Shown: positions 1-64,000 of the stretch, one piece after another
Position numbering within the stretch: position 1 is the stretch's first letter
Layout of the letters: each line of letters begins with the position of its first letter
Virus record (IMG/VR): IMGVR_UViG_3300043395_001986
Coordinates: 45,308 to 109,307 of that record
Length of the DNA stretch: 64,000 bases
Source of the DNA: a virus
Lineage: Duplodnaviria > Heunggongvirae > Uroviricota > Caudoviricetes
Direction: 5' to 3' (one strand)
Notes under the pieces: model-generated
What the model was told of the DNA's origin: nothing
What the model saw: only the letters and a program-made list of their open reading frames with translations
Database searches by the model: none
Program-made: the position numbers and the translations under genes

Positions 1-2
1 TT

Positions 3-1349
3 AGTGTATATGATAGGAAACTTGTTATAGAAATACCAAATTCTGGAGCAAGTAGATTTGTAAATAATAAAGTTAGATTTGAAGAACAAACATTAATAAA
101 TGACCTTTCTCCTTTAAAAAGAGCAACTGCTAAACAATACGACCAAGCAGCAGCCGATTCAAATAAATTAGGAATATTCTTTTCACCAAATAAAGATTTG
201 GATTTAAGTATAGCACAATCGTTTGGTGGGATTCAATTTGATGATTATATAGGAGACCCATCAGATGATAATGAGTATGAATATAAAACATTAAAATCAA
301 TAAGAAACTATTGGTTCAAACGTATTGATTTAAATAAACGCAACATATACGATTACATAAGATTAATACGTTCATATGATAAATCATTATTTGAAAATAT
401 AAAACAAATGTTACCAGCGAGAGTAGCAACCAATATAGGATTGTTGATTGCTCCGCATATGCTAGAACGTTCAAAAGTTGATATAAATACAAAACCACAA
501 ATAGAAAATTTATATTATAGTGGTACATATGAATACCATAATGATTATAATGTAACAATGGATGCTGATTTGTATAAGGAAGCATTGATTGGTGCTAAAC
601 AATTATTACCAACCTTCAACGCATCAGATGAAACAATAAGTGGTACTATTAATTTAGAAATAAATAAAAGTTTAGAAACTTATATTTCAAGCCTAGAAGG
701 GACGATAACGGAAACCCAAAAAATAGATACATTTTATGCATCAAATGAATATTACACAGCAAGTATAGATGCCGGATTAAGGCAACCAACATTGTTGGGT
801 TCTATTGGTTATCAAGATGCACAAAAAATAGTTGGAGTTGGAAGTAATTTTATAGATTATGGATTTGGAAACTATTTTACAAATGGATATTTTGATTACA
901 AATATTATGAAAATGGAAAACTTAATCATAAAAGATATAAAGGTTCGTTAGTAACAACAACATCAAAAACATTTACAGGATTATACACCGGTTCGGAAGG
1001 TAAAACAACATTTAAGTATGGTGGTGCAAAACCTATATTTATATCTGGTTCGGTTACTGAATTGATATTACAAGAAAGTGGCTCTAATTCATTAAATGTT
1101 GGTGATGAATTTAACAAACAGATAATATCTAATGTTAAAACAATCAATGGATATTTACCAACGCATTATAAAAATGTTGGTGACTTAACAACCGGTTTAA
1201 AAAATAGTTATTATAAAGGTTCAAAACAAACAAGTAATACAACTATTGATGGAAAATCACCGGTTGAAATATTCATATCTAATCCGACTGTATTAAGAGT
1301 TAATAAGCAAGGTAGAGTTAGTGGTGAACCAATTTTAGAAGTTGATTAA
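3..1349 (+). CDS. Probable virion structural (baseplate-region) protein, 5'-truncated
   Basis: The frame is open from position 3 (SVYDRKLVIEIPNSG...), so the track's TTG start at 198 is internal. Lies upstream of structural-type genes and carries TGS/SGS motifs. Confidence 0.5.
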   Translation, partial: SVYDRKLVIEIPNSGASRFVNNKVRFEEQTLINDLSPLKRATAKQYDQAAADSNKLGIFFSPNKDLDLSIAQSFGGIQFDDYIGDPSDDNEYEYKTLKSIRNYWFKRIDLNKRNIYDYIRLIRSYDKSLFENIKQMLPARVATNIGLLIAPHMLERSKVDINTKPQIENLYYSGTYEYHNDYNVTMDADLYKEALIGAKQLLPTFNASDETISGTINLEINKSLETYISSLEGTITETQKIDTFYASNEYYTASIDAGLRQPTLLGSIGYQDAQKIVGVGSNFIDYGFGNYFTNGYFDYKYYENGKLNHKRYKGSLVTTTSKTFTGLYTGSEGKTTFKYGGAKPIFISGSVTELILQESGSNSLNVGDEFNKQIISNVKTINGYLPTHYKNVGDLTTGLKNSYYKGSKQTSNTTIDGKSPVEIFISNPTVLRVNKQGRVSGEPILEVD

Positions 1350-1376
1350 TAAAATAAAAATATTTTTTGAATACTT

Positions 1377-1385
1377 ATATTTATA
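1377..1385 (+). promoter_or_regulatory. Putative late promoter ATATTTATA
   Basis: Recurrent intergenic motif upstream of structural genes. Confidence 0.55.
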
Positions 1386-1406
1386 ATTTAGAAATATATA
1401 CACAAT

Positions 1407-2027
1407 ATGGCATATTTAGATAACACATCATTGACAGTAGATGCAATTCTTACTAAAAAAGGTAGAGAAAAATTAGCAGCAGGACAACCATTAGGTATTA
1501 CTCAATTCGCATTGGGTGATGATGAAATTGATTATTCATTATACGAACCAGCACACCCATTGGGGTCTGCGTATTATGATTCTGCAATATTAGCAACTCC
1601 AGTATTAGAAGCATCTCCAGATGAAACACAAGTTTTAAAATACAAATTAGTTACATTACCAAAAGGTAGTACAAAGATACCTGTGGTATCATTAAATGTA
1701 ACAGCAATTACAGGAAATACAAATTCTGGTAATTTCCCAATAAACCCATCAACATCTCCAGCCGGAAATAGAACAGCTGGTTACACTGCTATTTTATCAA
1801 ATAAAAATGCAGGTTCGTTAATAGGTGAGGGTATTACTGGTAATGTAGGAACTATTTCAACATTCTTGGGTGATAGTACAACTGCAACTGCGGAAGTAGC
1901 GAAAGGATTAACATTTACATTCATACCTAACCTATCATTAACATCAACTATTAGAACTACAATTACAATATATGGTAATGAAACAGGAGGTTCGGTAACT
2001 ATTCCAGTAACAATATCAAAAGTTTAA
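1407..2027 (+). CDS. Putative baseplate/virion structural protein
   Basis: N-terminal DAILTKKGREKLA...ITQFALGDDEIDY resembles N-termini of phage baseplate/tail-collar proteins; beta-rich C-terminus. Confidence 0.45.
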   Translation: MAYLDNTSLTVDAILTKKGREKLAAGQPLGITQFALGDDEIDYSLYEPAHPLGSAYYDSAILATPVLEASPDETQVLKYKLVTLPKGSTKIPVVSLNVTAITGNTNSGNFPINPSTSPAGNRTAGYTAILSNKNAGSLIGEGITGNVGTISTFLGDSTTATAEVAKGLTFTFIPNLSLTSTIRTTITIYGNETGGSVTIPVTISKV

Positions 2028-2036
2028 TAAAAATAT

Positions 2037-3254
2037 ATGGCACAATTAGGACAAAATACGGGTACCCAACTTACAACTGATTTATCAGCGTACCTTTTGC
2101 AACAAAAAACAAATGCAAACGGAGCAGTAGATACAACAGAGTTGGCAAGTATTATCAATAGATACTTAACAACAGGTGAACAATTAATAAGTGAGACAGT
2201 TGCCTTAACAAATCAAATTTATAAAAGATTTAATACATCTGATATTGTAACTGCAAAAACTGAAATAGTAACAACTGGATTATGGAGTAATGGAAGTGGT
2301 AGTTTAGTATCATTTTATACAGGCTCGGATTCAGATATTGCAGGACATAGTGGCTCAGCAGCATCTAAATTTTATTTTAATGTATATGGAAGTACAAATA
2401 CCGGTTCAGCAGATGTAGAATTTGCTATTGCATATGGACATTTTAATGGTAGTGGTTCTCCTGATTTAGCAGATGATGACCAATCTAAACAAGAATCAAA
2501 AGTAACATATTCTCAATATAGATTAGCACTATTAGGAACTGCAGATGCCAAATTCAGCGTTTACAGCGGTTCTACTGCAGGTGGATGGGATACTAATGAT
2601 ATCTATGTAATAAACATTGCTCGTTCAAATTATAGAGAAAAATTGGATGCTGGTAATTTACAATTAACATTATCTGGTTCTAATGGAATTTATAAATTTA
2701 TTGATGATAGCGGAATGGCAGATGCAGATACAGCAAATGGCCAAAGAGTATTCAATATTATTAGTGGTTCTATAAATTTAGGAAGTGGAGTTGGCTCAAC
2801 AGAATTAACACCAACTGCATCTAATCAACAAGGATTTGGATTATTCTATCCAGATGCAGGTATTATAGTATTAAACCCAGCAGCGTTATCTTCAATGGTA
2901 GGTAGTGAATTATCACCATCAGATAGTGGTGTTTCTGAATATAATCACAAAAAATTATTAAAAGCTATTCAAGGCGGAGGTGATTTCCAGGCAAGAAGAA
3001 CTGAAAATGTTTCTACATCTCATTATTTTGTAAGAGTTCAAAATAGAGAATTTAATTTCTCAAATAACCCTACATTTGCAGATTCAACTGGTTCTTTCTC
3101 TCAAGATACATTCAAAACAGACCCTAAAGTTTATATTACAACAATAGGATTATATAACGATTCAAACGAACTTTTAGCAGTAGCTAAAACATCACAACCA
3201 ATCAGAAAAACTTTTGATTCAGAAGCTCTGATTAAAGTTAAATTAGATTTCTAA
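2037..3254 (+). CDS. Putative virion structural protein (C-terminal YITTIGLYND..LLAVAK domain)
   Basis: C-terminal motif shared with 3325..4779 and reminiscent of tail-collar domains; many SGS/TGS motifs. Confidence 0.5.
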   Translation: MAQLGQNTGTQLTTDLSAYLLQQKTNANGAVDTTELASIINRYLTTGEQLISETVALTNQIYKRFNTSDIVTAKTEIVTTGLWSNGSGSLVSFYTGSDSDIAGHSGSAASKFYFNVYGSTNTGSADVEFAIAYGHFNGSGSPDLADDDQSKQESKVTYSQYRLALLGTADAKFSVYSGSTAGGWDTNDIYVINIARSNYREKLDAGNLQLTLSGSNGIYKFIDDSGMADADTANGQRVFNIISGSINLGSGVGSTELTPTASNQQGFGLFYPDAGIIVLNPAALSSMVGSELSPSDSGVSEYNHKKLLKAIQGGGDFQARRTENVSTSHYFVRVQNREFNFSNNPTFADSTGSFSQDTFKTDPKVYITTIGLYNDSNELLAVAKTSQPIRKTFDSEALIKVKLDF

Positions 3255-3274
3255 AAATCGTATTGGTATGTGAT

Positions 3275-3307
3275 AAACCCAACCCCGTAAGGTTGGGTTT
3301 TTTATTT
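3275..3307 (+). terminator. Rho-independent terminator
   Basis: AAACCCAACC-ccgtaa-GGTTGGGTTT perfect stem followed by TTTATTT. Confidence 0.85.
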
Positions 3308-3324
3308 CAATATATTTATTTTAT

Positions 3325-4779
3325 ATGATAAAAACTATTCCACAAAGCGATATTAGAATTAGGCCGTTTAAAGTATATAAACGATTTCAACTAACACAAG
3401 ATAATTTAAGCACCGGTTCTTTATCTGGACATCAAAAATTAATTGCAAAGAAAAATGAAGTTGTTGGGGATTTACTAACACCTTCTGCTTCGTTATGGGC
3501 ATCAATACATAGAATGTATTACGATGATATTTACAATCCAATAACAACTTTTGGTACTATATCAAAAAATGTAAATAATTCACCATTATTACAATTTAGA
3601 AAATTAGAAGATAATGCAATTGTATTTACAATACCTCAAGTAAAATTTGGAGAAAAAATAAAACCAGGTTCTTTTACAATTTATGATTCGGATAGAAATA
3701 ATACATTTACGGATAGTTACAACGCCGATGGTGTTTTGTATAGTGATATAGTAGATACAACATGGTCATTATTTAATGCAGAAACTAATAAATTCATATT
3801 TGTAGATGCTGCATTGGTTGAATATGAATTAGAATTAATTAGTTTTAATGCAGATACCGGCCTTTTAGATTTAAAATATAATGGTAATCCAGGTACATTG
3901 AAAATAAAATATTTAAATACAAACACAGGTGGTATTGTTATATTTGATGTTACACAATATACATTTGATTTTATTACAGGATTTCAAATTGCACCAGCAG
4001 GTAATATTTTTTATGAGCATGGTATAGCAGTAGTTACTCAATTAGAAGATGTTAATACGGATTTCTTAAATTATCAAATTGATTATAAATCAACAAAAAC
4101 AATTTATGAAAATGAATATTTTATAAGCGTTGATTCGGATGAATTTAATTATTCCACAAATCCAACAGCTTATTATGAGGTAGGTGCTATAACTGATTCA
4201 TTTATTACTGGAGATAAAATAAAATATAGAATTAATGCAGGCTCTACTGCCGGTGGTTTTGTTAACTATTTGGATGATAAAGGAAGTGAACAGACTATTT
4301 TTATTGAACCAAATAATGTATATACAATTAGAGTATCCAAATTTTATGATTATGAACCAATAAATTGGTCATTCGAAGAAATACCAGATGGTGGTTCAAA
4401 TGTATTATATAAAATTCCTGGCGAACAGCGCATGATTCAAAAAGGAACATTACCGGATGGAACGGAATACGATTACAGAAGACCTTTTTCTAGAACATTT
4501 AATTCAGGTTCCAAATACATGGGTATTAATTTAACTGGCTCATTAGAAGTTAGTGGTAAATATGGATATGGTCAATGTGAAATAACAAAATCATTTGATG
4601 GTGGTAATAGATTTGAATATACATCATCTATTGAAATTGAAAACTCTTTAACACCTTATGTAACAACAATTGGTTTATATGATGAAAACTATGATATGAT
4701 TGCTGTTGCTAAATTACCAACACCAATAAAAGTATATCCAGATTATCCTGTAAACTTTTTAGTAAGAATTGACACTTAA
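3325..4779 (+). CDS. Putative virion structural protein, paralog of 2037..3254
   Basis: Shares GNIFYEHGI/GLFYPDAGI, EFNYSTNPT/EFNFSNNPT and YVTTIGLYD..MIAVAKL motifs; ATATTTAT at 3312-3319. Confidence 0.5.
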   Translation: MIKTIPQSDIRIRPFKVYKRFQLTQDNLSTGSLSGHQKLIAKKNEVVGDLLTPSASLWASIHRMYYDDIYNPITTFGTISKNVNNSPLLQFRKLEDNAIVFTIPQVKFGEKIKPGSFTIYDSDRNNTFTDSYNADGVLYSDIVDTTWSLFNAETNKFIFVDAALVEYELELISFNADTGLLDLKYNGNPGTLKIKYLNTNTGGIVIFDVTQYTFDFITGFQIAPAGNIFYEHGIAVVTQLEDVNTDFLNYQIDYKSTKTIYENEYFISVDSDEFNYSTNPTAYYEVGAITDSFITGDKIKYRINAGSTAGGFVNYLDDKGSEQTIFIEPNNVYTIRVSKFYDYEPINWSFEEIPDGGSNVLYKIPGEQRMIQKGTLPDGTEYDYRRPFSRTFNSGSKYMGINLTGSLEVSGKYGYGQCEITKSFDGGNRFEYTSSIEIENSLTPYVTTIGLYDENYDMIAVAKLPTPIKVYPDYPVNFLVRIDT

Positions 4780-4806
4780 CATATATTTATATAAAATAAA
4801 CGAATT

Positions 4807-5058
4807 ATGGCAATTAGTTGGAAAGGAAATATAGCAGATACATACGAAAGTAATAAATTCAACGAAAAAGATGCAAACAAACAAACATCAGATGTAATTA
4901 AACCAAAAATTGATGGTAAAATTGCAGTTGAAGGATTTACTCAATTTCAAACAAAAGATAAATCTGGATTTAATTTAGATGATAAAATTTTAGATTTAGT
5001 TAAAGGCCCAGGCCAAAACAAATACTCTGCTAATAAGAGATACGAAGGCGGTAAATAA
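4807..5058 (+). CDS. Hypothetical protein
   Basis: 83-aa ORF preceded by ATATTTATA (4783-4791). Confidence 0.6.
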   Translation: MAISWKGNIADTYESNKFNEKDANKQTSDVIKPKIDGKIAVEGFTQFQTKDKSGFNLDDKILDLVKGPGQNKYSANKRYEGGK

Positions 5059-5063
5059 TTTTA

Positions 5064-5477
5064 ATGGCTAAAAAAGTTACAAAAAAGAACAACTCTAAAT
5101 GGGTTGCAAAAAAGCATGGATTTAAGTCAGGTCTTGAAGAATGTATATCTCAACAAATCGAAGGTAGAGGAATTAAGGTTGAATATGAGACCGAAGAGGT
5201 ATCTTATATTATACCTGCTTCTGAACATAATTACCATCCTGATTTTAAGTTACCAAATGGTATTAGGGTAGAAACAAAAGGTAGATTTGTTTTAGCAGAT
5301 AGAAAGAAACATCTTTTAGTGAAACAACAACATCCCGAATTGGATATTAGATTTGTTTTCACAAATTCCAAAAATAAAATAAATAAAAAATCCAAAACTA
5401 CTTACGCAGATTGGTGTGATAAGAACGGATTTAAGTATGCTGATAAGGTAATACCAGATGAATGGTTTGGTGAATAA
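5064..5477 (+). CDS. T7 gp3-like endonuclease I (Holliday junction resolvase)
   Basis: FKSGLE, YHPDFKLPNGIRVETKGRF, DRKKHLLVKQQHPELDIRFVF and TTYADWC are the endonuclease I family signatures. Confidence 0.92.
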   Translation: MAKKVTKKNNSKWVAKKHGFKSGLEECISQQIEGRGIKVEYETEEVSYIIPASEHNYHPDFKLPNGIRVETKGRFVLADRKKHLLVKQQHPELDIRFVFTNSKNKINKKSKTTYADWCDKNGFKYADKVIPDEWFGE

Positions 5478-5479
5478 TT

Positions 5480-5511
5480 TTTGGTAATTTCACGATTTTG
5501 TTGTATATTTG
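5480..5511 (+). promoter_or_regulatory. Bacteroidota sigma70-type promoter (-33 TTTG / -7 TAnnTTTG)
   Basis: TTTG 5480-5483, 20-nt spacer, TATATTTG 5504-5511. Confidence 0.75.
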
Positions 5512-5517
5512 TTATCT

Positions 5518-6537
5518 ATGACTAAATCTATAAATTTAGAACTCGCAAAAGGTATTATTACAAACTATTTAGGTAGTTCACACACATTAAAAGGAGGTGA
5601 AGAAGCATATCATTGCCCATTTTGTAATCATCACAAACCAAAATTACAGGTAAATTTTAGTTCTCAAAAATGGCATTGTTGGGTATGTAATAGTGGTGGT
5701 AGAAGTATTTTATCACTTGCTAAAAAATTAGATATATCCAAAAAAGAATTAGAAGAAATTGGTGGAATATATTTTGAAGAAGCTAAAAAGAAATTTAGAA
5801 AAAACGGAGTAATAACAGAAGAAACATTTGGAGATACATTAAAAGCATTGTGGGAAGGATTAGAGGAAGAATTGGATAAAGAAACTCAAATTAATTTTAG
5901 ACTACCAGAAGGATTTAAATCTGCGTTAGAACTAACACATAGTCAAGAAAACCCAATAGAAGGGCATGCAATACAATATCTGAAAGAAAGGGGTATTGAC
6001 AAAAAAACAATAATAAAATATAATATAGGATTTTGTGCAGATGGACCATATCAAGGAAGAATAATAATTCCATCATATGATACAAATGGTATGCTTAATT
6101 ATTTTGTAGGAAGGTCAATATTTGCAGATTCTACAATGAAATATAAAAATCCACCAATATCAAAAGATGTTTTGGCATTAGATTCAACAATAGACTGGAG
6201 TGAACCAATCATACTCTGTGAAGGTATGTTTGATGCAATTGCTATAAAGAGACAGGCGATACCACTTTTGGGCAAGTTCATACCCACCAAATTATTCAAT
6301 AAAATACTGGACAATTCATCAGAAATATACATAGCATTAGATAATGATGCAAAAGAAGATGCTATAAAATTAGTAGAAAAATTAGAAAAATACGATAAGT
6401 CAGTGAAAATCATTGAGTTAGATGATAAAGACCCATCGGAAATAGGGTATCAAAATTTTTGGAAATATCAGAAAAATTCCGTAACTTTGAGTTGGGATAA
6501 AAAGCTTAAAGAGAAGTTAAATTCTCTTTTTAATTAA
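5518..6537 (+). CDS. DNA primase (Zn finger + TOPRIM)
   Basis: CPFC..WHCWVC Zn finger, YLKERGI, RIIIP, KYKNP, CEGMFDAI, ALDND. ATG at 5518 preferred because the TTG at 5509 lies inside the promoter. Confidence 0.9.
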   Translation: MTKSINLELAKGIITNYLGSSHTLKGGEEAYHCPFCNHHKPKLQVNFSSQKWHCWVCNSGGRSILSLAKKLDISKKELEEIGGIYFEEAKKKFRKNGVITEETFGDTLKALWEGLEEELDKETQINFRLPEGFKSALELTHSQENPIEGHAIQYLKERGIDKKTIIKYNIGFCADGPYQGRIIIPSYDTNGMLNYFVGRSIFADSTMKYKNPPISKDVLALDSTIDWSEPIILCEGMFDAIAIKRQAIPLLGKFIPTKLFNKILDNSSEIYIALDNDAKEDAIKLVEKLEKYDKSVKIIELDDKDPSEIGYQNFWKYQKNSVTLSWDKKLKEKLNSLFN

Positions 6538-6546
6538 AATGTATAT

Positions 6547-9500
6547 ATGGTAGTAAAAAAGATTTTACACATAGCTGACGTACATATTCGTAATATTAAA
6601 AGACACGAAGAGTATCGTCAGGTATTTAACAAATTGTATAAATCATTAAAAGAACAAACTGATGATAATACAATTATTTATTTGGGTGGAGATATTGCGC
6701 ATGCAAAATTAGAAATGTCTCCTGAATTAGTTAAGGAAATTGCAGATTTTTTAACTAATTGTGCAAATATTGCTCCAACATATTTAATTACAGGTAATCA
6801 CGATTGTAATATGAATAATGTTGGTAGATTAGATGCATTAACACCAATTGTTAATTCATTAAAATTACCAAATTTAGTTTACCTAAAGGATACCGAAATA
6901 GCGGAATTTGAGAATGCTAGATTAGTATGTTTTAGCATATTTGACCAAAAAGAAAACTGGCCAAAAGCAGAAACATTAGGAAATGATAAATTAAATATTG
7001 CATTATTTCATGGTGCAGTAGATAAATCACAAACTGACATAGGATATAAAGTTTCTTCAAAGAATTTTCCTATTGAAATTTTTGATGGATATGATTATGC
7101 TTTGTTAGGTGATATTCATAAAAGACAAATTATGCAAGAGAAAGCAGATGGTAAACCATTTGTTGCATATTGTGGCTCATTAATTCAACAAAACCATGGA
7201 GAAACTTTAGATAAACATGGATATATGGTATGGGATTTGGAAAACCATACTTATACTTCAATAGATATTCCAAATGATTATGGTTACTATACTTTACATA
7301 TCGACAACGGAATCGTACCAGATGTGGATGATATACCTAAAATTCCTCGTCTTCGTGTTTTTGTGTCTAATACTGATAGTTCTCAAATTAAAAGAGTTAC
7401 TACCGAAATTAAAAAGAAATATAAGGTTGATGATTTTACAATTACAAGAACAGATACTTTATCTAAACTCAAAAGTGGTAATAGGGATGGGCAATTGGAT
7501 ATCGGGAATATTACGGATGTTGAATTCCAAAATGGGTTAATAATAGATTATCTTAAACGAAATTATCCAATAGATGATGAAATGCTGGATAAAGTTGCAT
7601 CTTTAAATAGAGAAACAAATAAGAAACTTAAAGATGAAGATTTGGCTAGAAATATACACTGGAAGCCAATCCGTTTTGAGTTTTCTAATATGTTTAGTTA
7701 TGGTGAAGATAATATAGTTGATTTTGATAAAATGAAAGGTATTATGGGATTGTTTGCAGCTAACGCTCAAGGTAAATCTTCATTATTTGATGCCCTTTCA
7801 TTTTGTATATTTGATAAATGTAGTAGAGCATTTAAAGCATCTGCTATCCTAAATAATAGAAAATCAGCATTTCGTTGTAAATTACATTTTCAGATAAACG
7901 GAGAAAATTTCTTTATAGAAAGAATAGCAAAGACAGTTAAGAAAGGAGAAGCAGTAAAGGTTGATGTACAATTTTGGAAAGAAGATAGCGGTGAAGTTGT
8001 TGTCCTAAACGGAACAGAACGCAGAGATACTGATACTATTATTTCGCAATATCTGGGAACATACGAAGATTTCGTTTTAACTGCATTATCTTTACAGGGT
8101 AATAACTCATTGTTTATTGATAAATCACAATCGGAGAGAAAAGATTTATTGGCTCAGTTTATGGGCATTAATATATTTGATAAATTATATAATATAGCAA
8201 TTGAAGATACAAAAGAAGTTTCTACTTTATTAAGAAGATTTAAAAGTGAAGATTTCACATCTGAACTTGCTCAAAATGAAAAGGATTTAGAAAAATTAGA
8301 AGATGATTTTGAAGAATTGGAAATTGAGAAAGAAGGATATGAAGACAGGCAAGAAGAATTAAATGAAGAAATAGCAGAACTTGCCGCTCAATTAACACCA
8401 ATTGATGGAAATCTCAATCTTAATTCTTTAACAAAATCTAAAAGTAAATTAGAAGATGAAATAGAAAATATAATTTCATTGATTTCTACAAAAGAAAATA
8501 ATATTTCTATATTAGAAGGAAAGGTTCAAGAAATTTCACAATCAATAGATGATAAGAAATCATTTGGTGGAACTATTGAGATAGAAACAGCATATTCAAA
8601 TTATCAGAAAAAACAAAAAGAATTAATCGAAGCAACAAAAGTTTATGATAATGCAAAATTACATTTAAGTTCTGCAGAAGAAAAGATTAAACATTTGGAT
8701 AATCATAAATACGACCCAAATTGTAAATTTTGTTGTGATAATGAATTTGTTAAAGATGCAATGAGAGCAAAAGAAGCATTGCCTCAATTAGAAGGAATTG
8801 TTAAGCAAGCAATGATTGATTGTGTTGGTATTCAACAAAACATAGATACAATGGAAGGTGTTGAAGAACAATATAATGAATGGAATGAACTTAAATTAAA
8901 ATTTTTAAAAGGAAATTCATTAATAGATACTGCAAAAATTGAATTAGGTAGTCAAAGAACATCTTTACAACTTAAACAAAATCAATTATCTACAATAGAA
9001 AGTGATATTGAAAGATATCATACTAATGAAGTAAGTATTCAAACCAATGAAAGATTAAATTATGAAATAGAAGTTAAAAGGGGTGAACTTGCAAATATAA
9101 CAAAAGATGTAAGAGAAGTAAGTAGTAAATTAATGGAAGCAAATGGAACAATTGGCTCATTAAAATCAAAAATACAATCCATATATACAAGAATGGAAGA
9201 GGTATCCACTTTGGAAGATAAGTTCAAAACATATGAATATTATATCGACTCGATTAAGAGAGATGGTGTTTCATATGAACTTATCTCCAAAGCTCTTCCT
9301 GTAATTGAAGGTGAGGTAAATAATATTCTACAACAAATTGTAGATTTTGGTGTTACACTTCAAATGGATGGTAAAAGTATAAATGGAAAAATTGTCTACG
9401 AAGACCAAGAGTGGCCATTGGAAATGTGTAGTGGCATGGAAAAGTTTATTAGTGGATTGGCAATTAGGGTTGCACTCATTAATGTTTGTCACCTTCCTCG

Positions 9501-9702
9501 TCCAAACTTTTTAGTAATTGATGAGGGATTTGGTACATTAGATAGTGAGAATTTAACATCTATGTTTATGTTATTTGATTATCTTAAAACTCAATTTGAT
9601 TATATAATTGTTATTTCACATTTAGACCAAATGAGAGATATTGTTGATAATTTAATTGAAATTAAGAAAACAGATGGCTTCTCCTCTATAATTTATAAGT
9701 AA
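6547..9702 (+). CDS. Fused Mre11/SbcD nuclease - Rad50/SbcC ATPase (gp47-gp46-like)
   Basis: ADVH, GGD, GNHD, FHG, LGDIH phosphoesterase motifs; Walker A NAQGKSS, coiled coil with CKFC hook, CSGME signature, IDEGFGTLD, ISH. Confidence 0.92.
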   Translation: MVVKKILHIADVHIRNIKRHEEYRQVFNKLYKSLKEQTDDNTIIYLGGDIAHAKLEMSPELVKEIADFLTNCANIAPTYLITGNHDCNMNNVGRLDALTPIVNSLKLPNLVYLKDTEIAEFENARLVCFSIFDQKENWPKAETLGNDKLNIALFHGAVDKSQTDIGYKVSSKNFPIEIFDGYDYALLGDIHKRQIMQEKADGKPFVAYCGSLIQQNHGETLDKHGYMVWDLENHTYTSIDIPNDYGYYTLHIDNGIVPDVDDIPKIPRLRVFVSNTDSSQIKRVTTEIKKKYKVDDFTITRTDTLSKLKSGNRDGQLDIGNITDVEFQNGLIIDYLKRNYPIDDEMLDKVASLNRETNKKLKDEDLARNIHWKPIRFEFSNMFSYGEDNIVDFDKMKGIMGLFAANAQGKSSLFDALSFCIFDKCSRAFKASAILNNRKSAFRCKLHFQINGENFFIERIAKTVKKGEAVKVDVQFWKEDSGEVVVLNGTERRDTDTIISQYLGTYEDFVLTALSLQGNNSLFIDKSQSERKDLLAQFMGINIFDKLYNIAIEDTKEVSTLLRRFKSEDFTSELAQNEKDLEKLEDDFEELEIEKEGYEDRQEELNEEIAELAAQLTPIDGNLNLNSLTKSKSKLEDEIENIISLISTKENNISILEGKVQEISQSIDDKKSFGGTIEIETAYSNYQKKQKELIEATKVYDNAKLHLSSAEEKIKHLDNHKYDPNCKFCCDNEFVKDAMRAKEALPQLEGIVKQAMIDCVGIQQNIDTMEGVEEQYNEWNELKLKFLKGNSLIDTAKIELGSQRTSLQLKQNQLSTIESDIERYHTNEVSIQTNERLNYEIEVKRGELANITKDVREVSSKLMEANGTIGSLKSKIQSIYTRMEEVSTLEDKFKTYEYYIDSIKRDGVSYELISKALPVIEGEVNNILQQIVDFGVTLQMDGKSINGKIVYEDQEWPLEMCSGMEKFISGLAIRVALINVCHLPRPNFLVIDEGFGTLDSENLTSMFMLFDYLKTQFDYIIVISHLDQMRDIVDNLIEIKKTDGFSSIIYK

Positions 9703-9731
9703 AATACTTATATTAAAGTATTTACCAAAAT

Positions 9732-12700
9732 ATGGCAGTAGAGAAAAAACAGGTTTTTAAACAGAATTTAAAAAGCTATAGCACATTCATCCAAGATACG
9801 GCTGCAAATTCTACCTATTTTAAAGTAACAGAATTACCAGATACATTAACAGGTGGTAAAAATGCATTCTTAATAGAAGGTTCTGATTTACTACAATTGG
9901 GTAGTGAAATTAAAATTGAAATTTTAGATTCAACGGGTGTACCTGTTTATATAGAAGCAGCAGACGGTTATGCTACATCATCATTTGATTCAAATGGTAA
10001 TCCAATAATTACCGAATATTACGAAGGTACTTCTAAAATAGTATCAATGTATGTTTATACCGATACATCATACGGTCCTGCTCAAATTACAATATTAGGT
10101 GAAGCAAAATATTATTTAGACCAAAATAATATTAAACAAGAAATACCTGCAGATTGGAAAGGTGTTTATAATGTTAAATGGCAACGAAATTTAACAATAA
10201 ATCCGTCATTAGCTAATACAACAAAGGTAAGATTTTATAAAAGGCCAACTGCTAATATTACTGAAATACTTTCACCAATTTATAGAATTGAAAGTGGTTC
10301 AAAAGTAGCATCAAACGTTACGGCTTCTTTTGCAAATATTATTTTATCTCAATTAGATACCTTTGCAGGAGATGTAAAAAGAGTAAAAGTATTTAGAACA
10401 TCAGCGGGCGATATATCCGATTACGATTTGATACAAGATATATATGTCGAATCAAAGGAATTATTAACTACACTTAATATAAGTGGAAGTGTTAAAGGAG
10501 AAGCGGGTTTATTGACGGCCGATACATTAAAAAATACATGGAATACTGGCTCATTAAACACATATTTAACGAGTAGTAGAATTGATAATGGATGTAGACT
10601 TACAGGTAGTGGATATTTTACATTTACAGGTTCATTGAACATCAGTTCTACAAATGTTTATGAATTAACATTAGATGCATTTTATTCATCATCAACCGCT
10701 AGTAATTTGGGAATTTATATTAGTGGTTCTAATAATGGTGAAATTTTATTAGCATCACTAAATGGAATAACTCCTGTTAAGAATTTAGAAAATCAATTGA
10801 TATCATTTACACTATCAAATGATGAACCAAGTGCTAGTCTATATTTATCTCAATCACAAGGTGAATGGCATATAGGTAATTTAAGTTTAAAACTAACAGA
10901 AGATACTGCATTTTCTCCAACTGAAATAAGTTTTGTTACATCAATGCCAACTGTCATTGGTAATGAGACGTATAATTTCAAATTTGAGTTTTATGATGTA
11001 AATAATAACTATGTTCCAATATCAGTTACACAATCGGCAACATTTACTGGTGGTAATAATAATATTGGTGGCACAATTACATTAATTAGTGGTTCAACGA
11101 GTGCATTATCACAATCAGTATCTTATGATTTATGGTTCAATCCAACTGGTAGTTTAACAGCATCGGTTTCACATTCATATTCATCATCATTAGGATATAC
11201 CGCAGCAGCCAGTGCGTCATTACAAAGTTCATCTTTATATATAAGTTCATCTGTTAGTGGGACAATTTCAAATGTAAGTTCATCATTAAGTAGTAGTATA
11301 TCAACATCACTTTCACAATCATACGCATACACGGACGAAATTTCAGCATCTAATTTTTTAGAATTTACAGATGTTAATAGTAGAATATTCACCGATTCAA
11401 CTGGATTGGTAAGTAGAACACCTTCAACCGGTGTTTCTGGTTTATATTTAGGTCAGAGTTATTTAGGTTATCACAACGGAAATGGGCTAGTTACCGGTTG
11501 GAAAACATATATGTCTAATACTGGTAATTTCTTTTTAACATCATCACAAACAAATGGAGGATATTTAGTTTGGGATAGTGCAGCAGCAACCTTACAAATA
11601 AAAGGTGCAATTGATATAACAGGTGGTTCAGCAAGAACTGATATAGATAACGCAGCCCTATCTGCTTCAAATGCATTTGATTCTGCAAGTTCGTATAGTG
11701 CATCAATATCCGCATCAACATTCTTTACAACAAATTTATTAGATGGTAGAATATTCACAGATTCAACGGGTAAAATAGTAAAACCACCAGTAAATACTGC
11801 ATCTAATTATGGATTATATTTAGGTTCTTCATATATGGGGTTTTATAGTGGAAGTGGTTGGAGAACCTATATGGATAATTTAGGAAAATTCTATTTAACA
11901 GGCTCTCTAACAGATGGATATTCAAATTATTTAACGTGGGATGGTGCAGGAACATTGACTGTAGCGGGTGCAATTAATATAACAGGTGGAACGGCAAATG
12001 ATAGAATTAATGGAGTAGCAGATTCCGCATCAGCAGCAAGTGCAAGTGCTTTTAATGCAAGTGGAAGTGCATTTGCAGCAGATTCAAAAATATTCACAGA
12101 TGCAAATGGTAGAATAGTAAAAGCACCTTCAACTGGTGTAGCCGGCTTATTTTTAGGAAGTTCTTATTTAGGTTATCACAACGGAGATGGTACAGCATTA
12201 GGTTGGAAAACCTATATGGCTAATAATGGTAATTTCTTTTTAACAGGTTCAACGGGTGGTTGGTTAAAATGGGATTCAAGCGCAGGAACATTGGATATAA
12301 AAGGTTCTATTAATATCACAGGTGGAAACGCAGCAACTCAAGATTATGTAAATACTGCAACATCTTCATTATCGGGTTCAGTAGCAACATCTGTAAACGC
12401 TGCACAAACAACTGCAAATTCAGCAAATTCAGCAGCAGCTTATGCATTACAGAATGCAAACACATCTTCAATTAATTCATTAGATGATAGAATTTTTAAT
12501 GATGCTGTTGGTAAAATAAATAAAACGGCAACTCCTGGAACCGGTACTGGATTATTTTTAGACCAAAAAAAGTTAGGGTTTTATGATGGTGCAGATTGGA
12601 AAACATTTATGAGTTCTTCTGGTTTGTTTTATTTAACAGGAAGTGCAGGTGGAAACGCTTTACTATGGGATGGTGCAAACTTAATAATAAGAGGACAAAT

Positions 12701-14048
12701 CAAAGTATCAGATGGAAGTGAAGTTACATCAACAACTATATCAAACGCAGCAAGTGCATTACAAAATGGTCAAACAAATAAATCTTTAGGATTAAGTGGT
12801 GGTAGTATAGGTGGGGTAACAATCGCACCATCTAGTATATATATTGGAAACGGAAATTGGGCGAATTCTGATACTGGTTTTTTCGTTAATAGTGGTGGAT
12901 ATTTTTCTTTAAAAGATAAACTAACATGGGATACAAATAACCTTAAAGTACAAGGTGAAATAACCGCAGATAGTGGTATAATTGGGGGATGGACAATTGG
13001 TGGAAATAAATTATATAGAACAAATAAATTAGAATTAGATGCAGGTGCAACATACCCAGCAATTAATGTATATGGTTCAGATAACATACCAAGAGTAATT
13101 ATAAATAACAGCCCAACTCTTTCATCATTAACTGGTGGTGGAGCTGGAAGTGCAAACGTAGCTCAATATTCAATTGGAAATAGTACATCTGGAGTACAAA
13201 GATATGCTCCACCAATAAGTATACCGACAGTAGCAGGAGCAGTATATAATCTTACAATTACATTTATAGAACCAGATGGTAATGAGATTTGTAATTTTAG
13301 TCTTGATACTTCAACCGGTAATATTATTACACGAATGGATATATGGGATACTGCATTATCTACTCAATTGCAAAATATTTGGTACGATACATCAGATACC
13401 ATATATAACGATTCGTCCTGGACATGGACAGATGCGGGTGGAATTTATAATAGGACAATAACAACATCTGTGGTAGGAGATGGTACTATCTTAAAATTAA
13501 GACCAGGAATAATGTATAATGGTAGTAGACAGACAGCAAGAAGCCTTGTATTCCCTGCATATTCATATAGTTACCAACAGACGGTTTCTAAAACGGAAAT
13601 TATTCCAGGCGGGATGCAAATTGTAAATAGTACAGCAGCATATTTAAAAGCAGATAGAACTGTCACCGATAGTGCAGCAACACCTTGGATGACATCAGCG
13701 GGAAACTGGTCACATAATGGAACATTAATAACAACATCTGATAGAAATATTAAAAATAATATAATACCAATTGATTTTGATTTGACAAAATTAAATGAAA
13801 TAGATGGATATTCATATAATAAGGCAATTGATTATGATGAAGATGGTAATCCTGATACAATTATTTCTACATATGGTGTGATAGCACAAGAAATAGAAAC
13901 TATATTACCAAATGCAGTATCAACAAATACTAATACTGGAATTAAAGGAGTTGATTACAACGCGGTAACCGGTATGTTAGTATCCGCAATAAAAAAGCTA
14001 TACTTAAAAGTAAATCAATTAGAAGCACAAATTAGTGGCTCAAAATAA
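9732..14048 (+). CDS. Large tail fibre/spike with internal repeats and C-terminal S74-type intramolecular chaperone
   Basis: TSDRNIKNNI...YGVIAQEIETILP..V...VDY followed by a coiled coil; G/S/T-rich beta repeats. Confidence 0.8.
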   Translation: MAVEKKQVFKQNLKSYSTFIQDTAANSTYFKVTELPDTLTGGKNAFLIEGSDLLQLGSEIKIEILDSTGVPVYIEAADGYATSSFDSNGNPIITEYYEGTSKIVSMYVYTDTSYGPAQITILGEAKYYLDQNNIKQEIPADWKGVYNVKWQRNLTINPSLANTTKVRFYKRPTANITEILSPIYRIESGSKVASNVTASFANIILSQLDTFAGDVKRVKVFRTSAGDISDYDLIQDIYVESKELLTTLNISGSVKGEAGLLTADTLKNTWNTGSLNTYLTSSRIDNGCRLTGSGYFTFTGSLNISSTNVYELTLDAFYSSSTASNLGIYISGSNNGEILLASLNGITPVKNLENQLISFTLSNDEPSASLYLSQSQGEWHIGNLSLKLTEDTAFSPTEISFVTSMPTVIGNETYNFKFEFYDVNNNYVPISVTQSATFTGGNNNIGGTITLISGSTSALSQSVSYDLWFNPTGSLTASVSHSYSSSLGYTAAASASLQSSSLYISSSVSGTISNVSSSLSSSISTSLSQSYAYTDEISASNFLEFTDVNSRIFTDSTGLVSRTPSTGVSGLYLGQSYLGYHNGNGLVTGWKTYMSNTGNFFLTSSQTNGGYLVWDSAAATLQIKGAIDITGGSARTDIDNAALSASNAFDSASSYSASISASTFFTTNLLDGRIFTDSTGKIVKPPVNTASNYGLYLGSSYMGFYSGSGWRTYMDNLGKFYLTGSLTDGYSNYLTWDGAGTLTVAGAINITGGTANDRINGVADSASAASASAFNASGSAFAADSKIFTDANGRIVKAPSTGVAGLFLGSSYLGYHNGDGTALGWKTYMANNGNFFLTGSTGGWLKWDSSAGTLDIKGSINITGGNAATQDYVNTATSSLSGSVATSVNAAQTTANSANSAAAYALQNANTSSINSLDDRIFNDAVGKINKTATPGTGTGLFLDQKKLGFYDGADWKTFMSSSGLFYLTGSAGGNALLWDGANLIIRGQIKVSDGSEVTSTTISNAASALQNGQTNKSLGLSGGSIGGVTIAPSSIYIGNGNWANSDTGFFVNSGGYFSLKDKLTWDTNNLKVQGEITADSGIIGGWTIGGNKLYRTNKLELDAGATYPAINVYGSDNIPRVIINNSPTLSSLTGGGAGSANVAQYSIGNSTSGVQRYAPPISIPTVAGAVYNLTITFIEPDGNEICNFSLDTSTGNIITRMDIWDTALSTQLQNIWYDTSDTIYNDSSWTWTDAGGIYNRTITTSVVGDGTILKLRPGIMYNGSRQTARSLVFPAYSYSYQQTVSKTEIIPGGMQIVNSTAAYLKADRTVTDSAATPWMTSAGNWSHNGTLITTSDRNIKNNIIPIDFDLTKLNEIDGYSYNKAIDYDEDGNPDTIISTYGVIAQEIETILPNAVSTNTNTGIKGVDYNAVTGMLVSAIKKLYLKVNQLEAQISGSK
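11380..12700 (+). repeat. Four imperfect ~115-135-aa repeats in the tail fibre
   Basis: RIFTDSTG..GLYLG.SYLGY..GWKTYM...G.F.LT..L.WD units starting near 11381, 11747, 12087 and 12488. Confidence 0.85.
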
Positions 14049-14054
14049 TCAGTT

Positions 14055-15068
14055 ATGCTAGATGTTTTAGTTACAACAGGTGCCGGAAATGTACCAATCG
14101 GTGGAAGTGATATATGGGTTAATATGTTCTTAAACGAAGTGTTACCATATTTACAAAGTAATGTTGTATTGTATATAGATAACAAACTACCAGTAGGATT
14201 TGATATTAAAAGTTTACCTGTACGCTATGTTGTAACAAATGAAGATGAAAGAATAGTTGATTTAGTTTTAAACAAAGCAGATAGAATACATTTTCTTCAT
14301 AACAATTATTTTGAAAGACCTAAATTGTGGAAATATAAACAAAAATTTCACACATATTTTTGTCACGCATATATTCAAGAAATTATAAACACAAATATAG
14401 AATTAGGGCTTGATAAAATTTATTTACCAACAAAAATGGATTTAAATTGGGAACAAAATGTAATTAAAGAATGTAAGAAAGTTGTATGGATTGGGTGTAA
14501 TGATGGATTGGTTGAAAAACAACACAAAGATAAATGTATTAGAATACCAAACTACTACCAATTCACAGAAAATAAACCATTTGAATATAAGAACGATAAA
14601 ATAGGATATGCAGCAAGAATTGAAACAAGAAAAGCACCACATTATTTAAGTGGCAAACAGGCTTTAATTTGTTCAAATGCAATGGATTGGGAAAATTACA
14701 AAGAGTATTTTAAAATAAATGATAGGAAAATAAAATTTTACCATTATAATTTGGAAAATCACAAAAATTTCTTTAATTTAGACTTCTCTGTATTCCACGC
14801 TTGCTACTTAAATGAGCCGTTTGGATATTCTATATTTAACGCAGTAGATTATGGAAAATTACCAATATTACATTCCGATTGGTGTCCAGAATTAGAGTAC
14901 AAATATAGAGCAAGTACGAAAGAAGAATTTGATAATGTTTATGAAATTATTAAATTAGATTCGTTTGAAGAAAAAGAAAAAGAGTTTTATAATTTAAAAT
15001 TCTTTTTACAAAGATTCACCAGCAGAGAAAAATGGATTGGAAAAATAGTAAGTGTTTTAAATAAATGA
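14055..15068 (+). CDS. Glycosyltransferase, GT-B (GT4-like)
   Basis: IGGSDIW N-terminal motif, ARIETRKAP, EPFGYSIFNAVDYGKLPI. Confidence 0.75.
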   Translation: MLDVLVTTGAGNVPIGGSDIWVNMFLNEVLPYLQSNVVLYIDNKLPVGFDIKSLPVRYVVTNEDERIVDLVLNKADRIHFLHNNYFERPKLWKYKQKFHTYFCHAYIQEIINTNIELGLDKIYLPTKMDLNWEQNVIKECKKVVWIGCNDGLVEKQHKDKCIRIPNYYQFTENKPFEYKNDKIGYAARIETRKAPHYLSGKQALICSNAMDWENYKEYFKINDRKIKFYHYNLENHKNFFNLDFSVFHACYLNEPFGYSIFNAVDYGKLPILHSDWCPELEYKYRASTKEEFDNVYEIIKLDSFEEKEKEFYNLKFFLQRFTSREKWIGKIVSVLNK

Positions 15069-15820
15069 TAACAAATAAAGATTACATTAAAAATTATATC
15101 ACCAATAATTTAGAATTTAATGAGGTTGGTGAAGAAGTGTTAAAAGATGTCCCATATCGTTGGTCACATGGTGCAACAGATGAACATTTAGGCGATGGAC
15201 TAATTATATACTCTATTATTCAGTATATGAGAGCAAAAGTATGTGTATGTTTAGGCAGTGGTGGCGGATTTATACCTAGAATTATGACACAGGCTAGAAT
15301 TGATTTACATTCTCAAAATATATTAGAAGGTAATAGAGATTATAATTGGGGTGATATTGGAACAACATATGTAGTAGATGCAATGAATGGAATTGGTGGT
15401 AATGTAAATTGGTTTAAAGAAGAATCTTTCTTTAGAAGAACATTTTATCCAAGAATTATTAATGATACAACTGCAAATGCATTTCATAATTTTTTTGTAT
15501 TAAATGATATTAAGATTGATTATTTGCATATTGATGCAGGTCATTCATACGAAAACGTAAAAGAAGATTTTGAATTATATTCTCAATTAATGAGTGAGAA
15601 TGGTATTATATCAATTCACGATACAGACCCGAATTACGCGGATAAATACATAGTTACAAATGAAGTAAAAGATAGAGGAGACCACGATGATTGGAGTGGA
15701 CCAATTAAATTAGCAAAAGAAATAGATACTGAAAAATGGCAAGTTTTTGACCTATTTAATTTTGGCATTATAAAAAACAAACCAGCTTCAACCGGATTAA
15801 CTTTAGTAAGAAAAAAATAA
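15065..15820 (+). CDS. Class I SAM-dependent methyltransferase (Methyltransf_24-like)
   Basis: VCLGSGGG, IDYLHIDAGHSYENVKEDF, GIISIHD. Confidence 0.8.
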   Translation: MITNKDYIKNYITNNLEFNEVGEEVLKDVPYRWSHGATDEHLGDGLIIYSIIQYMRAKVCVCLGSGGGFIPRIMTQARIDLHSQNILEGNRDYNWGDIGTTYVVDAMNGIGGNVNWFKEESFFRRTFYPRIINDTTANAFHNFFVLNDIKIDYLHIDAGHSYENVKEDFELYSQLMSENGIISIHDTDPNYADKYIVTNEVKDRGDHDDWSGPIKLAKEIDTEKWQVFDLFNFGIIKNKPASTGLTLVRKK

Positions 15821-16674
15821 TGAAACCAAAATTAGTTACTGTCACAGGGCATAGAACAAATACATTATGGCATCAACTAAACCATTATAAAGATATGGTT
15901 AGTGATATTTTTGTTATTACATATGAAAACGAAGATTCTCCAAAAAATATAAAAGGAGAAGTTGAATATATTTGCAAACAATTTGGAATTACACCACATA
16001 CTGTCAGAACACATAGACCTTTTGATTGGGAATATGTAACACAATTATATAATGAAACAAAAATGTTACACCCAAATGATTGGTGGATTGTATCAGATGA
16101 TGACGAGTTTCAAATATATAATGATTTAGTTGAAAACATAATTGATGAGTGTGAAGAATTTGGATATAAATTTGTAACGGGTGGATTTATAGATAGAATT
16201 GGGTTTAATGGTGATTTTCCAAAAATAAAAGAGAAAGAAGACATTTGGAAGCAATTTCCAATGGCTGGATTTTTTCGATATCCAATGAGTGGAGCGTGTC
16301 CAAATAAAGTTACCTTAATGAAAGGATGGATAGAACTTACACCTGGACAGCATTATGCAAAAATAGATGGTCAAACAACTTGGAGATGGCAAGGTTGGAA
16401 CCACCCACTTCGATATCCAGTAGATAGAAACTTTACGCAAGTGCATCATTTTAAATGGGATTCAACCGTCGTAGATAGATTGCAAGATGTTGCAAATATT
16501 GGTAAAGTTTATGCATTTTCAAAAGAATATAAAGAAATGTATGAAGCATTAAAAGAAAATAATTTTATGCTTGATATTTATGATAAGAAATATATGTTTG
16601 AAGAAGTAAATAAAATTGGATATCACTACTATAAAAGTTGGGGTAAACTTTCTAAAATAATTCAATCAATATAA
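15820..16674 (+). CDS. GT-A (GT2-like) glycosyltransferase
   Basis: WWIVSDDDEF DxD motif, GQH and VHHFKW. Confidence 0.7.
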   Translation: MKPKLVTVTGHRTNTLWHQLNHYKDMVSDIFVITYENEDSPKNIKGEVEYICKQFGITPHTVRTHRPFDWEYVTQLYNETKMLHPNDWWIVSDDDEFQIYNDLVENIIDECEEFGYKFVTGGFIDRIGFNGDFPKIKEKEDIWKQFPMAGFFRYPMSGACPNKVTLMKGWIELTPGQHYAKIDGQTTWRWQGWNHPLRYPVDRNFTQVHHFKWDSTVVDRLQDVANIGKVYAFSKEYKEMYEALKENNFMLDIYDKKYMFEEVNKIGYHYYKSWGKLSKIIQSI

Positions 16675-16706
16675 TTTGTTTATTTGAAATAAATTCGTTA
16701 CATTTG
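16675..16706 (+). promoter_or_regulatory. Bacteroidota sigma70-type promoter
   Basis: TTTG 16675-16678, 20-nt spacer, TACATTTG 16699-16706; ATG at 16711. Confidence 0.75.
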
Positions 16707-16710
16707 TAAA

Positions 16711-18201
16711 ATGGAAAATAAAAGATTAGGTCTAATAGTTCCGTGGAGAGGAGATTACCAAGACCTTCATAAGTTTTTAGGTCATATAGAATATTTCTTA
16801 AATAATAAAGAGATAAATTATAAATTCTATATAATTGAACAGGTTGATAAAAAACCTTTCAATTATGGTGCGTTGTGCAATACTGGCTATGAATTGGCAA
16901 AAGATGAATGTGATTATTTTATTTTCCACAGCCCTTATTTTATTCCAGTTGATGATACATGTGATTATTCTTATTCCACAAAAGTTCAACATCTATCATC
17001 GGTAGTAGATGCATTTGGATATAAAAAACCATATGCAGAATGGATAGGTGGTGCAATAAAATTTACACACGAAACATTTGAAGAAGTAAACGGATATTCT
17101 GATGAATATTGGGGAATAGGTATGGAAGATGTTGATATGTTGTATAGATTAAATCGTAAAAAATTAGTAAGAAATAAAAAATATTTTAATATTGATATGC
17201 TTAAAGAGCATGATTTATTTGATATAAATGAAATTTCAAATCTAAAAAAAGTAAGTTTAACATATTTTGATTTTGATAAAAAATATAAATCATGTATGAT
17301 TAAATCAACAAAAAATACAAAATATGTTTTTCAAGATAGTTTTACTATTGATATGTTTTTGTATGTAGATAGAAATAAAAACTACGATAGTTTTATTTTT
17401 GGAAAACAAGGTTATAACGCCGGCATCTTTTTTAAAGATAACAAAGCATTGAATTTACAATTATGGAATAGTGATGGTAAGGTATGTGAAGTTTGGTATG
17501 AGAATTTTAATTTATTAGAAAGGTGGATGAAAATAACTATGAAATTTGATTTTGATGCACAACATCTTTGGTTATATGTCGATGGTCTACCAGTAGCAAG
17601 TAATTCATTTAATGGTGAAGTATTTGATTATACAGATAAAGATATTTGGATTGGTAGTTTAGCATTCAATCATCAATTTTCTGGTAAAGTTTCAAACATA
17701 TTGGTATTTGACTACGCATTATCGGATTCGGAAATATTAAACTTATATAAACAAAATTATATAAACGAAACCGGTAATATTGTAACGAGAGAAAAGGCAA
17801 TTATTGATATTCCATTTTCTAAAAAATATAAAGATTTTTATATTGATATGGGATTATATGAATCGCATGTAAGAGATTTATCCGCAACAAAAGAAGATAA
17901 TACAAAAACAGAATTAATATCATTAAATTATGATTATAATTTTCCAGAAGAAACACCTGGAAAATACAAATGTTTAGATGTAGATAGAATGAATGACTTC
18001 AAAAATATTTGGAGATGGTCTGGTAATGTGGATTTAGAAGAAAACAAACATATATTTTTTAATGATGTACTACCATCAAAAACTTATTTTAAAAAAGTTG
18101 GATTATCATCATTGGAATTTAAAAAAGAAAACGAATTTTATCCAAAAGGAGAAGATGGGATGGATAGAAAAAATGTAGAAATATATCAAATTAAACTATA
18201 A
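16711..18201 (+). CDS. GT7 (beta-1,4-galactosyltransferase-like) protein with inserted LamG domain; degenerate active site
   Basis: IVPWR, EQVDKKPFNYGAL, NGYSDEYWGIGMEDVD; DxD replaced by FHSPYF; LamG motifs (LYVDG, IWIG, FSGKVSN..VFDYALS). Confidence 0.75.
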   Translation: MENKRLGLIVPWRGDYQDLHKFLGHIEYFLNNKEINYKFYIIEQVDKKPFNYGALCNTGYELAKDECDYFIFHSPYFIPVDDTCDYSYSTKVQHLSSVVDAFGYKKPYAEWIGGAIKFTHETFEEVNGYSDEYWGIGMEDVDMLYRLNRKKLVRNKKYFNIDMLKEHDLFDINEISNLKKVSLTYFDFDKKYKSCMIKSTKNTKYVFQDSFTIDMFLYVDRNKNYDSFIFGKQGYNAGIFFKDNKALNLQLWNSDGKVCEVWYENFNLLERWMKITMKFDFDAQHLWLYVDGLPVASNSFNGEVFDYTDKDIWIGSLAFNHQFSGKVSNILVFDYALSDSEILNLYKQNYINETGNIVTREKAIIDIPFSKKYKDFYIDMGLYESHVRDLSATKEDNTKTELISLNYDYNFPEETPGKYKCLDVDRMNDFKNIWRWSGNVDLEENKHIFFNDVLPSKTYFKKVGLSSLEFKKENEFYPKGEDGMDRKNVEIYQIKL

Positions 18202-18205
18202 AATT

Positions 18206-18499
18206 ATGGCAACATCAAAAAAAGAAACTGAAAAAAATGTAGAATCTACATCAGTAGCATTATTAGAAGAAAGAAAAGTTAAAGCATTGGAAAAAATAGC
18301 CAAATCACTGGATGCATTAACATCTTGGGTTGAAGATATAGATAAGGCAGAATGGAGCGAAAGAATCCAGTATTATTTATATGAGTTCTTAAATAAAGAC
18401 CAATCCAAATCGTATAGACAAGATAAGAATACTAAAACACAAGAAGAAGATACAGAAGAAGCAGAATTTGTAAGACCAACTCGTAGAATAGTTGAATAA
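18206..18499 (+). CDS. Hypothetical small helical protein
   Basis: 97-aa ORF packed tightly between GT7 genes. Confidence 0.65.
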   Translation: MATSKKETEKNVESTSVALLEERKVKALEKIAKSLDALTSWVEDIDKAEWSERIQYYLYEFLNKDQSKSYRQDKNTKTQEEDTEEAEFVRPTRRIVE

Positions 18500-19947
18500 T
18501 GAAATTAGGAGTAATCGTACCATATAGAGATAGAGAAGAACATCTTAATATTTTTAAGAAAGAGTTTTGTGCTTTTTTAGAGCAAAAATCTATTCCGTTT
18601 GAACTTATCATTGTAGAACAATATGATGATAAACCATTTAATAGAGGAAAGCTTTTAAATATAGGTGCTATGAAGGCATCTGAAATCGGATGTACTTATT
18701 TAGCATTTCATGATGTTGATATGATACCATTGGAGGCAGATTATTCATTTGAGTTTAAACCAATACATTTGGCAACATCATTTGTTAAAGATGAAACAAA
18801 TGAGATAGAAACATTGCATTTTGATGAATATTTTGGAGGAGTAACATTATTTCCAGTAGACCAATTTGAACAAATCAATGGGTATTCAAATGAATATTGG
18901 GGATGGGGATTTGAAGATGATGATTTACTTTTTAGATGTAAAAAATTTAATTTACCATTAGATAAAAAAACATATGGTAAATCTACATTAAAAGTAATGA
19001 ATAGTTTTTCATTTACAGGAGATGCATACATATCAATACCAATTCAACCATTAGCAAATGATACTTTATTTGATTGGAGAAAATCACAGACAGTTTTAAT
19101 AACATTCCAGCCAAGTAACATATATTGTGATACATCAAAGAAAAAAGATGATTTTACAGTCTTTTCTATACCAGGATATGATACCTGTATTTCGTATACT
19201 TCCGATAGAAGATACAAAGTAGAAACATGGACAGATAGTAATGAGTGTGTATCTATAAATTCTGAACAAATGGATGAACAATGGGTACAGATTGCATTTG
19301 TTATGGATGTAAAAAGAAAAGAAATTAAATTTTACTTAAATAGTAAATTAATTGGAATTGAAAAAATGCCATCATTCTTTAAAGAGTATGTAACAGAAGA
19401 ACCACATTTTTATTTAGGAGTGGGAGACCCATATAGAGAGAAAGACAAAAACTTTTTTACAGGATTAGTATCAGGATTTTCTGTATTTGATACTATTTTA
19501 GATGATAAAGAAATTGAGTTTTTATATGAAAACATAAATTCTTTTTCTTTATTAAGTAATTTTAAAAAATATAAAAGTTCTGAACATCTTGCTGTATATT
19601 ATGATTTTCAACATTATAAAAATGGAAAAATATTAGATATAAGTGGTAAGGGAAGACATGGTGAAATTACAAATGCTTATTTTAAGCAAACAAAAGAAGT
19701 ATTTGGTAAAACAATACCTCTTCCATATAGAAGGATATCTAAATTTAAAAAATTAAATCATTATAATAATGGATGGGAAAGAGGAGGATGGATACAAGAA
19801 GAAACCCGTTTAAATCAAATTCGTTTTATGAATGATGTTTCAAACAATATGATAGATATAAGAAAGGATGGATTAAATAGTTGCTTATATAACATAGTAA
19901 AACAAGAATCAGTAAATAATATTCATCACATATATACAAGAATATGA
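18499..19947 (+). CDS. GT7 glycosyltransferase with inserted LamG domain
   Basis: IVPYRDREEHL, FNRGKLLNIG, FHDVDM, YFGGV, NGYSNEYWGWGFEDDDL; LamG; C-terminal H...DGLN. Confidence 0.85.
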   Translation: MKLGVIVPYRDREEHLNIFKKEFCAFLEQKSIPFELIIVEQYDDKPFNRGKLLNIGAMKASEIGCTYLAFHDVDMIPLEADYSFEFKPIHLATSFVKDETNEIETLHFDEYFGGVTLFPVDQFEQINGYSNEYWGWGFEDDDLLFRCKKFNLPLDKKTYGKSTLKVMNSFSFTGDAYISIPIQPLANDTLFDWRKSQTVLITFQPSNIYCDTSKKKDDFTVFSIPGYDTCISYTSDRRYKVETWTDSNECVSINSEQMDEQWVQIAFVMDVKRKEIKFYLNSKLIGIEKMPSFFKEYVTEEPHFYLGVGDPYREKDKNFFTGLVSGFSVFDTILDDKEIEFLYENINSFSLLSNFKKYKSSEHLAVYYDFQHYKNGKILDISGKGRHGEITNAYFKQTKEVFGKTIPLPYRRISKFKKLNHYNNGWERGGWIQEETRLNQIRFMNDVSNNMIDIRKDGLNSCLYNIVKQESVNNIHHIYTRI

Positions 19948-21401
19948 AATTAGGCGTATGTGTACCATATAGAAACAGAGAAGAACATTTAGCAAAATTT
20001 TCACCTCATGTTCATGAATTTCTTAAAAAAAGAGGAATAGACCATAAGATTTATTTTGCACACCAATGCGACGATAAATTGTTCAACAGAGGTAAAATGA
20101 AAAATATTGCAGCGGATATTGCATTTAAAGATGGGTGTGATTATATCGTATGGCATGATATTGATATGTTACCAGAAGATGATTCCTGTGATTATAGTTA
20201 CAATCCTGATACTCCAAAACATTTGGCAGTAAGAATATCACAATCAGATTATAACCTCAAATATGAGGAGTATTTTGGTGGCGCCGTATTGTTTACAAAG
20301 GAGCAGGTTATGAAAACCAATGGTTACTCAAATGATTATTGGGATTGGGGTATGGAAGATGATGATTTGTTTTGGAGATGCGTTGTGAACGGATACGCTG
20401 ACCAAAAGTATTTACACGACAAATATGTTCAAAAAGTTTTACATTTTAATGGAAAAAATTCATCAGTAGAAATACCTGTAAGTAGGAATATTAGGGGATT
20501 ATGTTCACGTTCTCATACTGTCTCAATTTTAGTAAAAGCAGAACAGCAATTAGATAAGGCTCCATTGTATTTAATTGGTGATGATGAAAGAAGATTTGTG
20601 GAATATCCTATAATAAGAAGACCTGGATATGATTGGGGATTGAGTTATAATAATAGTAGAGCATATACAACTATGTTATGGAATTATGAAAAGGAATTTT
20701 TATATATGTGGATGAAAAGATACGAAGAACAATGGACATGGGTAACATTGACAGTTGATGATGAAACAAAAGAAATTCGTTTGTATTTAAATGGAAAGGA
20801 AAGTGATAGTAGATTTGGAACAGGTGTGCCATCACCATTAAAATATAATGGATTATTGAAACGATATGCAAGTGAACCATATATATTAGGAACAACAAAT
20901 TCATTAGCAGATTCACATCCTGCAAAATGGTTTAAAGGTTCAATTGCAAAAGTTGCAATGTGGGACAGATGTTTATCAGAAGAAGAAATTCAACAAAGTA
21001 TTTTAGGTGAACCTATTAAAGAAGATTTGCAATTATATTATGATTTTGCAAAATCTAGATTTGGATTAATAAATGATTTAAGTGGAAATGACAACTATGG
21101 AAATATATTTAATATAACTGAAATAGAAGATGAAATTGCAATTCCATATACAATATTACCACATCGGAGAGATGGTAAATTCTTTTGTTTACCACACCAA
21201 ACAGAAGGATTAATCCAAATAGATGGTGTAGATAAATGGGCTAAAGGAGAAACAACTGCAAGAAATGAAAGAAGATATGTTCTTCAAATGCAACAAGGTG
21301 AATGGGATTGGAAAAATGATGGGATGAATAACTTAACCTATGAGTTATTATCAATAGAAGATATAGGTAACAATTCAGTAATAATAAATTGTAAATGCTA
21401 A
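19944..21401 (+). CDS. GT7 glycosyltransferase with inserted LamG domain
   Basis: VPYRNREEHL, FNRGKMKN, WHDIDM, YFGGA, NGYSNDYWDWGMEDDDL; LamG; C-terminal H...DGMN. Confidence 0.85.
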   Translation: MKLGVCVPYRNREEHLAKFSPHVHEFLKKRGIDHKIYFAHQCDDKLFNRGKMKNIAADIAFKDGCDYIVWHDIDMLPEDDSCDYSYNPDTPKHLAVRISQSDYNLKYEEYFGGAVLFTKEQVMKTNGYSNDYWDWGMEDDDLFWRCVVNGYADQKYLHDKYVQKVLHFNGKNSSVEIPVSRNIRGLCSRSHTVSILVKAEQQLDKAPLYLIGDDERRFVEYPIIRRPGYDWGLSYNNSRAYTTMLWNYEKEFLYMWMKRYEEQWTWVTLTVDDETKEIRLYLNGKESDSRFGTGVPSPLKYNGLLKRYASEPYILGTTNSLADSHPAKWFKGSIAKVAMWDRCLSEEEIQQSILGEPIKEDLQLYYDFAKSRFGLINDLSGNDNYGNIFNITEIEDEIAIPYTILPHRRDGKFFCLPHQTEGLIQIDGVDKWAKGETTARNERRYVLQMQQGEWDWKNDGMNNLTYELLSIEDIGNNSVIINCKC

Positions 21402-21404
21402 TAA

Positions 21405-22799
21405 ATGATAAGTAATAATTTTTTTGATGATGTAAGATATAAACTCAATTCAGTAGGACCTGGATTTTGTTTGGCTAAATGGAAACAGGTTACATTACAT
21501 CTACACATTGGTCACAATCATAGTTGTCACCACCCGGGTACACATAAAATTTCTGAAAGAGAAATAGCAGAAGACCCATCGCATCTTCACAATACTCGAT
21601 TTAAAAAAGAGAGAAGAAAGGAAATGTTAGAAGGTAAAAGACCTAAAGAGTGCGATTATTGTTGGAGAGTAGAAGATAGTTCCGATGCGTTTTCCGATAG
21701 AACATTTAAATCAGCAGAACCATGGGCGTTACCATATTATAATCAAATAAAAAACCTACCAGCAGATGCGAATGTATTACCATCATATGTAGAAGTATCA
21801 TTTAGTAATGCATGTAACTTTAAATGTTCATATTGTGCACCACCATTTTCAACACAATGGATGGAAGAAATTGAACAATTTGGTGCATATCCAACTGCGG
21901 GTAAATTTAATGGATTAGAACATTTCCAATTAAGTGATAGAATGCCAATACCACAAAATCAGCACAATCCTTATGTAGAAGCGTTTTGGAAATGGTGGCC
22001 TGAATTATATAAAGGATTACATACATTTCGTATAACTGGTGGTGAACCATTTATGCATAAAGATACATTTAAGGTATTGGATTATATTTTGGAAACACCA
22101 AATCCAAATAAAAACTTAGCATTAAGTATGAATAGTAATTTGGGAGTTCCTGATAAGTTATTCAATAAAGCAAAGGAAAAATTAAAAGAGATAAGTGATA
22201 GAGGATTGGTTAGAGAATTGATTTTATTTACATCAGTAGATACACATGGTGCACAGGCCGAATATATTAGAAATGGATTAGTATATAATCAATTGATGGA
22301 TAGAATGGATATTTTGTTAAAAGAAATACCAAGATTAACAATTATCATTATGAGTACATATAACGCATTATCTGTTCCAAAATATAAAAAATTAATTCAC
22401 GAAGTATATGATTTAAAAGCATTATATGCAGATGAAAATCGTTATTATCAACAATCGGTTTTATTGGATAGTTCATATCTTCGTTGGCCATCACATCAAC
22501 ATATTAAATTATTAGATAATCATTGGTCAAAAGAAATAATGGAGCAGGCACAACTTATGGATTTTTATGAGTTTAGTAGAGTTGGAGCAGGCTGTTGGGG
22601 ATATAGTGATGTTGAAATTGTTAAAATGAAAAGAATAGCTGATTATATGAAATCAGTAGAAAATGAAGAAGCTATAAAATACGATAGACAAGATTTCTAT
22701 CGCTTTTTTAGCGAACATGATAGACGAAGAGGAACTGATTTTTGTAAAACATTCCCCGAATTAGAAGAATTTTATAATAAATGTAAAGAGTTATGTTAA
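21405..22799 (+). CDS. Radical SAM protein with N-terminal Twitch/SPASM-like Cys cluster
   Basis: CNFKCSYC and ITGGEP; N-terminal CLAKW..HSCHH..ECDYCW. Confidence 0.88.
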   Translation: MISNNFFDDVRYKLNSVGPGFCLAKWKQVTLHLHIGHNHSCHHPGTHKISEREIAEDPSHLHNTRFKKERRKEMLEGKRPKECDYCWRVEDSSDAFSDRTFKSAEPWALPYYNQIKNLPADANVLPSYVEVSFSNACNFKCSYCAPPFSTQWMEEIEQFGAYPTAGKFNGLEHFQLSDRMPIPQNQHNPYVEAFWKWWPELYKGLHTFRITGGEPFMHKDTFKVLDYILETPNPNKNLALSMNSNLGVPDKLFNKAKEKLKEISDRGLVRELILFTSVDTHGAQAEYIRNGLVYNQLMDRMDILLKEIPRLTIIIMSTYNALSVPKYKKLIHEVYDLKALYADENRYYQQSVLLDSSYLRWPSHQHIKLLDNHWSKEIMEQAQLMDFYEFSRVGAGCWGYSDVEIVKMKRIADYMKSVENEEAIKYDRQDFYRFFSEHDRRRGTDFCKTFPELEEFYNKCKELC

Positions 22800-23629
22800 A
22801 TGAATATGTAAAATTTACGGATAATCTTTCCGTACAGGTCTATGAAAATAGTAAACATGGTACATCTATGAAAGATGATGCTGTTAAAACTTTTTTTAAT
22901 AAAACATTTAGCATATACGCTAAATTTAAATTAGATAAAACTGCCTTTTGTAATGCAGAAAATACATATGGTGTATTTGCTAAACAAGGAATGCACTCTG
23001 GTGTTTGGTTAAGAGATAGTTGCGTTGTTGGTTTGGTTTTTACTCAAGATGAAAAAAATAATGTTAAAGAAATAGCGTTACCAATATGGATAGATGAAAA
23101 AGAGTTTTATGGTGAGATACAAATTTTATTTCAAGTAGATAATGAAAATAAAAAAGTAAAACTATATGTAAATGATAAAGAAGCAGAAGCAACATTGGAT
23201 AATCCAGTAGTAGATTATTCACAGGCACCTTTTTGGATTGGAGCATGTGCACCCTGGTATACCGAAGATTTACAATGGTTTTTTAATGGGGAAATATATG
23301 AATTTGCAATAAATGAAAAATTCTTAAATGAAGAACAAGTAAAAACAATATTTGTAAATAAAGGATATACTAATATTGTTAATTCTGAAATAAATGAATC
23401 TTTATTTGCTTGGTATGAATTTACTATTAAAAATTTTAGTAGATTTAAAGTGTTTGATAAAAGTAATAATGGTAACCATGGAATAGTACCAGATTGGCAT
23501 TTTTTAGAGGTTAGAGATAAATTACAAGCATATAGTAGGGATAAAATAGAAATAAGCGAATTTGGAAAAAAATTAATACCAAAAAAAGAAGAAGTAAAAA
23601 ATAAAAGTAATCCATTTAATCTTATATAA
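22793..23629 (+). CDS. Stand-alone LamG/concanavalin-like domain protein
   Basis: KLYVN, FWIGA, FNGEIYE, DKSNNGNHG; FAKQGMHSG resembles FGKQGYNAG in the 16711 insert. Confidence 0.7.
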   Translation: MLNEYVKFTDNLSVQVYENSKHGTSMKDDAVKTFFNKTFSIYAKFKLDKTAFCNAENTYGVFAKQGMHSGVWLRDSCVVGLVFTQDEKNNVKEIALPIWIDEKEFYGEIQILFQVDNENKKVKLYVNDKEAEATLDNPVVDYSQAPFWIGACAPWYTEDLQWFFNGEIYEFAINEKFLNEEQVKTIFVNKGYTNIVNSEINESLFAWYEFTIKNFSRFKVFDKSNNGNHGIVPDWHFLEVRDKLQAYSRDKIEISEFGKKLIPKKEEVKNKSNPFNLI

Positions 23630-23630
23630 A

Positions 23631-24599
23631 ATGAAAATATTAATCACCGGTGGCGCGGGATATTTAGGTTCAGTTATAACAAAAAAAATGTTAGATGTAG
23701 GACATGAAGTAACGGTCGTAGACAATCTTTCATTTAAGCAGTTATCACCATTAAATCATACAGCAAATCCAAACTATAATTTTATCAATGTTGATGTAAG
23801 ACAAAAATTAGTGTTAAAAAGATTGGTAGCGTTTCATGATGTTATTATACCATTAGCTGCAATTGTTGGATTTCCTGCGTGTAAAGCAGACCCACAATTA
23901 GCATGGGATGTAAATTTTCATCAAATTGAAACAATATTAGAAGCAGTAGATGACCATCACATAATACTTTATCCAAATACAAATAGTGGATATGGTATAG
24001 GTGAAGGACAAACCGAATGTACAGAAACATCACCATTAAATCCAATTTCAGTTTATGGTGAAAGTAAAGTAGCGGCTGAAAAATTATTATTAGAAAGTTC
24101 ATCTGCTGTATGTTTCCGTTTAGCAACTGTCTTTGGTACATCACCAAGAATGAGAACAGATTTATTAGTAAATGAATTTGTTTACAAAGCAATGACAGAT
24201 AAATATATTACCGTCTTTGAGAAGAATTTTAAAAGAAATTTTATTCATATTCAAGATGTTGCAAATGTATTTTTACATGCATTAAACAATTATGATAAAA
24301 TGAAACATAATGTTTATAATGTTGGATTGAGTGATGCAAATTTAAGTAAACAAGAATTATTAGAAAAAATTAAAGAACATATACCTGATTTTGCAATTAC
24401 ATATTCTGATTTTTATGAGGACCCGGATAAAAGAGATTATATTGTATCAAACTCAAAAATAGAAGCAACTGGTTGGAAACCGCAATATACATTAGATGAT
24501 GGTATATTAGAATTGATGAAAGGGTATAGAGTTTTAATACCAAGAATGACATCGGAATTTAGAAACGGATTTCCTTTGGGATATGCACAAAACTTTTAA
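23631..24599 (+). CDS. NAD-dependent nucleotide-sugar epimerase/dehydratase
   Basis: ITGGAGYLG, YGESK, RNFIHIQD. Confidence 0.9.
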   Translation: MKILITGGAGYLGSVITKKMLDVGHEVTVVDNLSFKQLSPLNHTANPNYNFINVDVRQKLVLKRLVAFHDVIIPLAAIVGFPACKADPQLAWDVNFHQIETILEAVDDHHIILYPNTNSGYGIGEGQTECTETSPLNPISVYGESKVAAEKLLLESSSAVCFRLATVFGTSPRMRTDLLVNEFVYKAMTDKYITVFEKNFKRNFIHIQDVANVFLHALNNYDKMKHNVYNVGLSDANLSKQELLEKIKEHIPDFAITYSDFYEDPDKRDYIVSNSKIEATGWKPQYTLDDGILELMKGYRVLIPRMTSEFRNGFPLGYAQNF

Positions 24600-24601
24600 G
24601 T

Positions 24602-25138
24602 ATGAGTAGCAAATGGGACGAGTTCAAAATAACTCCATCAAAAAAATTTGGTATAGAAGTTCCACAATTTCAACCATCGGTATTTAGAGAATACAGAGGC
24701 GAGATATTTACAACCTTTCATTCAAAAGAACACCCTGTAATGAATTATGTGAGTGATGGATGTGAAATACATGGTAGGTTTTCTCGTTCATACAAAGGTG
24801 TATTGAGAGGATTGCACTGGGATAATAAGACTTGGAAATTAGTTCAAGCAGCAGTTGGTGATATCTATTTAGTTGTATTAGATATGAGAAAAAATAGTCC
24901 TACATTTGGTGAATGGGAAAATTATATTATAAGTGAGAGATTAAGAAATCAAGTATTAGTTCCACCAGGATTTGCAAACGGACACTATGCATTAACCGAT
25001 TGTATGTTTCATTATAATTTATTTTATAAAGATGGTTATGTAGATGCGGATGAGCAAGGCGTAGTGAAGTGGAATGACCCGGAATATCAAATTGAATGGC
25101 CAACAAATAATCCAATATTACAAAAAAGAGACAGATGA
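24602..25138 (+). CDS. rmlC: dTDP-4-dehydrorhamnose 3,5-epimerase family protein
   Basis: RGE.F, SYKGVLRGLH, DMRKNSPTFGEW, VPPGFANG, WNDP..IEWP. Confidence 0.85.
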   Translation: MSSKWDEFKITPSKKFGIEVPQFQPSVFREYRGEIFTTFHSKEHPVMNYVSDGCEIHGRFSRSYKGVLRGLHWDNKTWKLVQAAVGDIYLVVLDMRKNSPTFGEWENYIISERLRNQVLVPPGFANGHYALTDCMFHYNLFYKDGYVDADEQGVVKWNDPEYQIEWPTNNPILQKRDR

Positions 25139-25767
25139 TAAAAAATTTAGAAAAATATCCAGTTGTATCTGAAGCTAGATTTACAAAGGATGAATTAGTT
25201 AATTACGAAAGAATGATTGCTGACCATTGGGAAGCAGGTAGAATTAAAGGACCAGTTCATTTAAGTGGTGGTAATGAAGAACAATTAATTGAAATTGGAA
25301 AAAGAATTAAAGAAACCGATTGGGTATTTTCAACCTGGCGTTCTCACTATCATGCACTAATCAAAGGTGTATGCCCGGTTTGGTTAGAAGAAGAAATATT
25401 AGCAGGTAGAAGTATTACCATTGTTAGCGAAGAACAAAGATTTTATGCAAGTGCAATTGTAGGTGCAATTATACCAATAGCAACCGGTGTAGCAATGGTA
25501 AACAAACGTGATGGTAAAGATGATAAAGTTTGGTGCTTTGTTGGTGATATGGCATTTGAAACGGGTGGTTTCTATGAAATGCATAAATACGCAGTAAATT
25601 TTGACTTACCAATTGTATTTGTAGTTGAAGATAACGGAGTATCAACAAATACACCAACAGAAGCAACTTGGAATGTTAAAAAAGATATTCCTTCGGAAAA
25701 AGTTATTTGGTATAATTATGAAAAAGTGTGGCCGCACTACGGAACAGGAAAATGGGTAATTTTTTAA
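25135..25767 (+). CDS. TPP-dependent E1-alpha-like subunit (short)
   Basis: GPVHLSGGNEE, STWRSHYH, GDMA...EDN TPP-binding motif. Confidence 0.85.
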   Translation: MIKNLEKYPVVSEARFTKDELVNYERMIADHWEAGRIKGPVHLSGGNEEQLIEIGKRIKETDWVFSTWRSHYHALIKGVCPVWLEEEILAGRSITIVSEEQRFYASAIVGAIIPIATGVAMVNKRDGKDDKVWCFVGDMAFETGGFYEMHKYAVNFDLPIVFVVEDNGVSTNTPTEATWNVKKDIPSEKVIWYNYEKVWPHYGTGKWVIF

Positions 25768-27242
25768 ATTTAGTTTTTGATAAAGAAATAGATGGGTGTT
25801 TTATTCCAAACGGAAATACCGATGATATTATAAAATCTTTAGATAAAGTTAGAGAATTTTATGATAATCAAAGTTGGGAAGATTTTACACGCCATTGTCA
25901 CGATGGAATGTGGGATGCATATGTAAAAAATAAAAATGAAAAAGTTTACAATTATGTATATAATAAACCATATAAATGGTATGGGTATTGGGAAGGTATT
26001 GATGAAAGAAAATATAGGTTTAAGTTACAGAATTCAGAAGATAGATGGACGGTTCATCTAAAAAATATAGATGATATTGTAGAAGGTGAACAAAACATAT
26101 ATTTGGTAGATTTTAAAGGTAATGTTCTTTTTATTTTTGCAGAAGAACCAGAATGGATAGAACCAAATGGTAGGGGTTACAGACCTGGTAAATTATTTAA
26201 TTTAAGTGATAAAGTTTTAACGGCATTAAAAGATAGAAAAATAAAGTTAGTTTTATCAAATATAGAAGAAGGTGGTGGTGATATAAATTTATTCTTTGAT
26301 TGTGTATATTCTTCTATAAAATTTTATGATTTACCTGCTGATTTAATTTATATTATACATGGTAATCATAATATAGAAGAATTATACGAAGAATACTGCA
26401 TAGAAAATAAAATAGATAATAAAATAAAAGTTTATAAATCAGAATATCTTTTTGAAATAATATCAAAAAGTATGCAGATGAATATCGGTAGAGTAGATAA
26501 ATTGGGATATGATATAAAAGACCTTACCGAAAAAGAAGTTTTAGATAACTTGGATAGAAATAAAAAATTTATTTTATTAAATAGAAATGCATATAAACCT
26601 CACCGATTTTATTTATTATCTAAATTAAATCAAATAGGAGCGTTGGATGATAGCTATTTTTCTTGTCTTTTTAATAACGAAGGAGATATTAAATACGAAA
26701 ATTATTTAGAACCAATATTAAGTAAAGAAGATTTTGAAAAAGAGCTACCGATAATGAAAGCCTTTCAAGATTTAGGCTCCGTAAAAATACCAGAAGAAAG
26801 AACACAATTGGAAAATTTAAAAGAATTTTTTGATGTATTTGCAAATACAGATTATACATTGTTTAAAAATTCATATTTTTCAATTGTATCAGAAACTTGC
26901 TTTGAAGATAATTCTGCCCATTTGACAGAAAAAACTTGTAAAGCATTATATTATTTTCATCCATTTATAATTGTTGGTGGTTATAAACATTTATATCATT
27001 TAAAAGAAAGAGGATTTAAAACATTTGATAAATGGATTGATGAAAGTTATGATTTGATAAAAGACCCAAAGGAAAGAATGAAAGCGGTTTTAAAAGAAAT
27101 TGAAAAAATTAATAACATAGAAACACTTAAAAAAATCTATATAGAAAGTTTTGATATATTAAAACATAATCATGACATGTATATGGATTTAAAAAATAAA
27201 TCTTTTTTATCTAAAATTTTAGTTCAAATTGCAAACGATTAA
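25752..27242 (+). CDS. TEK-motif protein (possible GT10-like glycosyltransferase), paralog 1
   Basis: LNR...HR, FSIVSET, LTEKTCK, HPFIIVG, GFKTF, DESYD; ATG at 25752 aligns with the paralogs' N-terminal IPN motif. Confidence 0.55.
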   Translation: MGNFLNLVFDKEIDGCFIPNGNTDDIIKSLDKVREFYDNQSWEDFTRHCHDGMWDAYVKNKNEKVYNYVYNKPYKWYGYWEGIDERKYRFKLQNSEDRWTVHLKNIDDIVEGEQNIYLVDFKGNVLFIFAEEPEWIEPNGRGYRPGKLFNLSDKVLTALKDRKIKLVLSNIEEGGGDINLFFDCVYSSIKFYDLPADLIYIIHGNHNIEELYEEYCIENKIDNKIKVYKSEYLFEIISKSMQMNIGRVDKLGYDIKDLTEKEVLDNLDRNKKFILLNRNAYKPHRFYLLSKLNQIGALDDSYFSCLFNNEGDIKYENYLEPILSKEDFEKELPIMKAFQDLGSVKIPEERTQLENLKEFFDVFANTDYTLFKNSYFSIVSETCFEDNSAHLTEKTCKALYYFHPFIIVGGYKHLYHLKERGFKTFDKWIDESYDLIKDPKERMKAVLKEIEKINNIETLKKIYIESFDILKHNHDMYMDLKNKSFLSKILVQIAND

Positions 27243-28527
27243 ATTATATTACAAAGATTGGTATGATGGAAAATATCCAATACCAAATGGAACATCAAAT
27301 GATGATATACAAAAAATGAATTTTCATAATTTGGAGTCATTTAATGAATTTAAAAAATATATACACATAAATTTTAATTCAACACGTCACACAGAATTTG
27401 TTGCAAATCAAAATGTAGAAGAAGAAAGACCTGGTTTAATTAAACTTTCTCTTGATAATGAAAGAAAGATTTATCTTACAAACAATCATGAAAATTGTCA
27501 TTTCATTTTATTTTGTGGAAAGGTTAGATATGATAGTTTAGATTTTGAAAAAGTAAAAGAACTTAAAAGTTTAGGAAAGCCATTTTTGTTTATTAATATG
27601 CACGAAGGTAGTTATGATGATTGGTCTCATAATAAATTAAAAGAGCAAATTGGATATGATAATTGTATATTTGTTTCGGGTAATACAATATACGAAAGTT
27701 TAGAAACCGATAAAGGAATATGGTTTCCATTTTTCGCATATAGTATGGGACAAGAAATAAAACAATATGAAACAACAACACGTCAGTTTTATTTAAATGA
27801 TAATCTAATTAAAATTGGAGAGGTTGATAGGTGGATATCTCAACCAAAAGAAAAAAAATATTATTCATTAAATAAAAGTGCAAATAGAGCACATAGAGCA
27901 GTTTTATTGTTGTGGTTGTATAAAAATGGATATTTGGATGAAGGATATGTATCTGCTTTATTATGTGAACATATAGATTATTCCGATGAACTATTTAAAA
28001 CAATGAAAGGATATAGGAATATGCGAGCGTTGACTAAAGAAATTTCTGATGAATTTATAAAAATATTACCACTAACATTAGATGCGACAACACCAGAAGA
28101 AATATCAGAACATGCATCACCAAAGTATAATATTGCAAACTATTATGAAAATACTTGTTTTAATATTGTAACCGAAACAGATTTCTTTTCAAAAGGATGT
28201 AATATAACGGAAAAAATATTTAAACCAATTCTTAATGGACAATTTTTTATACCAATTGGTAATAGGCATTTAGTAAAAAATTTAGAAAAATTAGGATTTA
28301 AAAAGTATACTATTTTGGATTATTCTTTTGATGAATGTGAACATGATTTTGAAAGATTAGATATGGTTTTATCCCAAATAGATAAATTTATGAAATTATC
28401 AAAAGAAGAATTGGTTGAATTAATAAAAAAAGATATAGATATTATTAGAGAAAATCAAAAACATTTCTTATCTTTGAATATTAATGATGGATTTAAAGTT
28501 TTATTTGACAAAATAAATAATTTATGA
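27229..28527 (+). CDS. TEK-motif protein, paralog 2
   Basis: SLNK...HR, FNIVTET, ITEKIFKP, D.SFD; TTG start. Confidence 0.55.
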   Translation: MQTIKLYYKDWYDGKYPIPNGTSNDDIQKMNFHNLESFNEFKKYIHINFNSTRHTEFVANQNVEEERPGLIKLSLDNERKIYLTNNHENCHFILFCGKVRYDSLDFEKVKELKSLGKPFLFINMHEGSYDDWSHNKLKEQIGYDNCIFVSGNTIYESLETDKGIWFPFFAYSMGQEIKQYETTTRQFYLNDNLIKIGEVDRWISQPKEKKYYSLNKSANRAHRAVLLLWLYKNGYLDEGYVSALLCEHIDYSDELFKTMKGYRNMRALTKEISDEFIKILPLTLDATTPEEISEHASPKYNIANYYENTCFNIVTETDFFSKGCNITEKIFKPILNGQFFIPIGNRHLVKNLEKLGFKKYTILDYSFDECEHDFERLDMVLSQIDKFMKLSKEELVELIKKDIDIIRENQKHFLSLNINDGFKVLFDKINNL

Positions 28528-29462
28528 AAAAGGTTTTAATAACAGGATGCAGTGGATTGGTGGGAACACATTTAGTAAAAAAATGTATAGATTTAGGATA
28601 TAAAGTAATTGGTGTAGATATCAATAGAAGTAAAAATCTACCAGATATTGGGTGGCAATTTATACAGGATGATTTAACTAAACCATTTGCAATAGAGAGT
28701 TTATTTATGAATAATAAATTCGATGCGGTATTTAATACATTTGGTGTAAAAGGTTCACCAATGAGAGCAAAAAATCAACCAGTAGACTTTCTATACCCAT
28801 CATTTAAAATTAATACAGAGATTATCAACCAATGTGCAAAGAATAATATTTGGTTGATATTTGTAAGTTCGGTTGGAGTATATGCACCAGCTGAAAAGTT
28901 TGTAGAAGATAGTGTATGGAAAACACTTCCATCCGAAGCAGATTGGTTTCCATCTTGGAGTAAAAGAATGGGTGAAATATTATTAGAAGCATATAAAGTT
29001 CAATATGATTATACTAAATGGTCAATAATTAGACCTGCAAATATTTTTGGAGAATATGATGATTTCAGCGGAAAGGGGACAGTTATTGCATCCACAATTA
29101 AAAAGATTTACGAAGCAGATTCGGATTCAATAGAAGCGTGGGGAGATGGTTCACCAATTAGAGATTTTGTTTACGGCGGTGATGTAGCAGATGCAATTTT
29201 ACAACTATATCAAAATGGTAAAAACGAAATTGTAAATTTTGGTGCAGGCGAAGAAATTACAATTAAACAAATGATTGAAACTCTTATTAAAATTAGTGGT
29301 AAAAATTTATCTATAAATTGGGATACTACAAAACCAAATGGAGACCTTCGTAGACAAATGGATACAACTAAACAAAAAGAAATTAGTTTATTACCAAAGT
29401 TAGGTTTTGAAAAAGCATTGGAAAAAAGTTATAACTTTTATAAAAAAAATTTAAATAAATAA
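28524..29462 (+). CDS. NAD(P)-dependent epimerase/reductase (GDP-fucose synthase-like)
   Basis: ITGCSGLVG, RPANIFG, WGDGSPIRDFVY, WDTTKPNG. Confidence 0.85.
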   Translation: MKKVLITGCSGLVGTHLVKKCIDLGYKVIGVDINRSKNLPDIGWQFIQDDLTKPFAIESLFMNNKFDAVFNTFGVKGSPMRAKNQPVDFLYPSFKINTEIINQCAKNNIWLIFVSSVGVYAPAEKFVEDSVWKTLPSEADWFPSWSKRMGEILLEAYKVQYDYTKWSIIRPANIFGEYDDFSGKGTVIASTIKKIYEADSDSIEAWGDGSPIRDFVYGGDVADAILQLYQNGKNEIVNFGAGEEITIKQMIETLIKISGKNLSINWDTTKPNGDLRRQMDTTKQKEISLLPKLGFEKALEKSYNFYKKNLNK

Positions 29463-29476
29463 TTATTAAAAAAGAT

Positions 29477-30220
29477 ATGGAAATTTTAGAAAAAGGATTT
29501 TCTGTAAGAAATATAAAAGATGTTTTATCAGAAGAAATGATTAATTATTTAATACAACTTACTGATATTTTTCCATTTGTAGAAAATAATAAAGAAGAAA
29601 TTTTAAGAAAAAGAGTTAGTTCAAATTATTCGGAAAGAAGTGCAGATGATACATATGATTATAAGGAAGGTGTAGAAAAACAACAATATCTTTTTAATAA
29701 TGCATATCACATTTCTCAAGCCTGGTCTTTTTTAAAACCATTTGAAATGTTCAAAGAAGCAGGAAAAGATGGAAGATTTGTAACAGAATTTGGAAACAAC
29801 CTACAAAAAATATCAGAAGATTTAATTAAATTTGAATATCCAAATTTTGATATAAACCCACAGGATGTTAGAAGTAGAGGAGGTTTAACTTATTATGAAG
29901 ATGGTGATTTTATAGAAATGCACGCCGATGGTAAAAATGAAACTCGTCTTTGTGTTATTTTATTATATCTAAACAAAGATTGGAATAGTGAGTGTGGTGG
30001 AGAATTGGTATTAGAAGATTCTGGACATAATAAAATAGCAGTAGTTCCACCTAAATTTGGTGATTATGTTATTCTAGATTTTGTTCAAAATAATGTAAGA
30101 CATGCAGTTAATCATATTAAGAATGGGTTTAAAAGATTTACCTTTGCTCATTTTATCGAATTAAGAGAAAATGAAAGGTCAAATTGTTGGAACGAATTCA
30201 AAAAAATAAAAGTAATATAA
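29477..30220 (+). CDS. 2OG-Fe(II) oxygenase
   Basis: HAD, LYLNKDW...GGEL, HAV, KRF. Confidence 0.85.
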   Translation: MEILEKGFSVRNIKDVLSEEMINYLIQLTDIFPFVENNKEEILRKRVSSNYSERSADDTYDYKEGVEKQQYLFNNAYHISQAWSFLKPFEMFKEAGKDGRFVTEFGNNLQKISEDLIKFEYPNFDINPQDVRSRGGLTYYEDGDFIEMHADGKNETRLCVILLYLNKDWNSECGGELVLEDSGHNKIAVVPPKFGDYVILDFVQNNVRHAVNHIKNGFKRFTFAHFIELRENERSNCWNEFKKIKVI

Positions 30221-30933
30221 TGGAAAACTTTTTTGAAAAAGGATATCATATTGGTAGTATCTACGATATATTAAATGATTCGGAAATAGAACAATTAAAA
30301 GAAATAAAAAATAAAGTTATAGAACAAAGTAAAGATGATAATAATATATCCGGTAGATACGACCATTCGGGTGGAAATTATGAATCAAATAGAGTTACGA
30401 TTGATGAATTAAAACAAAGAGATATAGAAGTTTTTGATAATGATTATACAATTTATCAAAGATGGAGAGAAATAGAAGGCATATATGACCAAACTATTCA
30501 AGAAGAAATAAACAGATTAACTTTCAAATTATTAAATCATTTATATTCGGAATATGAATTTGAAGAATCTGATTTAAATTTAGGAGGACCATTTACTTTA
30601 TATGTAGAAGGTGATATGCAAAATCCACATAGAGATGGTAACGGAGGAAATATATTATGTGCAGTTTTAATTTATTTAAGTAATCCAGAAGATTGGAAAG
30701 AAGAAAATGGTGGAATGTTATATATAAGAAATAAAGGTGAGGATAAAATGGCAATAGAACCTGTATTTGGAAATTATGTTGTATTGGATATGTTAAAGAA
30801 TGATGTAGAGCATGGGGTATCGCATGTAAATGGAGATTTTAAAAGATACGCATCAATACATTTTCCATCGGTATATGAAACAAGCCAAAAATATAAAAAA
30901 TTTATAGAAAACAAAGTTATAATAAAAAAATAA
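30220..30933 (+). CDS. 2OG-Fe(II) oxygenase, tandem paralog
   Basis: HRD, IYLS..W...GGML, HGV, KRY; ATG at 30220 overlaps the upstream stop. Confidence 0.85.
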   Translation: MENFFEKGYHIGSIYDILNDSEIEQLKEIKNKVIEQSKDDNNISGRYDHSGGNYESNRVTIDELKQRDIEVFDNDYTIYQRWREIEGIYDQTIQEEINRLTFKLLNHLYSEYEFEESDLNLGGPFTLYVEGDMQNPHRDGNGGNILCAVLIYLSNPEDWKEENGGMLYIRNKGEDKMAIEPVFGNYVVLDMLKNDVEHGVSHVNGDFKRYASIHFPSVYETSQKYKKFIENKVIIKK

Positions 30934-30934
30934 T

Positions 30935-31912
30935 ATGATAAACAAAGATTCAAAAATCCTAATAACAGGTGGTTCCGGATTAGTAGGACAAAATTTAACC
31001 AACAGATTATACAGAGAAGGTTATACAAATTTAAGAGTTAATTTACACAGAAGAGGTGTAAGAAAAAAATTAGATGGAGTTGAGTACACTCACTTAAATT
31101 TAAAAGACCATAATGAATGTTTAGAAGCAACAAAAGGAATTGATGTTGTATTCCATTGCGCAGCAAGTACATCAAACGCAGTTGATACTGTCGTTGACCC
31201 ATTGGCACATGTTACACCAAATGTGGCAATGAATAATTTCTTAATTGATGCTAGTTGGAGAAACAAAGTTCAACATTACATCTTCTTATCATCTAATACA
31301 GTCTATCCACCAAAAGGAGATACACCGGTAGTTGAAACGGATTTCTTATTTGATGAACCATATCCTGTATATTTTCCAGTAGGTTGGATGAAAAGATATG
31401 CAGAAGTTCAATGTGAATTATATGCAAAGTATTTGCCTGAAAAAATGAAATGTACAATTATTAGACCTGCAAACTTATATGGGCCACATGATAAATATGA
31501 TTTCAATAAATGTCACGTTACTCCTGCAACAATCCGTAAAGTAGCTGATAAGATGAATCCTATTCCAATTTGGGGTGATGGTAGTGAATTGAGAGATTTA
31601 TTATATATTGAAGATTTTGTAGAAGCATTACAAATAGTAATGGAAAAAGAAACTGAAGATTTTCAAGTTTATAATATTGGTTCTAACCGAGTTTATTCTG
31701 TATTAGAAGTATTGGAAGCAATGAAAAGAATTGCAAACTTTGATGCACCAACCGAATTTATTAAAGGAAAACCATCAATGATTCCAACTCGTAAAATTGA
31801 TTCATTTAAGATTTATGATAATTTGGGATGGCAAGCAACTACTAAATTAGAAGATGGTTTAGCAAACGCATATGAATGGTATTTAGAAAATAAAGAAGAA
31901 TTTAAAAATTAA
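30935..31912 (+). CDS. NAD(P)-dependent epimerase/reductase (GDP-fucose synthase-like)
   Basis: ITGGSGLVG, RPANLYGPHD, WGDGSELRDLLYIED. Confidence 0.85.
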   Translation: MINKDSKILITGGSGLVGQNLTNRLYREGYTNLRVNLHRRGVRKKLDGVEYTHLNLKDHNECLEATKGIDVVFHCAASTSNAVDTVVDPLAHVTPNVAMNNFLIDASWRNKVQHYIFLSSNTVYPPKGDTPVVETDFLFDEPYPVYFPVGWMKRYAEVQCELYAKYLPEKMKCTIIRPANLYGPHDKYDFNKCHVTPATIRKVADKMNPIPIWGDGSELRDLLYIEDFVEALQIVMEKETEDFQVYNIGSNRVYSVLEVLEAMKRIANFDAPTEFIKGKPSMIPTRKIDSFKIYDNLGWQATTKLEDGLANAYEWYLENKEEFKN

Positions 31913-31915
31913 GTT

Positions 31916-32461
31916 ATGAGCTCACCAGAATATACTCCATATAAAGATGCATTAACAAATGCAATGACGGAATTGGCAAAAAAAGATGATATCGTTTTTA
32001 TTGGACAACAAATAGTTTATCCAGGCAATCCTATGAGTACAACATTGGGTAATGTATCTAAAGACCTAATGATTGAAGTTCCTGTTATGGAAGAATCACA
32101 AATGGGTATGAGTTTAGGAATGGCGATGGCAGGTAAATTTGTAGTTACATTTTATCCACGTTGGGATTTTATTATTTGTGCAGCAAATCAATTAATAAAT
32201 CATGTTGATAAAATTGGTTTGATGAGTGGCGGAAAATGGAAACCAAATTTATTAATCAGATTAGGCAAGGGTTCTGATAAACCATTAGATCCAGGACATC
32301 AACATAGAGGTAACTATTTTGAAGAGTTTAAATCTATTTGTAAAAATATTGAATTTCACGATTTAAAAACACCTATTGATATTGAATTAGCATACAAATA
32401 TGCAACAAAAGAAGGTGGTATACATGTATTGGTAGAATATCCTGAATTATATTATGCGTAA
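31916..32461 (+). CDS. TPP-dependent E1-beta/transketolase pyrimidine-binding domain protein (short)
   Basis: ALTNAM, EVPVMEESQMGMSLGMAMAG, ANQLINH, GHQH. Confidence 0.8.
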   Translation: MSSPEYTPYKDALTNAMTELAKKDDIVFIGQQIVYPGNPMSTTLGNVSKDLMIEVPVMEESQMGMSLGMAMAGKFVVTFYPRWDFIICAANQLINHVDKIGLMSGGKWKPNLLIRLGKGSDKPLDPGHQHRGNYFEEFKSICKNIEFHDLKTPIDIELAYKYATKEGGIHVLVEYPELYYA

Positions 32462-33797
32462 TTTTGATAGACTTTATTTAGTATATGATAACTGGAACAT
32501 AAATGGATTCATTCCAAATTGTGTTGAAAAGGAAGTGTTTCAAAAAATAGATGAAACAATACACACAATAGGAAATGGATTAGAAAATTTTTTAGGTAGA
32601 GAATTTCCACCAGAAAAATTTAATACATGGACAAACTATTGTGGGTTTAAAAAAACACACCAACAATTAGTAGATTTTGTTCCATATTATTATGCATCAA
32701 CCGGTGCATGTAATCATTGGTTTTATGCAATAGAACCATGGGGGCATTGGTCTTATTCTATTTTTGAATCAAATGTATTTAATAAAATAGATAATAAAAT
32801 AAAGAATAATATAAACAATGGAAATGCTACTTTGATAATTAATTATTCACATGAAGGAAATGTTAGTGATTTTTTCATAGATAGTATAATTAGAAAGTTG
32901 AAAGAAAGACAAATAGATTTACGAAATGTATTGATTATCGTAAATGATTTTGATATTGATAATAAAATAAAAAAATATAAAAGTGAAAGAGGAAGCGGAT
33001 TATTATCCGAAAGATACTTTCCAACATTTTTTAATTTTTCTTGGTATTTACTAAATAGTTCAGAATATTACATTGAAACATCAAAATACATTTTATCAAA
33101 AGATAACATTCAAAAAAAAGATATTAAGTTTTTATCATATAATAAAAATATGTCTCAACATAGAATAATGTATTTGATGGAACAATATGAAAAACTAAAG
33201 GATAATTCTTTAATTAGTTTTGATAAAACATTGTTAAGCAATTTATGTAAAAGATGGTTAGATGAAGAAGCGAGTGATGAAATAAAAGAAAAATATAAAA
33301 ATTTTAAAGAAAGAGAGGTGTTGGATATAACCGATATGAATAATGTTCATGGCTATGGTTGTGATGTGTTAGAGCATTATGATAAAACATTAATTAATAT
33401 TACAACAGAAACTTCATTTTTTGATGAAGCAAATTATATAAGTGAAAAAATTTGGAAACCAATTTGGTATGGGCAACCTTTTATTTTAATCGGAAGACCT
33501 GGTACATTAAAATATCTCCGTTCTTTAGGATTTAAAACATTTGGTTGGTTAATAAATGAAAGATATGATGACATTGAAGATAACGATAAAAGATTTACTT
33601 TATTAATGAATGAAATTGACAGATTAAATTCAATGGATATAGAAGAAATCAAAAACTCAATATCAATAAATTTTTTTGATTTAGAACATAATAGAAAATT
33701 ATTAGAAAAAATTGGAAAAGAACGTGATAGTTATGAGTACAAACTTTATAAAAAAATTAAAAATTATAAAAATGAAAAAGATTTTAATGTATTTTAA
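32454..33797 (+). CDS. TEK-motif protein, paralog 3
   Basis: SYNK...HR, INITTET, ISEKIWKP, QPFILIG, GFKTF, NERYD. Confidence 0.55.
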   Translation: MRNFDRLYLVYDNWNINGFIPNCVEKEVFQKIDETIHTIGNGLENFLGREFPPEKFNTWTNYCGFKKTHQQLVDFVPYYYASTGACNHWFYAIEPWGHWSYSIFESNVFNKIDNKIKNNINNGNATLIINYSHEGNVSDFFIDSIIRKLKERQIDLRNVLIIVNDFDIDNKIKKYKSERGSGLLSERYFPTFFNFSWYLLNSSEYYIETSKYILSKDNIQKKDIKFLSYNKNMSQHRIMYLMEQYEKLKDNSLISFDKTLLSNLCKRWLDEEASDEIKEKYKNFKEREVLDITDMNNVHGYGCDVLEHYDKTLINITTETSFFDEANYISEKIWKPIWYGQPFILIGRPGTLKYLRSLGFKTFGWLINERYDDIEDNDKRFTLLMNEIDRLNSMDIEEIKNSISINFFDLEHNRKLLEKIGKERDSYEYKLYKKIKNYKNEKDFNVF

Positions 33798-33891
33798 AAA
33801 ATTATACAAAGAATATAAATTAAGAAAAGAGTTCAAAAAGAAAATAAAAGAGCTTCGCAAAAGAGACCCATTTATTTATAAGAATATGTAA
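33772..33891 (+). CDS. Small basic protein (39 aa), not in the ORF track
   Basis: MKKILMYFKKLYKEYKLRKEFKKKIKELRKRDPFIYKNM; fills the gap between two genes. Confidence 0.65.
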   Translation: MKKILMYFKKLYKEYKLRKEFKKKIKELRKRDPFIYKNM

Positions 33892-33893
33892 TT

Positions 33894-34688
33894 ATGAATG
33901 TATTTCTTTTTTTAGGGTGTTCTTTTACGTGGGGTGAAGGATTGCAATATTATTCTGAACTACCATCTGTTATATTTCATACACATCATATATTTGATAG
34001 TAGAGAAATAACATACCCACAATATCAATTTATTAAAAAAAATAGATTTGCAAGATTAGTTGCGGATAGATTAAATGGTATAGAAATAGTAACTGCGGTA
34101 AATGGTGGAAATCATACTACAATGACAAATATGCTATTTAGACCAACTGAATTTATACCAGATTACATAAACGGAGACCCTAAAAATTATAGAAAAGAAT
34201 CATTTTTTAATAAAAATGAAATAACACATATTGTAATCCAATTTACAGATGTATATAGAGATAACTTTGAAAGTTGTGGAGCAAGCATCAAATGGAATAG
34301 ACCTGCGCAGCATCAGTACTGCATAGAAAAAGGAATTAGTACAGAAGAATTTGAAAAAGACGGTATCAGATATATTTTAAGAAATTTTAAAAAAGAATTA
34401 GAACCATACATTGAATTAAATGTAAAATTTGCTTTTTTAATGTGGAGACATAAATTTTGGTATGATGTGATATTAGAAGAAGAGTTTGAATTTTTTAAAA
34501 ACAATTTAATAGAAATACAACAGAATAATAATATATGTTATTCAATTGATGGTTTAACAAATACTGGAAAGAAATTTACAATACATTCTGATTTTTGCGA
34601 AAAAGGTTATCAATGTGGTGACGCTCATCTTTCATTAGAAGGGCATAAAATAATTGCAGAAAGTATAATTAAGAAGTTTTCTAATTAA
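33894..34688 (+). CDS. SGNH/GDSL-like hydrolase or acyltransferase
   Basis: GCSFTWG block I and C-terminal DAHLSLEGH. Confidence 0.65.
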   Translation: MNVFLFLGCSFTWGEGLQYYSELPSVIFHTHHIFDSREITYPQYQFIKKNRFARLVADRLNGIEIVTAVNGGNHTTMTNMLFRPTEFIPDYINGDPKNYRKESFFNKNEITHIVIQFTDVYRDNFESCGASIKWNRPAQHQYCIEKGISTEEFEKDGIRYILRNFKKELEPYIELNVKFAFLMWRHKFWYDVILEEEFEFFKNNLIEIQQNNNICYSIDGLTNTGKKFTIHSDFCEKGYQCGDAHLSLEGHKIIAESIIKKFSN

Positions 34689-34705
34689 AATGATATTTAT
34701 CTATA

Positions 34706-37700
34706 ATGAATAATTTATCCAATTTTTTAGTTGAGCAAATTTTAAAAGAAGCAAAAGAAATGCAGCCTGTGGTTGTATATTCTGGTCGTTTTCAACCATT
34801 TCATAGAGGTCACTATGCAGCATACCAAAGATTAGTATCTAAATTTGGAAGTAATAATGTATTTGTTGCATCATCAAACGCACAGGATGATACTAAATCT
34901 CCATTTTCTTTTAAAGATAAAAAAGAGATTGCAAATAAAATGTTTGGAATTCCAACTTCTAAATTTGTACAAGTTAAAAACCCATACGCACCGGAAGAAA
35001 TATTAAGTAAATTTGATAAAAAGAAAACTTATTATGTGGCAGCAGTTGGTGATAAAGATGCAAGTAGATTAAAAGGTAACTATTTTGTAAAATATACAAA
35101 TAGTGGTGAGAAAGAAGGGTATTTGGATAAGGGATATTACTATATCATACCACCTGAACAGGATGTATTAAGTGGAACGGAAGTTAGAAACGCATTTAAA
35201 AAAGGCACCGATAAAGATAAAAAAAAGTTTTTTACAAATGCATTTGGTAAAATGGATAAAGGAATATTTGATTTAGTTAAAAGAAAATTACAAGAAGAAT
35301 TTATACCAGGCGGAAAATCAGAGGGCAAAACATTGGAAGATATTGCAAGAAAATATGCCGGTCAATATTATGATTGGAGAAATGTAATGCAGATTGTAAA
35401 AGAAGAAATGAAAATCGGTATTAAAATTGAAATGGAACACACAACCGATATCAGAATTGCAGCCGAAATTGCAAAAGACCATTTATGGGAAGATTTGCAT
35501 TACTATACTAAACTAAAAAAGGTAGAAGAAGTTGGGATTGGAACAGGTGGTGTTACTGCACTTTACAAAGGTTACCCTGGAAAAGATGAGTTAAGAGCAA
35601 GAATGAAAAAAGTAGCGGATTATAGAAAGAAAACCGATACCGATAAAGAATATTGTTATGACCCAATAAATGAGGCAAGTTCCGATGGAACTGGATATAG
35701 TGAAGAAATTTTAAATCAGACAGTAGAAAATCCTCATACAAAACAAAAAATTAAAGTTAAAACCGCTCTTAATTATTCGGATGCTAAAGATCCAGGAATG
35801 AGAGCAGCCTATAAAGCTGCATTGGCATTAGTACAAAAGAAAGGAGCACAAAAACCAGTAGAACCAAATGGCAAACCAAAAACAGCAAAACAAGAACCAA
35901 CAGGTCAAAAAGGAGCAGAAGCACCAACAACCAAATCAGCTTCTACTGAAAAACCTAAAGCCCCAACAAAAGCCGGTGACCAACAAAAAGATGAACTTCC
36001 GAAGAATGGGGTAGAACAGCCACAAGGTCAAGGTGGAGAAGAACAACCTCAACCAAATATATTTAAACCAAGCTCAAATAAAGCAGAATTAAAACCTTAT
36101 GGTGATGACACTAATTCTAAAATAAAAGTATTCAAAGGAAAATCATCAGGAGAAGAAATTAAAACTCTTTCATTTAAAGGCGGTGGATATTTGTATGGAA
36201 CTATTCATAGAAATACAAAAATGGTTGATGATATTCTTAATCAAGTTAAAGCAACAATACCGGAAGAAAAGTGGAAAGATATTGTATTTGTGGGTGAAGG
36301 TGGTGCAACCGGAGATGATGGTGAGTTAGTATTTCATGATGAAATGGAATACGCAGCACCTAAATTTAAAGAAATTGGTGCATCAATTGATACATTTGAT
36401 GGTGATGAATTGGATGTACATAATCCGGATTCCAATTTATATCAAATGCAACTTAAGGCAACAGGTCTTAGCCACTCACAAGTAAAGGCTGGAAACTGGG
36501 CAAGTATGATTGGACAGGGAGAAGGAACGGATACTATGAGTCCAGATATTTTTTTAGATGATGAAGGAAAAAAATTCTTACAAGATTCTGCCAAAGAAGC
36601 AGGATTTAAGCCAATAGAAAATTGGGAAAATCCAACCGAAGATGATAAAGATACGCTTTATAGATTATCATTTCCAGAAGATAATTCCGATAAAGAAACA
36701 AAAGTAAACGATATTCAGGTTGCATTTAATAAAGCTAGAGACCTTAATTTAATTAAAAAAACAAAAGAATTAGCATCACAGGGTAAGATACCAGTAACAA
36801 TAGCAGGTGATGGGCACGTTGATTTAGTAGGAAGTGGATTGAAAGTAGCAGGAACTTCAATAGACAAAGAGCCTAAATTACAAGATGTACCGGAAGATTT
36901 TAAAAAGCAAGTTGCCACAAAAATAAACGATTTGCAAAAGATGTTTGATGATGATAAGAAAAATGGAGTAAAAAGAGAAGTATATAATTTATGTCAAATT
37001 TCAGTACCTGGAACAAACTTATACTGCGATGATAACAAAAATATAAAAAGAGATGCAATGCCACAATTCAAAGGAAAACCAATTCCAGGAACCCCGGCAG
37101 CTGAAATGGAATTAAATAAAGATGGTGAAGTTGATACTGAACCAATGTTCAAAAAAATGTTAGCAGATAAGGGAATCAAAGTTACAAATGAAGAAGTACC
37201 TGTTGAATCATTAAAAGCAACACAAAACGAATTAGTTGGACAAAAGGTATTGGGTATGGAAGGAGCATTAGAAGAAAATCCAGAAAATCCAAATATAACA
37301 GCACCTATATACGTTTCAAATGATGGATATGTGGTTGATGGACATCATAGATGGGCAGCGGTTACATCTTATAACCTTAAACACCCAGATAAACCAATAC
37401 CAATGAAAGTAATGATTATTGATGATACCATTGATAATATTATTCCAATGGCAAATAAATTTGCAGAGGATATGGGTATTGCAGCAAAATCGGGTTCAGA
37501 TAAAACAAAAACAGAAAGCTATATTTCATTATCGGATTATTTAGTTAAAACTCTTTTAGAAGATATTAAAAATGAAGATATCCTATTAGAAGGTGGTGCA
37601 TATGGACATATGAATCATCCATTTGACATTCAAATGAATCTTACATTTGGAGATTTAAAAAATATTATTAATAATGCATTGGATGGTAATTTGGGTGTAG

Positions 37701-38788
37701 TTAGAGAAAAAACAGATGGTCAAGCCTTAGCAATCAGTTGGAAGAATGGTAGATTAATTGCAGCAAGAAATAAATCACATTTGTCAAATGGTGGTGCAAA
37801 TGCATTAGATGCATCTGCGTTATCTGATAAATTTAGTGGTAGAGGACCTTTAGCTGATGCATATAATTTTGCAATGAAAGATTTGGCAAGTGCAATAAGT
37901 TCATTGGGCGAAAAAGATAGAAAAGCAATATTCAAAGATGGTTCTGCGTTTTGTAATCTAGAAGTAATATATCCTAAAAATGCAAATGTAATTCCATATG
38001 GACAAAACTTATTAGTGTTCCATAATGTAGTTGAATATGATATAAAAGGAAACGCAATTGGTGTGGTAAAGGGTGGTGAAAGTAAATTAGCTAATATGAT
38101 TAAAAAAGTAAATGCTGATGTACAATCAAAATATGTAATACAAGGACCACCTATTACAAAATTACCAAAAGATGAAAAATTGAGTTCTCAAAAAAGTAGA
38201 TTTAATTCTATGTTATCTAAATTACAATCTGAATTTAAACTATCGGATAGTGATGGTGTAGCAGATTACCACTTTGCTTGGTGGATGAAATTTGTAAAAG
38301 ATTCAAAGAAAAAATTATCTCAATTAGAAAAAGAAGGATTAGCAAGAAGATGGGCTTTTGATAACAAATCATTTACAATCAAATCAATCGTTGATGAAGA
38401 TGCTAGAAAATGGGCAGATGGTGTAGATAAAGATGCGAAGGATAAAATTATGAAAGGAAATCTTCGTAAGTTTGAGGATATCTTTTTAGGAGTAGGCGCG
38501 GAAGTTCTTTCATTTATGAGCTCAGTATTAACCGCACAACCAGATAAGGCATTACAATTAATAAAAACATCATTGGATAGTACAATATCACAAATCCGCT
38601 CACAGGGCTCTGCTGAACAAATTAAAAGATTAGAAAAAGAATTATCTAGATTAAATTCAATTGGTGGATTTGATAAATTAGTTCCAAACGAAGGATTGGT
38701 ATTTTTCTACAATGGAAATACATATAAATTAACTGGAACATTTGCTCCTTTAAATCAAATACTAGGAATTTTTAAGTTTGGCAGATAA
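34706..38788 (+). CDS. Multidomain protein: HxGH nucleotidyltransferase, EMEHT domain, TraB/ChaN-like, ParB/Srx-like and ligase-like domains
   Basis: SGRFQPFHRGH; EMEHTTD..AKDHL; YLYGTIH/VFVGEG/ARD/AGDGH; VVDGHHRW; EKTDG...EGLVF..YK. Confidence 0.7.
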   Translation: MNNLSNFLVEQILKEAKEMQPVVVYSGRFQPFHRGHYAAYQRLVSKFGSNNVFVASSNAQDDTKSPFSFKDKKEIANKMFGIPTSKFVQVKNPYAPEEILSKFDKKKTYYVAAVGDKDASRLKGNYFVKYTNSGEKEGYLDKGYYYIIPPEQDVLSGTEVRNAFKKGTDKDKKKFFTNAFGKMDKGIFDLVKRKLQEEFIPGGKSEGKTLEDIARKYAGQYYDWRNVMQIVKEEMKIGIKIEMEHTTDIRIAAEIAKDHLWEDLHYYTKLKKVEEVGIGTGGVTALYKGYPGKDELRARMKKVADYRKKTDTDKEYCYDPINEASSDGTGYSEEILNQTVENPHTKQKIKVKTALNYSDAKDPGMRAAYKAALALVQKKGAQKPVEPNGKPKTAKQEPTGQKGAEAPTTKSASTEKPKAPTKAGDQQKDELPKNGVEQPQGQGGEEQPQPNIFKPSSNKAELKPYGDDTNSKIKVFKGKSSGEEIKTLSFKGGGYLYGTIHRNTKMVDDILNQVKATIPEEKWKDIVFVGEGGATGDDGELVFHDEMEYAAPKFKEIGASIDTFDGDELDVHNPDSNLYQMQLKATGLSHSQVKAGNWASMIGQGEGTDTMSPDIFLDDEGKKFLQDSAKEAGFKPIENWENPTEDDKDTLYRLSFPEDNSDKETKVNDIQVAFNKARDLNLIKKTKELASQGKIPVTIAGDGHVDLVGSGLKVAGTSIDKEPKLQDVPEDFKKQVATKINDLQKMFDDDKKNGVKREVYNLCQISVPGTNLYCDDNKNIKRDAMPQFKGKPIPGTPAAEMELNKDGEVDTEPMFKKMLADKGIKVTNEEVPVESLKATQNELVGQKVLGMEGALEENPENPNITAPIYVSNDGYVVDGHHRWAAVTSYNLKHPDKPIPMKVMIIDDTIDNIIPMANKFAEDMGIAAKSGSDKTKTESYISLSDYLVKTLLEDIKNEDILLEGGAYGHMNHPFDIQMNLTFGDLKNIINNALDGNLGVVREKTDGQALAISWKNGRLIAARNKSHLSNGGANALDASALSDKFSGRGPLADAYNFAMKDLASAISSLGEKDRKAIFKDGSAFCNLEVIYPKNANVIPYGQNLLVFHNVVEYDIKGNAIGVVKGGESKLANMIKKVNADVQSKYVIQGPPITKLPKDEKLSSQKSRFNSMLSKLQSEFKLSDSDGVADYHFAWWMKFVKDSKKKLSQLEKEGLARRWAFDNKSFTIKSIVDEDARKWADGVDKDAKDKIMKGNLRKFEDIFLGVGAEVLSFMSSVLTAQPDKALQLIKTSLDSTISQIRSQGSAEQIKRLEKELSRLNSIGGFDKLVPNEGLVFFYNGNTYKLTGTFAPLNQILGIFKFGR

Positions 38789-38824
38789 TTTATATATTTA
38801 TATATACAAATATAAATTAGTTAT

Positions 38825-39520
38825 ATGGCAAAAAGAAAATCGTTTGATGAAAAGAATAAGCACATTCATAAGTCAAGACAAAAAATTATAGATACTGTCT
38901 ATGGTAGAGCATCGAATACCAAAGATACATTTGGTTGGACACCTGAAGTTGAGAAAAAAAGAGAAGTAGGTGAAAGATGGATAGATAGTGATGGAAAAGA
39001 GTGGGAACAAAAAGATGGATTTAAAATAAGCGTTTCCAAATATGATGATGTTCGTCAATACATAGAATCACTTTCAAATTGTAAAGCAACAGATTGTAAA
39101 ACAATTAAATTAAATTCATATGACCTGAAAATGGTTAGAAGAACAGGATTTTGTTTAGATTGTTTATCAAAAAGAGAAACTGAAATTAGAAGATTAAATC
39201 TATGGAAAGAATATGAAGATTGGAAAATATCCCAAAATGAAATAGGATATTTTAATGATGTTCTAAATAAGTTAGAGCAGGCATATAAAGATGCCAAACA
39301 AACTACTGAAATTGTAAATGAAGATGGAACATTTGAGAAATGGAATTTTGAAGGAAATATCGAAGATTTGAAAAAAACAATTTTAGATGATATTGAAAAA
39401 GTTAATAATTTACTAACCGACTTGAGAAATTTGAGGGATGCAAGTTGGGAAAAAATAAAAGATTTATATATTCCTCTATTTATAGAAAACAATTATTATG
39501 AAAAAACTATTGAACATTAA
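38825..39520 (+). CDS. Hypothetical protein with Cys pairs and a coiled coil
   Basis: CKATDC, CLDC; ATATTTATA at 38794-38802. Confidence 0.65.
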   Translation: MAKRKSFDEKNKHIHKSRQKIIDTVYGRASNTKDTFGWTPEVEKKREVGERWIDSDGKEWEQKDGFKISVSKYDDVRQYIESLSNCKATDCKTIKLNSYDLKMVRRTGFCLDCLSKRETEIRRLNLWKEYEDWKISQNEIGYFNDVLNKLEQAYKDAKQTTEIVNEDGTFEKWNFEGNIEDLKKTILDDIEKVNNLLTDLRNLRDASWEKIKDLYIPLFIENNYYEKTIEH

Positions 39521-40145
39521 GAACATTGCAATAGCAGTTTTGATTGCAATCATTTTATTAGAGTATTTTAATCCAGGTGGCAAAATGCCAGGAAGAACCA
39601 TCAGAATTGAAGGTAAGAAGTATGAAGTTATCAAACATGATATAGATACACTTGAAGTTGTTAAAACTAAAGTTGTAACTAAAAAAGGAGCAGATATCTA
39701 TCATGAAACAATTGTTGAGAAAGAAGTTAAAATTCCTGCAATAGTAGATACTGCAGCATTATTAAAAGATTTCTTTGCTAAAAATGTTTACAAAGATACT
39801 TTAAGATTACCTGATTCATTGGGTATGGTAGCAGTAACAGATACTATTACACAAAATAAGATATTGGGTAGAACTTTCAATGCAAGTGTAAAACAAAGAG
39901 AAATTAAAGAAACTCTTATTGTTAAAGAATTACCTAAAACACAAGTATATTATGGATTCAATGGTGGATTCAATAAAGCAGATGTGGTATCTAATATAGG
40001 AGCGGGTGTTATAGTAAAGACTAAAAAAGATAAAATTTACCAATTAGGTGCCGGTGTTGCAAATAGAGTAGTAGATGGTACAAATGGTTCATTATCTCCA
40101 TACATCGGTGCAGGTGTATATTGGAAGATTAAGTTGAAAAAATAA
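39498..40145 (+). CDS. Membrane-anchored protein, possible spanin-like lysis protein
   Basis: N-terminal hydrophobic helix (IAIAVLIAIILL); C-terminal amphipathic beta strands ending YIGAGVYWKI. Confidence 0.4.
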   Translation: MKKLLNIKNIAIAVLIAIILLEYFNPGGKMPGRTIRIEGKKYEVIKHDIDTLEVVKTKVVTKKGADIYHETIVEKEVKIPAIVDTAALLKDFFAKNVYKDTLRLPDSLGMVAVTDTITQNKILGRTFNASVKQREIKETLIVKELPKTQVYYGFNGGFNKADVVSNIGAGVIVKTKKDKIYQLGAGVANRVVDGTNGSLSPYIGAGVYWKIKLKK

Positions 40146-40147
40146 TT

Positions 40148-41752
40148 ATGGCTAAAACCCTTAAAGAAGTAATTAGGGAGGAATATGGTAAGTGTGCGAT
40201 AGACCCTATTTACTTTATGAGAAAATATTGTAAGATTCAACATCCAATTAAAGGTAAAATTCCATTTGACCTTTACCCATTTCAGGAGGATGTTTTATCC
40301 GATTTCAAAGACAATAGATTTAATATCGTATTGAAATCTCGTCAGCTAGGTATATCTACCTTGGTGGCGGGATTTTCGCTTTGGAAAATGATTTTTAATA
40401 ATGACTTTAACGTGTTGGTTATTGCAACAAAACAAGAAGTTGCAAAAAACCTTGTACTTAAAGTTAGAGTTATGAATGAGTTTCTTCCATCTTGGTTAAA
40501 AGTAACTGAACAGGAAGATAACAAACTTTCACTTCGTTTTACAAATGGTTCTCAAATCAAAGCAATTTCATCTAAACCAGATGCAGGACGTTCAGAAGCG
40601 CTATCATTACTTGTATTTGATGAGGCAGCATTCATTGACTATATTGATGATATTTGGACTTCAGCACAATCAACTCTTTCAACGGGTGGTAGTTGTATTG
40701 CACTTTCTACTCCTAATGGTGTGGGTAACTGGTTCCATCAGATGTGGGTAGGTGCTGAAAATCACGAGAATTTATTTAATACAATAAAACTCCATTGGAC
40801 GGTTCATCCTGAAAGAGACCAAAGTTGGAGAGATGAACAAGAAACACAATTAGGAAAAAAAGGAGCGGCACAAGAATGTGATTGTGACTTTATTTCAACA
40901 GGTGATACTGTCATAGATTCAGAAATTCTTATTAAATATTTAGATAACCATATTCAGGAACCAATAGAGAAAAAAGGATTTGATGGAAACTATTGGATAT
41001 GGAAAAGACCAGATTACACTAAAAATTATTTATTGTGTGCGGACGTAGCGAGAGGCGATGGTGCGGATTTTTCTGCATTTCATGTAATAGAATTGGATAG
41101 TTGTGAACAAGTTGCCGAATATAAAGGGAAAATAGAACCAACTGAATTTGGTAATTTTTTAGTAATGGCAGCAACCGAATACAATGATGCTTTATTGGTT
41201 ATAGATAATGCAAATATTGGATGGGCAACAATACAAAGAGTTTTGGATAGAGATTATAAAAATTTATTCTATTCAAATGATGATATAAAATATGTTGATA
41301 TAGATACACAATGGACAAATAAATGGTATCGTAAAGAAAAGAATATGACACCTGGGTTTGGTATATCATCAAAAACACGTCCTTTGATTGTTTCTAAAAT
41401 AGATAACTATATGAGAGAAACATCTGTTATTTTACATAGTAAAAGATTGATAGATGAATTTTTTGTATTCATATGGGGACCAGCAAGTAGAGCAGAAGCA
41501 ATGCGAGGATATAATGATGACCTTATATTTGCATTAGGTATTGGATTGTGGATTAGAGATACTGCATTAAGATTAAAACAAGAAGGAATTGATTTAACAA
41601 GACAGGCTTTAAATGGCATAACACAAACCAAATATGAAATGTTTTATTCATCAACAGATTTTCAGGAAAATCCATACAAAATGAAAATAGGAGGACAAGA
41701 AGGAGAAGAAGATTTAATGTGGCTAATTGATAGGTCCTCAATTCGTAAATAA
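40148..41752 (+). CDS. terL: Terminase large subunit (T4 gp17-like)
   Basis: LYPFQ, KSRQLGIST, LVFDEAAF, STPNG, ADVARGDG.DFS, NDDL. Confidence 0.95.
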   Translation: MAKTLKEVIREEYGKCAIDPIYFMRKYCKIQHPIKGKIPFDLYPFQEDVLSDFKDNRFNIVLKSRQLGISTLVAGFSLWKMIFNNDFNVLVIATKQEVAKNLVLKVRVMNEFLPSWLKVTEQEDNKLSLRFTNGSQIKAISSKPDAGRSEALSLLVFDEAAFIDYIDDIWTSAQSTLSTGGSCIALSTPNGVGNWFHQMWVGAENHENLFNTIKLHWTVHPERDQSWRDEQETQLGKKGAAQECDCDFISTGDTVIDSEILIKYLDNHIQEPIEKKGFDGNYWIWKRPDYTKNYLLCADVARGDGADFSAFHVIELDSCEQVAEYKGKIEPTEFGNFLVMAATEYNDALLVIDNANIGWATIQRVLDRDYKNLFYSNDDIKYVDIDTQWTNKWYRKEKNMTPGFGISSKTRPLIVSKIDNYMRETSVILHSKRLIDEFFVFIWGPASRAEAMRGYNDDLIFALGIGLWIRDTALRLKQEGIDLTRQALNGITQTKYEMFYSSTDFQENPYKMKIGGQEGEEDLMWLIDRSSIRK

Positions 41753-41789
41753 TATTATATTTATATAAATAAGACAAAATATATTAACT

Positions 41790-42026
41790 ATGACAAATTA
41801 TAGAGCATTTAAGAGTGTAGCAGTAACATCAGCAGAATCACCTTATAATATGAAAACAAATGCACCAAAACATTGGGGTATTTTACTTGGAAAAAATGCA
41901 AGTGGAAGTATCACATTAGAAGGTGGTGGAACTATTCTTATGGTAGATATTGATGACCATAATGTTTTTCCTTGCTATGGACAAACATTGTCCGTATCTA
42001 GTGGGACTGTTTATGTACTTCAATAA
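41790..42026 (+). CDS. Small beta-rich hypothetical protein (possibly a head decoration protein)
   Basis: 78 aa, own ATATTTATA motif (41757-41765), contains SGS/SSG. Confidence 0.55.
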   Translation: MTNYRAFKSVAVTSAESPYNMKTNAPKHWGILLGKNASGSITLEGGGTILMVDIDDHNVFPCYGQTLSVSSGTVYVLQ

Positions 42027-42036
42027 AAATTAAAAA

Positions 42037-42624
42037 ATGATAAAGTTAAAAACATTATTAAATACCCAAGAAAATGTACAAAATAATTTGTTTGATACAA
42101 ATAAATTAAGTATATTTGAAGGATTGGTTTATCATATTAGTAAACAAATTCCATTGGAAGAAAACATTTACAGATATGAAAGCCAAAATTATTTTAAATT
42201 ATTTGTTGAAGCTAGAAAATTGTGGAAAGAAGGAATATTAGAAGTAACAAATAAAAATGATTTGTTCTTTTTAGAAAGTAATTTAGGTGAAACTGCACTA
42301 TATGAAGGTAAGCAGGTTTATTTAGATTTTCCGTACATAAACGAAGAAGAAGAAAAAAAAGAACCACTTAATCAACCAAAAAGAGGTGGTCCAAAAAAAT
42401 TCTATGTTTATGTTAAGGATGGCGATAGTGTAAAGAAAGTAACATTTGGTGATACAACAGGTCTTTCTGTTAAAATAAATGATTTAGAAGCATCTAAAGC
42501 ATTTGCAGCAAGACATAAATGTGACCAAGAGAAGGATAAAACATCAGCGAATTATTGGGGATGCCATCTACCAAGATACGCAAAACAATTAGGACTGGGT
42601 AAACCGGCATATAGATATTGGTAA
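42037..42624 (+). CDS. Hypothetical head-region protein
   Basis: MIKLK N-terminus; C-terminal KKFYVYV..KVTFGD..FAARHKC..ANYW domain. Confidence 0.65.
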   Translation: MIKLKTLLNTQENVQNNLFDTNKLSIFEGLVYHISKQIPLEENIYRYESQNYFKLFVEARKLWKEGILEVTNKNDLFFLESNLGETALYEGKQVYLDFPYINEEEEKKEPLNQPKRGGPKKFYVYVKDGDSVKKVTFGDTTGLSVKINDLEASKAFAARHKCDQEKDKTSANYWGCHLPRYAKQLGLGKPAYRYW

Positions 42625-42625
42625 T

Positions 42626-42892
42626 ATGAAACCATATAATGAATTTCCGTTAGCGGAAAATGAAAAATTAAGGTTATTTAAAATGGATGTTAACGAAGAA
42701 GAATTGAGTTGGCATTTGGATGAAAAAGATAGAGAGATTCAAATAATAGAAGGATATGATTGGAAGTTACAATTTGAAAACGAACTTCCAATAGAATTAA
42801 ATAAAGGTTTCAATATCAGAATACCAAAACAAACATGGCACAGAGTTTGGAAAGGTACAACTGATTTGATGATAAAAATAAAAGAATTGTAA
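42626..42892 (+). CDS. Small cupin-like protein
   Basis: WHLD.KDR and IPKQTWHRV cupin-type motifs. Confidence 0.6.
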   Translation: MKPYNEFPLAENEKLRLFKMDVNEEELSWHLDEKDREIQIIEGYDWKLQFENELPIELNKGFNIRIPKQTWHRVWKGTTDLMIKIKEL

Positions 42893-44715
42893 TGGCAGAT
42901 ACATCATTATTTGGTAGGTTAAAAAAGTTATTTACTGGTCAAATTATTATTCGTAATGTTGGCGGTAATAAACTTAAAGTGGTTGATTACGACGAAACAC
43001 AAGCAGTAGCAACAAATTTAAGAGATAGATTCTTAAGAATGACTACTTCTGCTACCCAATACAATTATGAAAACTATATAGCATATCAGCAAGTTAGACA
43101 GGAGTTATTCAGAGATTATGATGCAATGGATAATGACCCAATAGTTGCATCTGTATTAGATATCTATTCCGATGAATGTACAACTAGAAATGAATATGGA
43201 AAAGTACTTACAATCAAATCACAGGATGACCAAGTAAAAGATATTTTAGAAAATTTATTCTATGATATTTTAAATATTGATTTCAATTTATGGCCTTGGA
43301 TTAGAAACCTTTGTAAATACGGAGATTTCTTTTTAGTATTAGAAATTGCACCGGAATTAGGTATTGTATCAGTTCAACCTGTTTCAACTTATGAAATGAA
43401 TAGAGTTGAAGAATATGATAAAGACCATTTACAAAAAGTTAAATTTATTCAAACACCAATAACTGTCCGTTCAACTTATACGGCAGGACAAAAGATTGAA
43501 TACGAAAACTACGAGGTTGCTCATTTTAGACATTTAGCAGATACAAACTGGCTACCATATGGTAAATCAATATTAGAAGGAGCTAGAAGAGTTTGGAAAC
43601 AATTAACTATGATGGAAGATGCTATGTTAATCCATCGTATCACGAGAGCACCAGCTAAAAGAAAATTCAAAATTGATATTGGTAATATACCTCCTCATGA
43701 AGTTGAAAACTACATGAAGAGAATTATATCACAATCTAAAAAGCAACCATACATAAATGAAACTACTGGAGATTATAACTTAAAGTATAATATTCAAAAC
43801 ATTATGGAAGATTTTTATTTTCCGGTGAGAGGTAGTGATAGTGGAACTGATGTTGAAAATTTAGAAGGATTGGAGTATGTTGCAATTGATGACATAAATT
43901 ATCTTAAAAATAAATTTATGGCTGCTTTAAAAGTTCCAAAAGCATTTTTAGGATATGAGGAAAATGTAAGTGGTAAAGCAACATTGGCAGCAGAAGATGT
44001 TCGTTTTGCTAGAACAATAGATAGATTACAAAAGATTGTTATTAGTGAATTGTATAAAATAGCGATAACACACTTATATGCACAAAATATAACAGATGAT
44101 AGATTAGTTAACTTTGATTTAGAATTAACAAATCCTTCAACAATTGCTGAGCAGGAAAAAATTAACCTATGGTCAAACAAAGTTAATTTAGCAAGAGATA
44201 TGCAAGATAACAAAATTGTATCAACAGATTGGATATATAAAAATGTATTTCATTTTACAAATGATGAATGTGAAGATTTGAGAAATCAATTAATTGAAGA
44301 TGCAAAAGAAAGATTCCGTTTAACACAAATTGAAACAGCAGGACAAGACCCTAAAGCAGAAGCAGAACAACAAAAAACAGATGTTAATGGTGAATTGGGA
44401 AAATTTAAAGGAGAGGATGAACAACAGGGTGATGATACTGGTGTAGATGAAGATGAAAAAATTAAAGAATTAGAAAATGATTTAGGTGTTAGTGAAGCTA
44501 ATAAACCAGCAGGAAGACCTAAATCTGCAAACAGATACGAAAAAGATGATTCTAAATTTGGTAGAGACCCATTAGGAAAAAAAGAAAACCAAAAAGTATT
44601 TGAATCCGAATTCCGTAAGAAACTTATTAAACAATTAAAGGACCAATATAATCCAAAACATATAATTTTAGAAGGAAAGAATATGATGGATGAGAATAAT
44701 ATTTTTGAAATTTAA
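42892..44715 (+). CDS. Portal protein (T4 gp20-like)
   Basis: MMEDAMLIHRITRAP, FKIDIGNIP, EDFYFPVRG, ALKVP, EDVRF. Confidence 0.95.
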   Translation: MADTSLFGRLKKLFTGQIIIRNVGGNKLKVVDYDETQAVATNLRDRFLRMTTSATQYNYENYIAYQQVRQELFRDYDAMDNDPIVASVLDIYSDECTTRNEYGKVLTIKSQDDQVKDILENLFYDILNIDFNLWPWIRNLCKYGDFFLVLEIAPELGIVSVQPVSTYEMNRVEEYDKDHLQKVKFIQTPITVRSTYTAGQKIEYENYEVAHFRHLADTNWLPYGKSILEGARRVWKQLTMMEDAMLIHRITRAPAKRKFKIDIGNIPPHEVENYMKRIISQSKKQPYINETTGDYNLKYNIQNIMEDFYFPVRGSDSGTDVENLEGLEYVAIDDINYLKNKFMAALKVPKAFLGYEENVSGKATLAAEDVRFARTIDRLQKIVISELYKIAITHLYAQNITDDRLVNFDLELTNPSTIAEQEKINLWSNKVNLARDMQDNKIVSTDWIYKNVFHFTNDECEDLRNQLIEDAKERFRLTQIETAGQDPKAEAEQQKTDVNGELGKFKGEDEQQGDDTGVDEDEKIKELENDLGVSEANKPAGRPKSANRYEKDDSKFGRDPLGKKENQKVFESEFRKKLIKQLKDQYNPKHIILEGKNMMDENNIFEI

Positions 44716-44748
44716 TTCTGTATATTTATATATTAGGAAAATAACATT

Positions 44749-45627
44749 ATGAAATCAATAAAACATTCCAAATTTAGAAACACAGGGTTCATATTTGAAC
44801 TTTTAGTTAGACAAGTGACCTCTGATATTCTAAATGGCAGACCAAAATCTATTGCTGAAAATTTATTAAAAAAATATTTTAATTCTAAAACTGAATTACA
44901 TAGTGAATTAAAATTATATCAATTTTTGGTTAATGAAAAATACAATGCAGAAAATAGAGCAGAAAAGTTCATTAGTGCTATTTTAGAAACACGTTCTAAA
45001 TTAAATGAAAAAAAAATCCTCAGGGAAAAATATGAATTAATAAAAGAAATTAAAGAGAATTATAATTTGGATAGTTTTTTAAATACACAAATTCCTAATT
45101 ATAAAGTTTTAGCTTCTATCTATAAAATATTTGAATATAGCTCTACAAAAGATTCATCTGCAATATACGACCCTAAAGACGTATTAAATACAAAATTAAC
45201 AATTGTAGAACACATTATTTCTAAACCAGCCGGAAAAGGAAATTCAGAAGAAAAAATATACGAATCTTTTAAAAAAGAAGATAAAGATATTAGAGATTTG
45301 AGTTATAAAATTTTAGTTGATTCATTTAATAAAAAATATAAAACATTAGATGAATCTCAAAAAAGTTTATTAAAAACATATATCAATTCTTATACAAATG
45401 AAGATTCTTTATCTGAAAACATTAAGAAAAAAGTAACCGAACTTAAGAATGAATTTATAGCTATTTCAAAAAACATCAATGATAAAGTAACCAAAATTAA
45501 ATTGGCCGAAACTGTCAATCAACTTAAAAAAATTGGTGAAACTAAAAAAATCAAAGATTCTCATATTTCAGCTATAATGATTTCTTATGAATTAAAAAAG
45601 GAATTATTAAATGCAATTGGAAAATAA
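44749..45627 (+). CDS. Hypothetical head-module protein
   Basis: KHSKFRNTGFIFELLVRQ N-terminus, helical; ATATTTATA at 44722-44730. Confidence 0.65.
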   Translation: MKSIKHSKFRNTGFIFELLVRQVTSDILNGRPKSIAENLLKKYFNSKTELHSELKLYQFLVNEKYNAENRAEKFISAILETRSKLNEKKILREKYELIKEIKENYNLDSFLNTQIPNYKVLASIYKIFEYSSTKDSSAIYDPKDVLNTKLTIVEHIISKPAGKGNSEEKIYESFKKEDKDIRDLSYKILVDSFNKKYKTLDESQKSLLKTYINSYTNEDSLSENIKKKVTELKNEFIAISKNINDKVTKIKLAETVNQLKKIGETKKIKDSHISAIMISYELKKELLNAIGK

Positions 45628-46300
45628 ACATCTTTTAAAACTTAAAGAGTTAATAAATAAATTAGCGTTAGAAGAAGATGGTGAAGCCGCGACAACCGGT
45701 AACACTACATCTTCTTTCGACATTTATAATACTCCAAATGCATTTTCAAAAGGCAAAGACCAAAAGAAAAGACACGATAAGAAATTAGCGGATTTGGCTC
45801 ATGGCCAAGTTGTTTCAGAAAATAGATGGATTGAAATGAAAAGTAATCCAAACTATTCCCCAAAACAAAAGATAGGATTAGGTATCAGAGAAGTTCGTAA
45901 ACAAATTGATGAAATCGAAAAGTTTATGAAATGGTATGGTATGCTAAAACATGAAAACAATTTATCTAACGAATCTTTTTGGAAACGCACAAATAATCAT
46001 ATTTATAAGATAAAGGAGAGATTGGGTAAATTGGGTAATCATATTAATGAATTACAACAAGACCCAAAAAAACTTCGTAACGATATAGAATCTCTTATTC
46101 ATAAGTGGGATTTGAAAAGTTACGATACAATGAAAATTCTACCGAATGGTGGATATGCTTTTGTTTTTTCTGACATAAAAGAAGCAGAAAGACTACGAAA
46201 TTTGGGAAGACCAATATTTAAAGCATATGGGTTTGAAGATATAAATTCAAAATCTACACTTAAAGGTGGGGTATTAATAATAAAAAAGATACAAAACTAA
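45611..46300 (+). CDS. Hypothetical head-module protein
   Basis: 229-aa ORF with YNTPNAF motif, between portal and protease. Confidence 0.6.
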   Translation: MQLENKHLLKLKELINKLALEEDGEAATTGNTTSSFDIYNTPNAFSKGKDQKKRHDKKLADLAHGQVVSENRWIEMKSNPNYSPKQKIGLGIREVRKQIDEIEKFMKWYGMLKHENNLSNESFWKRTNNHIYKIKERLGKLGNHINELQQDPKKLRNDIESLIHKWDLKSYDTMKILPNGGYAFVFSDIKEAERLRNLGRPIFKAYGFEDINSKSTLKGGVLIIKKIQN

Positions 46301-46305
46301 ATAAA

Positions 46306-46605
46306 ATGGGAAAACTAACCAGAGAAGCTCTTAAAGGAATTGTAAGAGAAGTAATGAAAGAAGAAGAAGATTACCAAAAAGTATTTCGTAAAGTAATGGC
46401 AAAATATGGTATTAACTCACCAGATGAATTGCAATCAGATGATGAAAAGAAAAAATTCTTTACAACTGTCGATACTATTTACAAAGCAAAAACGGAAGCA
46501 TTAGTTGGTGGACAAAAAGAATTAGATGTTGATGGTGATGGTAAAATTGGTGGCGATGATTTGGCAAAATTAAGAGCAAGTAAGAACGAAAGTAAAAAGA
46601 AATAA
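46306..46605 (+). CDS. Small protein with EF-hand-like loop
   Basis: LDVDGDGKIGGDDL. Confidence 0.6.
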   Translation: MGKLTREALKGIVREVMKEEEDYQKVFRKVMAKYGINSPDELQSDDEKKKFFTTVDTIYKAKTEALVGGQKELDVDGDGKIGGDDLAKLRASKNESKKK

Positions 46606-46609
46606 TTAA

Positions 46610-47194
46610 ATGAATAAGAATTTAATCATTGAACATAGATTATTCGAAGGAGTAGTTGAAGAAAAAGATGGTTCTTTTTTGGTTAAAGGTGTCTTACAAA
46701 GAGCAGATGCTGAAAACCAAAATGGTAGAGTATATCCATTTCCTATATTACAAAGAGAAGCTACAAAATACGAAACTTTAATAAATGAGCGTAGAGCATT
46801 GGGTGAATTAGACCATCCAGATTCTGCGGTTATTAATTTAAAAAATGTTTCCCATAATGTAAGAGAAATGAAATGGGATGGTAAAGATTTAGTTGGAGTA
46901 GTTGAAGTATTATCAACACCAGCAGGAAATATTTTAAAAGAATTATTTAAAAATAATATTCGTTTAGGTATTAGTAGTAGAGGATTGGGGTCTGTAAAAC
47001 CTATTGGAGAAAACAAAGTAGTAGTTCAAGAAGATTTTGAATTAATTGGATTTGATTTTGTATCTAATCCATCAACACATGGTGCATTTTTATCACCTGT
47101 AAATGAAAGCGTTAACAAAGGAATAGTAGATGAGTGTGGTAAGTGGTGCAAGGCACAAGATTTAATGAGAAACATTATAGAAGAATTAAACTAA
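46610..47194 (+). CDS. Prohead core protease (T4 gp21-like)
   Basis: NQNGRVYP, ALGELDHP, VSH, GISSRGLGS, DFVSNPS. Confidence 0.95.
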   Translation: MNKNLIIEHRLFEGVVEEKDGSFLVKGVLQRADAENQNGRVYPFPILQREATKYETLINERRALGELDHPDSAVINLKNVSHNVREMKWDGKDLVGVVEVLSTPAGNILKELFKNNIRLGISSRGLGSVKPIGENKVVVQEDFELIGFDFVSNPSTHGAFLSPVNESVNKGIVDECGKWCKAQDLMRNIIEELN

Positions 47195-47198
47195 AAAA

Positions 47199-47570
47199 AT
47201 GGAACAACTAGCATCTTTATTTTTTCATAGTAGAACACAGGCACATGTATTCCATTTAGGAGTTAAAGGACCTGGTTCATTTGCAGCACATAAAGCATTA
47301 CAAGAATATTACGAAGGTATCGTTGATTTGATTGATGGTTTAGTTGAATCATATCAAGGTAAAAATGGTTTAATTAAATTTCAAGTAGTAAATGGAATTG
47401 ATAACAATTGTGATATCAAAAACATAATTTCTTATTTTGAAAAACTATGTAAAGCATTAGAAAAATTAAGAAAAGATGATAAATTGCAAGATAGTTGGAT
47501 TCAAAATGACATAGATAATATAGCAACATTGTTATATTCAACAAAATATAAATTAGAAAATTTAGCATAA
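47199..47570 (+). CDS. Dps/ferritin-like four-helix protein
   Basis: HVFHL...FAAHKALQEYYE...D.LVE resembles the Dps ferroxidase pattern. Confidence 0.65.
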   Translation: MEQLASLFFHSRTQAHVFHLGVKGPGSFAAHKALQEYYEGIVDLIDGLVESYQGKNGLIKFQVVNGIDNNCDIKNIISYFEKLCKALEKLRKDDKLQDSWIQNDIDNIATLLYSTKYKLENLA

Positions 47571-47571
47571 T

Positions 47572-47838
47572 ATGATAAAGTTAGGAGCAATGGTTACTTC
47601 GATAGTAACACCAAAAGCAGTAGGAGTAGCATCAACGGCCCCAATGGTAGCAGAAAAAAAAGAAATAGTAGTTGAAGCATTTAGCAGACAACACTATGAA
47701 GAAGTTGCTAAAATAATTAAAGGAATAGGTAGTTCTTCTATGAGAGAAGAATTATGTGGTAAGTTTACAAATCTATTTAAAAAAGATAATAGTAGATTTG
47801 ATTCAGATAGATTCGCAGAAGCGTGTAATGTAAAATAA
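47572..47838 (+). CDS. Hypothetical protein
   Basis: MIKL N-terminus; C-terminal DNSRFDSDRFAEAC. Confidence 0.6.
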   Translation: MIKLGAMVTSIVTPKAVGVASTAPMVAEKKEIVVEAFSRQHYEEVAKIIKGIGSSSMREELCGKFTNLFKKDNSRFDSDRFAEACNVK

Positions 47839-47853
47839 TAATATTTATATACA

Positions 47854-48702
47854 ATGATAAAGTTAAAATCACTATATAAAGAAAATTTCAATAATGATAT
47901 TCGTAGAAACTTTTTAGAAATAATTTCTACGTTTAATCAATATGGAAAGCAATTAAAAAGAGAACAAGATATTTCTAGTATTGCAGAAAATTTAAGCGGC
48001 ATAGCAAATGCAGCTAGAATGTTTTCAGTAAATGAAGCAGAAGATTGGTTTGATGGCATGACCGTTAAAAAAAATATGGAAGCTTTGGGTAAAATTGCAG
48101 AAGAATTTAAAAAAGTAGCAAGTGAATCAAAAGTGCATGAAGATAGAATGAGTGCATTGTATGATGATATGGGTCACATATTAGGTAGATATTTTGAAAT
48201 TGCAGATTTACCAGACGATGCAAAAATAGCACAAGAAGAAGCAGATGCTGAAATGGCTCAAAAACAAGATACATACGATAGAATTAGTGGAGCGTATGAA
48301 AAAGTTAAATCGTATAAAAATAGATTAAAAGAAGTTGCAGCTAAATTGAAGGAAGAGAAGGGTAGAATACAAAATGCTACAACTCACGTTCAAATGCACA
48401 AAGAAAGATTAAAAGCGGCTAATGAAGATTTAAAATTAAAAAAAGAAAGAATCAGAGAAGCTAATAAAAAAATAAAAGAATCTAAATTAAGATTAAAAGG
48501 TTTATACGAAAAATACAAAACACCAACAGAGTCAGTAAATGAAATGGAAAATCCTTGTTGGAAAGGATATGAGATGGTTGGCACTAAAATGAAAAATGGC
48601 AGAGAAGTTCCTAATTGCGTACCTAAAAACGAAATAAAAGAAAACAATTGTGGATGTAACAAAAATCACGATTGTGGATGTGGTGGAGTACATAAGCACT
48701 AA
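47854..48702 (+). CDS. Hypothetical coiled-coil head-region protein
   Basis: MIKLKSL N-terminus; NPCWKGYEMVG..VPNCVP and CGC..CGC tail; ATATTTATA at 47841-47849. Confidence 0.65.
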   Translation: MIKLKSLYKENFNNDIRRNFLEIISTFNQYGKQLKREQDISSIAENLSGIANAARMFSVNEAEDWFDGMTVKKNMEALGKIAEEFKKVASESKVHEDRMSALYDDMGHILGRYFEIADLPDDAKIAQEEADAEMAQKQDTYDRISGAYEKVKSYKNRLKEVAAKLKEEKGRIQNATTHVQMHKERLKAANEDLKLKKERIREANKKIKESKLRLKGLYEKYKTPTESVNEMENPCWKGYEMVGTKMKNGREVPNCVPKNEIKENNCGCNKNHDCGCGGVHKH

Positions 48703-48705
48703 TAT

Positions 48706-48942
48706 ATGTTGATAATAGACGTTAAAGAAGGTAACATAGATAAGGCATTAAAAAAACTTAAAAGAAAATGGCAAGATTCTAAAGCCGTTGAGCAATTAAG
48801 AGATAGAAAAGAATATACTAAGCCATCCGTTACAAAAAGATTAGAGAAAGAAGATGCTGTTAGAAAAAATTTAAAACAGATAAAGAGTACTCTAGATTTT
48901 AAAAAATCAAAAAATATTCCTACAAAATATAAAAAAGTTTAA
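48706..48942 (+). CDS. rpsU: Phage-encoded ribosomal protein bS21
   Basis: MLIIDVKEGNIDKALKKLKRK...LRDRKEYTKPSVTKR matches the bS21 signature, with a Bacteroidota-style MLII start. Confidence 0.9.
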   Translation: MLIIDVKEGNIDKALKKLKRKWQDSKAVEQLRDRKEYTKPSVTKRLEKEDAVRKNLKQIKSTLDFKKSKNIPTKYKKV

Positions 48943-49123
48943 TCTTTTTATAAACTTTGATATATGTATATACAATAAATCCTCACAATAGGATTACATT
49001 TTTATTTTAAGGTTAGTTGATGAATATTTTATCTCTATATAAAATCAACGAAAAACTAACTTAACCGAATTGAAGTTCCCTTTTTATATTTAATGACTTC
49101 AGAAGACCAAGGACAAATTAACC

Positions 49124-50263
49124 ATGGCAAATTCAAAATTATTGAAAGAAGCAATCGCTGATGCAAAAGCTGTAAAAGAAACTGCATTAGCAAACGCAAA
49201 AATCCAATTAGCTGAAGCTTTCGCCCCAAGATTGTCATCAATGTTATCTAAAAAATTACAAGCAGAAATGCAAGATAATGAAGAAGATGTTGAAGATGTA
49301 AAAGAAGGTGAAGAGATGGATGCTGAAAAGGATGAAGAAAAGCCAGAGAACGTTTATGAGGAATTGACTTCATCAGGAATTGGTAAAGCAGGTGCGGGTT
49401 CTGGTACAGACGGTAAACAACCATCTTACACAGACGATAGTAACACTTTACAATTAGGTTTATCTGATACTGACAAGAAAAATTCAGAAGTAGGTAAAGA
49501 AGATGAAGAATATACTGAAACAGACGATTTAATGGAAGGTGATGAAATGGATTCACAAGAAGATGACGAAAAAATGGCATACGAAGGTGAAGAAATGGAT
49601 TCAGAAGAAGATGATTTAGATTTAGACGAAATCATCAAAGAATTAGAAGACGAATTATCTAAAAGCGATGAAGCTGAAGACGCATCTGAAGAAGAGTGGA
49701 AAAACGAAGCAGAAGATGAAGCATCAGCAGAAGACGCTGCAGAAGATGCAGCTGAATACAAAGCTGAAGGAGAAGACGCTGAAGATTCTAAAGATGACAT
49801 GATTGACATCGAAGAAATCATCAAAGAATTAGAAGATGAAGAAGCTGCTGAAAAAGCTGGTGAAGAAGAAAAATCTAAAGTAGATTCATTATCATCAGAT
49901 TTGGAAGAAGCGTACGGAGTGATTAAGCAATTAAAAAGCACAATCAACGAAGTAAATCTTTTAAACGCAAAATTATTGTTCGCTAACAAATTGTTTAGAG
50001 CATTTAACATGACAAATGAGCAAAAATCTAAAGTAATTGATACATTAGATAGAACTTCAAATGTTAGAGAAGTTAAATTGGTTTATTCAACTTTAGCAGA
50101 ATCAATGAAGTTTGGTGCAAATACTCCAGCTAAAAAGAATATCACAGAAGGTATTGCTTCTAAAGCACAAAAGAGTACTGCTCCAGCAAAAGAAATCATC
50201 AGCGAAAACAAATCTGAAGCATTTGCAAACAGATTCAAGCAATTAGCTGGTATTATTAAATAA
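49124..50263 (+). CDS. Prohead scaffold/core protein
   Basis: Very acidic, immediately upstream of the major capsid gene; EVNLLNAKLL, C-terminal RFKQLAGI. Confidence 0.8.
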   Translation: MANSKLLKEAIADAKAVKETALANAKIQLAEAFAPRLSSMLSKKLQAEMQDNEEDVEDVKEGEEMDAEKDEEKPENVYEELTSSGIGKAGAGSGTDGKQPSYTDDSNTLQLGLSDTDKKNSEVGKEDEEYTETDDLMEGDEMDSQEDDEKMAYEGEEMDSEEDDLDLDEIIKELEDELSKSDEAEDASEEEWKNEAEDEASAEDAAEDAAEYKAEGEDAEDSKDDMIDIEEIIKELEDEEAAEKAGEEEKSKVDSLSSDLEEAYGVIKQLKSTINEVNLLNAKLLFANKLFRAFNMTNEQKSKVIDTLDRTSNVREVKLVYSTLAESMKFGANTPAKKNITEGIASKAQKSTAPAKEIISENKSEAFANRFKQLAGIIK

Positions 50264-50285
50264 TTAAACAAAAAATTAAATAACA

Positions 50286-51923
50286 ATGGCACAATTCGAT
50301 TTATCAAAATTGATGGAAGGCAAAAACCCACAATCAGTAATGCTTGAGCAAACTAGAGGTTTGAGAAGCAAGTGGGAAAAAACTGGCCTTTTAGAAGGTA
50401 TCGGAACTGCAACTGAAAAAGCAGGTATGGCGGTACTTTTAGAAAACCAAGCAAAGCAATTGTTGGATGAAGCAAACTATACTTCAACAACAGCTGGTAA
50501 CGAAGAATGGTCTGGAGTGGCTTTACCACTTGTAAGACGTATCTTCGGTGAAATTGCAGCAAAAGAATTCGTTTCAGTACAACCAATGAACTTACCTTCA
50601 GGTTTGATTTTCTATATGGATTTCAAATATGGTTCTAACCAACCAGGTAACCCATCTTTCCAAAACTCATCATTATTCGGTAGTGGTGGTTTAGCAGGTA
50701 AAGATTCTTTATCTCCATCAGGTGAAAAATTAGGTTCTACTCAAACTGCACAAGGTGGTTTATATGGTGCAGGTAGATTCGGATACACTTTAAACGATAC
50801 ATTCTCATCTTCAGCAGCTACTTTATGGTCTACATCTTCAGTATCTTTCGCAGATGTTAACTTTGATGCTAATTTCTTAGCAACTGGTTCATTAAAGAAA
50901 GTGACTGTAGGTATTCCTTCAGACGCTGATTACAATGGTATCAGAAGTTTCCAAATTGGTGGTGCACAAATCACTTCAGGATACTATCCACAATTTACAA
51001 AATTAGATGGTACAACTTTATCATTCATCGTTCCTGCTATCACTGGTTTATTAACTGGTTCATTAAGATTGGACTACACTAAGCAACCAACTGCAGCAAA
51101 CAGAGGTGATTTCGAAGAGAAAGGTACAAGATTTAATGATGTAAATGATGGTGATGCATTAGACATCCCAACAATCGACCTTGAATTAAAATCAGAGGCT
51201 ATCGTTGCTAAAACTCGTAAGTTGAAAGCAGTATGGACTCCTGAATTAGCTCAAGACTTAAACGCTTACCATTCAATTGATGCAGAAGCTGAATTAACTT
51301 CTATGTTATCTGAATACATCTCTTTAGAGATTGATTTGGAAATTTTAGAAATGTTACAGCAAAATGCATTGACTACAGAAAGATGGTCAGCTAGAGTTGG
51401 TTATGAGTACGACCAAGCAACAAGTGCATTCGTAGCTGATTCTTCAACAAATGCAGCATCTGCATACCAAAAGAACACTTGGTTCCAAACTTTAGGTGTT
51501 AAAATCAATAAGGTATCTAACAAGATTCACCAATTGACTTTAAGAGGTGGTGCTAACTTTATCGTTGCATCTCCAGATGTATGTACTATTTTAGAATCAA
51601 TTCCAGGATTTGCAGTAACTGCTGATAAAGACGCTAAGCAATTCTCTGCTGGTGTTTCTGCAGTAGGTAACATCGCAAACAGATACACTGTCTACAAAAA
51701 TCCTTACATGACTGAAAACGTAATGTTAATGGGTTACAAAGGAAATAACTTCCTTGAGACTGGTGCTGTTTATTCTCCATATGTACCATTGGTATTAACT
51801 CCATTGGTGTACGATCCAGATAACTTCACTCCAAGAAGAGGAGTTATGACTCGTTACGCTAAGAAGATGGTAAGACCAGAATTCTATGGTAAGATTGTTA
51901 TCGCTGATATGGATAAAATCTAA
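50286..51923 (+). CDS. Major capsid protein (T4 gp23-like)
   Basis: LLENQ, LPLVRR, VQPMNLPSGLIF, KTRKLKAVWTPELAQDLNAYH, YSPYVPL, GVMTRY. Confidence 0.96.
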   Translation: MAQFDLSKLMEGKNPQSVMLEQTRGLRSKWEKTGLLEGIGTATEKAGMAVLLENQAKQLLDEANYTSTTAGNEEWSGVALPLVRRIFGEIAAKEFVSVQPMNLPSGLIFYMDFKYGSNQPGNPSFQNSSLFGSGGLAGKDSLSPSGEKLGSTQTAQGGLYGAGRFGYTLNDTFSSSAATLWSTSSVSFADVNFDANFLATGSLKKVTVGIPSDADYNGIRSFQIGGAQITSGYYPQFTKLDGTTLSFIVPAITGLLTGSLRLDYTKQPTAANRGDFEEKGTRFNDVNDGDALDIPTIDLELKSEAIVAKTRKLKAVWTPELAQDLNAYHSIDAEAELTSMLSEYISLEIDLEILEMLQQNALTTERWSARVGYEYDQATSAFVADSSTNAASAYQKNTWFQTLGVKINKVSNKIHQLTLRGGANFIVASPDVCTILESIPGFAVTADKDAKQFSAGVSAVGNIANRYTVYKNPYMTENVMLMGYKGNNFLETGAVYSPYVPLVLTPLVYDPDNFTPRRGVMTRYAKKMVRPEFYGKIVIADMDKI

Positions 51924-51944
51924 TCAGTAATGATATAATAAACT

Positions 51945-51979
51945 AAAAGGGGGTGAGAAATCACTCCCTTTTTTTATTT
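51945..51979 (+). terminator. Rho-independent terminator after the capsid gene
   Basis: AAAAGGGGGTGA-GAAA-TCACTCCCTTTT followed by a T tract. Confidence 0.9.
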
Positions 51980-52023
51980 AACAATATTTAGATATTTATA
52001 TAAAATCAAATTAAATATATTAA

Positions 52024-53274
52024 ATGTCTTGTAACAATAACACGAGCGGCGGACTTTCAGCAAAATGGCCAGGAAGTGCATCATTTTCATCTGGTTCCGG
52101 CGATACTCCTTTTGGAATATATGATTCGGATTTGGATTTCCAACATGACGCACCTTTGGTTGCAAATTATGTAGCTAGAAGATTAGGATACCCATCTATT
52201 GATATTGAATTAAATGCTTGCCAATTATTTACCTGTTTTGAAGAAGCAGTTACTGAATATTCTGCACAAGTAAATCAATTTAATATTCGTAATAACTTAT
52301 ATAATTTAGTTGGTAACGAAAGAACATATGAAAAAGTAAATGATTCTTCATCATTAGATTTAAATGGTAAATGGGTAGAAGGTTCAAACTTAAATCAGGT
52401 AATACAAATATCTGACCAATATGGAAGCGAAGCATTGGTAGGTGGTAACATAGCATTGAGAAGTGCTAGTATTAGTTTAGAAGTTGGACAACAATCATAT
52501 GATTTAAAAGAACTTTTTGAAAATACATTACATAGTGGAAGTAAAATAGAAGTTCGTAAAGTATTCCATGATGGTATACCTGCTGTATCGCGTTTCTTCG
52601 ACCCGTATGCAGTATCTGCGATGGGTACATTGAATTTAATTGATGAATTTGGATTTGCATCGTTTTCACCAACTGCTCAATTTGTATTGATGCCTTTGTT
52701 CGAAGATATTTTAAGAATGCAACAAATTGAATTCAATGACCAAATTCGTAGAAGTTTTTATTCATTTCATATAGTAGATAATGTAATAAAAATTTTCCCA
52801 ATACCAACAACAACACAATCTATTAAAAAGGTTTGGATTCAATATACATTAGAAGATGATAGATATGAAGGAAGTAGTACTGGTAATATTAGAATAAAAG
52901 GAGATGATAATAGTGGAGTAAGTAATGTTATTGGTGATTACTCAAATATTGGTTATGATTTTATGAAATATGCAGCAATCAATTCCGTTGGTAAACAATG
53001 GATTTGGAGATATACATTGGCTTTGGCAAAAGAATTATTAGGGGCAGTTAGAGAAAAATATGCAACTATACCGATTGCAGGGCAAGATAGTATTTCTTTA
53101 GATGGAGCGGCATTAAGAGCAGAAGCATTGCAGGACAAGGAAACATTGTTTAATCAATTAAGACAAACATTAGAAGAATTAAGTAAACCAAAGCAAATGG
53201 AATATAAAGCAGCAGAAGCTGAGCAAGTTCAGAAAATGTTGGGTAAAGTTCCTTTGCCATTTTATATAGGATAA
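52024..53274 (+). CDS. Neck/head-tail adaptor (T4 gp13-like)
   Basis: RRLGYPSIDIEL..Q...CFEEA; WIWRYTLALAKELLG.VREKY; follows the capsid gene. Confidence 0.8.
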   Translation: MSCNNNTSGGLSAKWPGSASFSSGSGDTPFGIYDSDLDFQHDAPLVANYVARRLGYPSIDIELNACQLFTCFEEAVTEYSAQVNQFNIRNNLYNLVGNERTYEKVNDSSSLDLNGKWVEGSNLNQVIQISDQYGSEALVGGNIALRSASISLEVGQQSYDLKELFENTLHSGSKIEVRKVFHDGIPAVSRFFDPYAVSAMGTLNLIDEFGFASFSPTAQFVLMPLFEDILRMQQIEFNDQIRRSFYSFHIVDNVIKIFPIPTTTQSIKKVWIQYTLEDDRYEGSSTGNIRIKGDDNSGVSNVIGDYSNIGYDFMKYAAINSVGKQWIWRYTLALAKELLGAVREKYATIPIAGQDSISLDGAALRAEALQDKETLFNQLRQTLEELSKPKQMEYKAAEAEQVQKMLGKVPLPFYIG

Positions 53275-53275
53275 T

Positions 53276-53755
53276 ATGAGTGAAACTTGCGTAAACCCAT
53301 CAACGGGAATAATAGGTGGCAATGATATTAATTTATTTATTTCCATAGGAAGTGAACTGATAACAAATGTTACTCAGCAACTTTGCTATTATTTTAAAGT
53401 AAATCCATATGAAAGTAAAACAAATTTATATGGTGAATCATTGGGTAAAACTTATTTTAGACCAGTAGAAATTTATGCTAGAATAGAATATGGTGAAATA
53501 AGTGCAACTTATGAGGGATTTGGACAAGATTCTACGCAGACTGTTAATTTTATATTTACAAAAAATGCATTAATAACCGATGGTATATATCTTGAAGTTG
53601 GTGACTATTTTAAATTCAATGATGGTTATTATGAGGTTAGTAATGTAAATGAAAGTCAATTTATAGCAGGACAGCCGGCTAATAGCTTATCAATTGTTGC
53701 ACAAACATTCTTAACTAGAAAGTCATCTTTAAACATAGAAGAAAGATTAAAATAA
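53276..53755 (+). CDS. Head closure/neck protein (T4 gp14-like)
   Basis: NLYGE, EVGDY..F....YEV; synteny. Confidence 0.65.
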   Translation: MSETCVNPSTGIIGGNDINLFISIGSELITNVTQQLCYYFKVNPYESKTNLYGESLGKTYFRPVEIYARIEYGEISATYEGFGQDSTQTVNFIFTKNALITDGIYLEVGDYFKFNDGYYEVSNVNESQFIAGQPANSLSIVAQTFLTRKSSLNIEERLK

Positions 53756-53756
53756 A

Positions 53757-55148
53757 ATGCCAATAGAAAATCCATTACATAATCCAGGAAACAGAGCAAC
53801 CGAAATTAAAAGAGAAGAAACTTTTACTAAAAGAAGTATTACTCTTTATGATGTTGATTTTGCAATATCACAATATATGCAAGATATTGTTATACCACAA
53901 TTAGAAGAAAATGGACAAAAAATAAATATTCCATTAGTATATGGTAATGCAGAAAGATGGAAAGCTGCACAAATAGATGGCGTTCATAGAGATAAAAGAG
54001 GAAAAATACAAATTCCTATTATAATGTTCAAACGAAATACAGTCGAAAGAACAGATAGTATGCAGATGTTAAATAGACATTTATCGTACACATCACAGGC
54101 AATTTGGAGCAAAAAAAATGCATATGATAAATTTTCTATTTTAAATAATTTTAGACCAAAAAAAGAAGTTTATAATATAACAATGCCGGATTATGTGGAT
54201 GTTACATATGAAGTAGTAATATGGACAAACTACACCGAACATATGAATACAATAGTTGAAGCGTTTCAATATGCTTCAGATGAATATTGGGGAGATAAAA
54301 ATAAATTTAAGTTTAAAACTAAAATAGATAATTTTGAAACATCACAAGATATGGTAGATGGTGGGGAAAGAATTGTTAAAACTAATTTTACAATGTTAGT
54401 TAAAGCATACCTTCTTCCTGAAAAATTTGATGGTGAAAATACTATTAAAAAATCAATTTCACCAAAAGCGATTCAAATTGACTCAAAAATTATTGGAGAA
54501 GAGCCTAGAGTTAAAACGGATGATTATACTGGAAATAAATTAGTACATGATTATATTGTTTTAAATAATACAAGTATAGGTGAATATGAATCTGCAAATG
54601 TAATAACATTTAAAGATGTAAAGTATATAACACCGCCAACCGGATTAGAAACATTAGATACAAATGATACTTTAAAAATATACATCAACGGGCAGTATCA
54701 AACACCGACAGGATATTCGTTGCAAATAAACGATACAAATATTGTAGCTACCTTTAATTCAAATGTGATTGGATTTGAAACAGAAAGTGATGATTATATT
54801 ACAATAACAGGTAAAATAAAATTATTAAAACAATCTAAAAAATATAAACCAAGAACATTCAACGAATTGGTTAATTCATATGAAACAATAAAAATAGAAT
54901 TAACATATGATTCGGATAATTCTAAATTTTGGATATTCAAAAATATAAATTATAGAATAAAAGAATTAGCAGACCCTTCTGTTGTAAAATTTGATGTAGA
55001 TATAAATTCACAATTAATAGATAAAAAAGATTATATTGTTGGTGATATGGATGGGTATATAAAAATAGCGTTTAGAAAAGCAAACTTTCCATATTCAATT
55101 GATGTTACGGATAAAGTATTTGTAGAAGGACCTATTGAAAATATATAA
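53757..55148 (+). CDS. Tail terminator/sheath stabiliser (T4 gp15-like) with C-terminal extension
   Basis: IPLVYGNAERW, PDYVDVTYEVVIWT..EHMN.IVE; synteny. Confidence 0.65.
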   Translation: MPIENPLHNPGNRATEIKREETFTKRSITLYDVDFAISQYMQDIVIPQLEENGQKINIPLVYGNAERWKAAQIDGVHRDKRGKIQIPIIMFKRNTVERTDSMQMLNRHLSYTSQAIWSKKNAYDKFSILNNFRPKKEVYNITMPDYVDVTYEVVIWTNYTEHMNTIVEAFQYASDEYWGDKNKFKFKTKIDNFETSQDMVDGGERIVKTNFTMLVKAYLLPEKFDGENTIKKSISPKAIQIDSKIIGEEPRVKTDDYTGNKLVHDYIVLNNTSIGEYESANVITFKDVKYITPPTGLETLDTNDTLKIYINGQYQTPTGYSLQINDTNIVATFNSNVIGFETESDDYITITGKIKLLKQSKKYKPRTFNELVNSYETIKIELTYDSDNSKFWIFKNINYRIKELADPSVVKFDVDINSQLIDKKDYIVGDMDGYIKIAFRKANFPYSIDVTDKVFVEGPIENI

Positions 55149-55549
55149 TGAAAATATTAAAAAAATATACAAAAAGAGCAATACAATTTAAAAATGATGT
55201 TAGAACACAAATAGCAACAGATAAAACAATCATAGCTGATAATGTAACTACCATCGGTACTGATTTTATTGCAACTTTTGCGAACATAGATTATGCAAAA
55301 GGTTATGATATATATTCAAAAGACTCAATTCAAATATATTTTTCGGGATTACCAATTTTATCAGAATATTTAAAAGATATTAAATTTAATAAAACAGAAA
55401 TAATTTTAACATTTGATAATTCAGATAATTATTTTGTAACATATTCACCTGAAATGATAACAATCAAAGGTAAATTTGTTGATAGTTATCTGGTATCAGA
55501 AGATGATAATTGGTTAGGAACAGAAGATAGTAAAGATATTATATTTTAA
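55148..55549 (+). CDS. Hypothetical structural protein
   Basis: Beta-rich; C-terminal LVSED..LGTED. Confidence 0.55.
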   Translation: MKILKKYTKRAIQFKNDVRTQIATDKTIIADNVTTIGTDFIATFANIDYAKGYDIYSKDSIQIYFSGLPILSEYLKDIKFNKTEIILTFDNSDNYFVTYSPEMITIKGKFVDSYLVSEDDNWLGTEDSKDIIF

Positions 55550-55552
55550 AAA

Positions 55553-57643
55553 ATGGGAAAAGTTAGAATTTCAGAATTACCTTATTTAGTAAGTGCATCT
55601 GCAGATGTAATACTACCTGTTGTTGATAATGGTGTAACATATAAAACAGATTTAAATGTTTTAGAAACCGCAATGGTACATGTTTTATCATCATCAATTG
55701 ATAATAGATTGGATTTTTTAGAAACTTTTAGCGCATCGTTTCCTCAATTTAGCTCATCTATTGATATTAAAATAGAAGCCGCAACAAATGAACAAAGTTT
55801 AGCACATTTAATAACTACATCTTCATTTAATTCATTTACACAATCATATTATAATGTAAGTGCTTCATTTGATAGTAGAATACAAAATCATATATCGTCA
55901 ACTGCATATATAAGTGAATCATATACAGAATTTGTTTATAGTTATCATTCCGAAAGTTCTAGTTTTAGTAGCAGAATAGATGCGGCAACAAATGAGCAAT
56001 ATATAGCAGGATTATTACTAACAGCATCGTACAATACCGATAGTACTTCATTTGACAGTAGATTAGATGGATTAGAAAGTTTTAGTAGTTCAGCAGATAA
56101 TAGATATGTTTTGAGTGGGAGCATTACTCAAACAACTTGGGATAATATTGCAAATAAACCAAATGATATTATAAGTTCATCAACACAAATTTCTGATTTG
56201 GGATTTGTAACAGGTTCATATACTACTATAACTTCATTCAATAATTTAACACAATCATTTAATCAAATATCACAATCATTTACGACAGTTAGTGGTAGTT
56301 TTGGCGAAATAGATTTTAGTGGAATTAACTCAATTACAGCTTCATATTTAGAATTTACTCAATCATATTATAGTGAAAGTGCTTCATTTGATAGTAGAAT
56401 TATTAGTGGTAGTGCAGTAGCAGGAACAATAAGTGGTAGTTCTCAAATAGCAGCATTGGGATATGCAACTACATCATCCGTAACTACAATAAGTGCATCA
56501 GCATGGGGAGCATTCCAAAGTGCAAGTTCTTATAGTAGTTCTTTACAAACTTCAATTACAACATTAAGTAGTAGTGTAAACACATTAAGTTCTTCAGTAG
56601 ATAGTAGATTTGATACATTAGAAGCAACTATCATAAGTGGAAGTCCAAATTATATACAAGTATTAGGTAATCAAAGAAGTGGTATATCAGTTGATGGAAC
56701 ATCAATTATTAGTGGTAGTATTACTACGACCGGTAATCCCGTTCAAATTATGGTGACCGGTGATGCAAACCCAACATCAACAACAGGTCAATGGTGTAGA
56801 CTTCAATTATATAGAAATAGTAGTGCAATTGGTAATATTATTCAAGTAGAATCTTCTGCACAAAATGAAAATGTTCCGTATTGTTTAAATGTAATAGATA
56901 CACCATCAGCAGGAACATATGAATATTCTCTTAAAATAGCATCACCACAAGGAACTTGGGCATTTGGTGAAGCAACGGGTCCTCTTTTAACCGCAGTAGA
57001 ATTAAAAACAAATACAAACTTACCATCTACAAATAATACATTTACTGAAACAAACACATTTACTGGTGCAACCAATTTAAGTGGTTCGGTAAGAATTGGA
57101 GCCGGTGCAGGATTTGAAGGTGGTGAACTACAATTAGCATACGCACCATCGGGTTCTACTTTAACAGGTAGTGCAGTTAGTGTGGATATTTATCAAAATA
57201 GATTAAGAATATTTGAAGGTGGTGGTAATGCTAGAGGTGCACATTTGGATTTAAGTAAATTACCGGAAGGTGTTGCAGGTGAATTGATATGGAAAACAAG
57301 TGGGTTTGTAAACGCAGGAACATTCTTAACATTAGATAATTTAAAAGTATCAGTAACAACAGGTGGTAGTAGAGGATTGAGTGTGGGAGCAGTATCAACA
57401 AATTTTACCGCTAACATATCGGGTTGGTTTGGATATACCGGTGGTGGGGGTGGTGCATCCGCATATAACGTATCATACACAACAACCGGGTCAAATTCGG
57501 CATTTGGGTGGTCGTTTGGAACAGAAGGTGATGGTTCGAATTATATTATAAACGATAAAACCAATAATAGAGTTTATCGTGTAAGTTTAATGATTGGTGC
57601 GGGATACAATAATAATTTCATTTCAATAGAAAGATTATATTAA
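55553..57643 (+). CDS. Ser-rich fibre/decoration protein
   Basis: VRISELP N-terminus, SFDSRI repeats, globular beta C-terminal domains. Confidence 0.65.
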   Translation: MGKVRISELPYLVSASADVILPVVDNGVTYKTDLNVLETAMVHVLSSSIDNRLDFLETFSASFPQFSSSIDIKIEAATNEQSLAHLITTSSFNSFTQSYYNVSASFDSRIQNHISSTAYISESYTEFVYSYHSESSSFSSRIDAATNEQYIAGLLLTASYNTDSTSFDSRLDGLESFSSSADNRYVLSGSITQTTWDNIANKPNDIISSSTQISDLGFVTGSYTTITSFNNLTQSFNQISQSFTTVSGSFGEIDFSGINSITASYLEFTQSYYSESASFDSRIISGSAVAGTISGSSQIAALGYATTSSVTTISASAWGAFQSASSYSSSLQTSITTLSSSVNTLSSSVDSRFDTLEATIISGSPNYIQVLGNQRSGISVDGTSIISGSITTTGNPVQIMVTGDANPTSTTGQWCRLQLYRNSSAIGNIIQVESSAQNENVPYCLNVIDTPSAGTYEYSLKIASPQGTWAFGEATGPLLTAVELKTNTNLPSTNNTFTETNTFTGATNLSGSVRIGAGAGFEGGELQLAYAPSGSTLTGSAVSVDIYQNRLRIFEGGGNARGAHLDLSKLPEGVAGELIWKTSGFVNAGTFLTLDNLKVSVTTGGSRGLSVGAVSTNFTANISGWFGYTGGGGGASAYNVSYTTTGSNSAFGWSFGTEGDGSNYIINDKTNNRVYRVSLMIGAGYNNNFISIERLY

Positions 57644-57658
57644 CGATATTTATACCTA

Positions 57659-57934
57659 ATGGCAACTTTAATAAGATTAAAACAAATAGAAAGTGGTTCT
57701 GCATTACAAACATCTGCAGATTTGGGAAATAATGTTTCACAATCAATAATAAACATTGTTAGTAGTTCTATTGCAGGTGTATTACCAGATGGTATAGTAT
57801 CTTCATCTGCACAAATAGAATTATTATCAGCAAGTGGATATAATGCATTTACTGAATCATTGAATATTACATTTGCAACAGATTACGAAGTATTTGTTAC
57901 TTCATCATTAATTTTAGACCAGGGAGAATTTTAA
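57659..57934 (+). CDS. Small Ser-rich structural protein
   Basis: IRLKQI N-terminus; FATDYEV...LDQGEF C-terminus shared with the next gene. Confidence 0.6.
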   Translation: MATLIRLKQIESGSALQTSADLGNNVSQSIINIVSSSIAGVLPDGIVSSSAQIELLSASGYNAFTESLNITFATDYEVFVTSSLILDQGEF

Positions 57935-57948
57935 TATTTATATAACAA

Positions 57949-58605
57949 ATGAGTCAAATTTTAAAACTAAAACGCGGTAATTTAGAAAGAATATCCATTG
58001 TAACGGGTTCGTTAACAAAGGGTGAAATGATTATTGCTTCTTCTTCCGCAAATATAAATTCTATAAATGGAAGTTCAATTGTATTTTCAACAACAGAAAA
58101 TGGACGTATTGAAGCCGTAAATAGAATAATCAAAAGTAATACCGCTCCAAACATATTTAGTTCATCGGTATACGGCAATACAATAGATGGTGTTCCTTAT
58201 TTTGATAGTGGAAGTGGTACTCTTTATTTATTAGGTGCAGATGGAAATGAAGCAATTTCTTTAATTGGTAACATTCAACCATTGAGTTCATCGGTTAACA
58301 CTAGAATTTCTCAATTAGAAAGTTTTAGTTCTTCATTAACTACAACATTTGCAACAGATATAGAATTAGCAGCAGTTTCTCAATCGGTATCAGCATCGGA
58401 AGCGGCAGTAAGTGCTTCAATTGCAAATTCTTTATCTAATATTTACACTTTCTTTCCAGCAGGTGTTATAAGTAGTTCACAACAAGTTATAGATATTTTC
58501 AACGCTAACTTCAGTAGTTCAATGGCAACGACGGTTGATAATGTATTTGCAACGGATTATGAAGTTGAGGTCACATCTTCATTGATGGATGGCGGTGAAT
58601 GGTAA
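57949..58605 (+). CDS. Ser-rich structural protein, short paralog of the 58692 N-terminus
   Basis: LKRG..KGE..DGVP..TLYLLGADGN.AI.L.GNI shared with 58692; ends MDGGEW. Confidence 0.65.
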   Translation: MSQILKLKRGNLERISIVTGSLTKGEMIIASSSANINSINGSSIVFSTTENGRIEAVNRIIKSNTAPNIFSSSVYGNTIDGVPYFDSGSGTLYLLGADGNEAISLIGNIQPLSSSVNTRISQLESFSSSLTTTFATDIELAAVSQSVSASEAAVSASIANSLSNIYTFFPAGVISSSQQVIDIFNANFSSSMATTVDNVFATDYEVEVTSSLMDGGEW

Positions 58606-58691
58606 AAAAAAATAATTAAAATTTATTAATATTAAACAAATTTAAAAATCATTTCTCATATTTATATGGGTAAAGGAGTAACTGAACTAAT

Positions 58692-61600
58692 ATGGCACAA
58701 CAAATATTGAATAAACGTGGTAGTTTAGACAGACTATCAGCAAACACCGGCTCAGCACAAAAAGGAGAAATCTTAATTGCAACCGGCTCTAGTAAATTAA
58801 ATAATGTAACAAACGGACAAGGTCTTGTTTTTGCAGCAGTAGAAAGTGGTTCGATTGTAGCCGCTAACAGAATATTGACAGGAAATACACCTCAAATATT
58901 CTCTGCATCTCAATACGGGCATTTAATGGACGGAGTTCCTTTTTATGCTAGTAGTAGCAAAACATTGTACTTATTGGGAGCAGATGGTAACACTGCAATA
59001 GATTTAAGTGGTAACATCTCTGATTTCAGTTCTTCGGTAAGTTCTTCATTTGCAAGTTTAAGTGCATCCGTAGCTTCCGTTACGGGAGATTTCAGTTCAT
59101 CAGTAGCAACTTCATTTAGTGCTAGTGCAGCAAGTGTAGCAGCATTAAGTGCATCAATCCATACAACTATTTTTGATTTTGGTGGATTGAGTTCATCAAT
59201 TGAACAATCTATTTCAGCAAGTTCTGCAAAAGCAGCTTCTGATTTACATTCATATAGTGCATCAGCAGCAACAACTGATAGTGCAAGTGCAGCATCAATT
59301 GCAGCATTAAGTGCAAGTGTGGCAAGTGTTACAGGTGACTTCAGTAGTTCAGTAGCAACTTCATTTTCTGCAAGTGCAGCTTCTCAAAATAATTTAAGTG
59401 CTTCGGTAGCAACTTCATTTAGTGCAAGTGCCGCTTCTCAAAATGATTTAAGTAGTTCGGTAGCAACAACAATTAGTAATTTAAGTTCTTCAATTGCAAC
59501 AACAGATTCAGCGAGTGCAGCTTACGCAGCATCTCAATTGAATTCAGTAAGTGGTGCGGTAGCAACAACTATTAATAATGTAAGTGGTGCGTTTGCAACA
59601 TCAACTTCTGCAAGTAATGCAGCAATTGCTTCATTGAGTGCAAGTGTAGCAAGTGTAACAGGAGATTTCAGTTCATCAGTAGCAACTTCATTTTCTGCAA
59701 GTACAGCTTCTCAAAATAATTTAAGTGCTTCATTAGCAACTACAATTAGTGCAAGTTCGGCAACGGCAGCATCTGATAATTTTAATTTAAGTAGTTCGGT
59801 AGCAACAACAATTAGTAATTTAAGTTCTTCTATTGCAACAACTGATAGTGCAAGTGCAGCTTCTCAAAATGATTTAAGTAGTTCGGTAGCAACAACAATT
59901 AGTAATTTAAGTTCTTCAATAGCAACAACTGATTCTGCATCTAAAGCCGAATATACATCATTTAGTGCAAGTGCAGCATCTCAATTTAATACATTTAGTT
60001 CTTCGCAAGCATCAGTAAATGCAACTTACGCAACAACTGGTTCAAATACATTCGTTGGAACCGAAGTAATTAGTGGTTCATTATATATTACAAATAATTT
60101 AGTAGTATATGGTTCTTCTTCGGTTCAAAATGTAACAGCAAGTGCAGTATCAATTGGTACTAACACTGTCGTTTTAAATACAGCAAATCCTGCAATTAGA
60201 TTTGGTGGTATACAAGTAATTGATTCTGGTTCTTCTCAAGCAACCGGTTCATTACTTTGGGATTCTGAAAATAATGTTTGGTTATATGCTAATCCAGTTG
60301 GAGCAGGATATGGTTCAGCTCGTTTAATTGCAGGACCTCAAAACACTGGTTCATTAGGTGAAGAGATTGGTTTATCAACAACATATGTTCCAGTAGCATT
60401 AGGTGATGACCATATTGGTGATTCAAACATTAAAGTTGTTGGTAACGAAGTAACAATCGAAGCTGGTAATTTATATGTAGAAGGTGCTTTAAGTGCTTCA
60501 ACTATAACTGGTATAGGAAATGTAGCAGACTTTAGTAGTTCAATTAGTGCATCAATTGCATCAATTAATACAAATTTAGGTAGTGGTGGTTCATTAGGAA
60601 CGAGAGTAGCAAATTTAGAAACTATCTCATCTTCTTATTTAGCATTTACACAATCATATTATAGTGATAGTTCATCATTTGATACAAGAATTAGTGCAAG
60701 TAAAGCAGAATACACATCATTCTCTGCAAGTGCAGCAAGTGATTTAAATAATGTAAGTTCTAGTGTAGCAACTTCATTCTCTGCAAGTGTAGCATCTCAA
60801 TTGGAGTTATCCGCGAGTATTGCAACGACCGATTCCGCAAGTGCAGCATATGCAGCATCACAATTATTAAATGTAAGTGGAGCATTTGCAACTTCTACTT
60901 CTGCAAGTAACGCAAGTATAGCAAGTTTAAGTGCATCCGTAGCTTCTGTTACGGGAGATTTCAGTAGTAGTGTAGCAACTTCATTTAGTTCGAGCAATGC
61001 AAATGTAACTTCAATTAGTGGAGCATTTGCAACTTCATTATCTGCAAGTAATGCAAATGTAACTTCAATTAGTGGAGCATTTGCAACTTCTACTTCTGCA
61101 AGTAATGCAGCTATTGAAGCGTTAAGTGCAAGTGTAGCAAGTACAACTGGTAACTTTAGTTCTTCAGTTGCAGGTAGATTAAATGTAATAGAAACAACAT
61201 ATGCAACAACTGGTTCAAATGTATTTCATGGTGACCAAACATTAACCGGTTCATTCTCAATGACGGGTACTGCAAACTTCAATAATGCAGTAGCAGTTAA
61301 TGATTCAAATATGAACTTGGGTAATAGTTCTTCATTGAATTTAACCGGTGGTTCTTCAATTTATGTAGCGGGTGTAGGTGTAATTAGTGGTAGTATCGTA
61401 GGTATAGGTAATGTAAGTGCGTATTCTGCATCAGTAGATAGTAGATTTAGTGCAAGTGCATTTGAATTATCAATATTATCAGCAAGTGTAGCATCAGTAG
61501 GTGGTACATTCAGTTCATCTGTTGCAACTACAATTTCTAATTTAAGTTCATCAATAGCAACAGACTTTAGTGCAAGTGCGGCTTATGCAGCATCTCAATT

Positions 61601-63470
61601 AAGTTCTGTAAGTGGTGCGGTAGCAACTTCATTAAGTGCAAGTAAAGCAGAATACACAGCATTCTCTGCAAGTTCAGCAACAGCATTAAATAATTTAAGT
61701 TCTTCAGTAGCATCTGATTTAAACACTTTAAGTTCATCTATATATCAAACAGATGCAACTCAAAGTAATAATATTTCAATTGTAAGTGCAAGTGCATGGG
61801 GAGCATTTCAAAGTGCAAGTTCATATAGTGGAAGTGCAGCAACCACCTTAAATAACTTCAGTTCATCGGTAGCAACAGACTTTAGTGCGAGCCAAGCGGC
61901 ACAAAATCAAATAATATCAGCTTCTCAATATGATGTGACAGTATTAAGTTCATCTGTTGCAACTTCTTTAAGTGCAAGTGCAGCAAACGTAACTAATATA
62001 AGTTCATCATTTGCAAGTAATATAAACACTTTAAGTGCATCAATATATCAAACAGATGCAACTCAAAGTAACGCAATAAATGCAAATTCTCAAAGTTTTG
62101 CAACTTCTTTAAGTGCAAGTGCAGCAAGTGTAACTGCATTAAGTTCTTCGGTAGCATCTGATTTAAATTCAGTAAGTGGTGCAGTAGCAACTTCTTTAAG
62201 TGCAAGTAAAGCAGAATACACATCATTTAGTGCAAGTGCAGCAAGCAATTTAAATAGTGTAAGTGGAGCATTTGCAACTTCTACATCAGCAAGTAATGCA
62301 GCTATTGCAGCGTTAAGTGCAAGTGTAGCAAGTACAACTGGTGATTTCAGTAGTTCAGTAGCAACTCAATTTAGTGCAAGTGCAGCAAGTGTAACTTCAT
62401 TAAGTTCTTCAGTAGCATCTGATTTAAATAATTTAAGTTCTTCATTAGTAACTTCAATTTCTGCAAGTAATGCAAATGAAGCAGTATGGAGTGCATCAAT
62501 AGCAGGTAGAGCAACTAAATTAGAAGCATCTCAATCGGCATTTGATACGGCATTCACTTTAAGTGGTTCAAGTGTAACTGTCAAAGGAAATTTAGTAGTT
62601 AATGGTACAACTACGACCGTTAATTCTACAACTATTGAATTGGGCGACAACATCATCAGTTTAAATGGTACAACTGCAGCATTCGGTGGTATTCAAATAA
62701 ATGACCAATTAGATGGTTCGAAAGTAAGTGGTTCATTATTATGGAACGCACAAGATGATTATTGGATAGCGGGTAAGAGTGGTAGTGAAGCAAAAATATT
62801 AGTGGCAGTAGGTGATAATGTAGTAAGTTCATCAGCACAAATAACATTAAGTTCTACAACAGGATTTAGTTCATTTGATACCGCAATTTCAACTTCATTC
62901 TCTGCAAGTAATGCAAGTATATCATCTTTATCTGCAAGTGTAGCAAGTGTAACTGGCGACTTTAGTTCATCTGTTGCAACTTCATTTAGTGCTAGTAATG
63001 CAAGTATTGCAGCATTAAGTGCGAGTGTAGCAAGTGTAACCGGAGATTTCAGTAGTAGTGTAGCAACTTCGTTTAGTGCAAGTGCAGCATCACAAACAGC
63101 ATTAAGTTCTTCAGTAGCAACCACTATTAGTAATTTAAGTTCTTCAGTAGCGACTTCATTCTCTGCTAGTTACTTTGAAATTGCAAATAATAGTTCATCA
63201 TTTGCAACTTCAGTATCAGCATCAAATGCAAGTATAGCAAGTTTAAGTGCAAGTGTAGCAAGTGTAACGGGAGATTTCAGTTCATCAGTAGCAACTTCGT
63301 TTAGTGCAAGTGCATTTAATTTAGAAGCATTAAGTGCATCAATATACTTAACTGACGCTACTCAAAGTACCGATATAACAAATAATAGTGCATCTTTTGC
63401 AACCGCAATAAGTTCAAGTAATTACAGAATTACAAACTTGGAGTTAGTAATTGATGGAGGTTCTTTCTAA
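58692..63470 (+). CDS. Giant Ser/Ala/Thr-repeat fibre protein (1592 aa)
   Basis: Long SAS/SSS repeats interrupted by beta-rich modules; ends IDGGSF. Confidence 0.8.
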   Translation: MAQQILNKRGSLDRLSANTGSAQKGEILIATGSSKLNNVTNGQGLVFAAVESGSIVAANRILTGNTPQIFSASQYGHLMDGVPFYASSSKTLYLLGADGNTAIDLSGNISDFSSSVSSSFASLSASVASVTGDFSSSVATSFSASAASVAALSASIHTTIFDFGGLSSSIEQSISASSAKAASDLHSYSASAATTDSASAASIAALSASVASVTGDFSSSVATSFSASAASQNNLSASVATSFSASAASQNDLSSSVATTISNLSSSIATTDSASAAYAASQLNSVSGAVATTINNVSGAFATSTSASNAAIASLSASVASVTGDFSSSVATSFSASTASQNNLSASLATTISASSATAASDNFNLSSSVATTISNLSSSIATTDSASAASQNDLSSSVATTISNLSSSIATTDSASKAEYTSFSASAASQFNTFSSSQASVNATYATTGSNTFVGTEVISGSLYITNNLVVYGSSSVQNVTASAVSIGTNTVVLNTANPAIRFGGIQVIDSGSSQATGSLLWDSENNVWLYANPVGAGYGSARLIAGPQNTGSLGEEIGLSTTYVPVALGDDHIGDSNIKVVGNEVTIEAGNLYVEGALSASTITGIGNVADFSSSISASIASINTNLGSGGSLGTRVANLETISSSYLAFTQSYYSDSSSFDTRISASKAEYTSFSASAASDLNNVSSSVATSFSASVASQLELSASIATTDSASAAYAASQLLNVSGAFATSTSASNASIASLSASVASVTGDFSSSVATSFSSSNANVTSISGAFATSLSASNANVTSISGAFATSTSASNAAIEALSASVASTTGNFSSSVAGRLNVIETTYATTGSNVFHGDQTLTGSFSMTGTANFNNAVAVNDSNMNLGNSSSLNLTGGSSIYVAGVGVISGSIVGIGNVSAYSASVDSRFSASAFELSILSASVASVGGTFSSSVATTISNLSSSIATDFSASAAYAASQLSSVSGAVATSLSASKAEYTAFSASSATALNNLSSSVASDLNTLSSSIYQTDATQSNNISIVSASAWGAFQSASSYSGSAATTLNNFSSSVATDFSASQAAQNQIISASQYDVTVLSSSVATSLSASAANVTNISSSFASNINTLSASIYQTDATQSNAINANSQSFATSLSASAASVTALSSSVASDLNSVSGAVATSLSASKAEYTSFSASAASNLNSVSGAFATSTSASNAAIAALSASVASTTGDFSSSVATQFSASAASVTSLSSSVASDLNNLSSSLVTSISASNANEAVWSASIAGRATKLEASQSAFDTAFTLSGSSVTVKGNLVVNGTTTTVNSTTIELGDNIISLNGTTAAFGGIQINDQLDGSKVSGSLLWNAQDDYWIAGKSGSEAKILVAVGDNVVSSSAQITLSSTTGFSSFDTAISTSFSASNASISSLSASVASVTGDFSSSVATSFSASNASIAALSASVASVTGDFSSSVATSFSASAASQTALSSSVATTISNLSSSVATSFSASYFEIANNSSSFATSVSASNASIASLSASVASVTGDFSSSVATSFSASAFNLEALSASIYLTDATQSTDITNNSASFATAISSSNYRITNLELVIDGGSF
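59020..63420 (+). repeat. Intragenic repeats (SASVASVTGDFSSSVATSFSAS; NLSSS[IV]ATT)
   Basis: About ten SASVAS[VT]TG[DN]FSSSVA copies and many 11- and 18-residue units, also visible in DNA (gcaagtgtagcaagtgtaac). Confidence 0.9.
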
Positions 63471-63499
63471 TATAACAAAGGAAAAAGGATAATAAAAAT

Positions 63500-64000
63500 A
63501 TGGCAACAGCAGTAACACAATCAATTTTATTAAGACGTTCAAATATAGCGGGAAAAGTTCCTACTACGTCATCACTTCAATTAGGTGAATTAGCATTAAA
63601 TACTAATGATGGTAGAGCCTTCATGAAAAAAGATGATGGTGTAAACGTAACCATTGAGCAATTTGTCGTAACTGGTGCAGAAGTAACCGGAAGTATTAAT
63701 ATATTAGGAACAGGTAGTTTTGGTCAATTAGAAATAAATGGTAATGCAAATTTTGACGGAAATGCACAATTTGTAACTGCTTCTGGATATTTTACTGGTT
63801 CATTCGGTGGTGATGGTAGCGGATTATATGGTATTACCGCATCAATGAGACCTGATGACTTTGATTTCAATAGACCAGAAGAAGCATTTGCAGGGACAGT
63901 TGGATATATTCAAGGAACAGGTTCAGCATATTCAGTTCAAGCAGTTAATACAGGAGTTGAATTACTTTATAATGATGTAATATTTAGTGCATTTACAAAT
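63500..64000 (+). CDS. Tail fibre-like protein, 3'-truncated (not in the ORF track)
   Basis: ATG at 63500: MATAVTQSILLRRSNIAGKVPTTSSLQLGELALNTNDGRAF, a common fibre N-terminal module; open to the window end. Confidence 0.75.
   Translation, partial: MATAVTQSILLRRSNIAGKVPTTSSLQLGELALNTNDGRAFMKKDDGVNVTIEQFVVTGAEVTGSINILGTGSFGQLEINGNANFDGNAQFVTASGYFTGSFGGDGSGLYGITASMRPDDFDFNRPEEAFAGTVGYIQGTGSAYSVQAVNTGVELLYNDVIFSAFTN

Follow-up and report, generated by a model that had tools for sequence, protein, structure and literature searches.

A neighbor-dependent purge of ACNGT, paralleled at CTNAG, in the genome of an uncultured T4-like phage

Described enzymes and modifications closest to the purge

Site avoidance is a textbook phage defense, and ACNGT is the specificity of the enzymes HpyCH4III, TaaI, and Tsp4CI, which, to our knowledge, are described as reading their site regardless of its flanks. 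The phage genome analyzed here shows a purge aimed at the same five-base core with its free central base, but the pressure spares GACNGT and ACNGTC entirely. Three-fold degenerate outer positions are themselves familiar among Type II enzymes, as in PspXI (VCTCGAGB) and Bsp1286I (GDGCHC): although their cores differ, these sites are symmetric and exclude one base at the outermost position, as a site HACNGTD would. As for modification, the cognate mark on ACNGT in Helicobacter pylori UM032 is N4-methylcytosine, m4C (PMC4450513).

Avoidance of short palindromes in virulent dsDNA phages has been surveyed by Rusinov et al. (2018; PMC6286503). As in that survey, a phage of non-temperate appearance has rid itself completely of a short palindromic site of the kind read by orthodox Type II systems, others are depleted in parallel, and relatives purge different sites; the survey, however, takes its sites from known enzymes and describes no neighbor rules, whereas the purge reported here depends on the neighboring base. 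A precedent for such a dependence is the context-dependent thymidine hypermodification of phages M6, ViI, and phiW-14 (Flodman et al. 2019; PMC6449724), in which the adjacent base also decides protection, HpyCH4III cleavage depending on the 3′ neighbor (ACNGTS). However, their chemistry needs a 5-hmdU pathway that is absent here, and their rule is TS, covering both TG and TC; in our phage, rescue is limited to C, and sites with an internal TC are purged. Where a purge is absolute but hinges on a single neighboring base, it tells more than a plain purge does, since the sequence alone then reveals which specificity the unseen enzyme or shield effectively has.

The flank rule at ACNGT and its recoding

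The subject is an uncultured T4-like phage with a genome of 237,307 bp (an uncultivated IMG/VR record rated 100% complete), from which a stretch of 64,000 nucleotides, hereafter the window, had first been read. The sequence-only reading claimed that ACNGT is present only as GACNGT or ACNGTC, and this was borne out without exception by exhaustive counts, both in the window (48/48) and in the genome (174/174): every site of the window is either GACNGT[A/T] or [A/C/T]ACNGTC, and HACNGTD is found nowhere. Against codon-aware shuffles that keep the protein sequence and per-gene codon usage, an exhaustive NACNGTN comparison that this reading had itself proposed, HACNGTD was not at its expected frequency, with 0 copies versus 75.5 ± 5.6 expected in the window and 0 versus 263 ± 11 in the genome (300 shuffles, minimum 226). 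Genome-wide, none of the nine H..D flank classes has a single member, while flanked ACNGT is enriched (174 observed vs. 104 ± 9 expected). The rule is strand-symmetric, with observed/expected values of 102/69.5 for the 5′-G class, 70/27.6 for the 3′-C class, and 0/263 for unflanked sites, and this 1.5–2.5-fold excess of G/C-flanked sites argues against flank-blind recognition of ACNGT as the selecting agent. Furthermore, one flank suffices and double-flanked sites are not favored, so that the agent would fail once either half-site is altered, as expected of a symmetric dimer.

All four central bases occur among the surviving sites and none in the unflanked class, and no position beyond −1/+1 is conserved around the survivors, which leaves no room for a longer hidden motif. 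An artifact of composition or of the null model was rejected, the control cores GTNAC, TGCA, CANTG, and TCNGA showing no flank effect; apparent effects at CATG and CTAG proved to be one-strand coding artifacts that are present in all relatives.

That ACNGT is rescued when its final T is followed by C might evoke a next-base-dependent hypermodification of thymine (or of another base), whereby T before C would be modified as in M6, ViI, and phiW-14 and ACNGT-C would be shielded; TS-context modification is indeed documented to make HpyCH4III sites partly resistant (PMC6449724). Yet a G in the same place (ACNGTG) brings no rescue, with 0 copies of each of CACNGT[A/G/T], GATC, TCGA, and ATCGAT are strongly purged despite their internal TC, the rescue of CTNAG-C described below would be unexplained since the boundary base there is G, and no gene for a hydroxymethylase of the thymidylate-synthase family was found, which makes this explanation highly improbable.

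The depletion is achieved by synonymous and amino-acid recoding, not by composition. Thr–Val junctions make up 43 of the 48 ACNGT sites of the window, close to the approximately 40 pairs estimated in the sequence-only reading, each with G before or C after the site, and all 137 Thr–Val pairs of the genome carry exactly one fix, none carrying both: 72 follow a G-ending codon and 65 use GTC for Val. At matched Ala/Ser/Pro–Val control junctions, such features occur in 9.6% (Fisher P of about 1e-104 vs. Thr–Val). The four examples first singled out, all on the + strand, lie exactly where they had been placed. GACAGT at 1433..1438 (TTG ACA GTA) and GACTGT at 50903..50908 (GTG ACT GTA, in the major capsid gene) are rescued by the G-ending preceding codon, and ACTGTC at 10950..10955 (CCA ACT GTC) and ACCGTC at 16465..16470 (TCA ACC GTC) by the rare codon GTC. 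The earlier impression that rare codons serve the escape holds for GTC, which represents 3.4% of Val codons yet encodes Val in 65 of the 137 pairs. About half of the GTC codons (65 of 143 come right after Thr) thus exist only as fixes. Thr–Val itself is depleted to 0.54 of expectation, versus 0.77–0.84 in relatives, about a third of the pairs seen in relatives being missing. Whatever the agent, the restriction pressure would be strong enough to rewrite proteins.

CTNAG, other palindromes, and related phages

CTNAG obeys the same symmetric not-G/not-C rule as ACNGT, a new observation here. Genome-wide, unflanked CTNAG stands at 5/191 (observed/expected) and CTWAG at 0/129, with flanked CTNAG near baseline; the window holds 1 unflanked site versus 56.5 expected and 15 flanked sites versus 21.6 expected, the sole one without a G/C flank being cCTCAGg at 45019..45023 (+; genome position 90326). 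The sequence-only reading had offered either a host enzyme reading HACNGTD or an ACNGT enzyme combined with protection at GAC. Its core, escape from restriction, stands, but a scope limited to GAC is too narrow given that CTNAG follows the same rule, and both alternatives need widening.

Several palindromes are depleted at once in the phage (GATC, CTNAG, ATCGAT, TACGTA, and CTRYAG), and TCGA, like GATC and ATCGAT, is strongly purged. A flank rule at GATC was considered and rejected, the effect being weak and asymmetric, and GATC is not counted as a rule-follower; among its survivors, 17 of 24 are GATCCWGR, mostly encoding Asp-Pro-Gly/Asp/Glu on the coding strand, and G-flanked GATC in relatives derives from Gly-Ser repeats. 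The three copies in the window all read GATCC: one at 32288..32291 (+; genome position 77595; GAT-CCA-GGA, Asp-Pro-Gly), and two at 35789 and 51813 (genome positions 81096 and 97120).

Relatives were collected with the T4 gp23-like major capsid gene as a marker (50286..51923, +), whose product shares 50–56% amino acid identity with those of an uncultured jumbo phage, Microcystis phage Mel-JY01, and Flavobacterium phage immuto. Across 79 related viral loci (1.05 Mb), 1,181 of 1,435 ACNGT sites are HACNGTD, and each of three complete relatives (G002–G004) carries 208–247 copies. The purge is common only to the nearest relative (0 of 53 expected in G001; 0 unflanked and 15 flanked sites in each of loci L002 and L163), and the 79 other viral loci and 78 metagenome loci have HACNGTD at normal levels. 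A single HACNGTD in the 99% identical locus L162 was rejected as a tolerated site: together with an unflanked CTNAG, it lies in a terminal 190-nt patch of approximately 92% identity, which is a recombinant or chimeric piece. Other relatives cleanly purge different palindromes, namely TCGA in G003 (0/268), CTNAG in G004 (0/293), and GTTAAC in G002 (0/48), which also purges GTAC; such differences match the usual picture of strain-specific restriction repertoires (PMC6286503). Since the motif is palindromic, the purge absolute through recoding and confined to the phage and its nearest relative, and other palindromes are purged in other relatives, interpretation of the purge as restriction-site avoidance, and thus escape from restriction, is well supported by these comparisons.

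The agent of the neighbor rule

The neighbor rule is accounted for by no described enzyme or DNA modification. The purge, its flank rule and symmetry, the recoding, and the confinement to one lineage are shown directly; we infer that a nuclease is at work and that it discriminates the flanks by itself, so that host nucleases would reject a 5′ G flank and the effective site would be HACNGTD. We favor this reading over a shield by cytosine methylation and give it a probability of roughly 45%. In such a scenario, ACNGT would be the palindromic target of a Type II-like nuclease in the host of the phage lineage, and any cleavable copy would be lethal to the phage often enough for selection to have removed them all. 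As Thr–Val always spells ACNGT, the site could not be removed there without changing the protein, and escape would have come from an adjoining base, either G on the 5′ side through a G-ending codon before Thr or C on the 3′ side through GTC for Val, Thr–Val being dropped altogether elsewhere. The same host would also have another nuclease, similarly built, for HCTNAGD.

In favor of the host nuclease reading are the absolute contrast between 0 and 263 ± 11 unflanked sites while flanked sites remain at or above neutral frequency, and the three-fold degenerate positions of known Type II sites. Against it, ACNGT and CTNAG are unrelated and share one rule in one phage, so that intrinsic rules require a coincidence or two related nucleases. 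Moreover, a text search of the literature brought up no enzyme that reads HACNGTD or HCTNAGD, the matches to GACNGT, ACNGTC, and HACNGTD all being unrelated primer strings, and none is known to us. Such undescribed specificities are what an intrinsic rule predicts.

The sharing of one flank rule by two unrelated sites would rather suggest a common cause on the DNA, and an alternative that we regard as possible but less probable is a base-modification shield: host enzymes would read plain ACNGT and CTNAG, and the only cytosine of these sites would be marked, for example as N4-methylcytosine, when G lies upstream (G-A-C, G-C-T), the writer being either the two phage proteins described below or a host methylase that is conserved. 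Since marking one strand suffices to block double-strand cleavage, a single G flank would be enough. Consistent with this, the rescuing G is just upstream of the single cytosine in both sites, in H. pylori ACNGT is protected by m4C (PMC4450513 Table 1), GATC, whose C comes after T, is little helped by a G flank as predicted, and a precedent exists at the very same site, PhiW-14 DNA resisting HpyCH4III only where the 3′ neighbor makes a TS step (PMC6449724). However, G-flanked CTRYAG is not spared (observed/expected of 3/24.8 and 12/38.9, vs. 18/120 unflanked).

With regard to the possible writer, a search of the rest of the genome for methyltransferases, also suggested from the window alone, did yield two candidates. 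These are paralogous SPPY-type methyltransferase-like proteins, P0001 (IYDPSSGWGG and FTSPPYF) and a paralog encoded at genome position 148 kb, in both of which motif I (DPSSGWGG) precedes motif IV (TSPPY). In their catalytic halves they are about 30% identical to phage proteins annotated as “DNA / N4-cytosine methyltransferase”, and they belong to an unnamed family of about 3,000 metagenomic members conserved over the full length. Against their role in a shield, both score below the Pfam cut-off for PF01555 (22.3 and 20.8 bits vs. 26.7), although orthologs in G003 and G004 pass it (29–33 bits). P0001 has no PDB sequence match, and its single-sequence fold was unusable (pLDDT 35). G004 has orthologs of both genes (85% and 78% identity) and nevertheless keeps 0 GCTNAG and 0 CTNAGC versus about 71 flanked sites expected. 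Judged by this gene content, the two genes do not track the flank rule across relatives, which speaks for the host nuclease reading. It seems rather unlikely that the SPPY proteins are context-specific DNA N4-cytosine methylases marking G-A-C and G-C-T, the phage writing the neighbor rule itself. If they were, sites whose only cytosine is in the G-A-C or G-C-T context would be protected and selection would purge just the unshielded copies; a very large, unnamed group of methyltransferase-like phage proteins would then gain both a function and a target open to testing. As for other modification genes, no Dam, C5, N6_Mtase, TGT/DpdA, or thymidylate-synthase-family gene was found in this genome rated 100% complete, which also weighs against a shield: PF01702 was without a match for 7-deazaguanine (DpdA pathway), as was PF00303 (thymidylate-synthase-family pyrimidine hydroxymethylase) for 5-hmdU/5-hmdC hypermodification.

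T4-like phages degrade host DNA and need means to spare their own, and the purge could accordingly reflect self-avoidance, the phage's own site-specific endonuclease destroying host DNA while its unmodified genome is kept free of the target HACNGTD. The purge is indeed total, lineage-specific, and extends to genes unique to the phage, in which 58 ORFs are without homologs in G002–G004; among the 30 largest of these lineage-specific ORFs, 28 are without a recognizable family, and a nuclease could hide there. Yet no nuclease family was detected among these 30, nor any modification-pathway enzyme, an absence that also favors host nucleases, the only matches being a Trp halogenase, PfkB, FG-GAP, DUF6071, and weak hits; moreover, the several purged palindromes, whose set varies between close relatives, better fit host restriction repertoires. 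We therefore consider self-avoidance quite improbable.

Finally, a weak Thr–Val fix signal is seen in G002–G004 (18–28% vs. 8–11%). The idea that selection is still under way in phages lacking the methylases was rejected: the signal is absent from pooled capsid-region loci (12.7% vs. 12.5%) and regional within G002–G004, with at least one island corresponding to a segment at least 88% identical to the phage, which points to mosaic exchange and says nothing on mechanism. Purged islands inside otherwise unpurged relatives are a practical marker, revealing that phages whose host histories differ have recently exchanged genes. In the capsid gene, synonymous sites have not reached saturation. As a separate observation, the tmRNA of the phage is of the ordinary one-piece type.

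Loss of ACNGT sites lacking a G or C neighbour

The studied phage is represented by a single contig of 237,307 bp from an uncultivated virus (IMG/VR; completeness rating 100%), of which the window covers positions 45308-109307; the contig has 30% G+C, ~95% coding sequence and 273 of its 287 ORFs on one strand. Its T4 gp23-like major capsid gene (window 50286-51923) encodes a protein sharing 50-56% identity with those of an uncultured jumbo phage, Microcystis phage Mel-JY01 and Flavobacterium phage immuto, and outside the window (genome 154503-160523, locus L126), 21 clustered tRNA genes come after a tmRNA gene of the one-piece type (Rfam RF00023, 79.5 bits).

A sequence-only reading of the window had claimed that ACNGT occurs only as GACNGT or ACNGTC, and had proposed counting the sites against a codon-aware null. 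An exhaustive count meets no exception: each of the 48 window sites is GACNGT followed by A or T, or ACNGTC preceded by A, C or T, and none of the 174 sites of the whole genome is HACNGTD, that is, ACNGT with neither a 5' G nor a 3' C ("unflanked"). When synonymous codons were shuffled 300 times inside each gene, preserving protein sequence and codon usage, 263 ± 11 unflanked sites were expected in the genome (lowest shuffle, 226) and 75.5 ± 5.6 in the window, against 0 observed in both, an expectation that is somewhat too high, given that relatives without the purge attain 0.6-0.7 of their own null. All nine unflanked classes are empty (7-62 expected per class in the genome), when flanked sites exceed expectation (174 vs. 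104 ± 9). The strand split is symmetric (observed/expected: unflanked, 0/263; 5'-G class, 102/69.5; 3'-C class, 70/27.6), and no base past the immediate neighbour of the surviving sites is conserved. The neighbour rule is real, exact, and very strong.

Recoding of Thr-Val junctions

A Thr-Val codon pair always spells ACNGT, and the earlier reading had drawn the rule from such pairs; such junctions account for 43 of the 48 window sites, and the four example sites it had listed lie exactly where it placed them. Genome-wide, each of the 137 Thr-Val junctions has been fixed in one of two ways and none in both: 72 are preceded by a G-ending codon, when third-position G amounts to 9.9% genome-wide, and 65 encode Val with GTC, a codon that makes up 3.4% of Val codons and of which 65 of the 143 genomic copies directly follow Thr. 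Either feature is found in 9.6% of Ala-Val, Ser-Val, and Pro-Val junctions, which are unable to form ACNGT (Fisher p ~1e-104). Thr-Val pairs are themselves at 0.54 of their expected frequency, vs. 0.77-0.84 in relatives, and Val-Thr pairs show no depletion. ACNGT in either of the alternative frames has simply been removed, with 29 and 6 copies remaining vs. 167 and 59 expected.

As a side observation, AGTC/GACT is found 375 times genome-wide vs. 649 expected under the codon-aware null, and GAC and GTC are the rarest C-ending codons within their families, such that the G and C fixes at ACNGT oppose a general dislike of GAC/GTC words.

A second neighbour rule and other depleted words

Under the same null, several other words are depleted in the genome (observed/expected): GATC (24/459), CTNAG (50/273), ATCGAT (0/58), TACGTA (0/28), CTRYAG (36/191), TCGA (141/366), and ACGT (127/308). 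We scanned every palindromic core against the four possible one-base flank exclusions, and the top four contrasts were all of the not-G 5'/not-C 3' type, namely ACNGT, CTNAG, CTATAG (with small numbers), and GATC; a strand split then separated real effects from artefacts. CTNAG follows the same neighbour rule as ACNGT: unflanked copies are at 5/191 (CTWAG 0/129, CTSAG 5/62, so that all five survivors are CTSAG), and flanked copies are symmetric (5'-G class, 22/39.7; 3'-C class, 16/34.2) and close to the baseline of unpurged relatives. The window holds 15 flanked copies and a single unflanked one, at position 45019.

No flank rule emerged for CTRYAG in the strand-split test, and the flank effects of CATG and CTAG, present in all relatives, are one-strand coding artefacts. 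A flank rule was also rejected for GATC, which is purged whatever the context. Of its 24 survivors (window 32288, 35789, and 51813, and 21 more elsewhere in the genome), 17 are GATCCWGR, mostly read on the coding strand as GAT-CCW-GRN (Asp-Pro-Gly/Asp/Glu), and these persist though GAC-CCN would abolish GATC. TACGTA is absent from the studied phage and four relatives (7-34 expected per genome) and GGTACC lies at 0.12-0.28 of expectation in all five, these two purges being family-wide rather than lineage-specific.

Relatives and the source of the rule

Among 80 viral and 80 metagenomic loci gathered by capsid protein, the HACNGTD purge is common only to the nearest relative (capsid identity 87%, nucleotide identity ~81%), whose capsid loci (L002/L163) hold 15 flanked and no unflanked sites and whose 44.7-kb record gives 0/53 unflanked, 29/19 flanked and 26 of 26 fixed Thr-Val junctions. 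HACNGTD otherwise occurs 1,181 times over 79 related loci (1.05 Mb), and 208-247 times per unpurged relative genome. Three complete relatives with capsids ~66-68% identical (G002-G004) retain it and display other purges without any flank effect: GTTAAC (0/48) and GTAC (75/485) in G002, TCGA (0/268) in G003, and CTNAG (0/293) in G004; some smaller relatives retain mostly GCTNAG, and others lack CTNAG altogether. Such a patchwork is what one would expect of phages that face different host restriction repertoires (PMC6286503). Overall, we consider the phenomenon to be restriction avoidance with a probability of about 0.9; avoidance of this kind is known, and its flank-dependent variant is undescribed.

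The two explanations offered by the sequence-only reading still lead, and both must now also cover CTNAG. We tentatively favor intrinsic discrimination by one or several host nucleases, with which the comparative data do not conflict, at the cost that two sites would share the same odd rule. A cytosine-methylation shield on phage DNA, protecting G-flanked sites, would account neatly for this shared rule, the rescuing G lying directly upstream of the sole cytosine in both words; in Helicobacter pylori, ACNGT sites bear m4C as their cognate mark (PMC4450513), and flank-dependent protection of ACNGT has a published precedent (PMC6449724).

With regard to this shield, the proposed methyltransferase search did yield two candidates outside the window, P0001 (523 aa; genome 166903-168474, L001:313-1884) and a 410-aa paralogue (genome 147765-148997, L088:991-2223), both with motif I followed by TSPPY, long N-terminal regions without known family, matches to PF01555 beneath cut-off, and catalytic halves ~30% identical to phage DNA/N4-cytosine methyltransferases. 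P0001 belongs to a family of ~3,000 unnamed metagenomic members. Yet orthologues of both (75-86% identity) occur in G003 and G004, P0001 keeping 85-86% identity where that of the capsids is down to 66-68%, and not a single GCTNAG is left in G004; nor are G-flanked CTRYAG sites spared in the studied phage. On this basis, we regard the shield as the less likely of the two leading explanations.

Avoidance by the phage of its own nuclease's target and thymine modification in a TC context are minor alternatives. Whole-genome profile searches for methylases of the Dam, C5, and N6_Mtase types, for TGT/DpdA, and for a gene of the thymidylate synthase family were all negative, and the 30 largest of the 58 ORFs without homologues in G002-G004 included no nuclease or modification family.

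G002-G004 also show a weak, regional excess of the same Thr-Val fixes, which is absent in pooled capsid-region loci. The otherwise unpurged G003 (L104-L114) contains HACNGTD-free islands at 33.5-39.6 kb and 1-15 kb, the clearest of which (33.5-39.6 kb) coincides with a segment (34.4-39.4 kb) at least 88% identical to the studied phage, so that the excess reflects mosaic exchange with the purged lineage; purged islands are markers of recent exchange between phage lineages. Finally, a metagenome contig (L162) is >99.8% identical to the studied phage save for a terminal, ~92%-identical patch of 190 nt (L162:2709-2898), which carries one unflanked CTNAG and the contig's only HACNGTD and is either a product of natural recombination or a chimera created during assembly.

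Follow-up and report, generated by a model that had tools for sequence, protein, structure and literature searches.

The window, a 64-kb stretch of the 237-kb genome of an uncultured phage, carries genes for baseplate, fibre, capsid and neck proteins together with a 20-kb island of sugar genes (Table 1). The tripeptide [ST]-[GASQ]-S recurs in its structural proteins.

Table 1. Features of the window related to the tripeptide motif (window positions; sites, occurrences of the motif)
Feature	Position	Strand	Basis or remarks
C-terminal part of a 1601-aa unannotated protein, baseplate/fibre module	3..1349	+	motif-bearing
g2037, 405-aa non-repetitive unannotated protein	2037..3254	+	10 sites, 9/10 being [ST]GS
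g3325, 484-aa unannotated protein	3325..4779	+	5 sites vs 1.1 expected, z=3.75
Tail fibre g9732, 1438 aa	9732..14048	+	44 sites vs 14.7 expected, z=7.9
Sugar island, 20 kb; soluble proteins of sugar synthesis and transfer	14055..34688	+	candidate glycan supply; Pfam matches
Three paralogous GT7 (beta4GalT-like)–ConA-like lectin fusions	16711-18201, 18499-19947, 19944-21401	+	Pfam
97-aa ORF between the first two GT7 genes	18206-18499	+	position
Major capsid protein variable segment, residues ~121-260	50646..51065 (gene 50286-51923)	+	nearly all capsid sites
Neck/adaptor-like protein	52024..53274	+	phrog_211 head-tail adaptor; 6 sites vs 1.5 expected
g55553, 696-aa fibre-like protein	55553..57643	+	33 sites vs 12.1 expected, z=6.3
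Two small fibre-associated proteins (57659-57934, 57949-58605)	57659..58605	+	motif counts
g58692, 1592-aa repetitive fibrous protein	58692..63470	+	26% Ser, 17% Ala; 128 sites
g63500, N-terminal part of a 205-aa fibre-type protein	63500..64000	+	PHROG tail-fibre N-terminal matches

Four sites lie in the window part of the 1601-aa ORF, which contains 16 over its whole length (5.3 expected) and for which a PHROG search gave no match. The C-terminal region of g9732 matched PHROG tail-fibre families, and its sites occurred in varied, hydrophobic-framed contexts. The hydrophobic periodicity of g55553 was of beta type, and sites were exchanged inside the motif class among its orthologues (e.g. TGS/TAS/SSS and TQS/TSS/TAS). 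The two small fibre-associated proteins possessed six (g57659, 1.4 expected) and 12 sites (g57949, 3.9 expected), and g63500 possessed eight in its window part (0.8 expected, z=8.6) and 10 in the whole ORF (1.5 expected). The protein g58692, encoded by tandem DNA repeats, is built of units of 8, 11 and 18 residues with a dominant 3.6-residue (helical) periodicity; its sites collapsed to 30–45 flank clusters, and its count is therefore mostly repeat-driven.

The sequence-only reading of this DNA had claimed that the tripeptide recurs even in non-repetitive structural proteins, and all the peptides that it quoted from g2037, g3325, the capsid and the neck were verified. It had also set a comparison with composition-shuffled controls as a check, and the excess proved to be far beyond Ser/Thr/Gly content. 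In the window's structural proteins the tripeptide exceeded the shuffled expectation by ~2.5–2.9-fold, and [ST]-G-S was 4.3-fold above expectation. With g58692 excluded, 132 sites were found, compared with 46 expected from a global shuffle and 53.5 from local shuffles over 30 and 12 aa (z>11 in each case), so that the excess persisted after local shuffling; it also persisted after repeat collapsing, by which 122 of the 132 sites had independent flanks. The sites were encoded by 81 distinct 9-mers and were specific to the coding frame, each of the other five frames giving only 0–18. An unbiased scan of all 8000 tripeptides placed SGS, TGS and SAS at ranks 1–3 for over-representation; enrichment was confined to S and T at position 1, to G, A, Q and S at position 2 and to S at position 3. 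Residue order counted: TGS (23 vs 5.5 expected) and SGS (29 vs 6.6) were in excess, whereas SGT (4 vs 5.3) and TGT (2 vs 4.6) were near or below expectation, the same residues in permuted order gave an observed/expected ratio (O/E) of ~1, and [ST]-[other]-S gave 0.91. Hydrophobic-[ST]-[GASQ]-S-hydrophobic, a pentamer that refines the bare tripeptide, is the actual unit and occurred 146 times in the window's structural proteins compared with 20.2 expected (~7-fold, z=25–35). The known sequons D-[ST]-[AILVMT] (O/E 1.04), N-x-[ST] (0.97) and D/E-x-N-x-S/T (0.77) were not enriched.

Across the whole genome, 208 motif sites were found in the structural modules (30.2 expected), compared with 11 (10.9 expected) in the about 218–219 ORFs outside them. 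The previously reported scarcity in primase, Mre11-Rad50, terminase and the sugar enzymes was borne out: primase, terminase and protease had no sites, the SbcCD fusion had two (1.5 expected), and the sugar enzymes, those of the island included, had 0–1 each. Enzymes as a whole did not avoid the motif (O/E 1.0); in those of the phage that are rich in beta structure (lectin domains, cupins and jelly-roll oxygenases) [ST]GS occurred once (4.3 expected). No sites were present in the tail tube, no C-terminal clustering of sites was seen, and 25 T4 structural proteins showed no enrichment (O/E 0.98). As a predictor of exposed virion proteins, a use that had been proposed for it, the motif is reasonable but has two exceptions, namely an ATP-grasp-Hint enzyme with six framed sites (1.3 expected) and the ORF at genome position 196163, a poly-Ser secreted protein whose 41 trivial matches are false positives.

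Exposed positions had also been proposed, and the sites did lie outside conserved cores. The flanking blocks of the capsid variable segment align to T4 gp23, identifying it as insertion domain plus linker; the gp23 insertion domain protrudes on the capsid surface (PMC9546572). The 61 capsid orthologues possessed 3–10 sites each, distributed over 38 alignment columns of which none was conserved in ≥90%. In the orthologue alignment, O/E on local composition was 3.45 for residues 150–280, and residues 261–545 were essentially site-free (one site among the 61 orthologues). In 57 orthologues of the neck protein the sites were spread over 31 columns with high turnover, and those of the sheath fell in its non-conserved, variable middle. 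The 10 sites of g2037 (3.4 expected, z=3.9) were placed by an AF2 model at hairpin turns (two sites) and at strand ends or loops; a PDB fold search with this model gave no match. Its 51 orthologues had 7–12 sites each (2.8 expected), with motif residues kept in 75% of cases compared with 50% for other S/T/G/A. The central small residue was kept in 95% of cells, compared with 77% for the third Ser, and part of the motif is therefore a structural Gly turn. The motif is a surface signature particular to this lineage, found on the capsid insertion region, the neck, the outer domains of the sheath, the fibres and the outer baseplate; in beta-rich proteins it occupies Gly turns and strand edges, and in g58692 it falls within the helical Ser/Ala repeats.

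Pfam matches in the sugar island comprised a methyltransferase, a GT2-like protein, a radical SAM protein, three SDR epimerases/dehydratases, an RmlC-like epimerase, a split transketolase and two 2OG oxygenases. No real transmembrane segment was found in the 21 island proteins or the eight proteins of the GT4/GT2 cluster, and the genome encodes about 29 soluble sugar-pathway proteins. Pfam and NCBIfam searches of annotated proteins in the island and the GT4/GT2 cluster revealed no lipid-carrier transferase, flippase or polymerase, and no ThyA-type hydroxymethylase, as for DNA glycosylation, was found. Soluble glycosyltransferases were the most abundant tailoring activity, with at least 11 genes (three GT7, one GT2-like, two GT4, three GT2 and a further GT2 match at 193 kb; one extra GT2 match was sub-threshold). 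All three GT7 fusions matched GT7N, GT7C and Laminin_G_3 above the cut-offs, and a search of solved structures with one of them (19944-21401) gave beta4GalT1 (E=2e-32) and beta4GalT7 (~1e-28) as matches. As beta4GalTs add sugar to sugar, the fusions are candidate extenders and not motif readers. The adjacent, clade-conserved GT4a and GT4b both retain the EX7E catalytic signature, so that neither is an inactive partner. Known protein O-glycosyltransferase families (GtfA/B, GT9, Maf and GT41) were all negative in the genome, and neither GT7 homologues nor matches to the GT4 pair were found outside the clade in 50,697 phage genomes.

The signature was carried by 58 related loci (TGS 566 vs 148 expected; SGT 134 vs 148). 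GT7 was present in every related record ≥49% complete, and GT4a in all three complete relatives (70–71% identity). Because motif and transferases invariably occur together in the lineage, their association represents a single evolutionary event, not a repeated one. GT7 is absent from phage immuto, a cultured relative, yet hydrophobic-[ST]-G-[ST]-hydrophobic was enriched there 5–7-fold, unordered and with Thr accepted at position 3, where the present lineage excludes it. The motif core can therefore exist without the sugar island, although immuto is not a sugar-free control because the GT4 module is common to it. LR756508 possesses GT4a and showed no motif enrichment near its capsid gene, and enrichment in Mel-JY01 was weak.

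Given the established enrichment, residue order, virion-module restriction, surface-type locations, lineage conservation and soluble sugar machinery, the likeliest function of the motif, put forward here tentatively, is that of a candidate acceptor for cytoplasmic O-glycosylation by the phage's soluble glycosyltransferases. The motif may mark sugar-coating sites because its excess on outward-facing proteins adjoins many sugar-transferring enzymes. A first sugar would be placed on the motif Ser, probably that at position 3, since this position is Ser-only; candidate initiators are GT4a and GT4b, as a pair, or one of the unannotated proteins of the island. Extension of the glycan by the three lectin fusions would follow, from unusual deoxy or branched sugars that the island would supply. 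The acceptor sequon of the sequence-only reading was thus partly supported, by enrichment, location and sugar genes. In its favour, the motif is independent of one fold, being found in helical g58692 repeats and in beta proteins, and orthologue alignments show that capsid sites turn over at a maintained number and that substitutions at conserved sites stay within the class. Weighing against it, known-family initiators are absent and the GT7 proteins resemble extenders, the strong retention of the central residue in g2037 fits a structural Gly turn, the patterns in immuto, LR756508 and Mel-JY01 do not favour it, and enzymes show no motif avoidance.

A purely structural origin is quite possible but somewhat doubtful. 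The motif would then represent Ser/Thr-Gly-Ser tight turns in exposed beta hairpins plus Ser/Ala helical repeats, and the sugar genes would serve another cytoplasmic target. The hydrophobic frame suits amphipathic strands, and the modelled g2037 locations and the central small residue as the most conserved position also fit this origin; the motif of g58692 is part of its structural repeats, and the framed [ST]-G-[ST] unit occurs in immuto too, which lacks GT7. Two unrelated causes, helical and beta, would however be needed for one ordered residue class, and this origin leaves unexplained the exclusion of Thr at position 3 here yet its acceptance in immuto, as well as the absence of the motif from T4 virion proteins and the phage's own beta-rich enzymes; capsid sites, moreover, shift amongst columns whilst their number is kept.

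Such turnover at kept density, together with the restriction to exposed regions, would suit any surface-directed selection, including that for another Ser modification (phosphorylation, acylation or sulfation) or for an unmodified hydrophilic surface that would limit sticking, proteolysis or recognition, and the framed sites of the ATP-grasp-Hint enzyme point the same way. A non-glycan role of this kind is nevertheless unlikely: generic hydrophilicity would not fix residue order or keep Thr, Asn, Lys and Arg out of set positions, the analysis linked neither a kinase nor an acyltransferase to the virion modules, and soluble glycosyltransferases predominate amongst the tailoring activities. That composition, low complexity or internal repeats produced the excess as an artefact is very improbable, and the tests rejected it for all but g58692 and the ORF at 196163, whose counts mostly reflect repeats and poly-Ser, respectively; the local shuffles, independent flanks, permuted orders and coding-frame specificity all oppose it, and the non-repetitive g2037, capsid, neck and sheath proteins were enriched across 51–61 orthologues.

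Virion glycosylation is known in mycobacteriophages, with glycans at the C-termini of capsid and tail-tube subunits (Freeman et al. 2023, as summarized in PMC12619734). In both systems, as far as that summary goes, glycosyltransferases encoded by the phage are proposed to glycosylate its structural proteins within the cytoplasm, ahead of release. The systems differ in that the candidate sites here are internal ones dispersed among many proteins, with none in the tail tube, and in that the candidate enzymes, a pair of GT4 proteins and the beta4GalT-like fusions with lectin domains, had no match outside the clade in 50,697 phage genomes. The Bacteroidota sequon D-[ST]-[AILVMT], used in the phylum infected by immuto, is likewise a short peptide, but this and N-linked sequons differ from the phage motif in not being enriched in the phage proteins. 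Bacteroidota O-glycosylation and N-linked sequon systems act outside the cytoplasm.

The adjacent GT-B (GT4-type) pair resembles GtfA/GtfB of the Gram-positive accessory Sec system, and g58692, with its S-A-S and S-S-S units, is a Ser/Ala-rich fibrous candidate substrate like the serine-rich repeat adhesins. Neither GT4 protein matched the GtfA or GtfB equivalog models, however, both appear catalytic, and the regular hydrophobic periodicity of g58692 is unlike a disordered (Ser-X)n tract. The GT7 domains of all three fusions resemble animal beta4GalT1/beta4GalT7 (E=1e-27 to 1e-32 for matches of the searched paralogue), but the phage proteins are soluble and lack a membrane anchor. Mucin-type ppGalNAc-transferases possess a catalytic domain and a C-terminal lectin domain; the phage fusions share this arrangement, although their lectin domain is ConA-like and not ricin-type.

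The bacterial autotransporter heptosyltransferases (BAHT; TibC/TibA and AAH/AIDA-I) perform cytoplasmic multi-site O-glycosylation of Ser, and not Thr, on a folded beta-rich surface protein, with mapped sites adjoining Gly/Ala (N-S-G-G, T-S-A-A) in beta-helix loops (PMC4358343). The phage genome differs in encoding no GT9/BAHT-type enzyme and no visible pathway for heptose, the BAHT donor being ADP-heptose, and the candidate substrates are virion proteins of several folds, helical repeats included. TibC/AAH nonetheless show that O-glycosylation in the cytoplasm can be restricted to Ser and affect many sites in Ser-Gly/Ala loops, a precedent that supports the reading of the motif as an acceptor.

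The virion proteins encoded in the window were found to carry the ordered tripeptide [ST]-[GASQ]-S in strong excess. In the structural proteins without g58692 (the 1592-aa Ser/Ala-rich repetitive fibrous protein; such handles name a protein by its start in the window), 132 sites were observed against 46 expected from whole-protein shuffles, with per-protein z values of 4-8. Enrichment beyond Ser/Thr/Gly content, as proposed in the sequence-only reading, thus held against composition shuffles. When residues were shuffled locally in blocks of 30 or 12 the expectation was 53.5, which 132 still exceeds, so local Ser/Gly richness was ruled out as the cause; composition and low complexity were rejected as the source by the global and local shuffles together. 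All the peptides that this reading had quoted were present in the translated proteins, and the scarcity it had noted in the primase, terminase and sugar enzymes was borne out by the counts in the table.

An unbiased scan of tripeptides and positions returned residue classes close to those read by eye. SGS, TGS and SAS ranked first, second and third among all 8000 tripeptides. Position 1 was enriched for S and T only and position 3 for S only, and enrichment at position 2 was limited to G (4.2-fold), A (3.0-fold), Q (2.6-fold) and S (2.0-fold), with N, K and R depleted. Permuted orders of the same classes occurred at expectation in the structural proteins, and [ST]-x-S with a middle residue outside GASQ had an observed/expected ratio (O/E) of 0.91. 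The motif was also directional, TGS (23 vs 5.5 expected) and SGS (29 vs 6.6) being in excess and SGT (4 vs 5.3) and TGT (2 vs 4.6) not. Hydrophobic residues flanked it, the pentamer hydrophobic-[ST]-[GASQ]-S-hydrophobic being found 146 times against 20.2 expected. The known sequons D-[ST]-x of Bacteroidota, N-x-[ST], the PglB type and GAG-like SGxG showed no enrichment in the structural proteins.

A DNA-level motif was ruled out by frame specificity (132 sites in the coding frame, 0-18 in the five other frames) and by the 81 distinct 9-mers that encode these sites. Internal repeats were rejected as the source outside g58692, since 122 of the 132 sites had unrelated flanks, but were accepted for g58692, where the 128 sites reduce to 30-45 flank clusters and the count is therefore mainly repeats. 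Codon usage differed between the two hydroxyl positions: position-1 Ser was AGT in 63 % of cases, compared with 25 % for other Ser in the same window structural genes, and position-3 Ser codons were at background frequencies.

Features of the window and of the whole record, with coordinates and motif counts
Feature	Window position	Genome position	[ST]-[GASQ]-S sites
g2037			10
Tail fibre g9732	9732-14048		44
Sugar-enzyme island	14055-34688		
Sugar enzymes, each			0-1
Three GT7-lectin paralogues	16711-21401		
GT7 paralogue searched against solved structures	19944-21401		
Radical SAM enzyme and two prolyl-hydroxylase-type 2OG oxygenases	21405-22799, 29477-30933		
Transketolase, TPP-binding and pyrimidine-binding halves	25135-25767, 31916-32461		
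Major capsid protein (MCP)	50286-51923		
g55553			33
Region of g57949 and g58692	57659-63470		
g57659			6
g57949			12
g58692			128
g63500, part inside window			8
Primase, terminase, protease, each			0
ATP-grasp-Hint-Cys-peptide protein (L093:75-1568)		12774-14267	6 (1.3 expected)
Second glycosyltransferase cluster (L176:2105-8303)		173104-179302	
499-aa protein (L095:64-1563)		196163-197662	41 (trivial matches)

The window corresponds to positions 45308-109307 of one virus record, 237,307 bp long, in which G+C is about 30 % and nearly all genes lie on one strand. PHROG and Pfam scans identified an endonuclease, a primase, an SbcCD fusion, a 1438-aa tail fibre, the 20-kb sugar-enzyme block, the terminase, portal, prohead protease, a T4-type MCP, a neck protein and a series of fibre-like proteins. 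The MCP shared 50-56 % identity with its counterparts in Flavobacterium phage immuto, Microcystis phage Mel-JY01 and LR756508, an uncultured phage of 484 kb, and 38 % with that of Rhodothermus phage RM378; more than 590 closer relatives (MCP identity 65-87 %) were found in IMG/VR.

Over the whole genome 520 sites were present in 271 ORFs, of which 450 were concentrated in 21 ORFs. The genome was divided by gene location rather than by motif count, which avoids circularity. The 52 ORFs of the structural modules contained 208 pentamers against 30.2 expected, and the 218 other ORFs that remained after dropping one poly-Ser secreted protein contained 11 against 10.9; enzymes showed no avoidance of the motif (O/E 1.0). 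Motif-rich ORFs beyond the window included two further tail fibres, the sheath (10 sites vs 3.0 expected) and several unannotated baseplate-module proteins. The portal, tube and baseplate hub had 0-1 motifs, but with expected counts below 1 this contrast between exposed and internal proteins lacks statistical power, although its direction fits.

Two proteins outside this pattern also contained the tripeptide. The ATP-grasp-Hint-Cys-peptide protein lies outside the virion modules, and the majority of its sites were framed by hydrophobic residues. The 499-aa protein, encoded in a block of genes for small membrane proteins, combines a signal-peptide-like N-terminus with a long poly-Ser/Ala tract and a tract rich in Lys/Glu, and its C-terminal region by eye resembles an outer-membrane beta-barrel; the motif matches in this protein are unconnected with the virion signature. 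Among the fibre-like proteins, g57949 and g58692 resemble each other in an N-terminal domain some 100 residues long, and g57659 and g57949 share a near-identical C-terminal peptide (FATDYEV.VTSSL...), which suggests that the three may form a fibre family with common attachment and assembly modules. In tail fibre g9732 the module G-x-F-[FY]-L-T-[GS]-S is repeated four-fold, at residues ~598, 718, 833 and 964.

Within individual proteins the sites lay away from conserved cores. Residues 78-161 and 300-525 of the MCP aligned to T4 gp23, with a motif-dense variable segment between and around these blocks. The sheath aligned to gp18 over residues 5-83 and 541-751, and nine of its 10 sites fell in the middle part that did not align (106-469), the C-terminal core being free of them, as in the Mel-JY01 sheath. 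For g2037, which had no significant PDB match, an AlphaFold2 model was built from 40 sequences (mean pLDDT 67, at least 70 over most of residues 80-320). Mapping onto a predicted structure, as the sequence-only reading had suggested, gave placements of a surface type: in this model sites were at hairpin turns (177-179, 213-215), at a strand end (243-245), immediately before a helix (105-107) or otherwise in loops, and none was within a core strand. The dominant period was 3.6 residues in the g58692 repeats and 2.1-2.4 residues in g55553, the tail fibre and g2037, indicating that the same residue class occurs in helical and beta settings.

The number of sites was maintained during evolution while their positions moved. 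In 61 distinct MCP orthologues there were 3-10 sites per sequence (pooled O/E 2.67), spread over 38 alignment columns, none conserved at 90 % or more and 24 rare. They were confined to residues ~61-80 and 121-260, apart from a single site, in the whole set of 61, at residues 261-545, and O/E reached 3.45 over residues 150-280 with local composition as the baseline. Fifty-one g2037 orthologues had 7-12 sites against 2.8 expected; motif residues were retained at 75 %, compared with 50 % for other S/T/G/A, and changes stayed within the class (SGS/TGS, TSS/TGS, SGS/SSS), as did swaps at conserved g55553 sites (TGS/TAS/SSS and TQS/TSS/TAS). By position, g2037 orthologues kept the central small residue in 95 % of cells, [ST] at position 1 in 76 % and Ser at position 3 in 77 %, Thr substituting in 10 %; the central Gly thus looks structural and the single hydroxyl flanks more dispensable.

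The excess was not general to T4-like virions. The 25 T4 structural proteins, including all fibres, were at expectation (O/E 0.98, [ST]GS 0.62) and showed no asymmetry, ruling out a generic property of such virions. The signature was constant in 58 related IMG/VR loci (observed/expected: [ST]GS 1535/344, TGS 566/148, SGT 134/148, TGT 86/123), which, being homologous, demonstrate conservation and not independent recurrence. In immuto, hydrophobic-[ST]-G-[ST]-hydrophobic was enriched 5-7-fold in every one of the four S/T combinations, and this phage, which grows on Flavobacterium sp. LMO8, gave the strongest signal of the isolates; the signal was weak in Mel-JY01 and modest in RM378 (pentamer 8/2.7), and LR756508 had no excess in the region sampled near its MCP. 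The results for immuto and the other relatives indicate that a Gly-centred hydroxyl unit is wider than this lineage; the Ser-only position 3 and the A/S/Q extension at position 2 are particular to it.

The sugar-enzyme island encodes a methyltransferase, a GT2-like protein, a radical SAM enzyme, three SDR epimerases/dehydratases, an RmlC-like epimerase, a transketolase split into halves 6 kb apart, two 2OG oxygenases, five unannotated proteins and three GT7 paralogues, each with a fused ConA-like lectin domain. The split transketolase, radical SAM enzyme and 2OG oxygenases hint at an unusual sugar, perhaps a branched-chain one. All three GT7 enzymes matched PF13733 and PF02709 at 55-70 bits (cut-offs 27 and 23), and a search of solved structures, run with one paralogue, matched it to human/bovine beta4GalT1 (E=2e-32, residues 2-152) and beta4GalT7 (~1e-28); from these matches they are assigned to the GT7 beta-1,4-galactosyltransferase family, an animal-type family unusual for a bacterial virus. 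Since beta4GalT1 and beta4GalT7 transfer sugar onto sugar, the phage enzymes are candidate extenders and are unlikely to be peptide-reading transferases. GT7 was found in every related record at least 49 % complete (nine of 13, the four misses being 21-25 % fragments) but not in immuto or Mel-JY01. No GT7-lectin homologue was detected in 50,697 deposited phage genomes, so that no cultured phage was available there as an independent replicate.

The second cluster contains two GT4 and three GT2 enzymes. Its front part, in the order PD-(D/E)XK nuclease, GT4a, GT4b, small ORF and first GT2, is conserved in order in immuto and Mel-JY01. GT4a, GT4b and one GT2 have syntenic full-length orthologues in both (36-46 % identity, GT4s 43-46 %), which invalidates these phages as sugar-free negative controls, and both GT4 paralogues retained the EX7E signature in the three phages. 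GT4a also had matches in RM378 and LR756508, and each of the three complete IMG/VR relatives carried it at 70-71 % identity; among deposited phages it was found in this MCP clade only, and the module is therefore regarded as a clade-defining core function.

No real transmembrane segment was predicted in the 29 proteins of both clusters, although membrane proteins elsewhere in the genome were detected, and no membrane-bound initiating transferase, flippase or polymerase (Wzx/Wzy or ABC) was among them, so the island was rejected as a surface-polysaccharide pathway. T4-type DNA glycosylation was likewise unsupported, as a ThyA-family pyrimidine hydroxymethylase (PF00303) that could provide the acceptor base was absent from the genome (10 of 14 control genomes were positive). 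The machinery is therefore soluble, and its acceptor probably lies in the cytoplasm.

The motif is thus strong, ordered, virion-specific, surface-located and lineage-conserved, and adjoins abundant soluble glycosyltransferases. Its reading by an enzyme or other partner is the most economical explanation, because one ordered residue class recurs in different folds and its sites move while their number is kept, and gene content makes O-glycosylation the leading candidate. That the motif is a glycosylation acceptor is nevertheless put forward tentatively, at somewhat short of even confidence: no initiating enzyme was found among the GtfA/GtfB, GT9, Maf and GT41 families, conservation is highest at the structural Gly, the GT7-free immuto has a similar but unordered motif, the GT4a-bearing LR756508 shows no excess where sampled, and motif and enzymes co-occur as one evolutionary event. 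A purely structural role is a lesser but serious possibility; the retention of Gly fits it, and the recurrence of one ordered class in helical and beta settings is what the reading by a partner explains more simply. Some other surface function or modification is improbable, and an artefact, given the excess over global and local shuffles, very improbable.

Possession of the GT4 pair is not enough by itself to give a strong motif signal. A more specific form of the glycosylation reading, which we consider rather unlikely as a whole, is that the clade-conserved soluble GT4 pair would read hydrophobic-[ST]-[GASQ]-S-hydrophobic as a fold-independent, Ser-specific pentapeptide sequon and add the first sugar in the cytoplasm. 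The animal-like beta4GalT-lectin fusions would then lengthen the glycan with unusual branched or deoxy sugars, so that in these abundant aquatic T4-related phages the outer virion would be densely covered throughout by glycans particular to the lineage.

Should sugars be attached at the motif, uncultured aquatic phages of a large and abundant group would coat their heads, sheaths and fibres, at predictable sites, with glycans of their own making, with a bearing on the avoidance of sticking, grazing, proteases or host recognition. A simple sequence rule would then predict exposed or modified virion proteins in metagenomes, and the genes would represent a soluble peptide-directed O-glycosylation toolkit that includes bacterial-virus versions of animal beta4GalT; if the pentapeptide is read as proposed, no sequon for the glycosylation of phage virions would have been defined before it. 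The cultured clade members immuto, RM378 and Mel-JY01 make the question directly testable. If purely structural, the motif would still be a clear lineage-specific building rule for surface proteins and a caution against sequon hunting by enrichment alone.

A precedent for virion glycosylation comes from mycobacteriophages, whose glycans, as summarised in the 'moraphage' paper (PMC12619734; itself on a different lineage), are at the C-termini of capsid and tail-tube subunits. The candidate capsid sites here are internal (~61-260) and the tail tube has no motif; phage-encoded glycosyltransferases are proposed to act on structural proteins there, and at least 11 soluble glycosyltransferase genes, plus one sub-threshold GT2 match, are candidates here. 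The general O-glycosylation sequon of Bacteroidota, D-[ST]-[AILVMT], was not enriched in the structural proteins (O/E 1.04). A GtfA/GtfB-like pair, as used for serine-rich repeat proteins, was ruled out: the NCBIfam GtfA/GtfB models gave no match (only weak generic GT4-type matches), and one partner of that pair is catalytically inactive, whereas EX7E was kept in both paralogues here. The substrate of that system is a disordered (Ser-X)n, unlike the g58692 repeats with their regularly placed hydrophobic positions. BAHT, Maf and OGT enzymes were rejected as initiators, with no genome match to the GT9-type heptosyltransferase family of TibC/AAH (PF01075; control genomes positive), Maf (PF01973) or GT41 OGT (PF13844). 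The BAHT system is nonetheless a precedent for the kind of acceptor proposed: in the cytoplasm, TibC/AAH glycosylate many sites of a folded, beta-rich surface protein, using Ser and not Thr, in loops where the Ser is next to Gly/Ala (PMC4358343). The sequence pattern of the candidate sites in this phage would fit such acceptors, position 3 being Ser-only, position 2 G/A/S and the sites in the g2037 model at turns and loops.

Follow-up and report, generated by a model that had tools for sequence, protein, structure and literature searches.

A contiguous block of sugar genes in an uncultured T4-like phage on balance appears to encode a cytoplasmic glycan factory that modifies the phage's own tail fibers before assembly. 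The phage, whose complete 237-kb genome comes from water, probably infects a member of the Bacteroidota. The window analyzed is a 64,000-nucleotide stretch of this genome, and all genes described within it lie on the plus strand. The island (14055–34688) is a gap-free block of about 20 kb, with 0 to 96 nt between open reading frames, which encodes 21 soluble enzymes. Among them are eight glycosyltransferase-like proteins (one GT4-like, one weak GT2-like, three β4GalT-like with a LamG insert, and three GT-B proteins termed TEK), which share the block with nucleotide-sugar tailoring genes. A tail-fiber gene lies upstream, and the genes for terminase, portal, protease, and major capsid protein lie downstream. 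Open reading frame tiling and family assignment thus bear out the first-pass annotation, which had described a contiguous sugar-gene block of this size between a tail fiber and the head module. Families were assigned by Pfam and NCBIfam profile searches and folds by AF2 and Foldseek. At least 260 IMG/VR loci carry the island; in a sample of 80 island-selected loci, taken with a 10-kb flank, each of the first nine island genes is present in 70 to 80.

Profile matches define a varied set of tailoring genes. A SAM methyltransferase (15065–15820; Methyltransf_24, Pfam E 4.5e-11) belongs to the TylF-like sugar O-methyltransferase class, and for a Twitch-domain radical SAM enzyme (21405–22799; NF033640, 323 bits against a cut-off of 170) we infer a sugar-tailoring role. 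Pfam and NCBIfam also identify an SDR epimerase/dehydratase (23631–24599), an RmlC-like 3,5-epimerase (24602–25138), and a second Fcl-like SDR (30935–31912), the other being an SDR (28524–29462) whose best match, GDP-L-fucose synthase, falls below the cut-off. A split E1/transketolase-like enzyme is represented by a TPP-binding half (25135–25767; PF00676, TIGR03182) and a Transket_pyr half (31916–32461; Pfam, NCBIfam). Two prolyl-hydroxylase-like 2OG-Fe(II) oxygenases (Pfam), starting at 29477 and 30184 and together spanning 29477–30933, are accessory, occurring in 4 of the 80 loci. The weak GT2-like protein (15820–16674), of the GT-A type, matches PF13704 at 22.6 bits, below the 27.5 cut-off, and is kept in 76 of 80 loci; an acidic 97-residue protein (18206–18499) with no family match is conserved in 77. 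The last gene (33894–34688), with a late-type promoter motif upstream at 33873, encodes a 264-residue protein with no family match that was counted in 3 of the 80 loci, a figure that understates its conservation because its position lies outside the 10-kb flank of those loci.

Three consecutive transferases resemble animal β-1,4-galactosyltransferases of family GT7. Each combines Glyco_transf_7N, Glyco_transf_7C, and Laminin_G_3 domains (Pfam), and the catalytic core matches B4GALT1 and B4GALT7 with E values of 2e-32 to 1e-42, including D-x-D, WGWGxEDDD, and a collinear C-terminal DGLNSLxY segment. Copy 2 (18499–19947) retains D-V-D and WGWGxEDDD, and copy 3 (19944–21401), which matches the β4GalT1/7 structures in phmmer at E 2e-32, also has intact motifs. 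Copy 1 (16711–18201) may be inactive or altered, because an alignment shows its DxD motif replaced by FHSPYF. Unlike the animal enzymes, the phage proteins lack a membrane stem and carry an inserted LamG lectin-like domain, about 250 residues long, at the position of the mobile acceptor loop. A stand-alone LamG or sialidase-lectin-like protein (22793–23629; weak Pfam match) is paralogous to this insert, aligning in BLASTP with residues 236–386 of copy 3. The GT7–LamG protein is nearly restricted to phages: a search of 185,579 species genomes found it on two MAG contigs, against 1845 metagenomic homologues. This distribution was also counted in favor of the phage's own fibers as target.

The TEK proteins comprise two paralogues (25728–27242 and 27229–28527), identified by alignment with an invariant E-K, and a third (32454–33797) modeled with a pLDDT of 83.8; all three adopt a GT-B fold and none matches a Pfam family. 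The earlier reading of the GT7 and TEK proteins as glycosyltransferases is therefore upheld at the level of fold. The top structural match of the third TEK protein is a DNA enzyme, the T4 DNA β-glucosyltransferase (Z 12.9), followed by FUT9 (Z 11.2) and Helicobacter pylori FucT (Z 10.4), and the list also contains T4 α-glucosyltransferase and a chlorovirus transferase. In Foldseek, its top matches are SdgB and GtfA, at a TM score of only 0.39. The GT-B fold does not reveal which acceptor these proteins use, and this, like the DNA enzyme at the top of the list, weighs against the fiber target.

The T4 α- and β-glucosyltransferases glycosylate modified bases of phage DNA, and more complex DNA glycans have been reported in other phages (Pyle et al. 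2024, as cited in PMC12619734). The island transferases could likewise act on modified bases and so evade restriction, as the T4 matches of the TEK protein and the presence of a methyltransferase and two 2OG-Fe(II) oxygenases might suggest. Such a role is nevertheless very improbable. No thymidylate-synthase-type hydroxymethylase (PF00303) was found in the complete genome, which also counts for a fiber target; the oxygenases are prolyl-hydroxylase-like rather than TET/JBP-like and are missing from most loci; and the methyltransferase is of a small-molecule class. Lectin-domain inserts, deoxy-sugar tailoring, and a position within the fiber module are likewise ill-suited to a DNA target.

The strongest candidates for a protein-directed step are the GT4-like enzymes, because each is encoded directly after a fiber gene. 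The first (14055–15068) has no Pfam family; its earlier designation as GT4-like is borne out by a confidently modeled GT-B fold (AF2 pLDDT 92.5) whose top Foldseek matches are GT4 enzymes (E 1.7e-10). The preceding gene (9732–14048), which ends 6 nt upstream of the island here and adjoins it in relatives too, encodes a tail fiber of 1438 residues with 13% Ser, matches to PHROG tail fiber families, and a C-terminal Peptidase_S74 chaperone domain (PF13884); this fiber is a candidate acceptor. A full-length paralogue of the GT4-like enzyme (35% identity) is encoded just outside the window (equivalent to 71521–72531), beginning 2 nt 3' of a second tail-fiber gene (1183 aa). The same fiber-then-GT4 arrangement occurs in eight other island-bearing records. 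Across nine island-bearing genomes, 10 of 17 GT4-like matches lie at most 60 nt downstream of an open reading frame of at least 600 aa with 11–16% Ser, and three more come after frames of 513–564 aa; gaps between GT4-like genes and the preceding fiber-size frames range from −4 to +33 nt.

Sister phages carry an alternative at this position. TibC is a protein-serine heptosyltransferase. In the complete relative G001 the island is absent, and the locus order of fiber, cassette, 1360-aa homologue, and terminase is maintained; in this cassette, a TibC homologue (matching PDB 4RAP at E 2.3e-51) accompanies a GT4–methyltransferase fusion and split HldE-like genes. Among 35 records of relatives, 10 (G001 and nine others) encode a TibC homologue, which lies either at the syntenic locus or, as in G014, where the island is present as well, beside a collagen-like fiber gene. 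These are true homologues of an enzyme that, like Aah for AIDA-I (PDB 4RAP, 4RB4), acts in the cytoplasm to glycosylate serines on a repetitive surface fiber, the autotransporter TibA. The window itself contains no TibC homologue, and its cassette of GT4-like, β4GalT-like, and TEK enzymes is accompanied by another sugar set. No sequence similarity could be detected between the first GT4-like enzyme and the GT4 domain of G001, which counts against the fiber target. Fiber–GT4 coupling at two loci, together with the TibC cassette at the syntenic locus, nonetheless makes virion fibers the best-supported target, so that this part of the earlier claim of a virion glycan is supported.

Alternatively, the transferases may add unusual nucleotide-sugars to lipid-linked LPS, capsule, or S-layer intermediates at the inner membrane face of the host, with host flippases and ligases finishing the pathway and the altered surface, for example, excluding other phages or freeing progeny from debris. 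LPS-type genes in cyanophages and other aquatic phages provide an established precedent, the SDRs, RmlC-like, and Fcl-like enzymes resemble the content of O-antigen and capsule loci, and the GT4 neighbors of the first transferase in Foldseek include WaaG, PimA, and WbnH. We consider this explanation doubtful. None of the 21 island proteins has a transmembrane segment, and Pfam and NCBIfam searches of the island turned up neither a flippase nor a polymerase, ligase, or initiating phosphoglycosyl transferase. The missing membrane components count for a fiber target as well, but they are not decisive, because glycosyltransferases that use lipid-linked intermediates likewise look soluble in sequence. 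The tight coupling of GT4-like genes to fiber genes, the protein-specific TibC cassette, and the near absence of GT7–LamG enzymes from bacterial genomes all argue against an envelope target.

Promoters leave the timing of island expression ambiguous. Bacteroidota-type sigma-A promoter-like sites were found at 5480, 6458, and 16675, the last (16675–16705, plus strand; TTTG-N19-TACATTTG) upstream of the first GT7 gene, and no strong late-promoter motif occurs between 4783 and 34693 in this phage. Early expression is therefore possible, which would fit envelope remodeling, and the lack of a strong late motif counts against the fiber target. In relatives, however, the site before the GT7 gene is retained in only 2 of 76 loci, and the promoters recognizable inside their islands are mostly of the late type, which speaks for fibers; 10 of 69 loci have the late motif ahead of the 14055 homologue, and 11 of 86 have it ahead of the 18206 homologue.

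Which fibers would be modified is a separate question. Streptococcal serine-rich repeat proteins (SRRPs) are primed on serine by GtfA/GtfB, and the first-pass annotation had proposed an SRRP-like system in which the 14055 enzyme primes serines of SAS/SSS fibers at 55553–63470 and the others extend the glycan. The fibers themselves are as described: the 1592-residue Ala/Ser-rich fiber (58692–63470; late-type promoter at 58658) has the highest Ser content of 262 open reading frames (25.9% against a genome mean of 7.3%), with 63 SAS and 42 SSS tripeptides, and three neighboring frames starting at 55553, 57659, and 57949 (55553–58605; 696, 91, and 218 aa) contain 17–19% Ser, the latter two with a late-type motif just upstream and the first without one. 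As in streptococcal and staphylococcal SRRP glycosylation (GtfA/GtfB, SdgA/SdgB), a Ser-rich surface fiber is co-encoded with GT-B enzymes and several extending transferases, and SdgB and GtfA, which lead the Foldseek matches of the TEK protein, though weakly, are both serine O-GlcNAc transferases. The likeness to SRRPs did not hold up beyond this. The analogy was rejected because the repeats of the large fiber recur every 29 residues, a period typical of helical coiled coils; with a hydrophobic spacing of 3.63 residues and a weak SF-assemblin match, they point to a helical rod rather than disordered SxSx dipeptides. This fiber shows neither a signal peptide nor an LPXTG anchor, and no accessory Sec system, GtfA/GtfB pair, or GtfB-like partner was found; the fiber gene adjoins no transferase gene, and the 14055 enzyme resembles GT4 enzymes in general rather than GtfA specifically. 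Co-occurrence across relatives is mixed. SAS plus SSS counts are 30–218 per genome in island-bearing and 4–8 in TibC-only genomes, a contrast counted for fiber glycosylation that amounts to about one independent comparison, because the TibC-only genomes form one subclade; the complete island-bearing relative G002, in contrast, has no protein above 13% Ser, which counts against it. The large SAS fiber is a doubtful acceptor, and the earlier claim is not supported on this point.

Several known systems share features with the proposed fiber glycosylation. Mycobacteriophages, in the account of Freeman et al. (2023, Cell Host Microbe, PMC10527164) as cited in PMC12619734, likewise encode soluble glycosyltransferases among structural genes that are thought to decorate their own virion proteins in the cytoplasm; there, one to few transferases modify capsid and tail-tube C-termini with host sugars, whereas the system predicted here belongs to a T4-like jumbo phage of Bacteroidota and comprises 21 genes with a sugar-tailoring pathway, eight transferase-like proteins, and fiber coupling. 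The "Moraphages" (Perez-Hernandez et al. 2025, PMC12619734), aquatic jumbo phages of Bacteroidota with four core glycosyltransferase orthogroups, resemble this phage in habitat, size range (200–307 kb), T4-like structural genes, and predicted hosts, a likeness rather than a lineage assignment. That paper leaves the glycosyltransferase target open among DNA, host, and virion, and does not describe the island, the fiber coupling, or the TibC alternative. The present island also recalls a membrane-independent, cytoplasmic viral pathway in which nucleotide-sugar tailoring, methylation, and multiple transferases decorate the particle. Such autonomous glycosylation is carried out by giant viruses, which produce chlorovirus capsid glycans and mimivirus fibril glycans. 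A chlorovirus transferase is among the TEK fold matches, but the hosts are eukaryotic, the enzyme families differ, and no sequence relationship beyond the common fold was detected.

In a simple model based on these data, nucleotide-sugars of the host would be altered by the tailoring enzymes; the products would probably be 6-deoxy or fucose-like sugars that are methylated and may also bear a two-carbon branch. The eight soluble glycosyltransferase-like proteins would then build these sugars directly on tail-fiber proteins before assembly, with the GT4-like enzymes as candidates for the first, protein-directed attachment and the β4GalT-like enzymes, their LamG domain inserted beside the acceptor loop, and the three TEK enzymes extending the glycan. 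If the fibers are glycosylated in this way, the phage might benefit through shielding, stability, or receptor interaction.

The island consists of 21 consecutive open reading frames (ORFs) on the + strand, from 14055 to 34688, with gaps of 0–96 nt between them. Pfam and NCBIfam assign to these genes three SDR epimerase/dehydratases, two of them nearest to GDP-fucose synthase (Fcl-like), an RmlC-like epimerase, a TylF-class (sugar-class) methyltransferase, a twitch-domain radical SAM enzyme, a TPP enzyme split into an E1-alpha-like part and a transketolase pyrimidine-binding part, two prolyl-hydroxylase-like oxygenases, a weak GT2-like protein, three paralogues that combine Glyco_transf_7N, Glyco_transf_7C and Laminin_G_3, and one separate LamG-like protein. 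The contiguous block of glycan genes that the first-pass annotation had described is thereby confirmed, and it lies far beyond chance. Because the set holds two Fcl-like SDRs, the RmlC-like enzyme, a third SDR, the methyltransferase, the radical SAM enzyme and the split TPP enzyme, the pathway would convert host nucleotide-hexoses to 6-deoxy or fucose-like sugars. Methylation would follow, with oxidation and the addition of a two-carbon branch as possible further steps, the branch being suggested by known TPP-dependent branched-sugar pathways. The island encodes no nucleotidyltransferase.

The source record, an IMG/VR virus entry of which the window covers positions 45308–109307, is 237,307 bp long and rated complete, with 30% GC and nearly all genes on the + strand. 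PHROG matches place it among T4-like myoviruses, with genes for an endonuclease VII-like protein, primase, a fused SbcCD-like protein, terminase, portal, prohead protease, major capsid protein and tail fibres, and a tail sheath gene just outside the window. The nearest GenBank portals are those of Flavobacterium phage immuto (49%) and Microcystis phage Mel-JY01 (47%), and searches of GenBank phages with the island, its GT7-LamG protein and the fibre gave no match at the DNA or protein level. Sites resembling Bacteroidota sigma-A promoters (TTTG-N19-TAnnTTTG, in many cases cGTATATTTGTA) are numerous across the genome (window positions 5480, 6458 and 16675, and many more elsewhere) and are concentrated where small genes and replication genes lie; their abundance is independent sequence evidence that points to a Bacteroidota host. 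The record may belong inside or near the lineage of the ‘moraphages’, aquatic Bacteroidota phages of 200–307 kb with four core glycosyltransferase orthogroups whose target was left open (2025, PMC12619734).

A query with the GT7-LamG protein retrieved at least 260 IMG/VR loci. Among 80 loci examined, genes 14055 to 21405 were present in 70–80, the later sugar genes in 40–64, a drop that is explained in part by the 10-kb flank limit, and the two oxygenases in 4. By these counts, the island is a stable trait of the clade with a variable rear part.

Several features bear on the target of the glycans. None of the elements of Wzx/Wzy or ABC surface-polysaccharide systems (membrane initiating transferase, flippase or transporter, polymerase, ligase) was found in the island, and a hydropathy scan of its proteins gave no convincing transmembrane segment, flagging single internal stretches only in the soluble SDR 23631 and the soluble TPP enzyme 25135. 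A wholly soluble pathway without any surface-polysaccharide membrane step favours the phage's own fibres as acceptors. Alternatively, the island enzymes may remodel the host envelope, as soluble transferases are also able to act on lipid-linked acceptors. As for DNA, glycosylation of the T4 type requires a hydroxymethylase of the thymidylate-synthase family. A search for this family (PF00303), with a control that was positive in 10 of 14 genomes, gave no hit in the complete 237-kb record, and its absence likewise favours the fibres.

Gene order argues in the same direction. The GT4-like gene 14055 begins 6 nt past the tail-fibre gene at 9732–14048, and a full-length paralogue, just outside the window at window-equivalent positions 71521–72531, begins 2 nt past a tail-fibre gene of 1183 aa. 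In a set of nine island-bearing genomes there are 17 GT4-like hits, 10 of them within 60 nt 3′ of an ORF of at least 600 aa with 11–16% Ser and three more behind ORFs of 513–564 aa, the gaps ranging from −4 to +33 nt. The twofold coupling of GT4-like genes to fibre genes in this genome supports the fibres as the target. It makes the GT4-like enzymes reasonable candidates for the protein-directed step, and gene order points first to the fibres directly preceding these genes as acceptors.

The same locus in a relative provides a further argument. The complete genome of the related phage G001, whose portal is 54% identical, lacks the entire island. Its syntenic locus (226357–230812) carries a different cassette, comprising a GT4-methyltransferase fusion, a homologue of the protein-serine heptosyltransferase TibC, and a kinase and nucleotidyltransferase that resemble a split HldE. 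The TibC homologue matches PDB entry 4RAP with an E value of 2.3e-51, with the iron-finger CxxC, WCP and ECT motifs aligned, and we know of no role for TibC-family enzymes beyond that of a cytoplasmic protein-serine heptosyltransferase. The occurrence of this cassette at the island's position thus adds to the case for the phage's own fibres. Of 35 related records, 10 contain a TibC homologue, which mostly lies 6–9 kb upstream of the portal and so at the same locus; in one relative (G014), the island is present together with a TibC gene beside a collagen-like Gly-Ser/Thr fibre gene. Genes of island-bearing genomes that are missing from G001 were also considered, and set aside because their signal is inseparable from plain lineage divergence.

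Two other loci of the present genome can be mentioned here. It has no TibC homologue, and it encodes a split HldE-like pair (PfkB kinase and cytidylyltransferase-like protein) at genome positions 211839–212989, outside the window and far from the island, that is 40–46% identical to the pair in the G001 cassette. Between the island and the terminase gene, a 1360-aa multidomain protein (34706–38788) combines an N-terminal cytidylyltransferase-like domain with DUF5661; homologues are kept in every relative examined, including G001, where the cassette lies between the fibre gene and this homologue.

Glycosylation of the virion through its fibres is the best reading of the island, and we hold it with moderate confidence. 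Of the first-pass proposal that the phage builds a glycan coat on its own particle, the fibre target is best supported, by solubility, the absence of a hydroxymethylase, gene coupling and the TibC locus; the analogy with streptococcal serine-rich repeat proteins (SRRPs) fails, and the part assigned to the SAS-rich fibre is not established.

The enzymes that could prime and extend such a glycan were compared at the level of fold. For 14055, no Pfam family was detected at E values up to 10, Glycos_transf_1 included, and single and profile searches against PDB sequences gave nothing meaningful. Its structure, predicted from a 20-sequence alignment with a pLDDT of 92.5, is a GT-B fold of two Rossmann domains, and its closest structural matches are generic GT4 enzymes (tll1591, BshA, PimA and WaaG; E 1.7e-10 to 1e-6, TM 0.55–0.68), so that its earlier designation as GT4-like holds at the fold level. 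BLASTP detected no similarity between 14055 and the GT4-methyltransferase fusion of G001; the parallel between the two is therefore positional only. The TEK proteins 25728, 27229 and 32454 are paralogous to one another and share an invariant E-K pair in a T-E-T...S/T-E-K context. They, too, lack any Pfam match or meaningful PDB sequence match in single or profile searches, and are predicted to adopt a GT-B fold (pLDDT 83.8 for 32454). T4 beta-glucosyltransferase scores highest among the structural matches of 32454, with many GT-B enzymes nearly tied, among them human FUT9 (Z 11.2), the H. pylori alpha-1,3-fucosyltransferase FucT (Z 10.4), FUT13 and FUT11; GtfA and SdgB are weak matches (TM 0.39, Z 7.8–8.2). 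GT10 (alpha-1,3-fucosyltransferase-like) is a possible family for the TEK proteins, though the fold matches do not single it out; in GT10 enzymes, an E-K pair has a role in GDP-fucose binding.

The three GT7-LamG paralogues, copies 1 (16711), 2 (18499) and 3 (19944), match Glyco_transf_7N and 7C at 55–70 bits, against cut-offs of 23–27. Over their first 150 residues they align with the animal enzymes B4GALT1 and B4GALT7, with an E value of 2e-32 in phmmer, and of 1e-42 as a family profile. Copies 2 and 3 retain a DxD motif (D-V-D or D-I-D) and the WGWGxEDDD motif (WG/DWGxEDDD); in copy 1, S-P-Y stands where DxD is expected, and this paralogue may be a non-catalytic partner. The family profile also aligns positions 433–472 to the C-terminal DGLNSLxY segment of B4GALT1, a match that is weak and collinear and that was recovered by the profile alone, the C-terminal 95 residues of copy 2 giving no match when searched by themselves. 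Since this segment realigns downstream and in the same order, LamG is predicted to be an insertion of ~250 residues within the beta4GalT-like catalytic domain, at its mobile acceptor loop, rather than an appended domain. The family has 1845 metagenomic homologues. A scan of 185,579 species genomes of bacteria and archaea, which detects close relatives only, found it on two contigs, one assigned to a Pelagibacterales MAG and the other to an Anaeromicropila MAG; both are most likely of phage origin and wrongly binned with bacteria.

The first-pass annotation had likened the fibre encoded at 58692 (1592 aa) to SRRPs. Ser makes up 25.9% of this fibre, where the genome mean is 7.3%; it is the most extreme of 262 ORFs, and it may be a glycan acceptor. 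Its likeness to SRRPs does not hold, however. Streptococcal SRRPs contain long disordered Ser-x dipeptide repeats, whereas the fibre has repeats with an identity autocorrelation peak at lag 29, a hydrophobic spacing of 3.63 residues (29/8), and, as its only Pfam signal, a match below threshold to SF-assemblin, whose coiled coils have 29-residue units. Together, these features suggest a helical rod rich in Ala and Ser. Residues 105–330 modelled as a complex of three copies scored 0.02, which speaks neither for nor against a rod, and look-alikes of the repeats in the ESM Atlas, with scores of at most 0.84, are leads only. The translation has no signal peptide and no LPXTG or wall anchor, and the window ORFs include no accessory Sec genes. 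SRRP systems rely on a GtfA/GtfB-type pair; here, 14055 matches generic GT4 enzymes and GtfA is only a weak match of the TEK proteins. No transferase gene adjoins 58692.

The expected co-occurrence of the island with SxS-rich proteins was borne out in part. Among twelve genomes, SAS and SSS tripeptides in long ORFs number 30–218 in island-bearing genomes and 4–8 in TibC-only genomes, a contrast that amounts to about a single comparison because the three TibC-only genomes form one subclade. Against it, no protein exceeds 13% Ser in the complete, island-bearing relative G002. Island-bearing genomes differ about seven-fold from one another in their length of Ser-rich sequence, and the Ser-rich fibres of G001 are proline-free, collagen-like Gly-Ser/Thr-Ser proteins. 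A protein of ~500 aa encoded outside the window (genome 196163–197662) has a signal-peptide-like N-terminus, a Ser/Ala-rich low-complexity stretch of 250 residues in which Ser reaches 33%, and, at its C-terminal end, a possible beta-barrel domain; it is not a fibre, and its homologues (in G004, G006, G007, G008 and G012) occur in both island-bearing and TibC-only phages.

Regulatory signals leave the timing of island expression ambiguous. The motif ATATTTATA has 36 copies on the + strand and none on the − strand, 22 of them within 50 nt 5′ of an ORF start. Copies at 1378, 4784, 38795, 44723, 47842, 51993, 57647, 57935 and 58659, and at 65236 beyond the window, lie 12–35 nt 5′ of the virion genes 1407, 4807, 38825, 44749, 47854, 52024, 57659, 57949, 58692 and 65264, and the motif is probably the late promoter of this lineage. 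Its reverse complement equals the core of the T4 late promoter TATAAATA; use of the latter was rejected, as it has only 15 copies, 5 of them upstream of genes. No strong ATATTTATA copy occurs between 4783 and 34693. The sigma-A-type site at 16675 directly precedes the first GT7 gene and is kept in only 2 of 76 relatives; given this low conservation, it was not taken as evidence that the clade as a whole expresses the island early. Recognisable signals inside the relatives' islands are usually the late motif. A scan for E. coli-type sigma-70 sites was uninformative, since shuffled sequence gave more sites. No convincing terminator was detected between the fibre gene and the island, nor an intergenic one inside it. 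Elsewhere in the window, strong GC-rich hairpins with T-runs (e.g. AACCCAACCCCGTAAGGTTGGGTTTTTT) at 3254–3325 and 51923–52024, just upstream of late-type motifs, probably mark transcription-unit ends between virion gene blocks.

More generally, we tentatively propose that aquatic Bacteroidota T4-like jumbo phages keep a glyco-cassette locus behind a tail-fibre gene, in which alternative protein-glycosylation modules, TibC heptosylation or the 21-gene factory, are interchangeable. The factory would build a complex, methylated deoxy-sugar glycan on the fibres, primed by the fibre-coupled GT4-like enzymes and using animal-type beta4GalT enzymes with a lectin domain in the acceptor loop. To our knowledge, phage virion glycosylation has been demonstrated experimentally only in mycobacteriophages, where it alters antibody recognition; those systems are far smaller than this island, and the TibC cassettes use different enzymes. 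The island would be a variant of viral virion glycosylation, marked by lectin-inserted beta4GalT-like enzymes.

The cultured relative Flavobacterium phage immuto (NC_055915.1) has an 11-kb glycan cluster of its own (49172–59988), not beside fibre genes, with five or six glycosyltransferases, WecE-type aminotransferases, a methyltransferase and an epimerase, and it also carries a 7-deazaguanine DNA modification set. Because of this cluster, immuto cannot be used as a transferase-free control; it is a possible laboratory model for phage glycan clusters. The lectin-bearing beta4GalT-like transferases, the fibre-coupled GT4-like enzymes and the compact split TPP enzyme, for branched sugars, may be of use as tools.

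Elaborate virus-autonomous virion glycosylation is known from giant viruses, and a simple form from mycobacteriophages. If the glyco-cassette reading is true, the elaborate form would be a widespread trait of abundant environmental phages, and the four core glycosyltransferases of aquatic Bacteroidota jumbo phages would gain a concrete, testable target. If phages of lakes and the sea glycosylate their own fibres, sugar coats could shape their host range, particle stability, grazing and stickiness.
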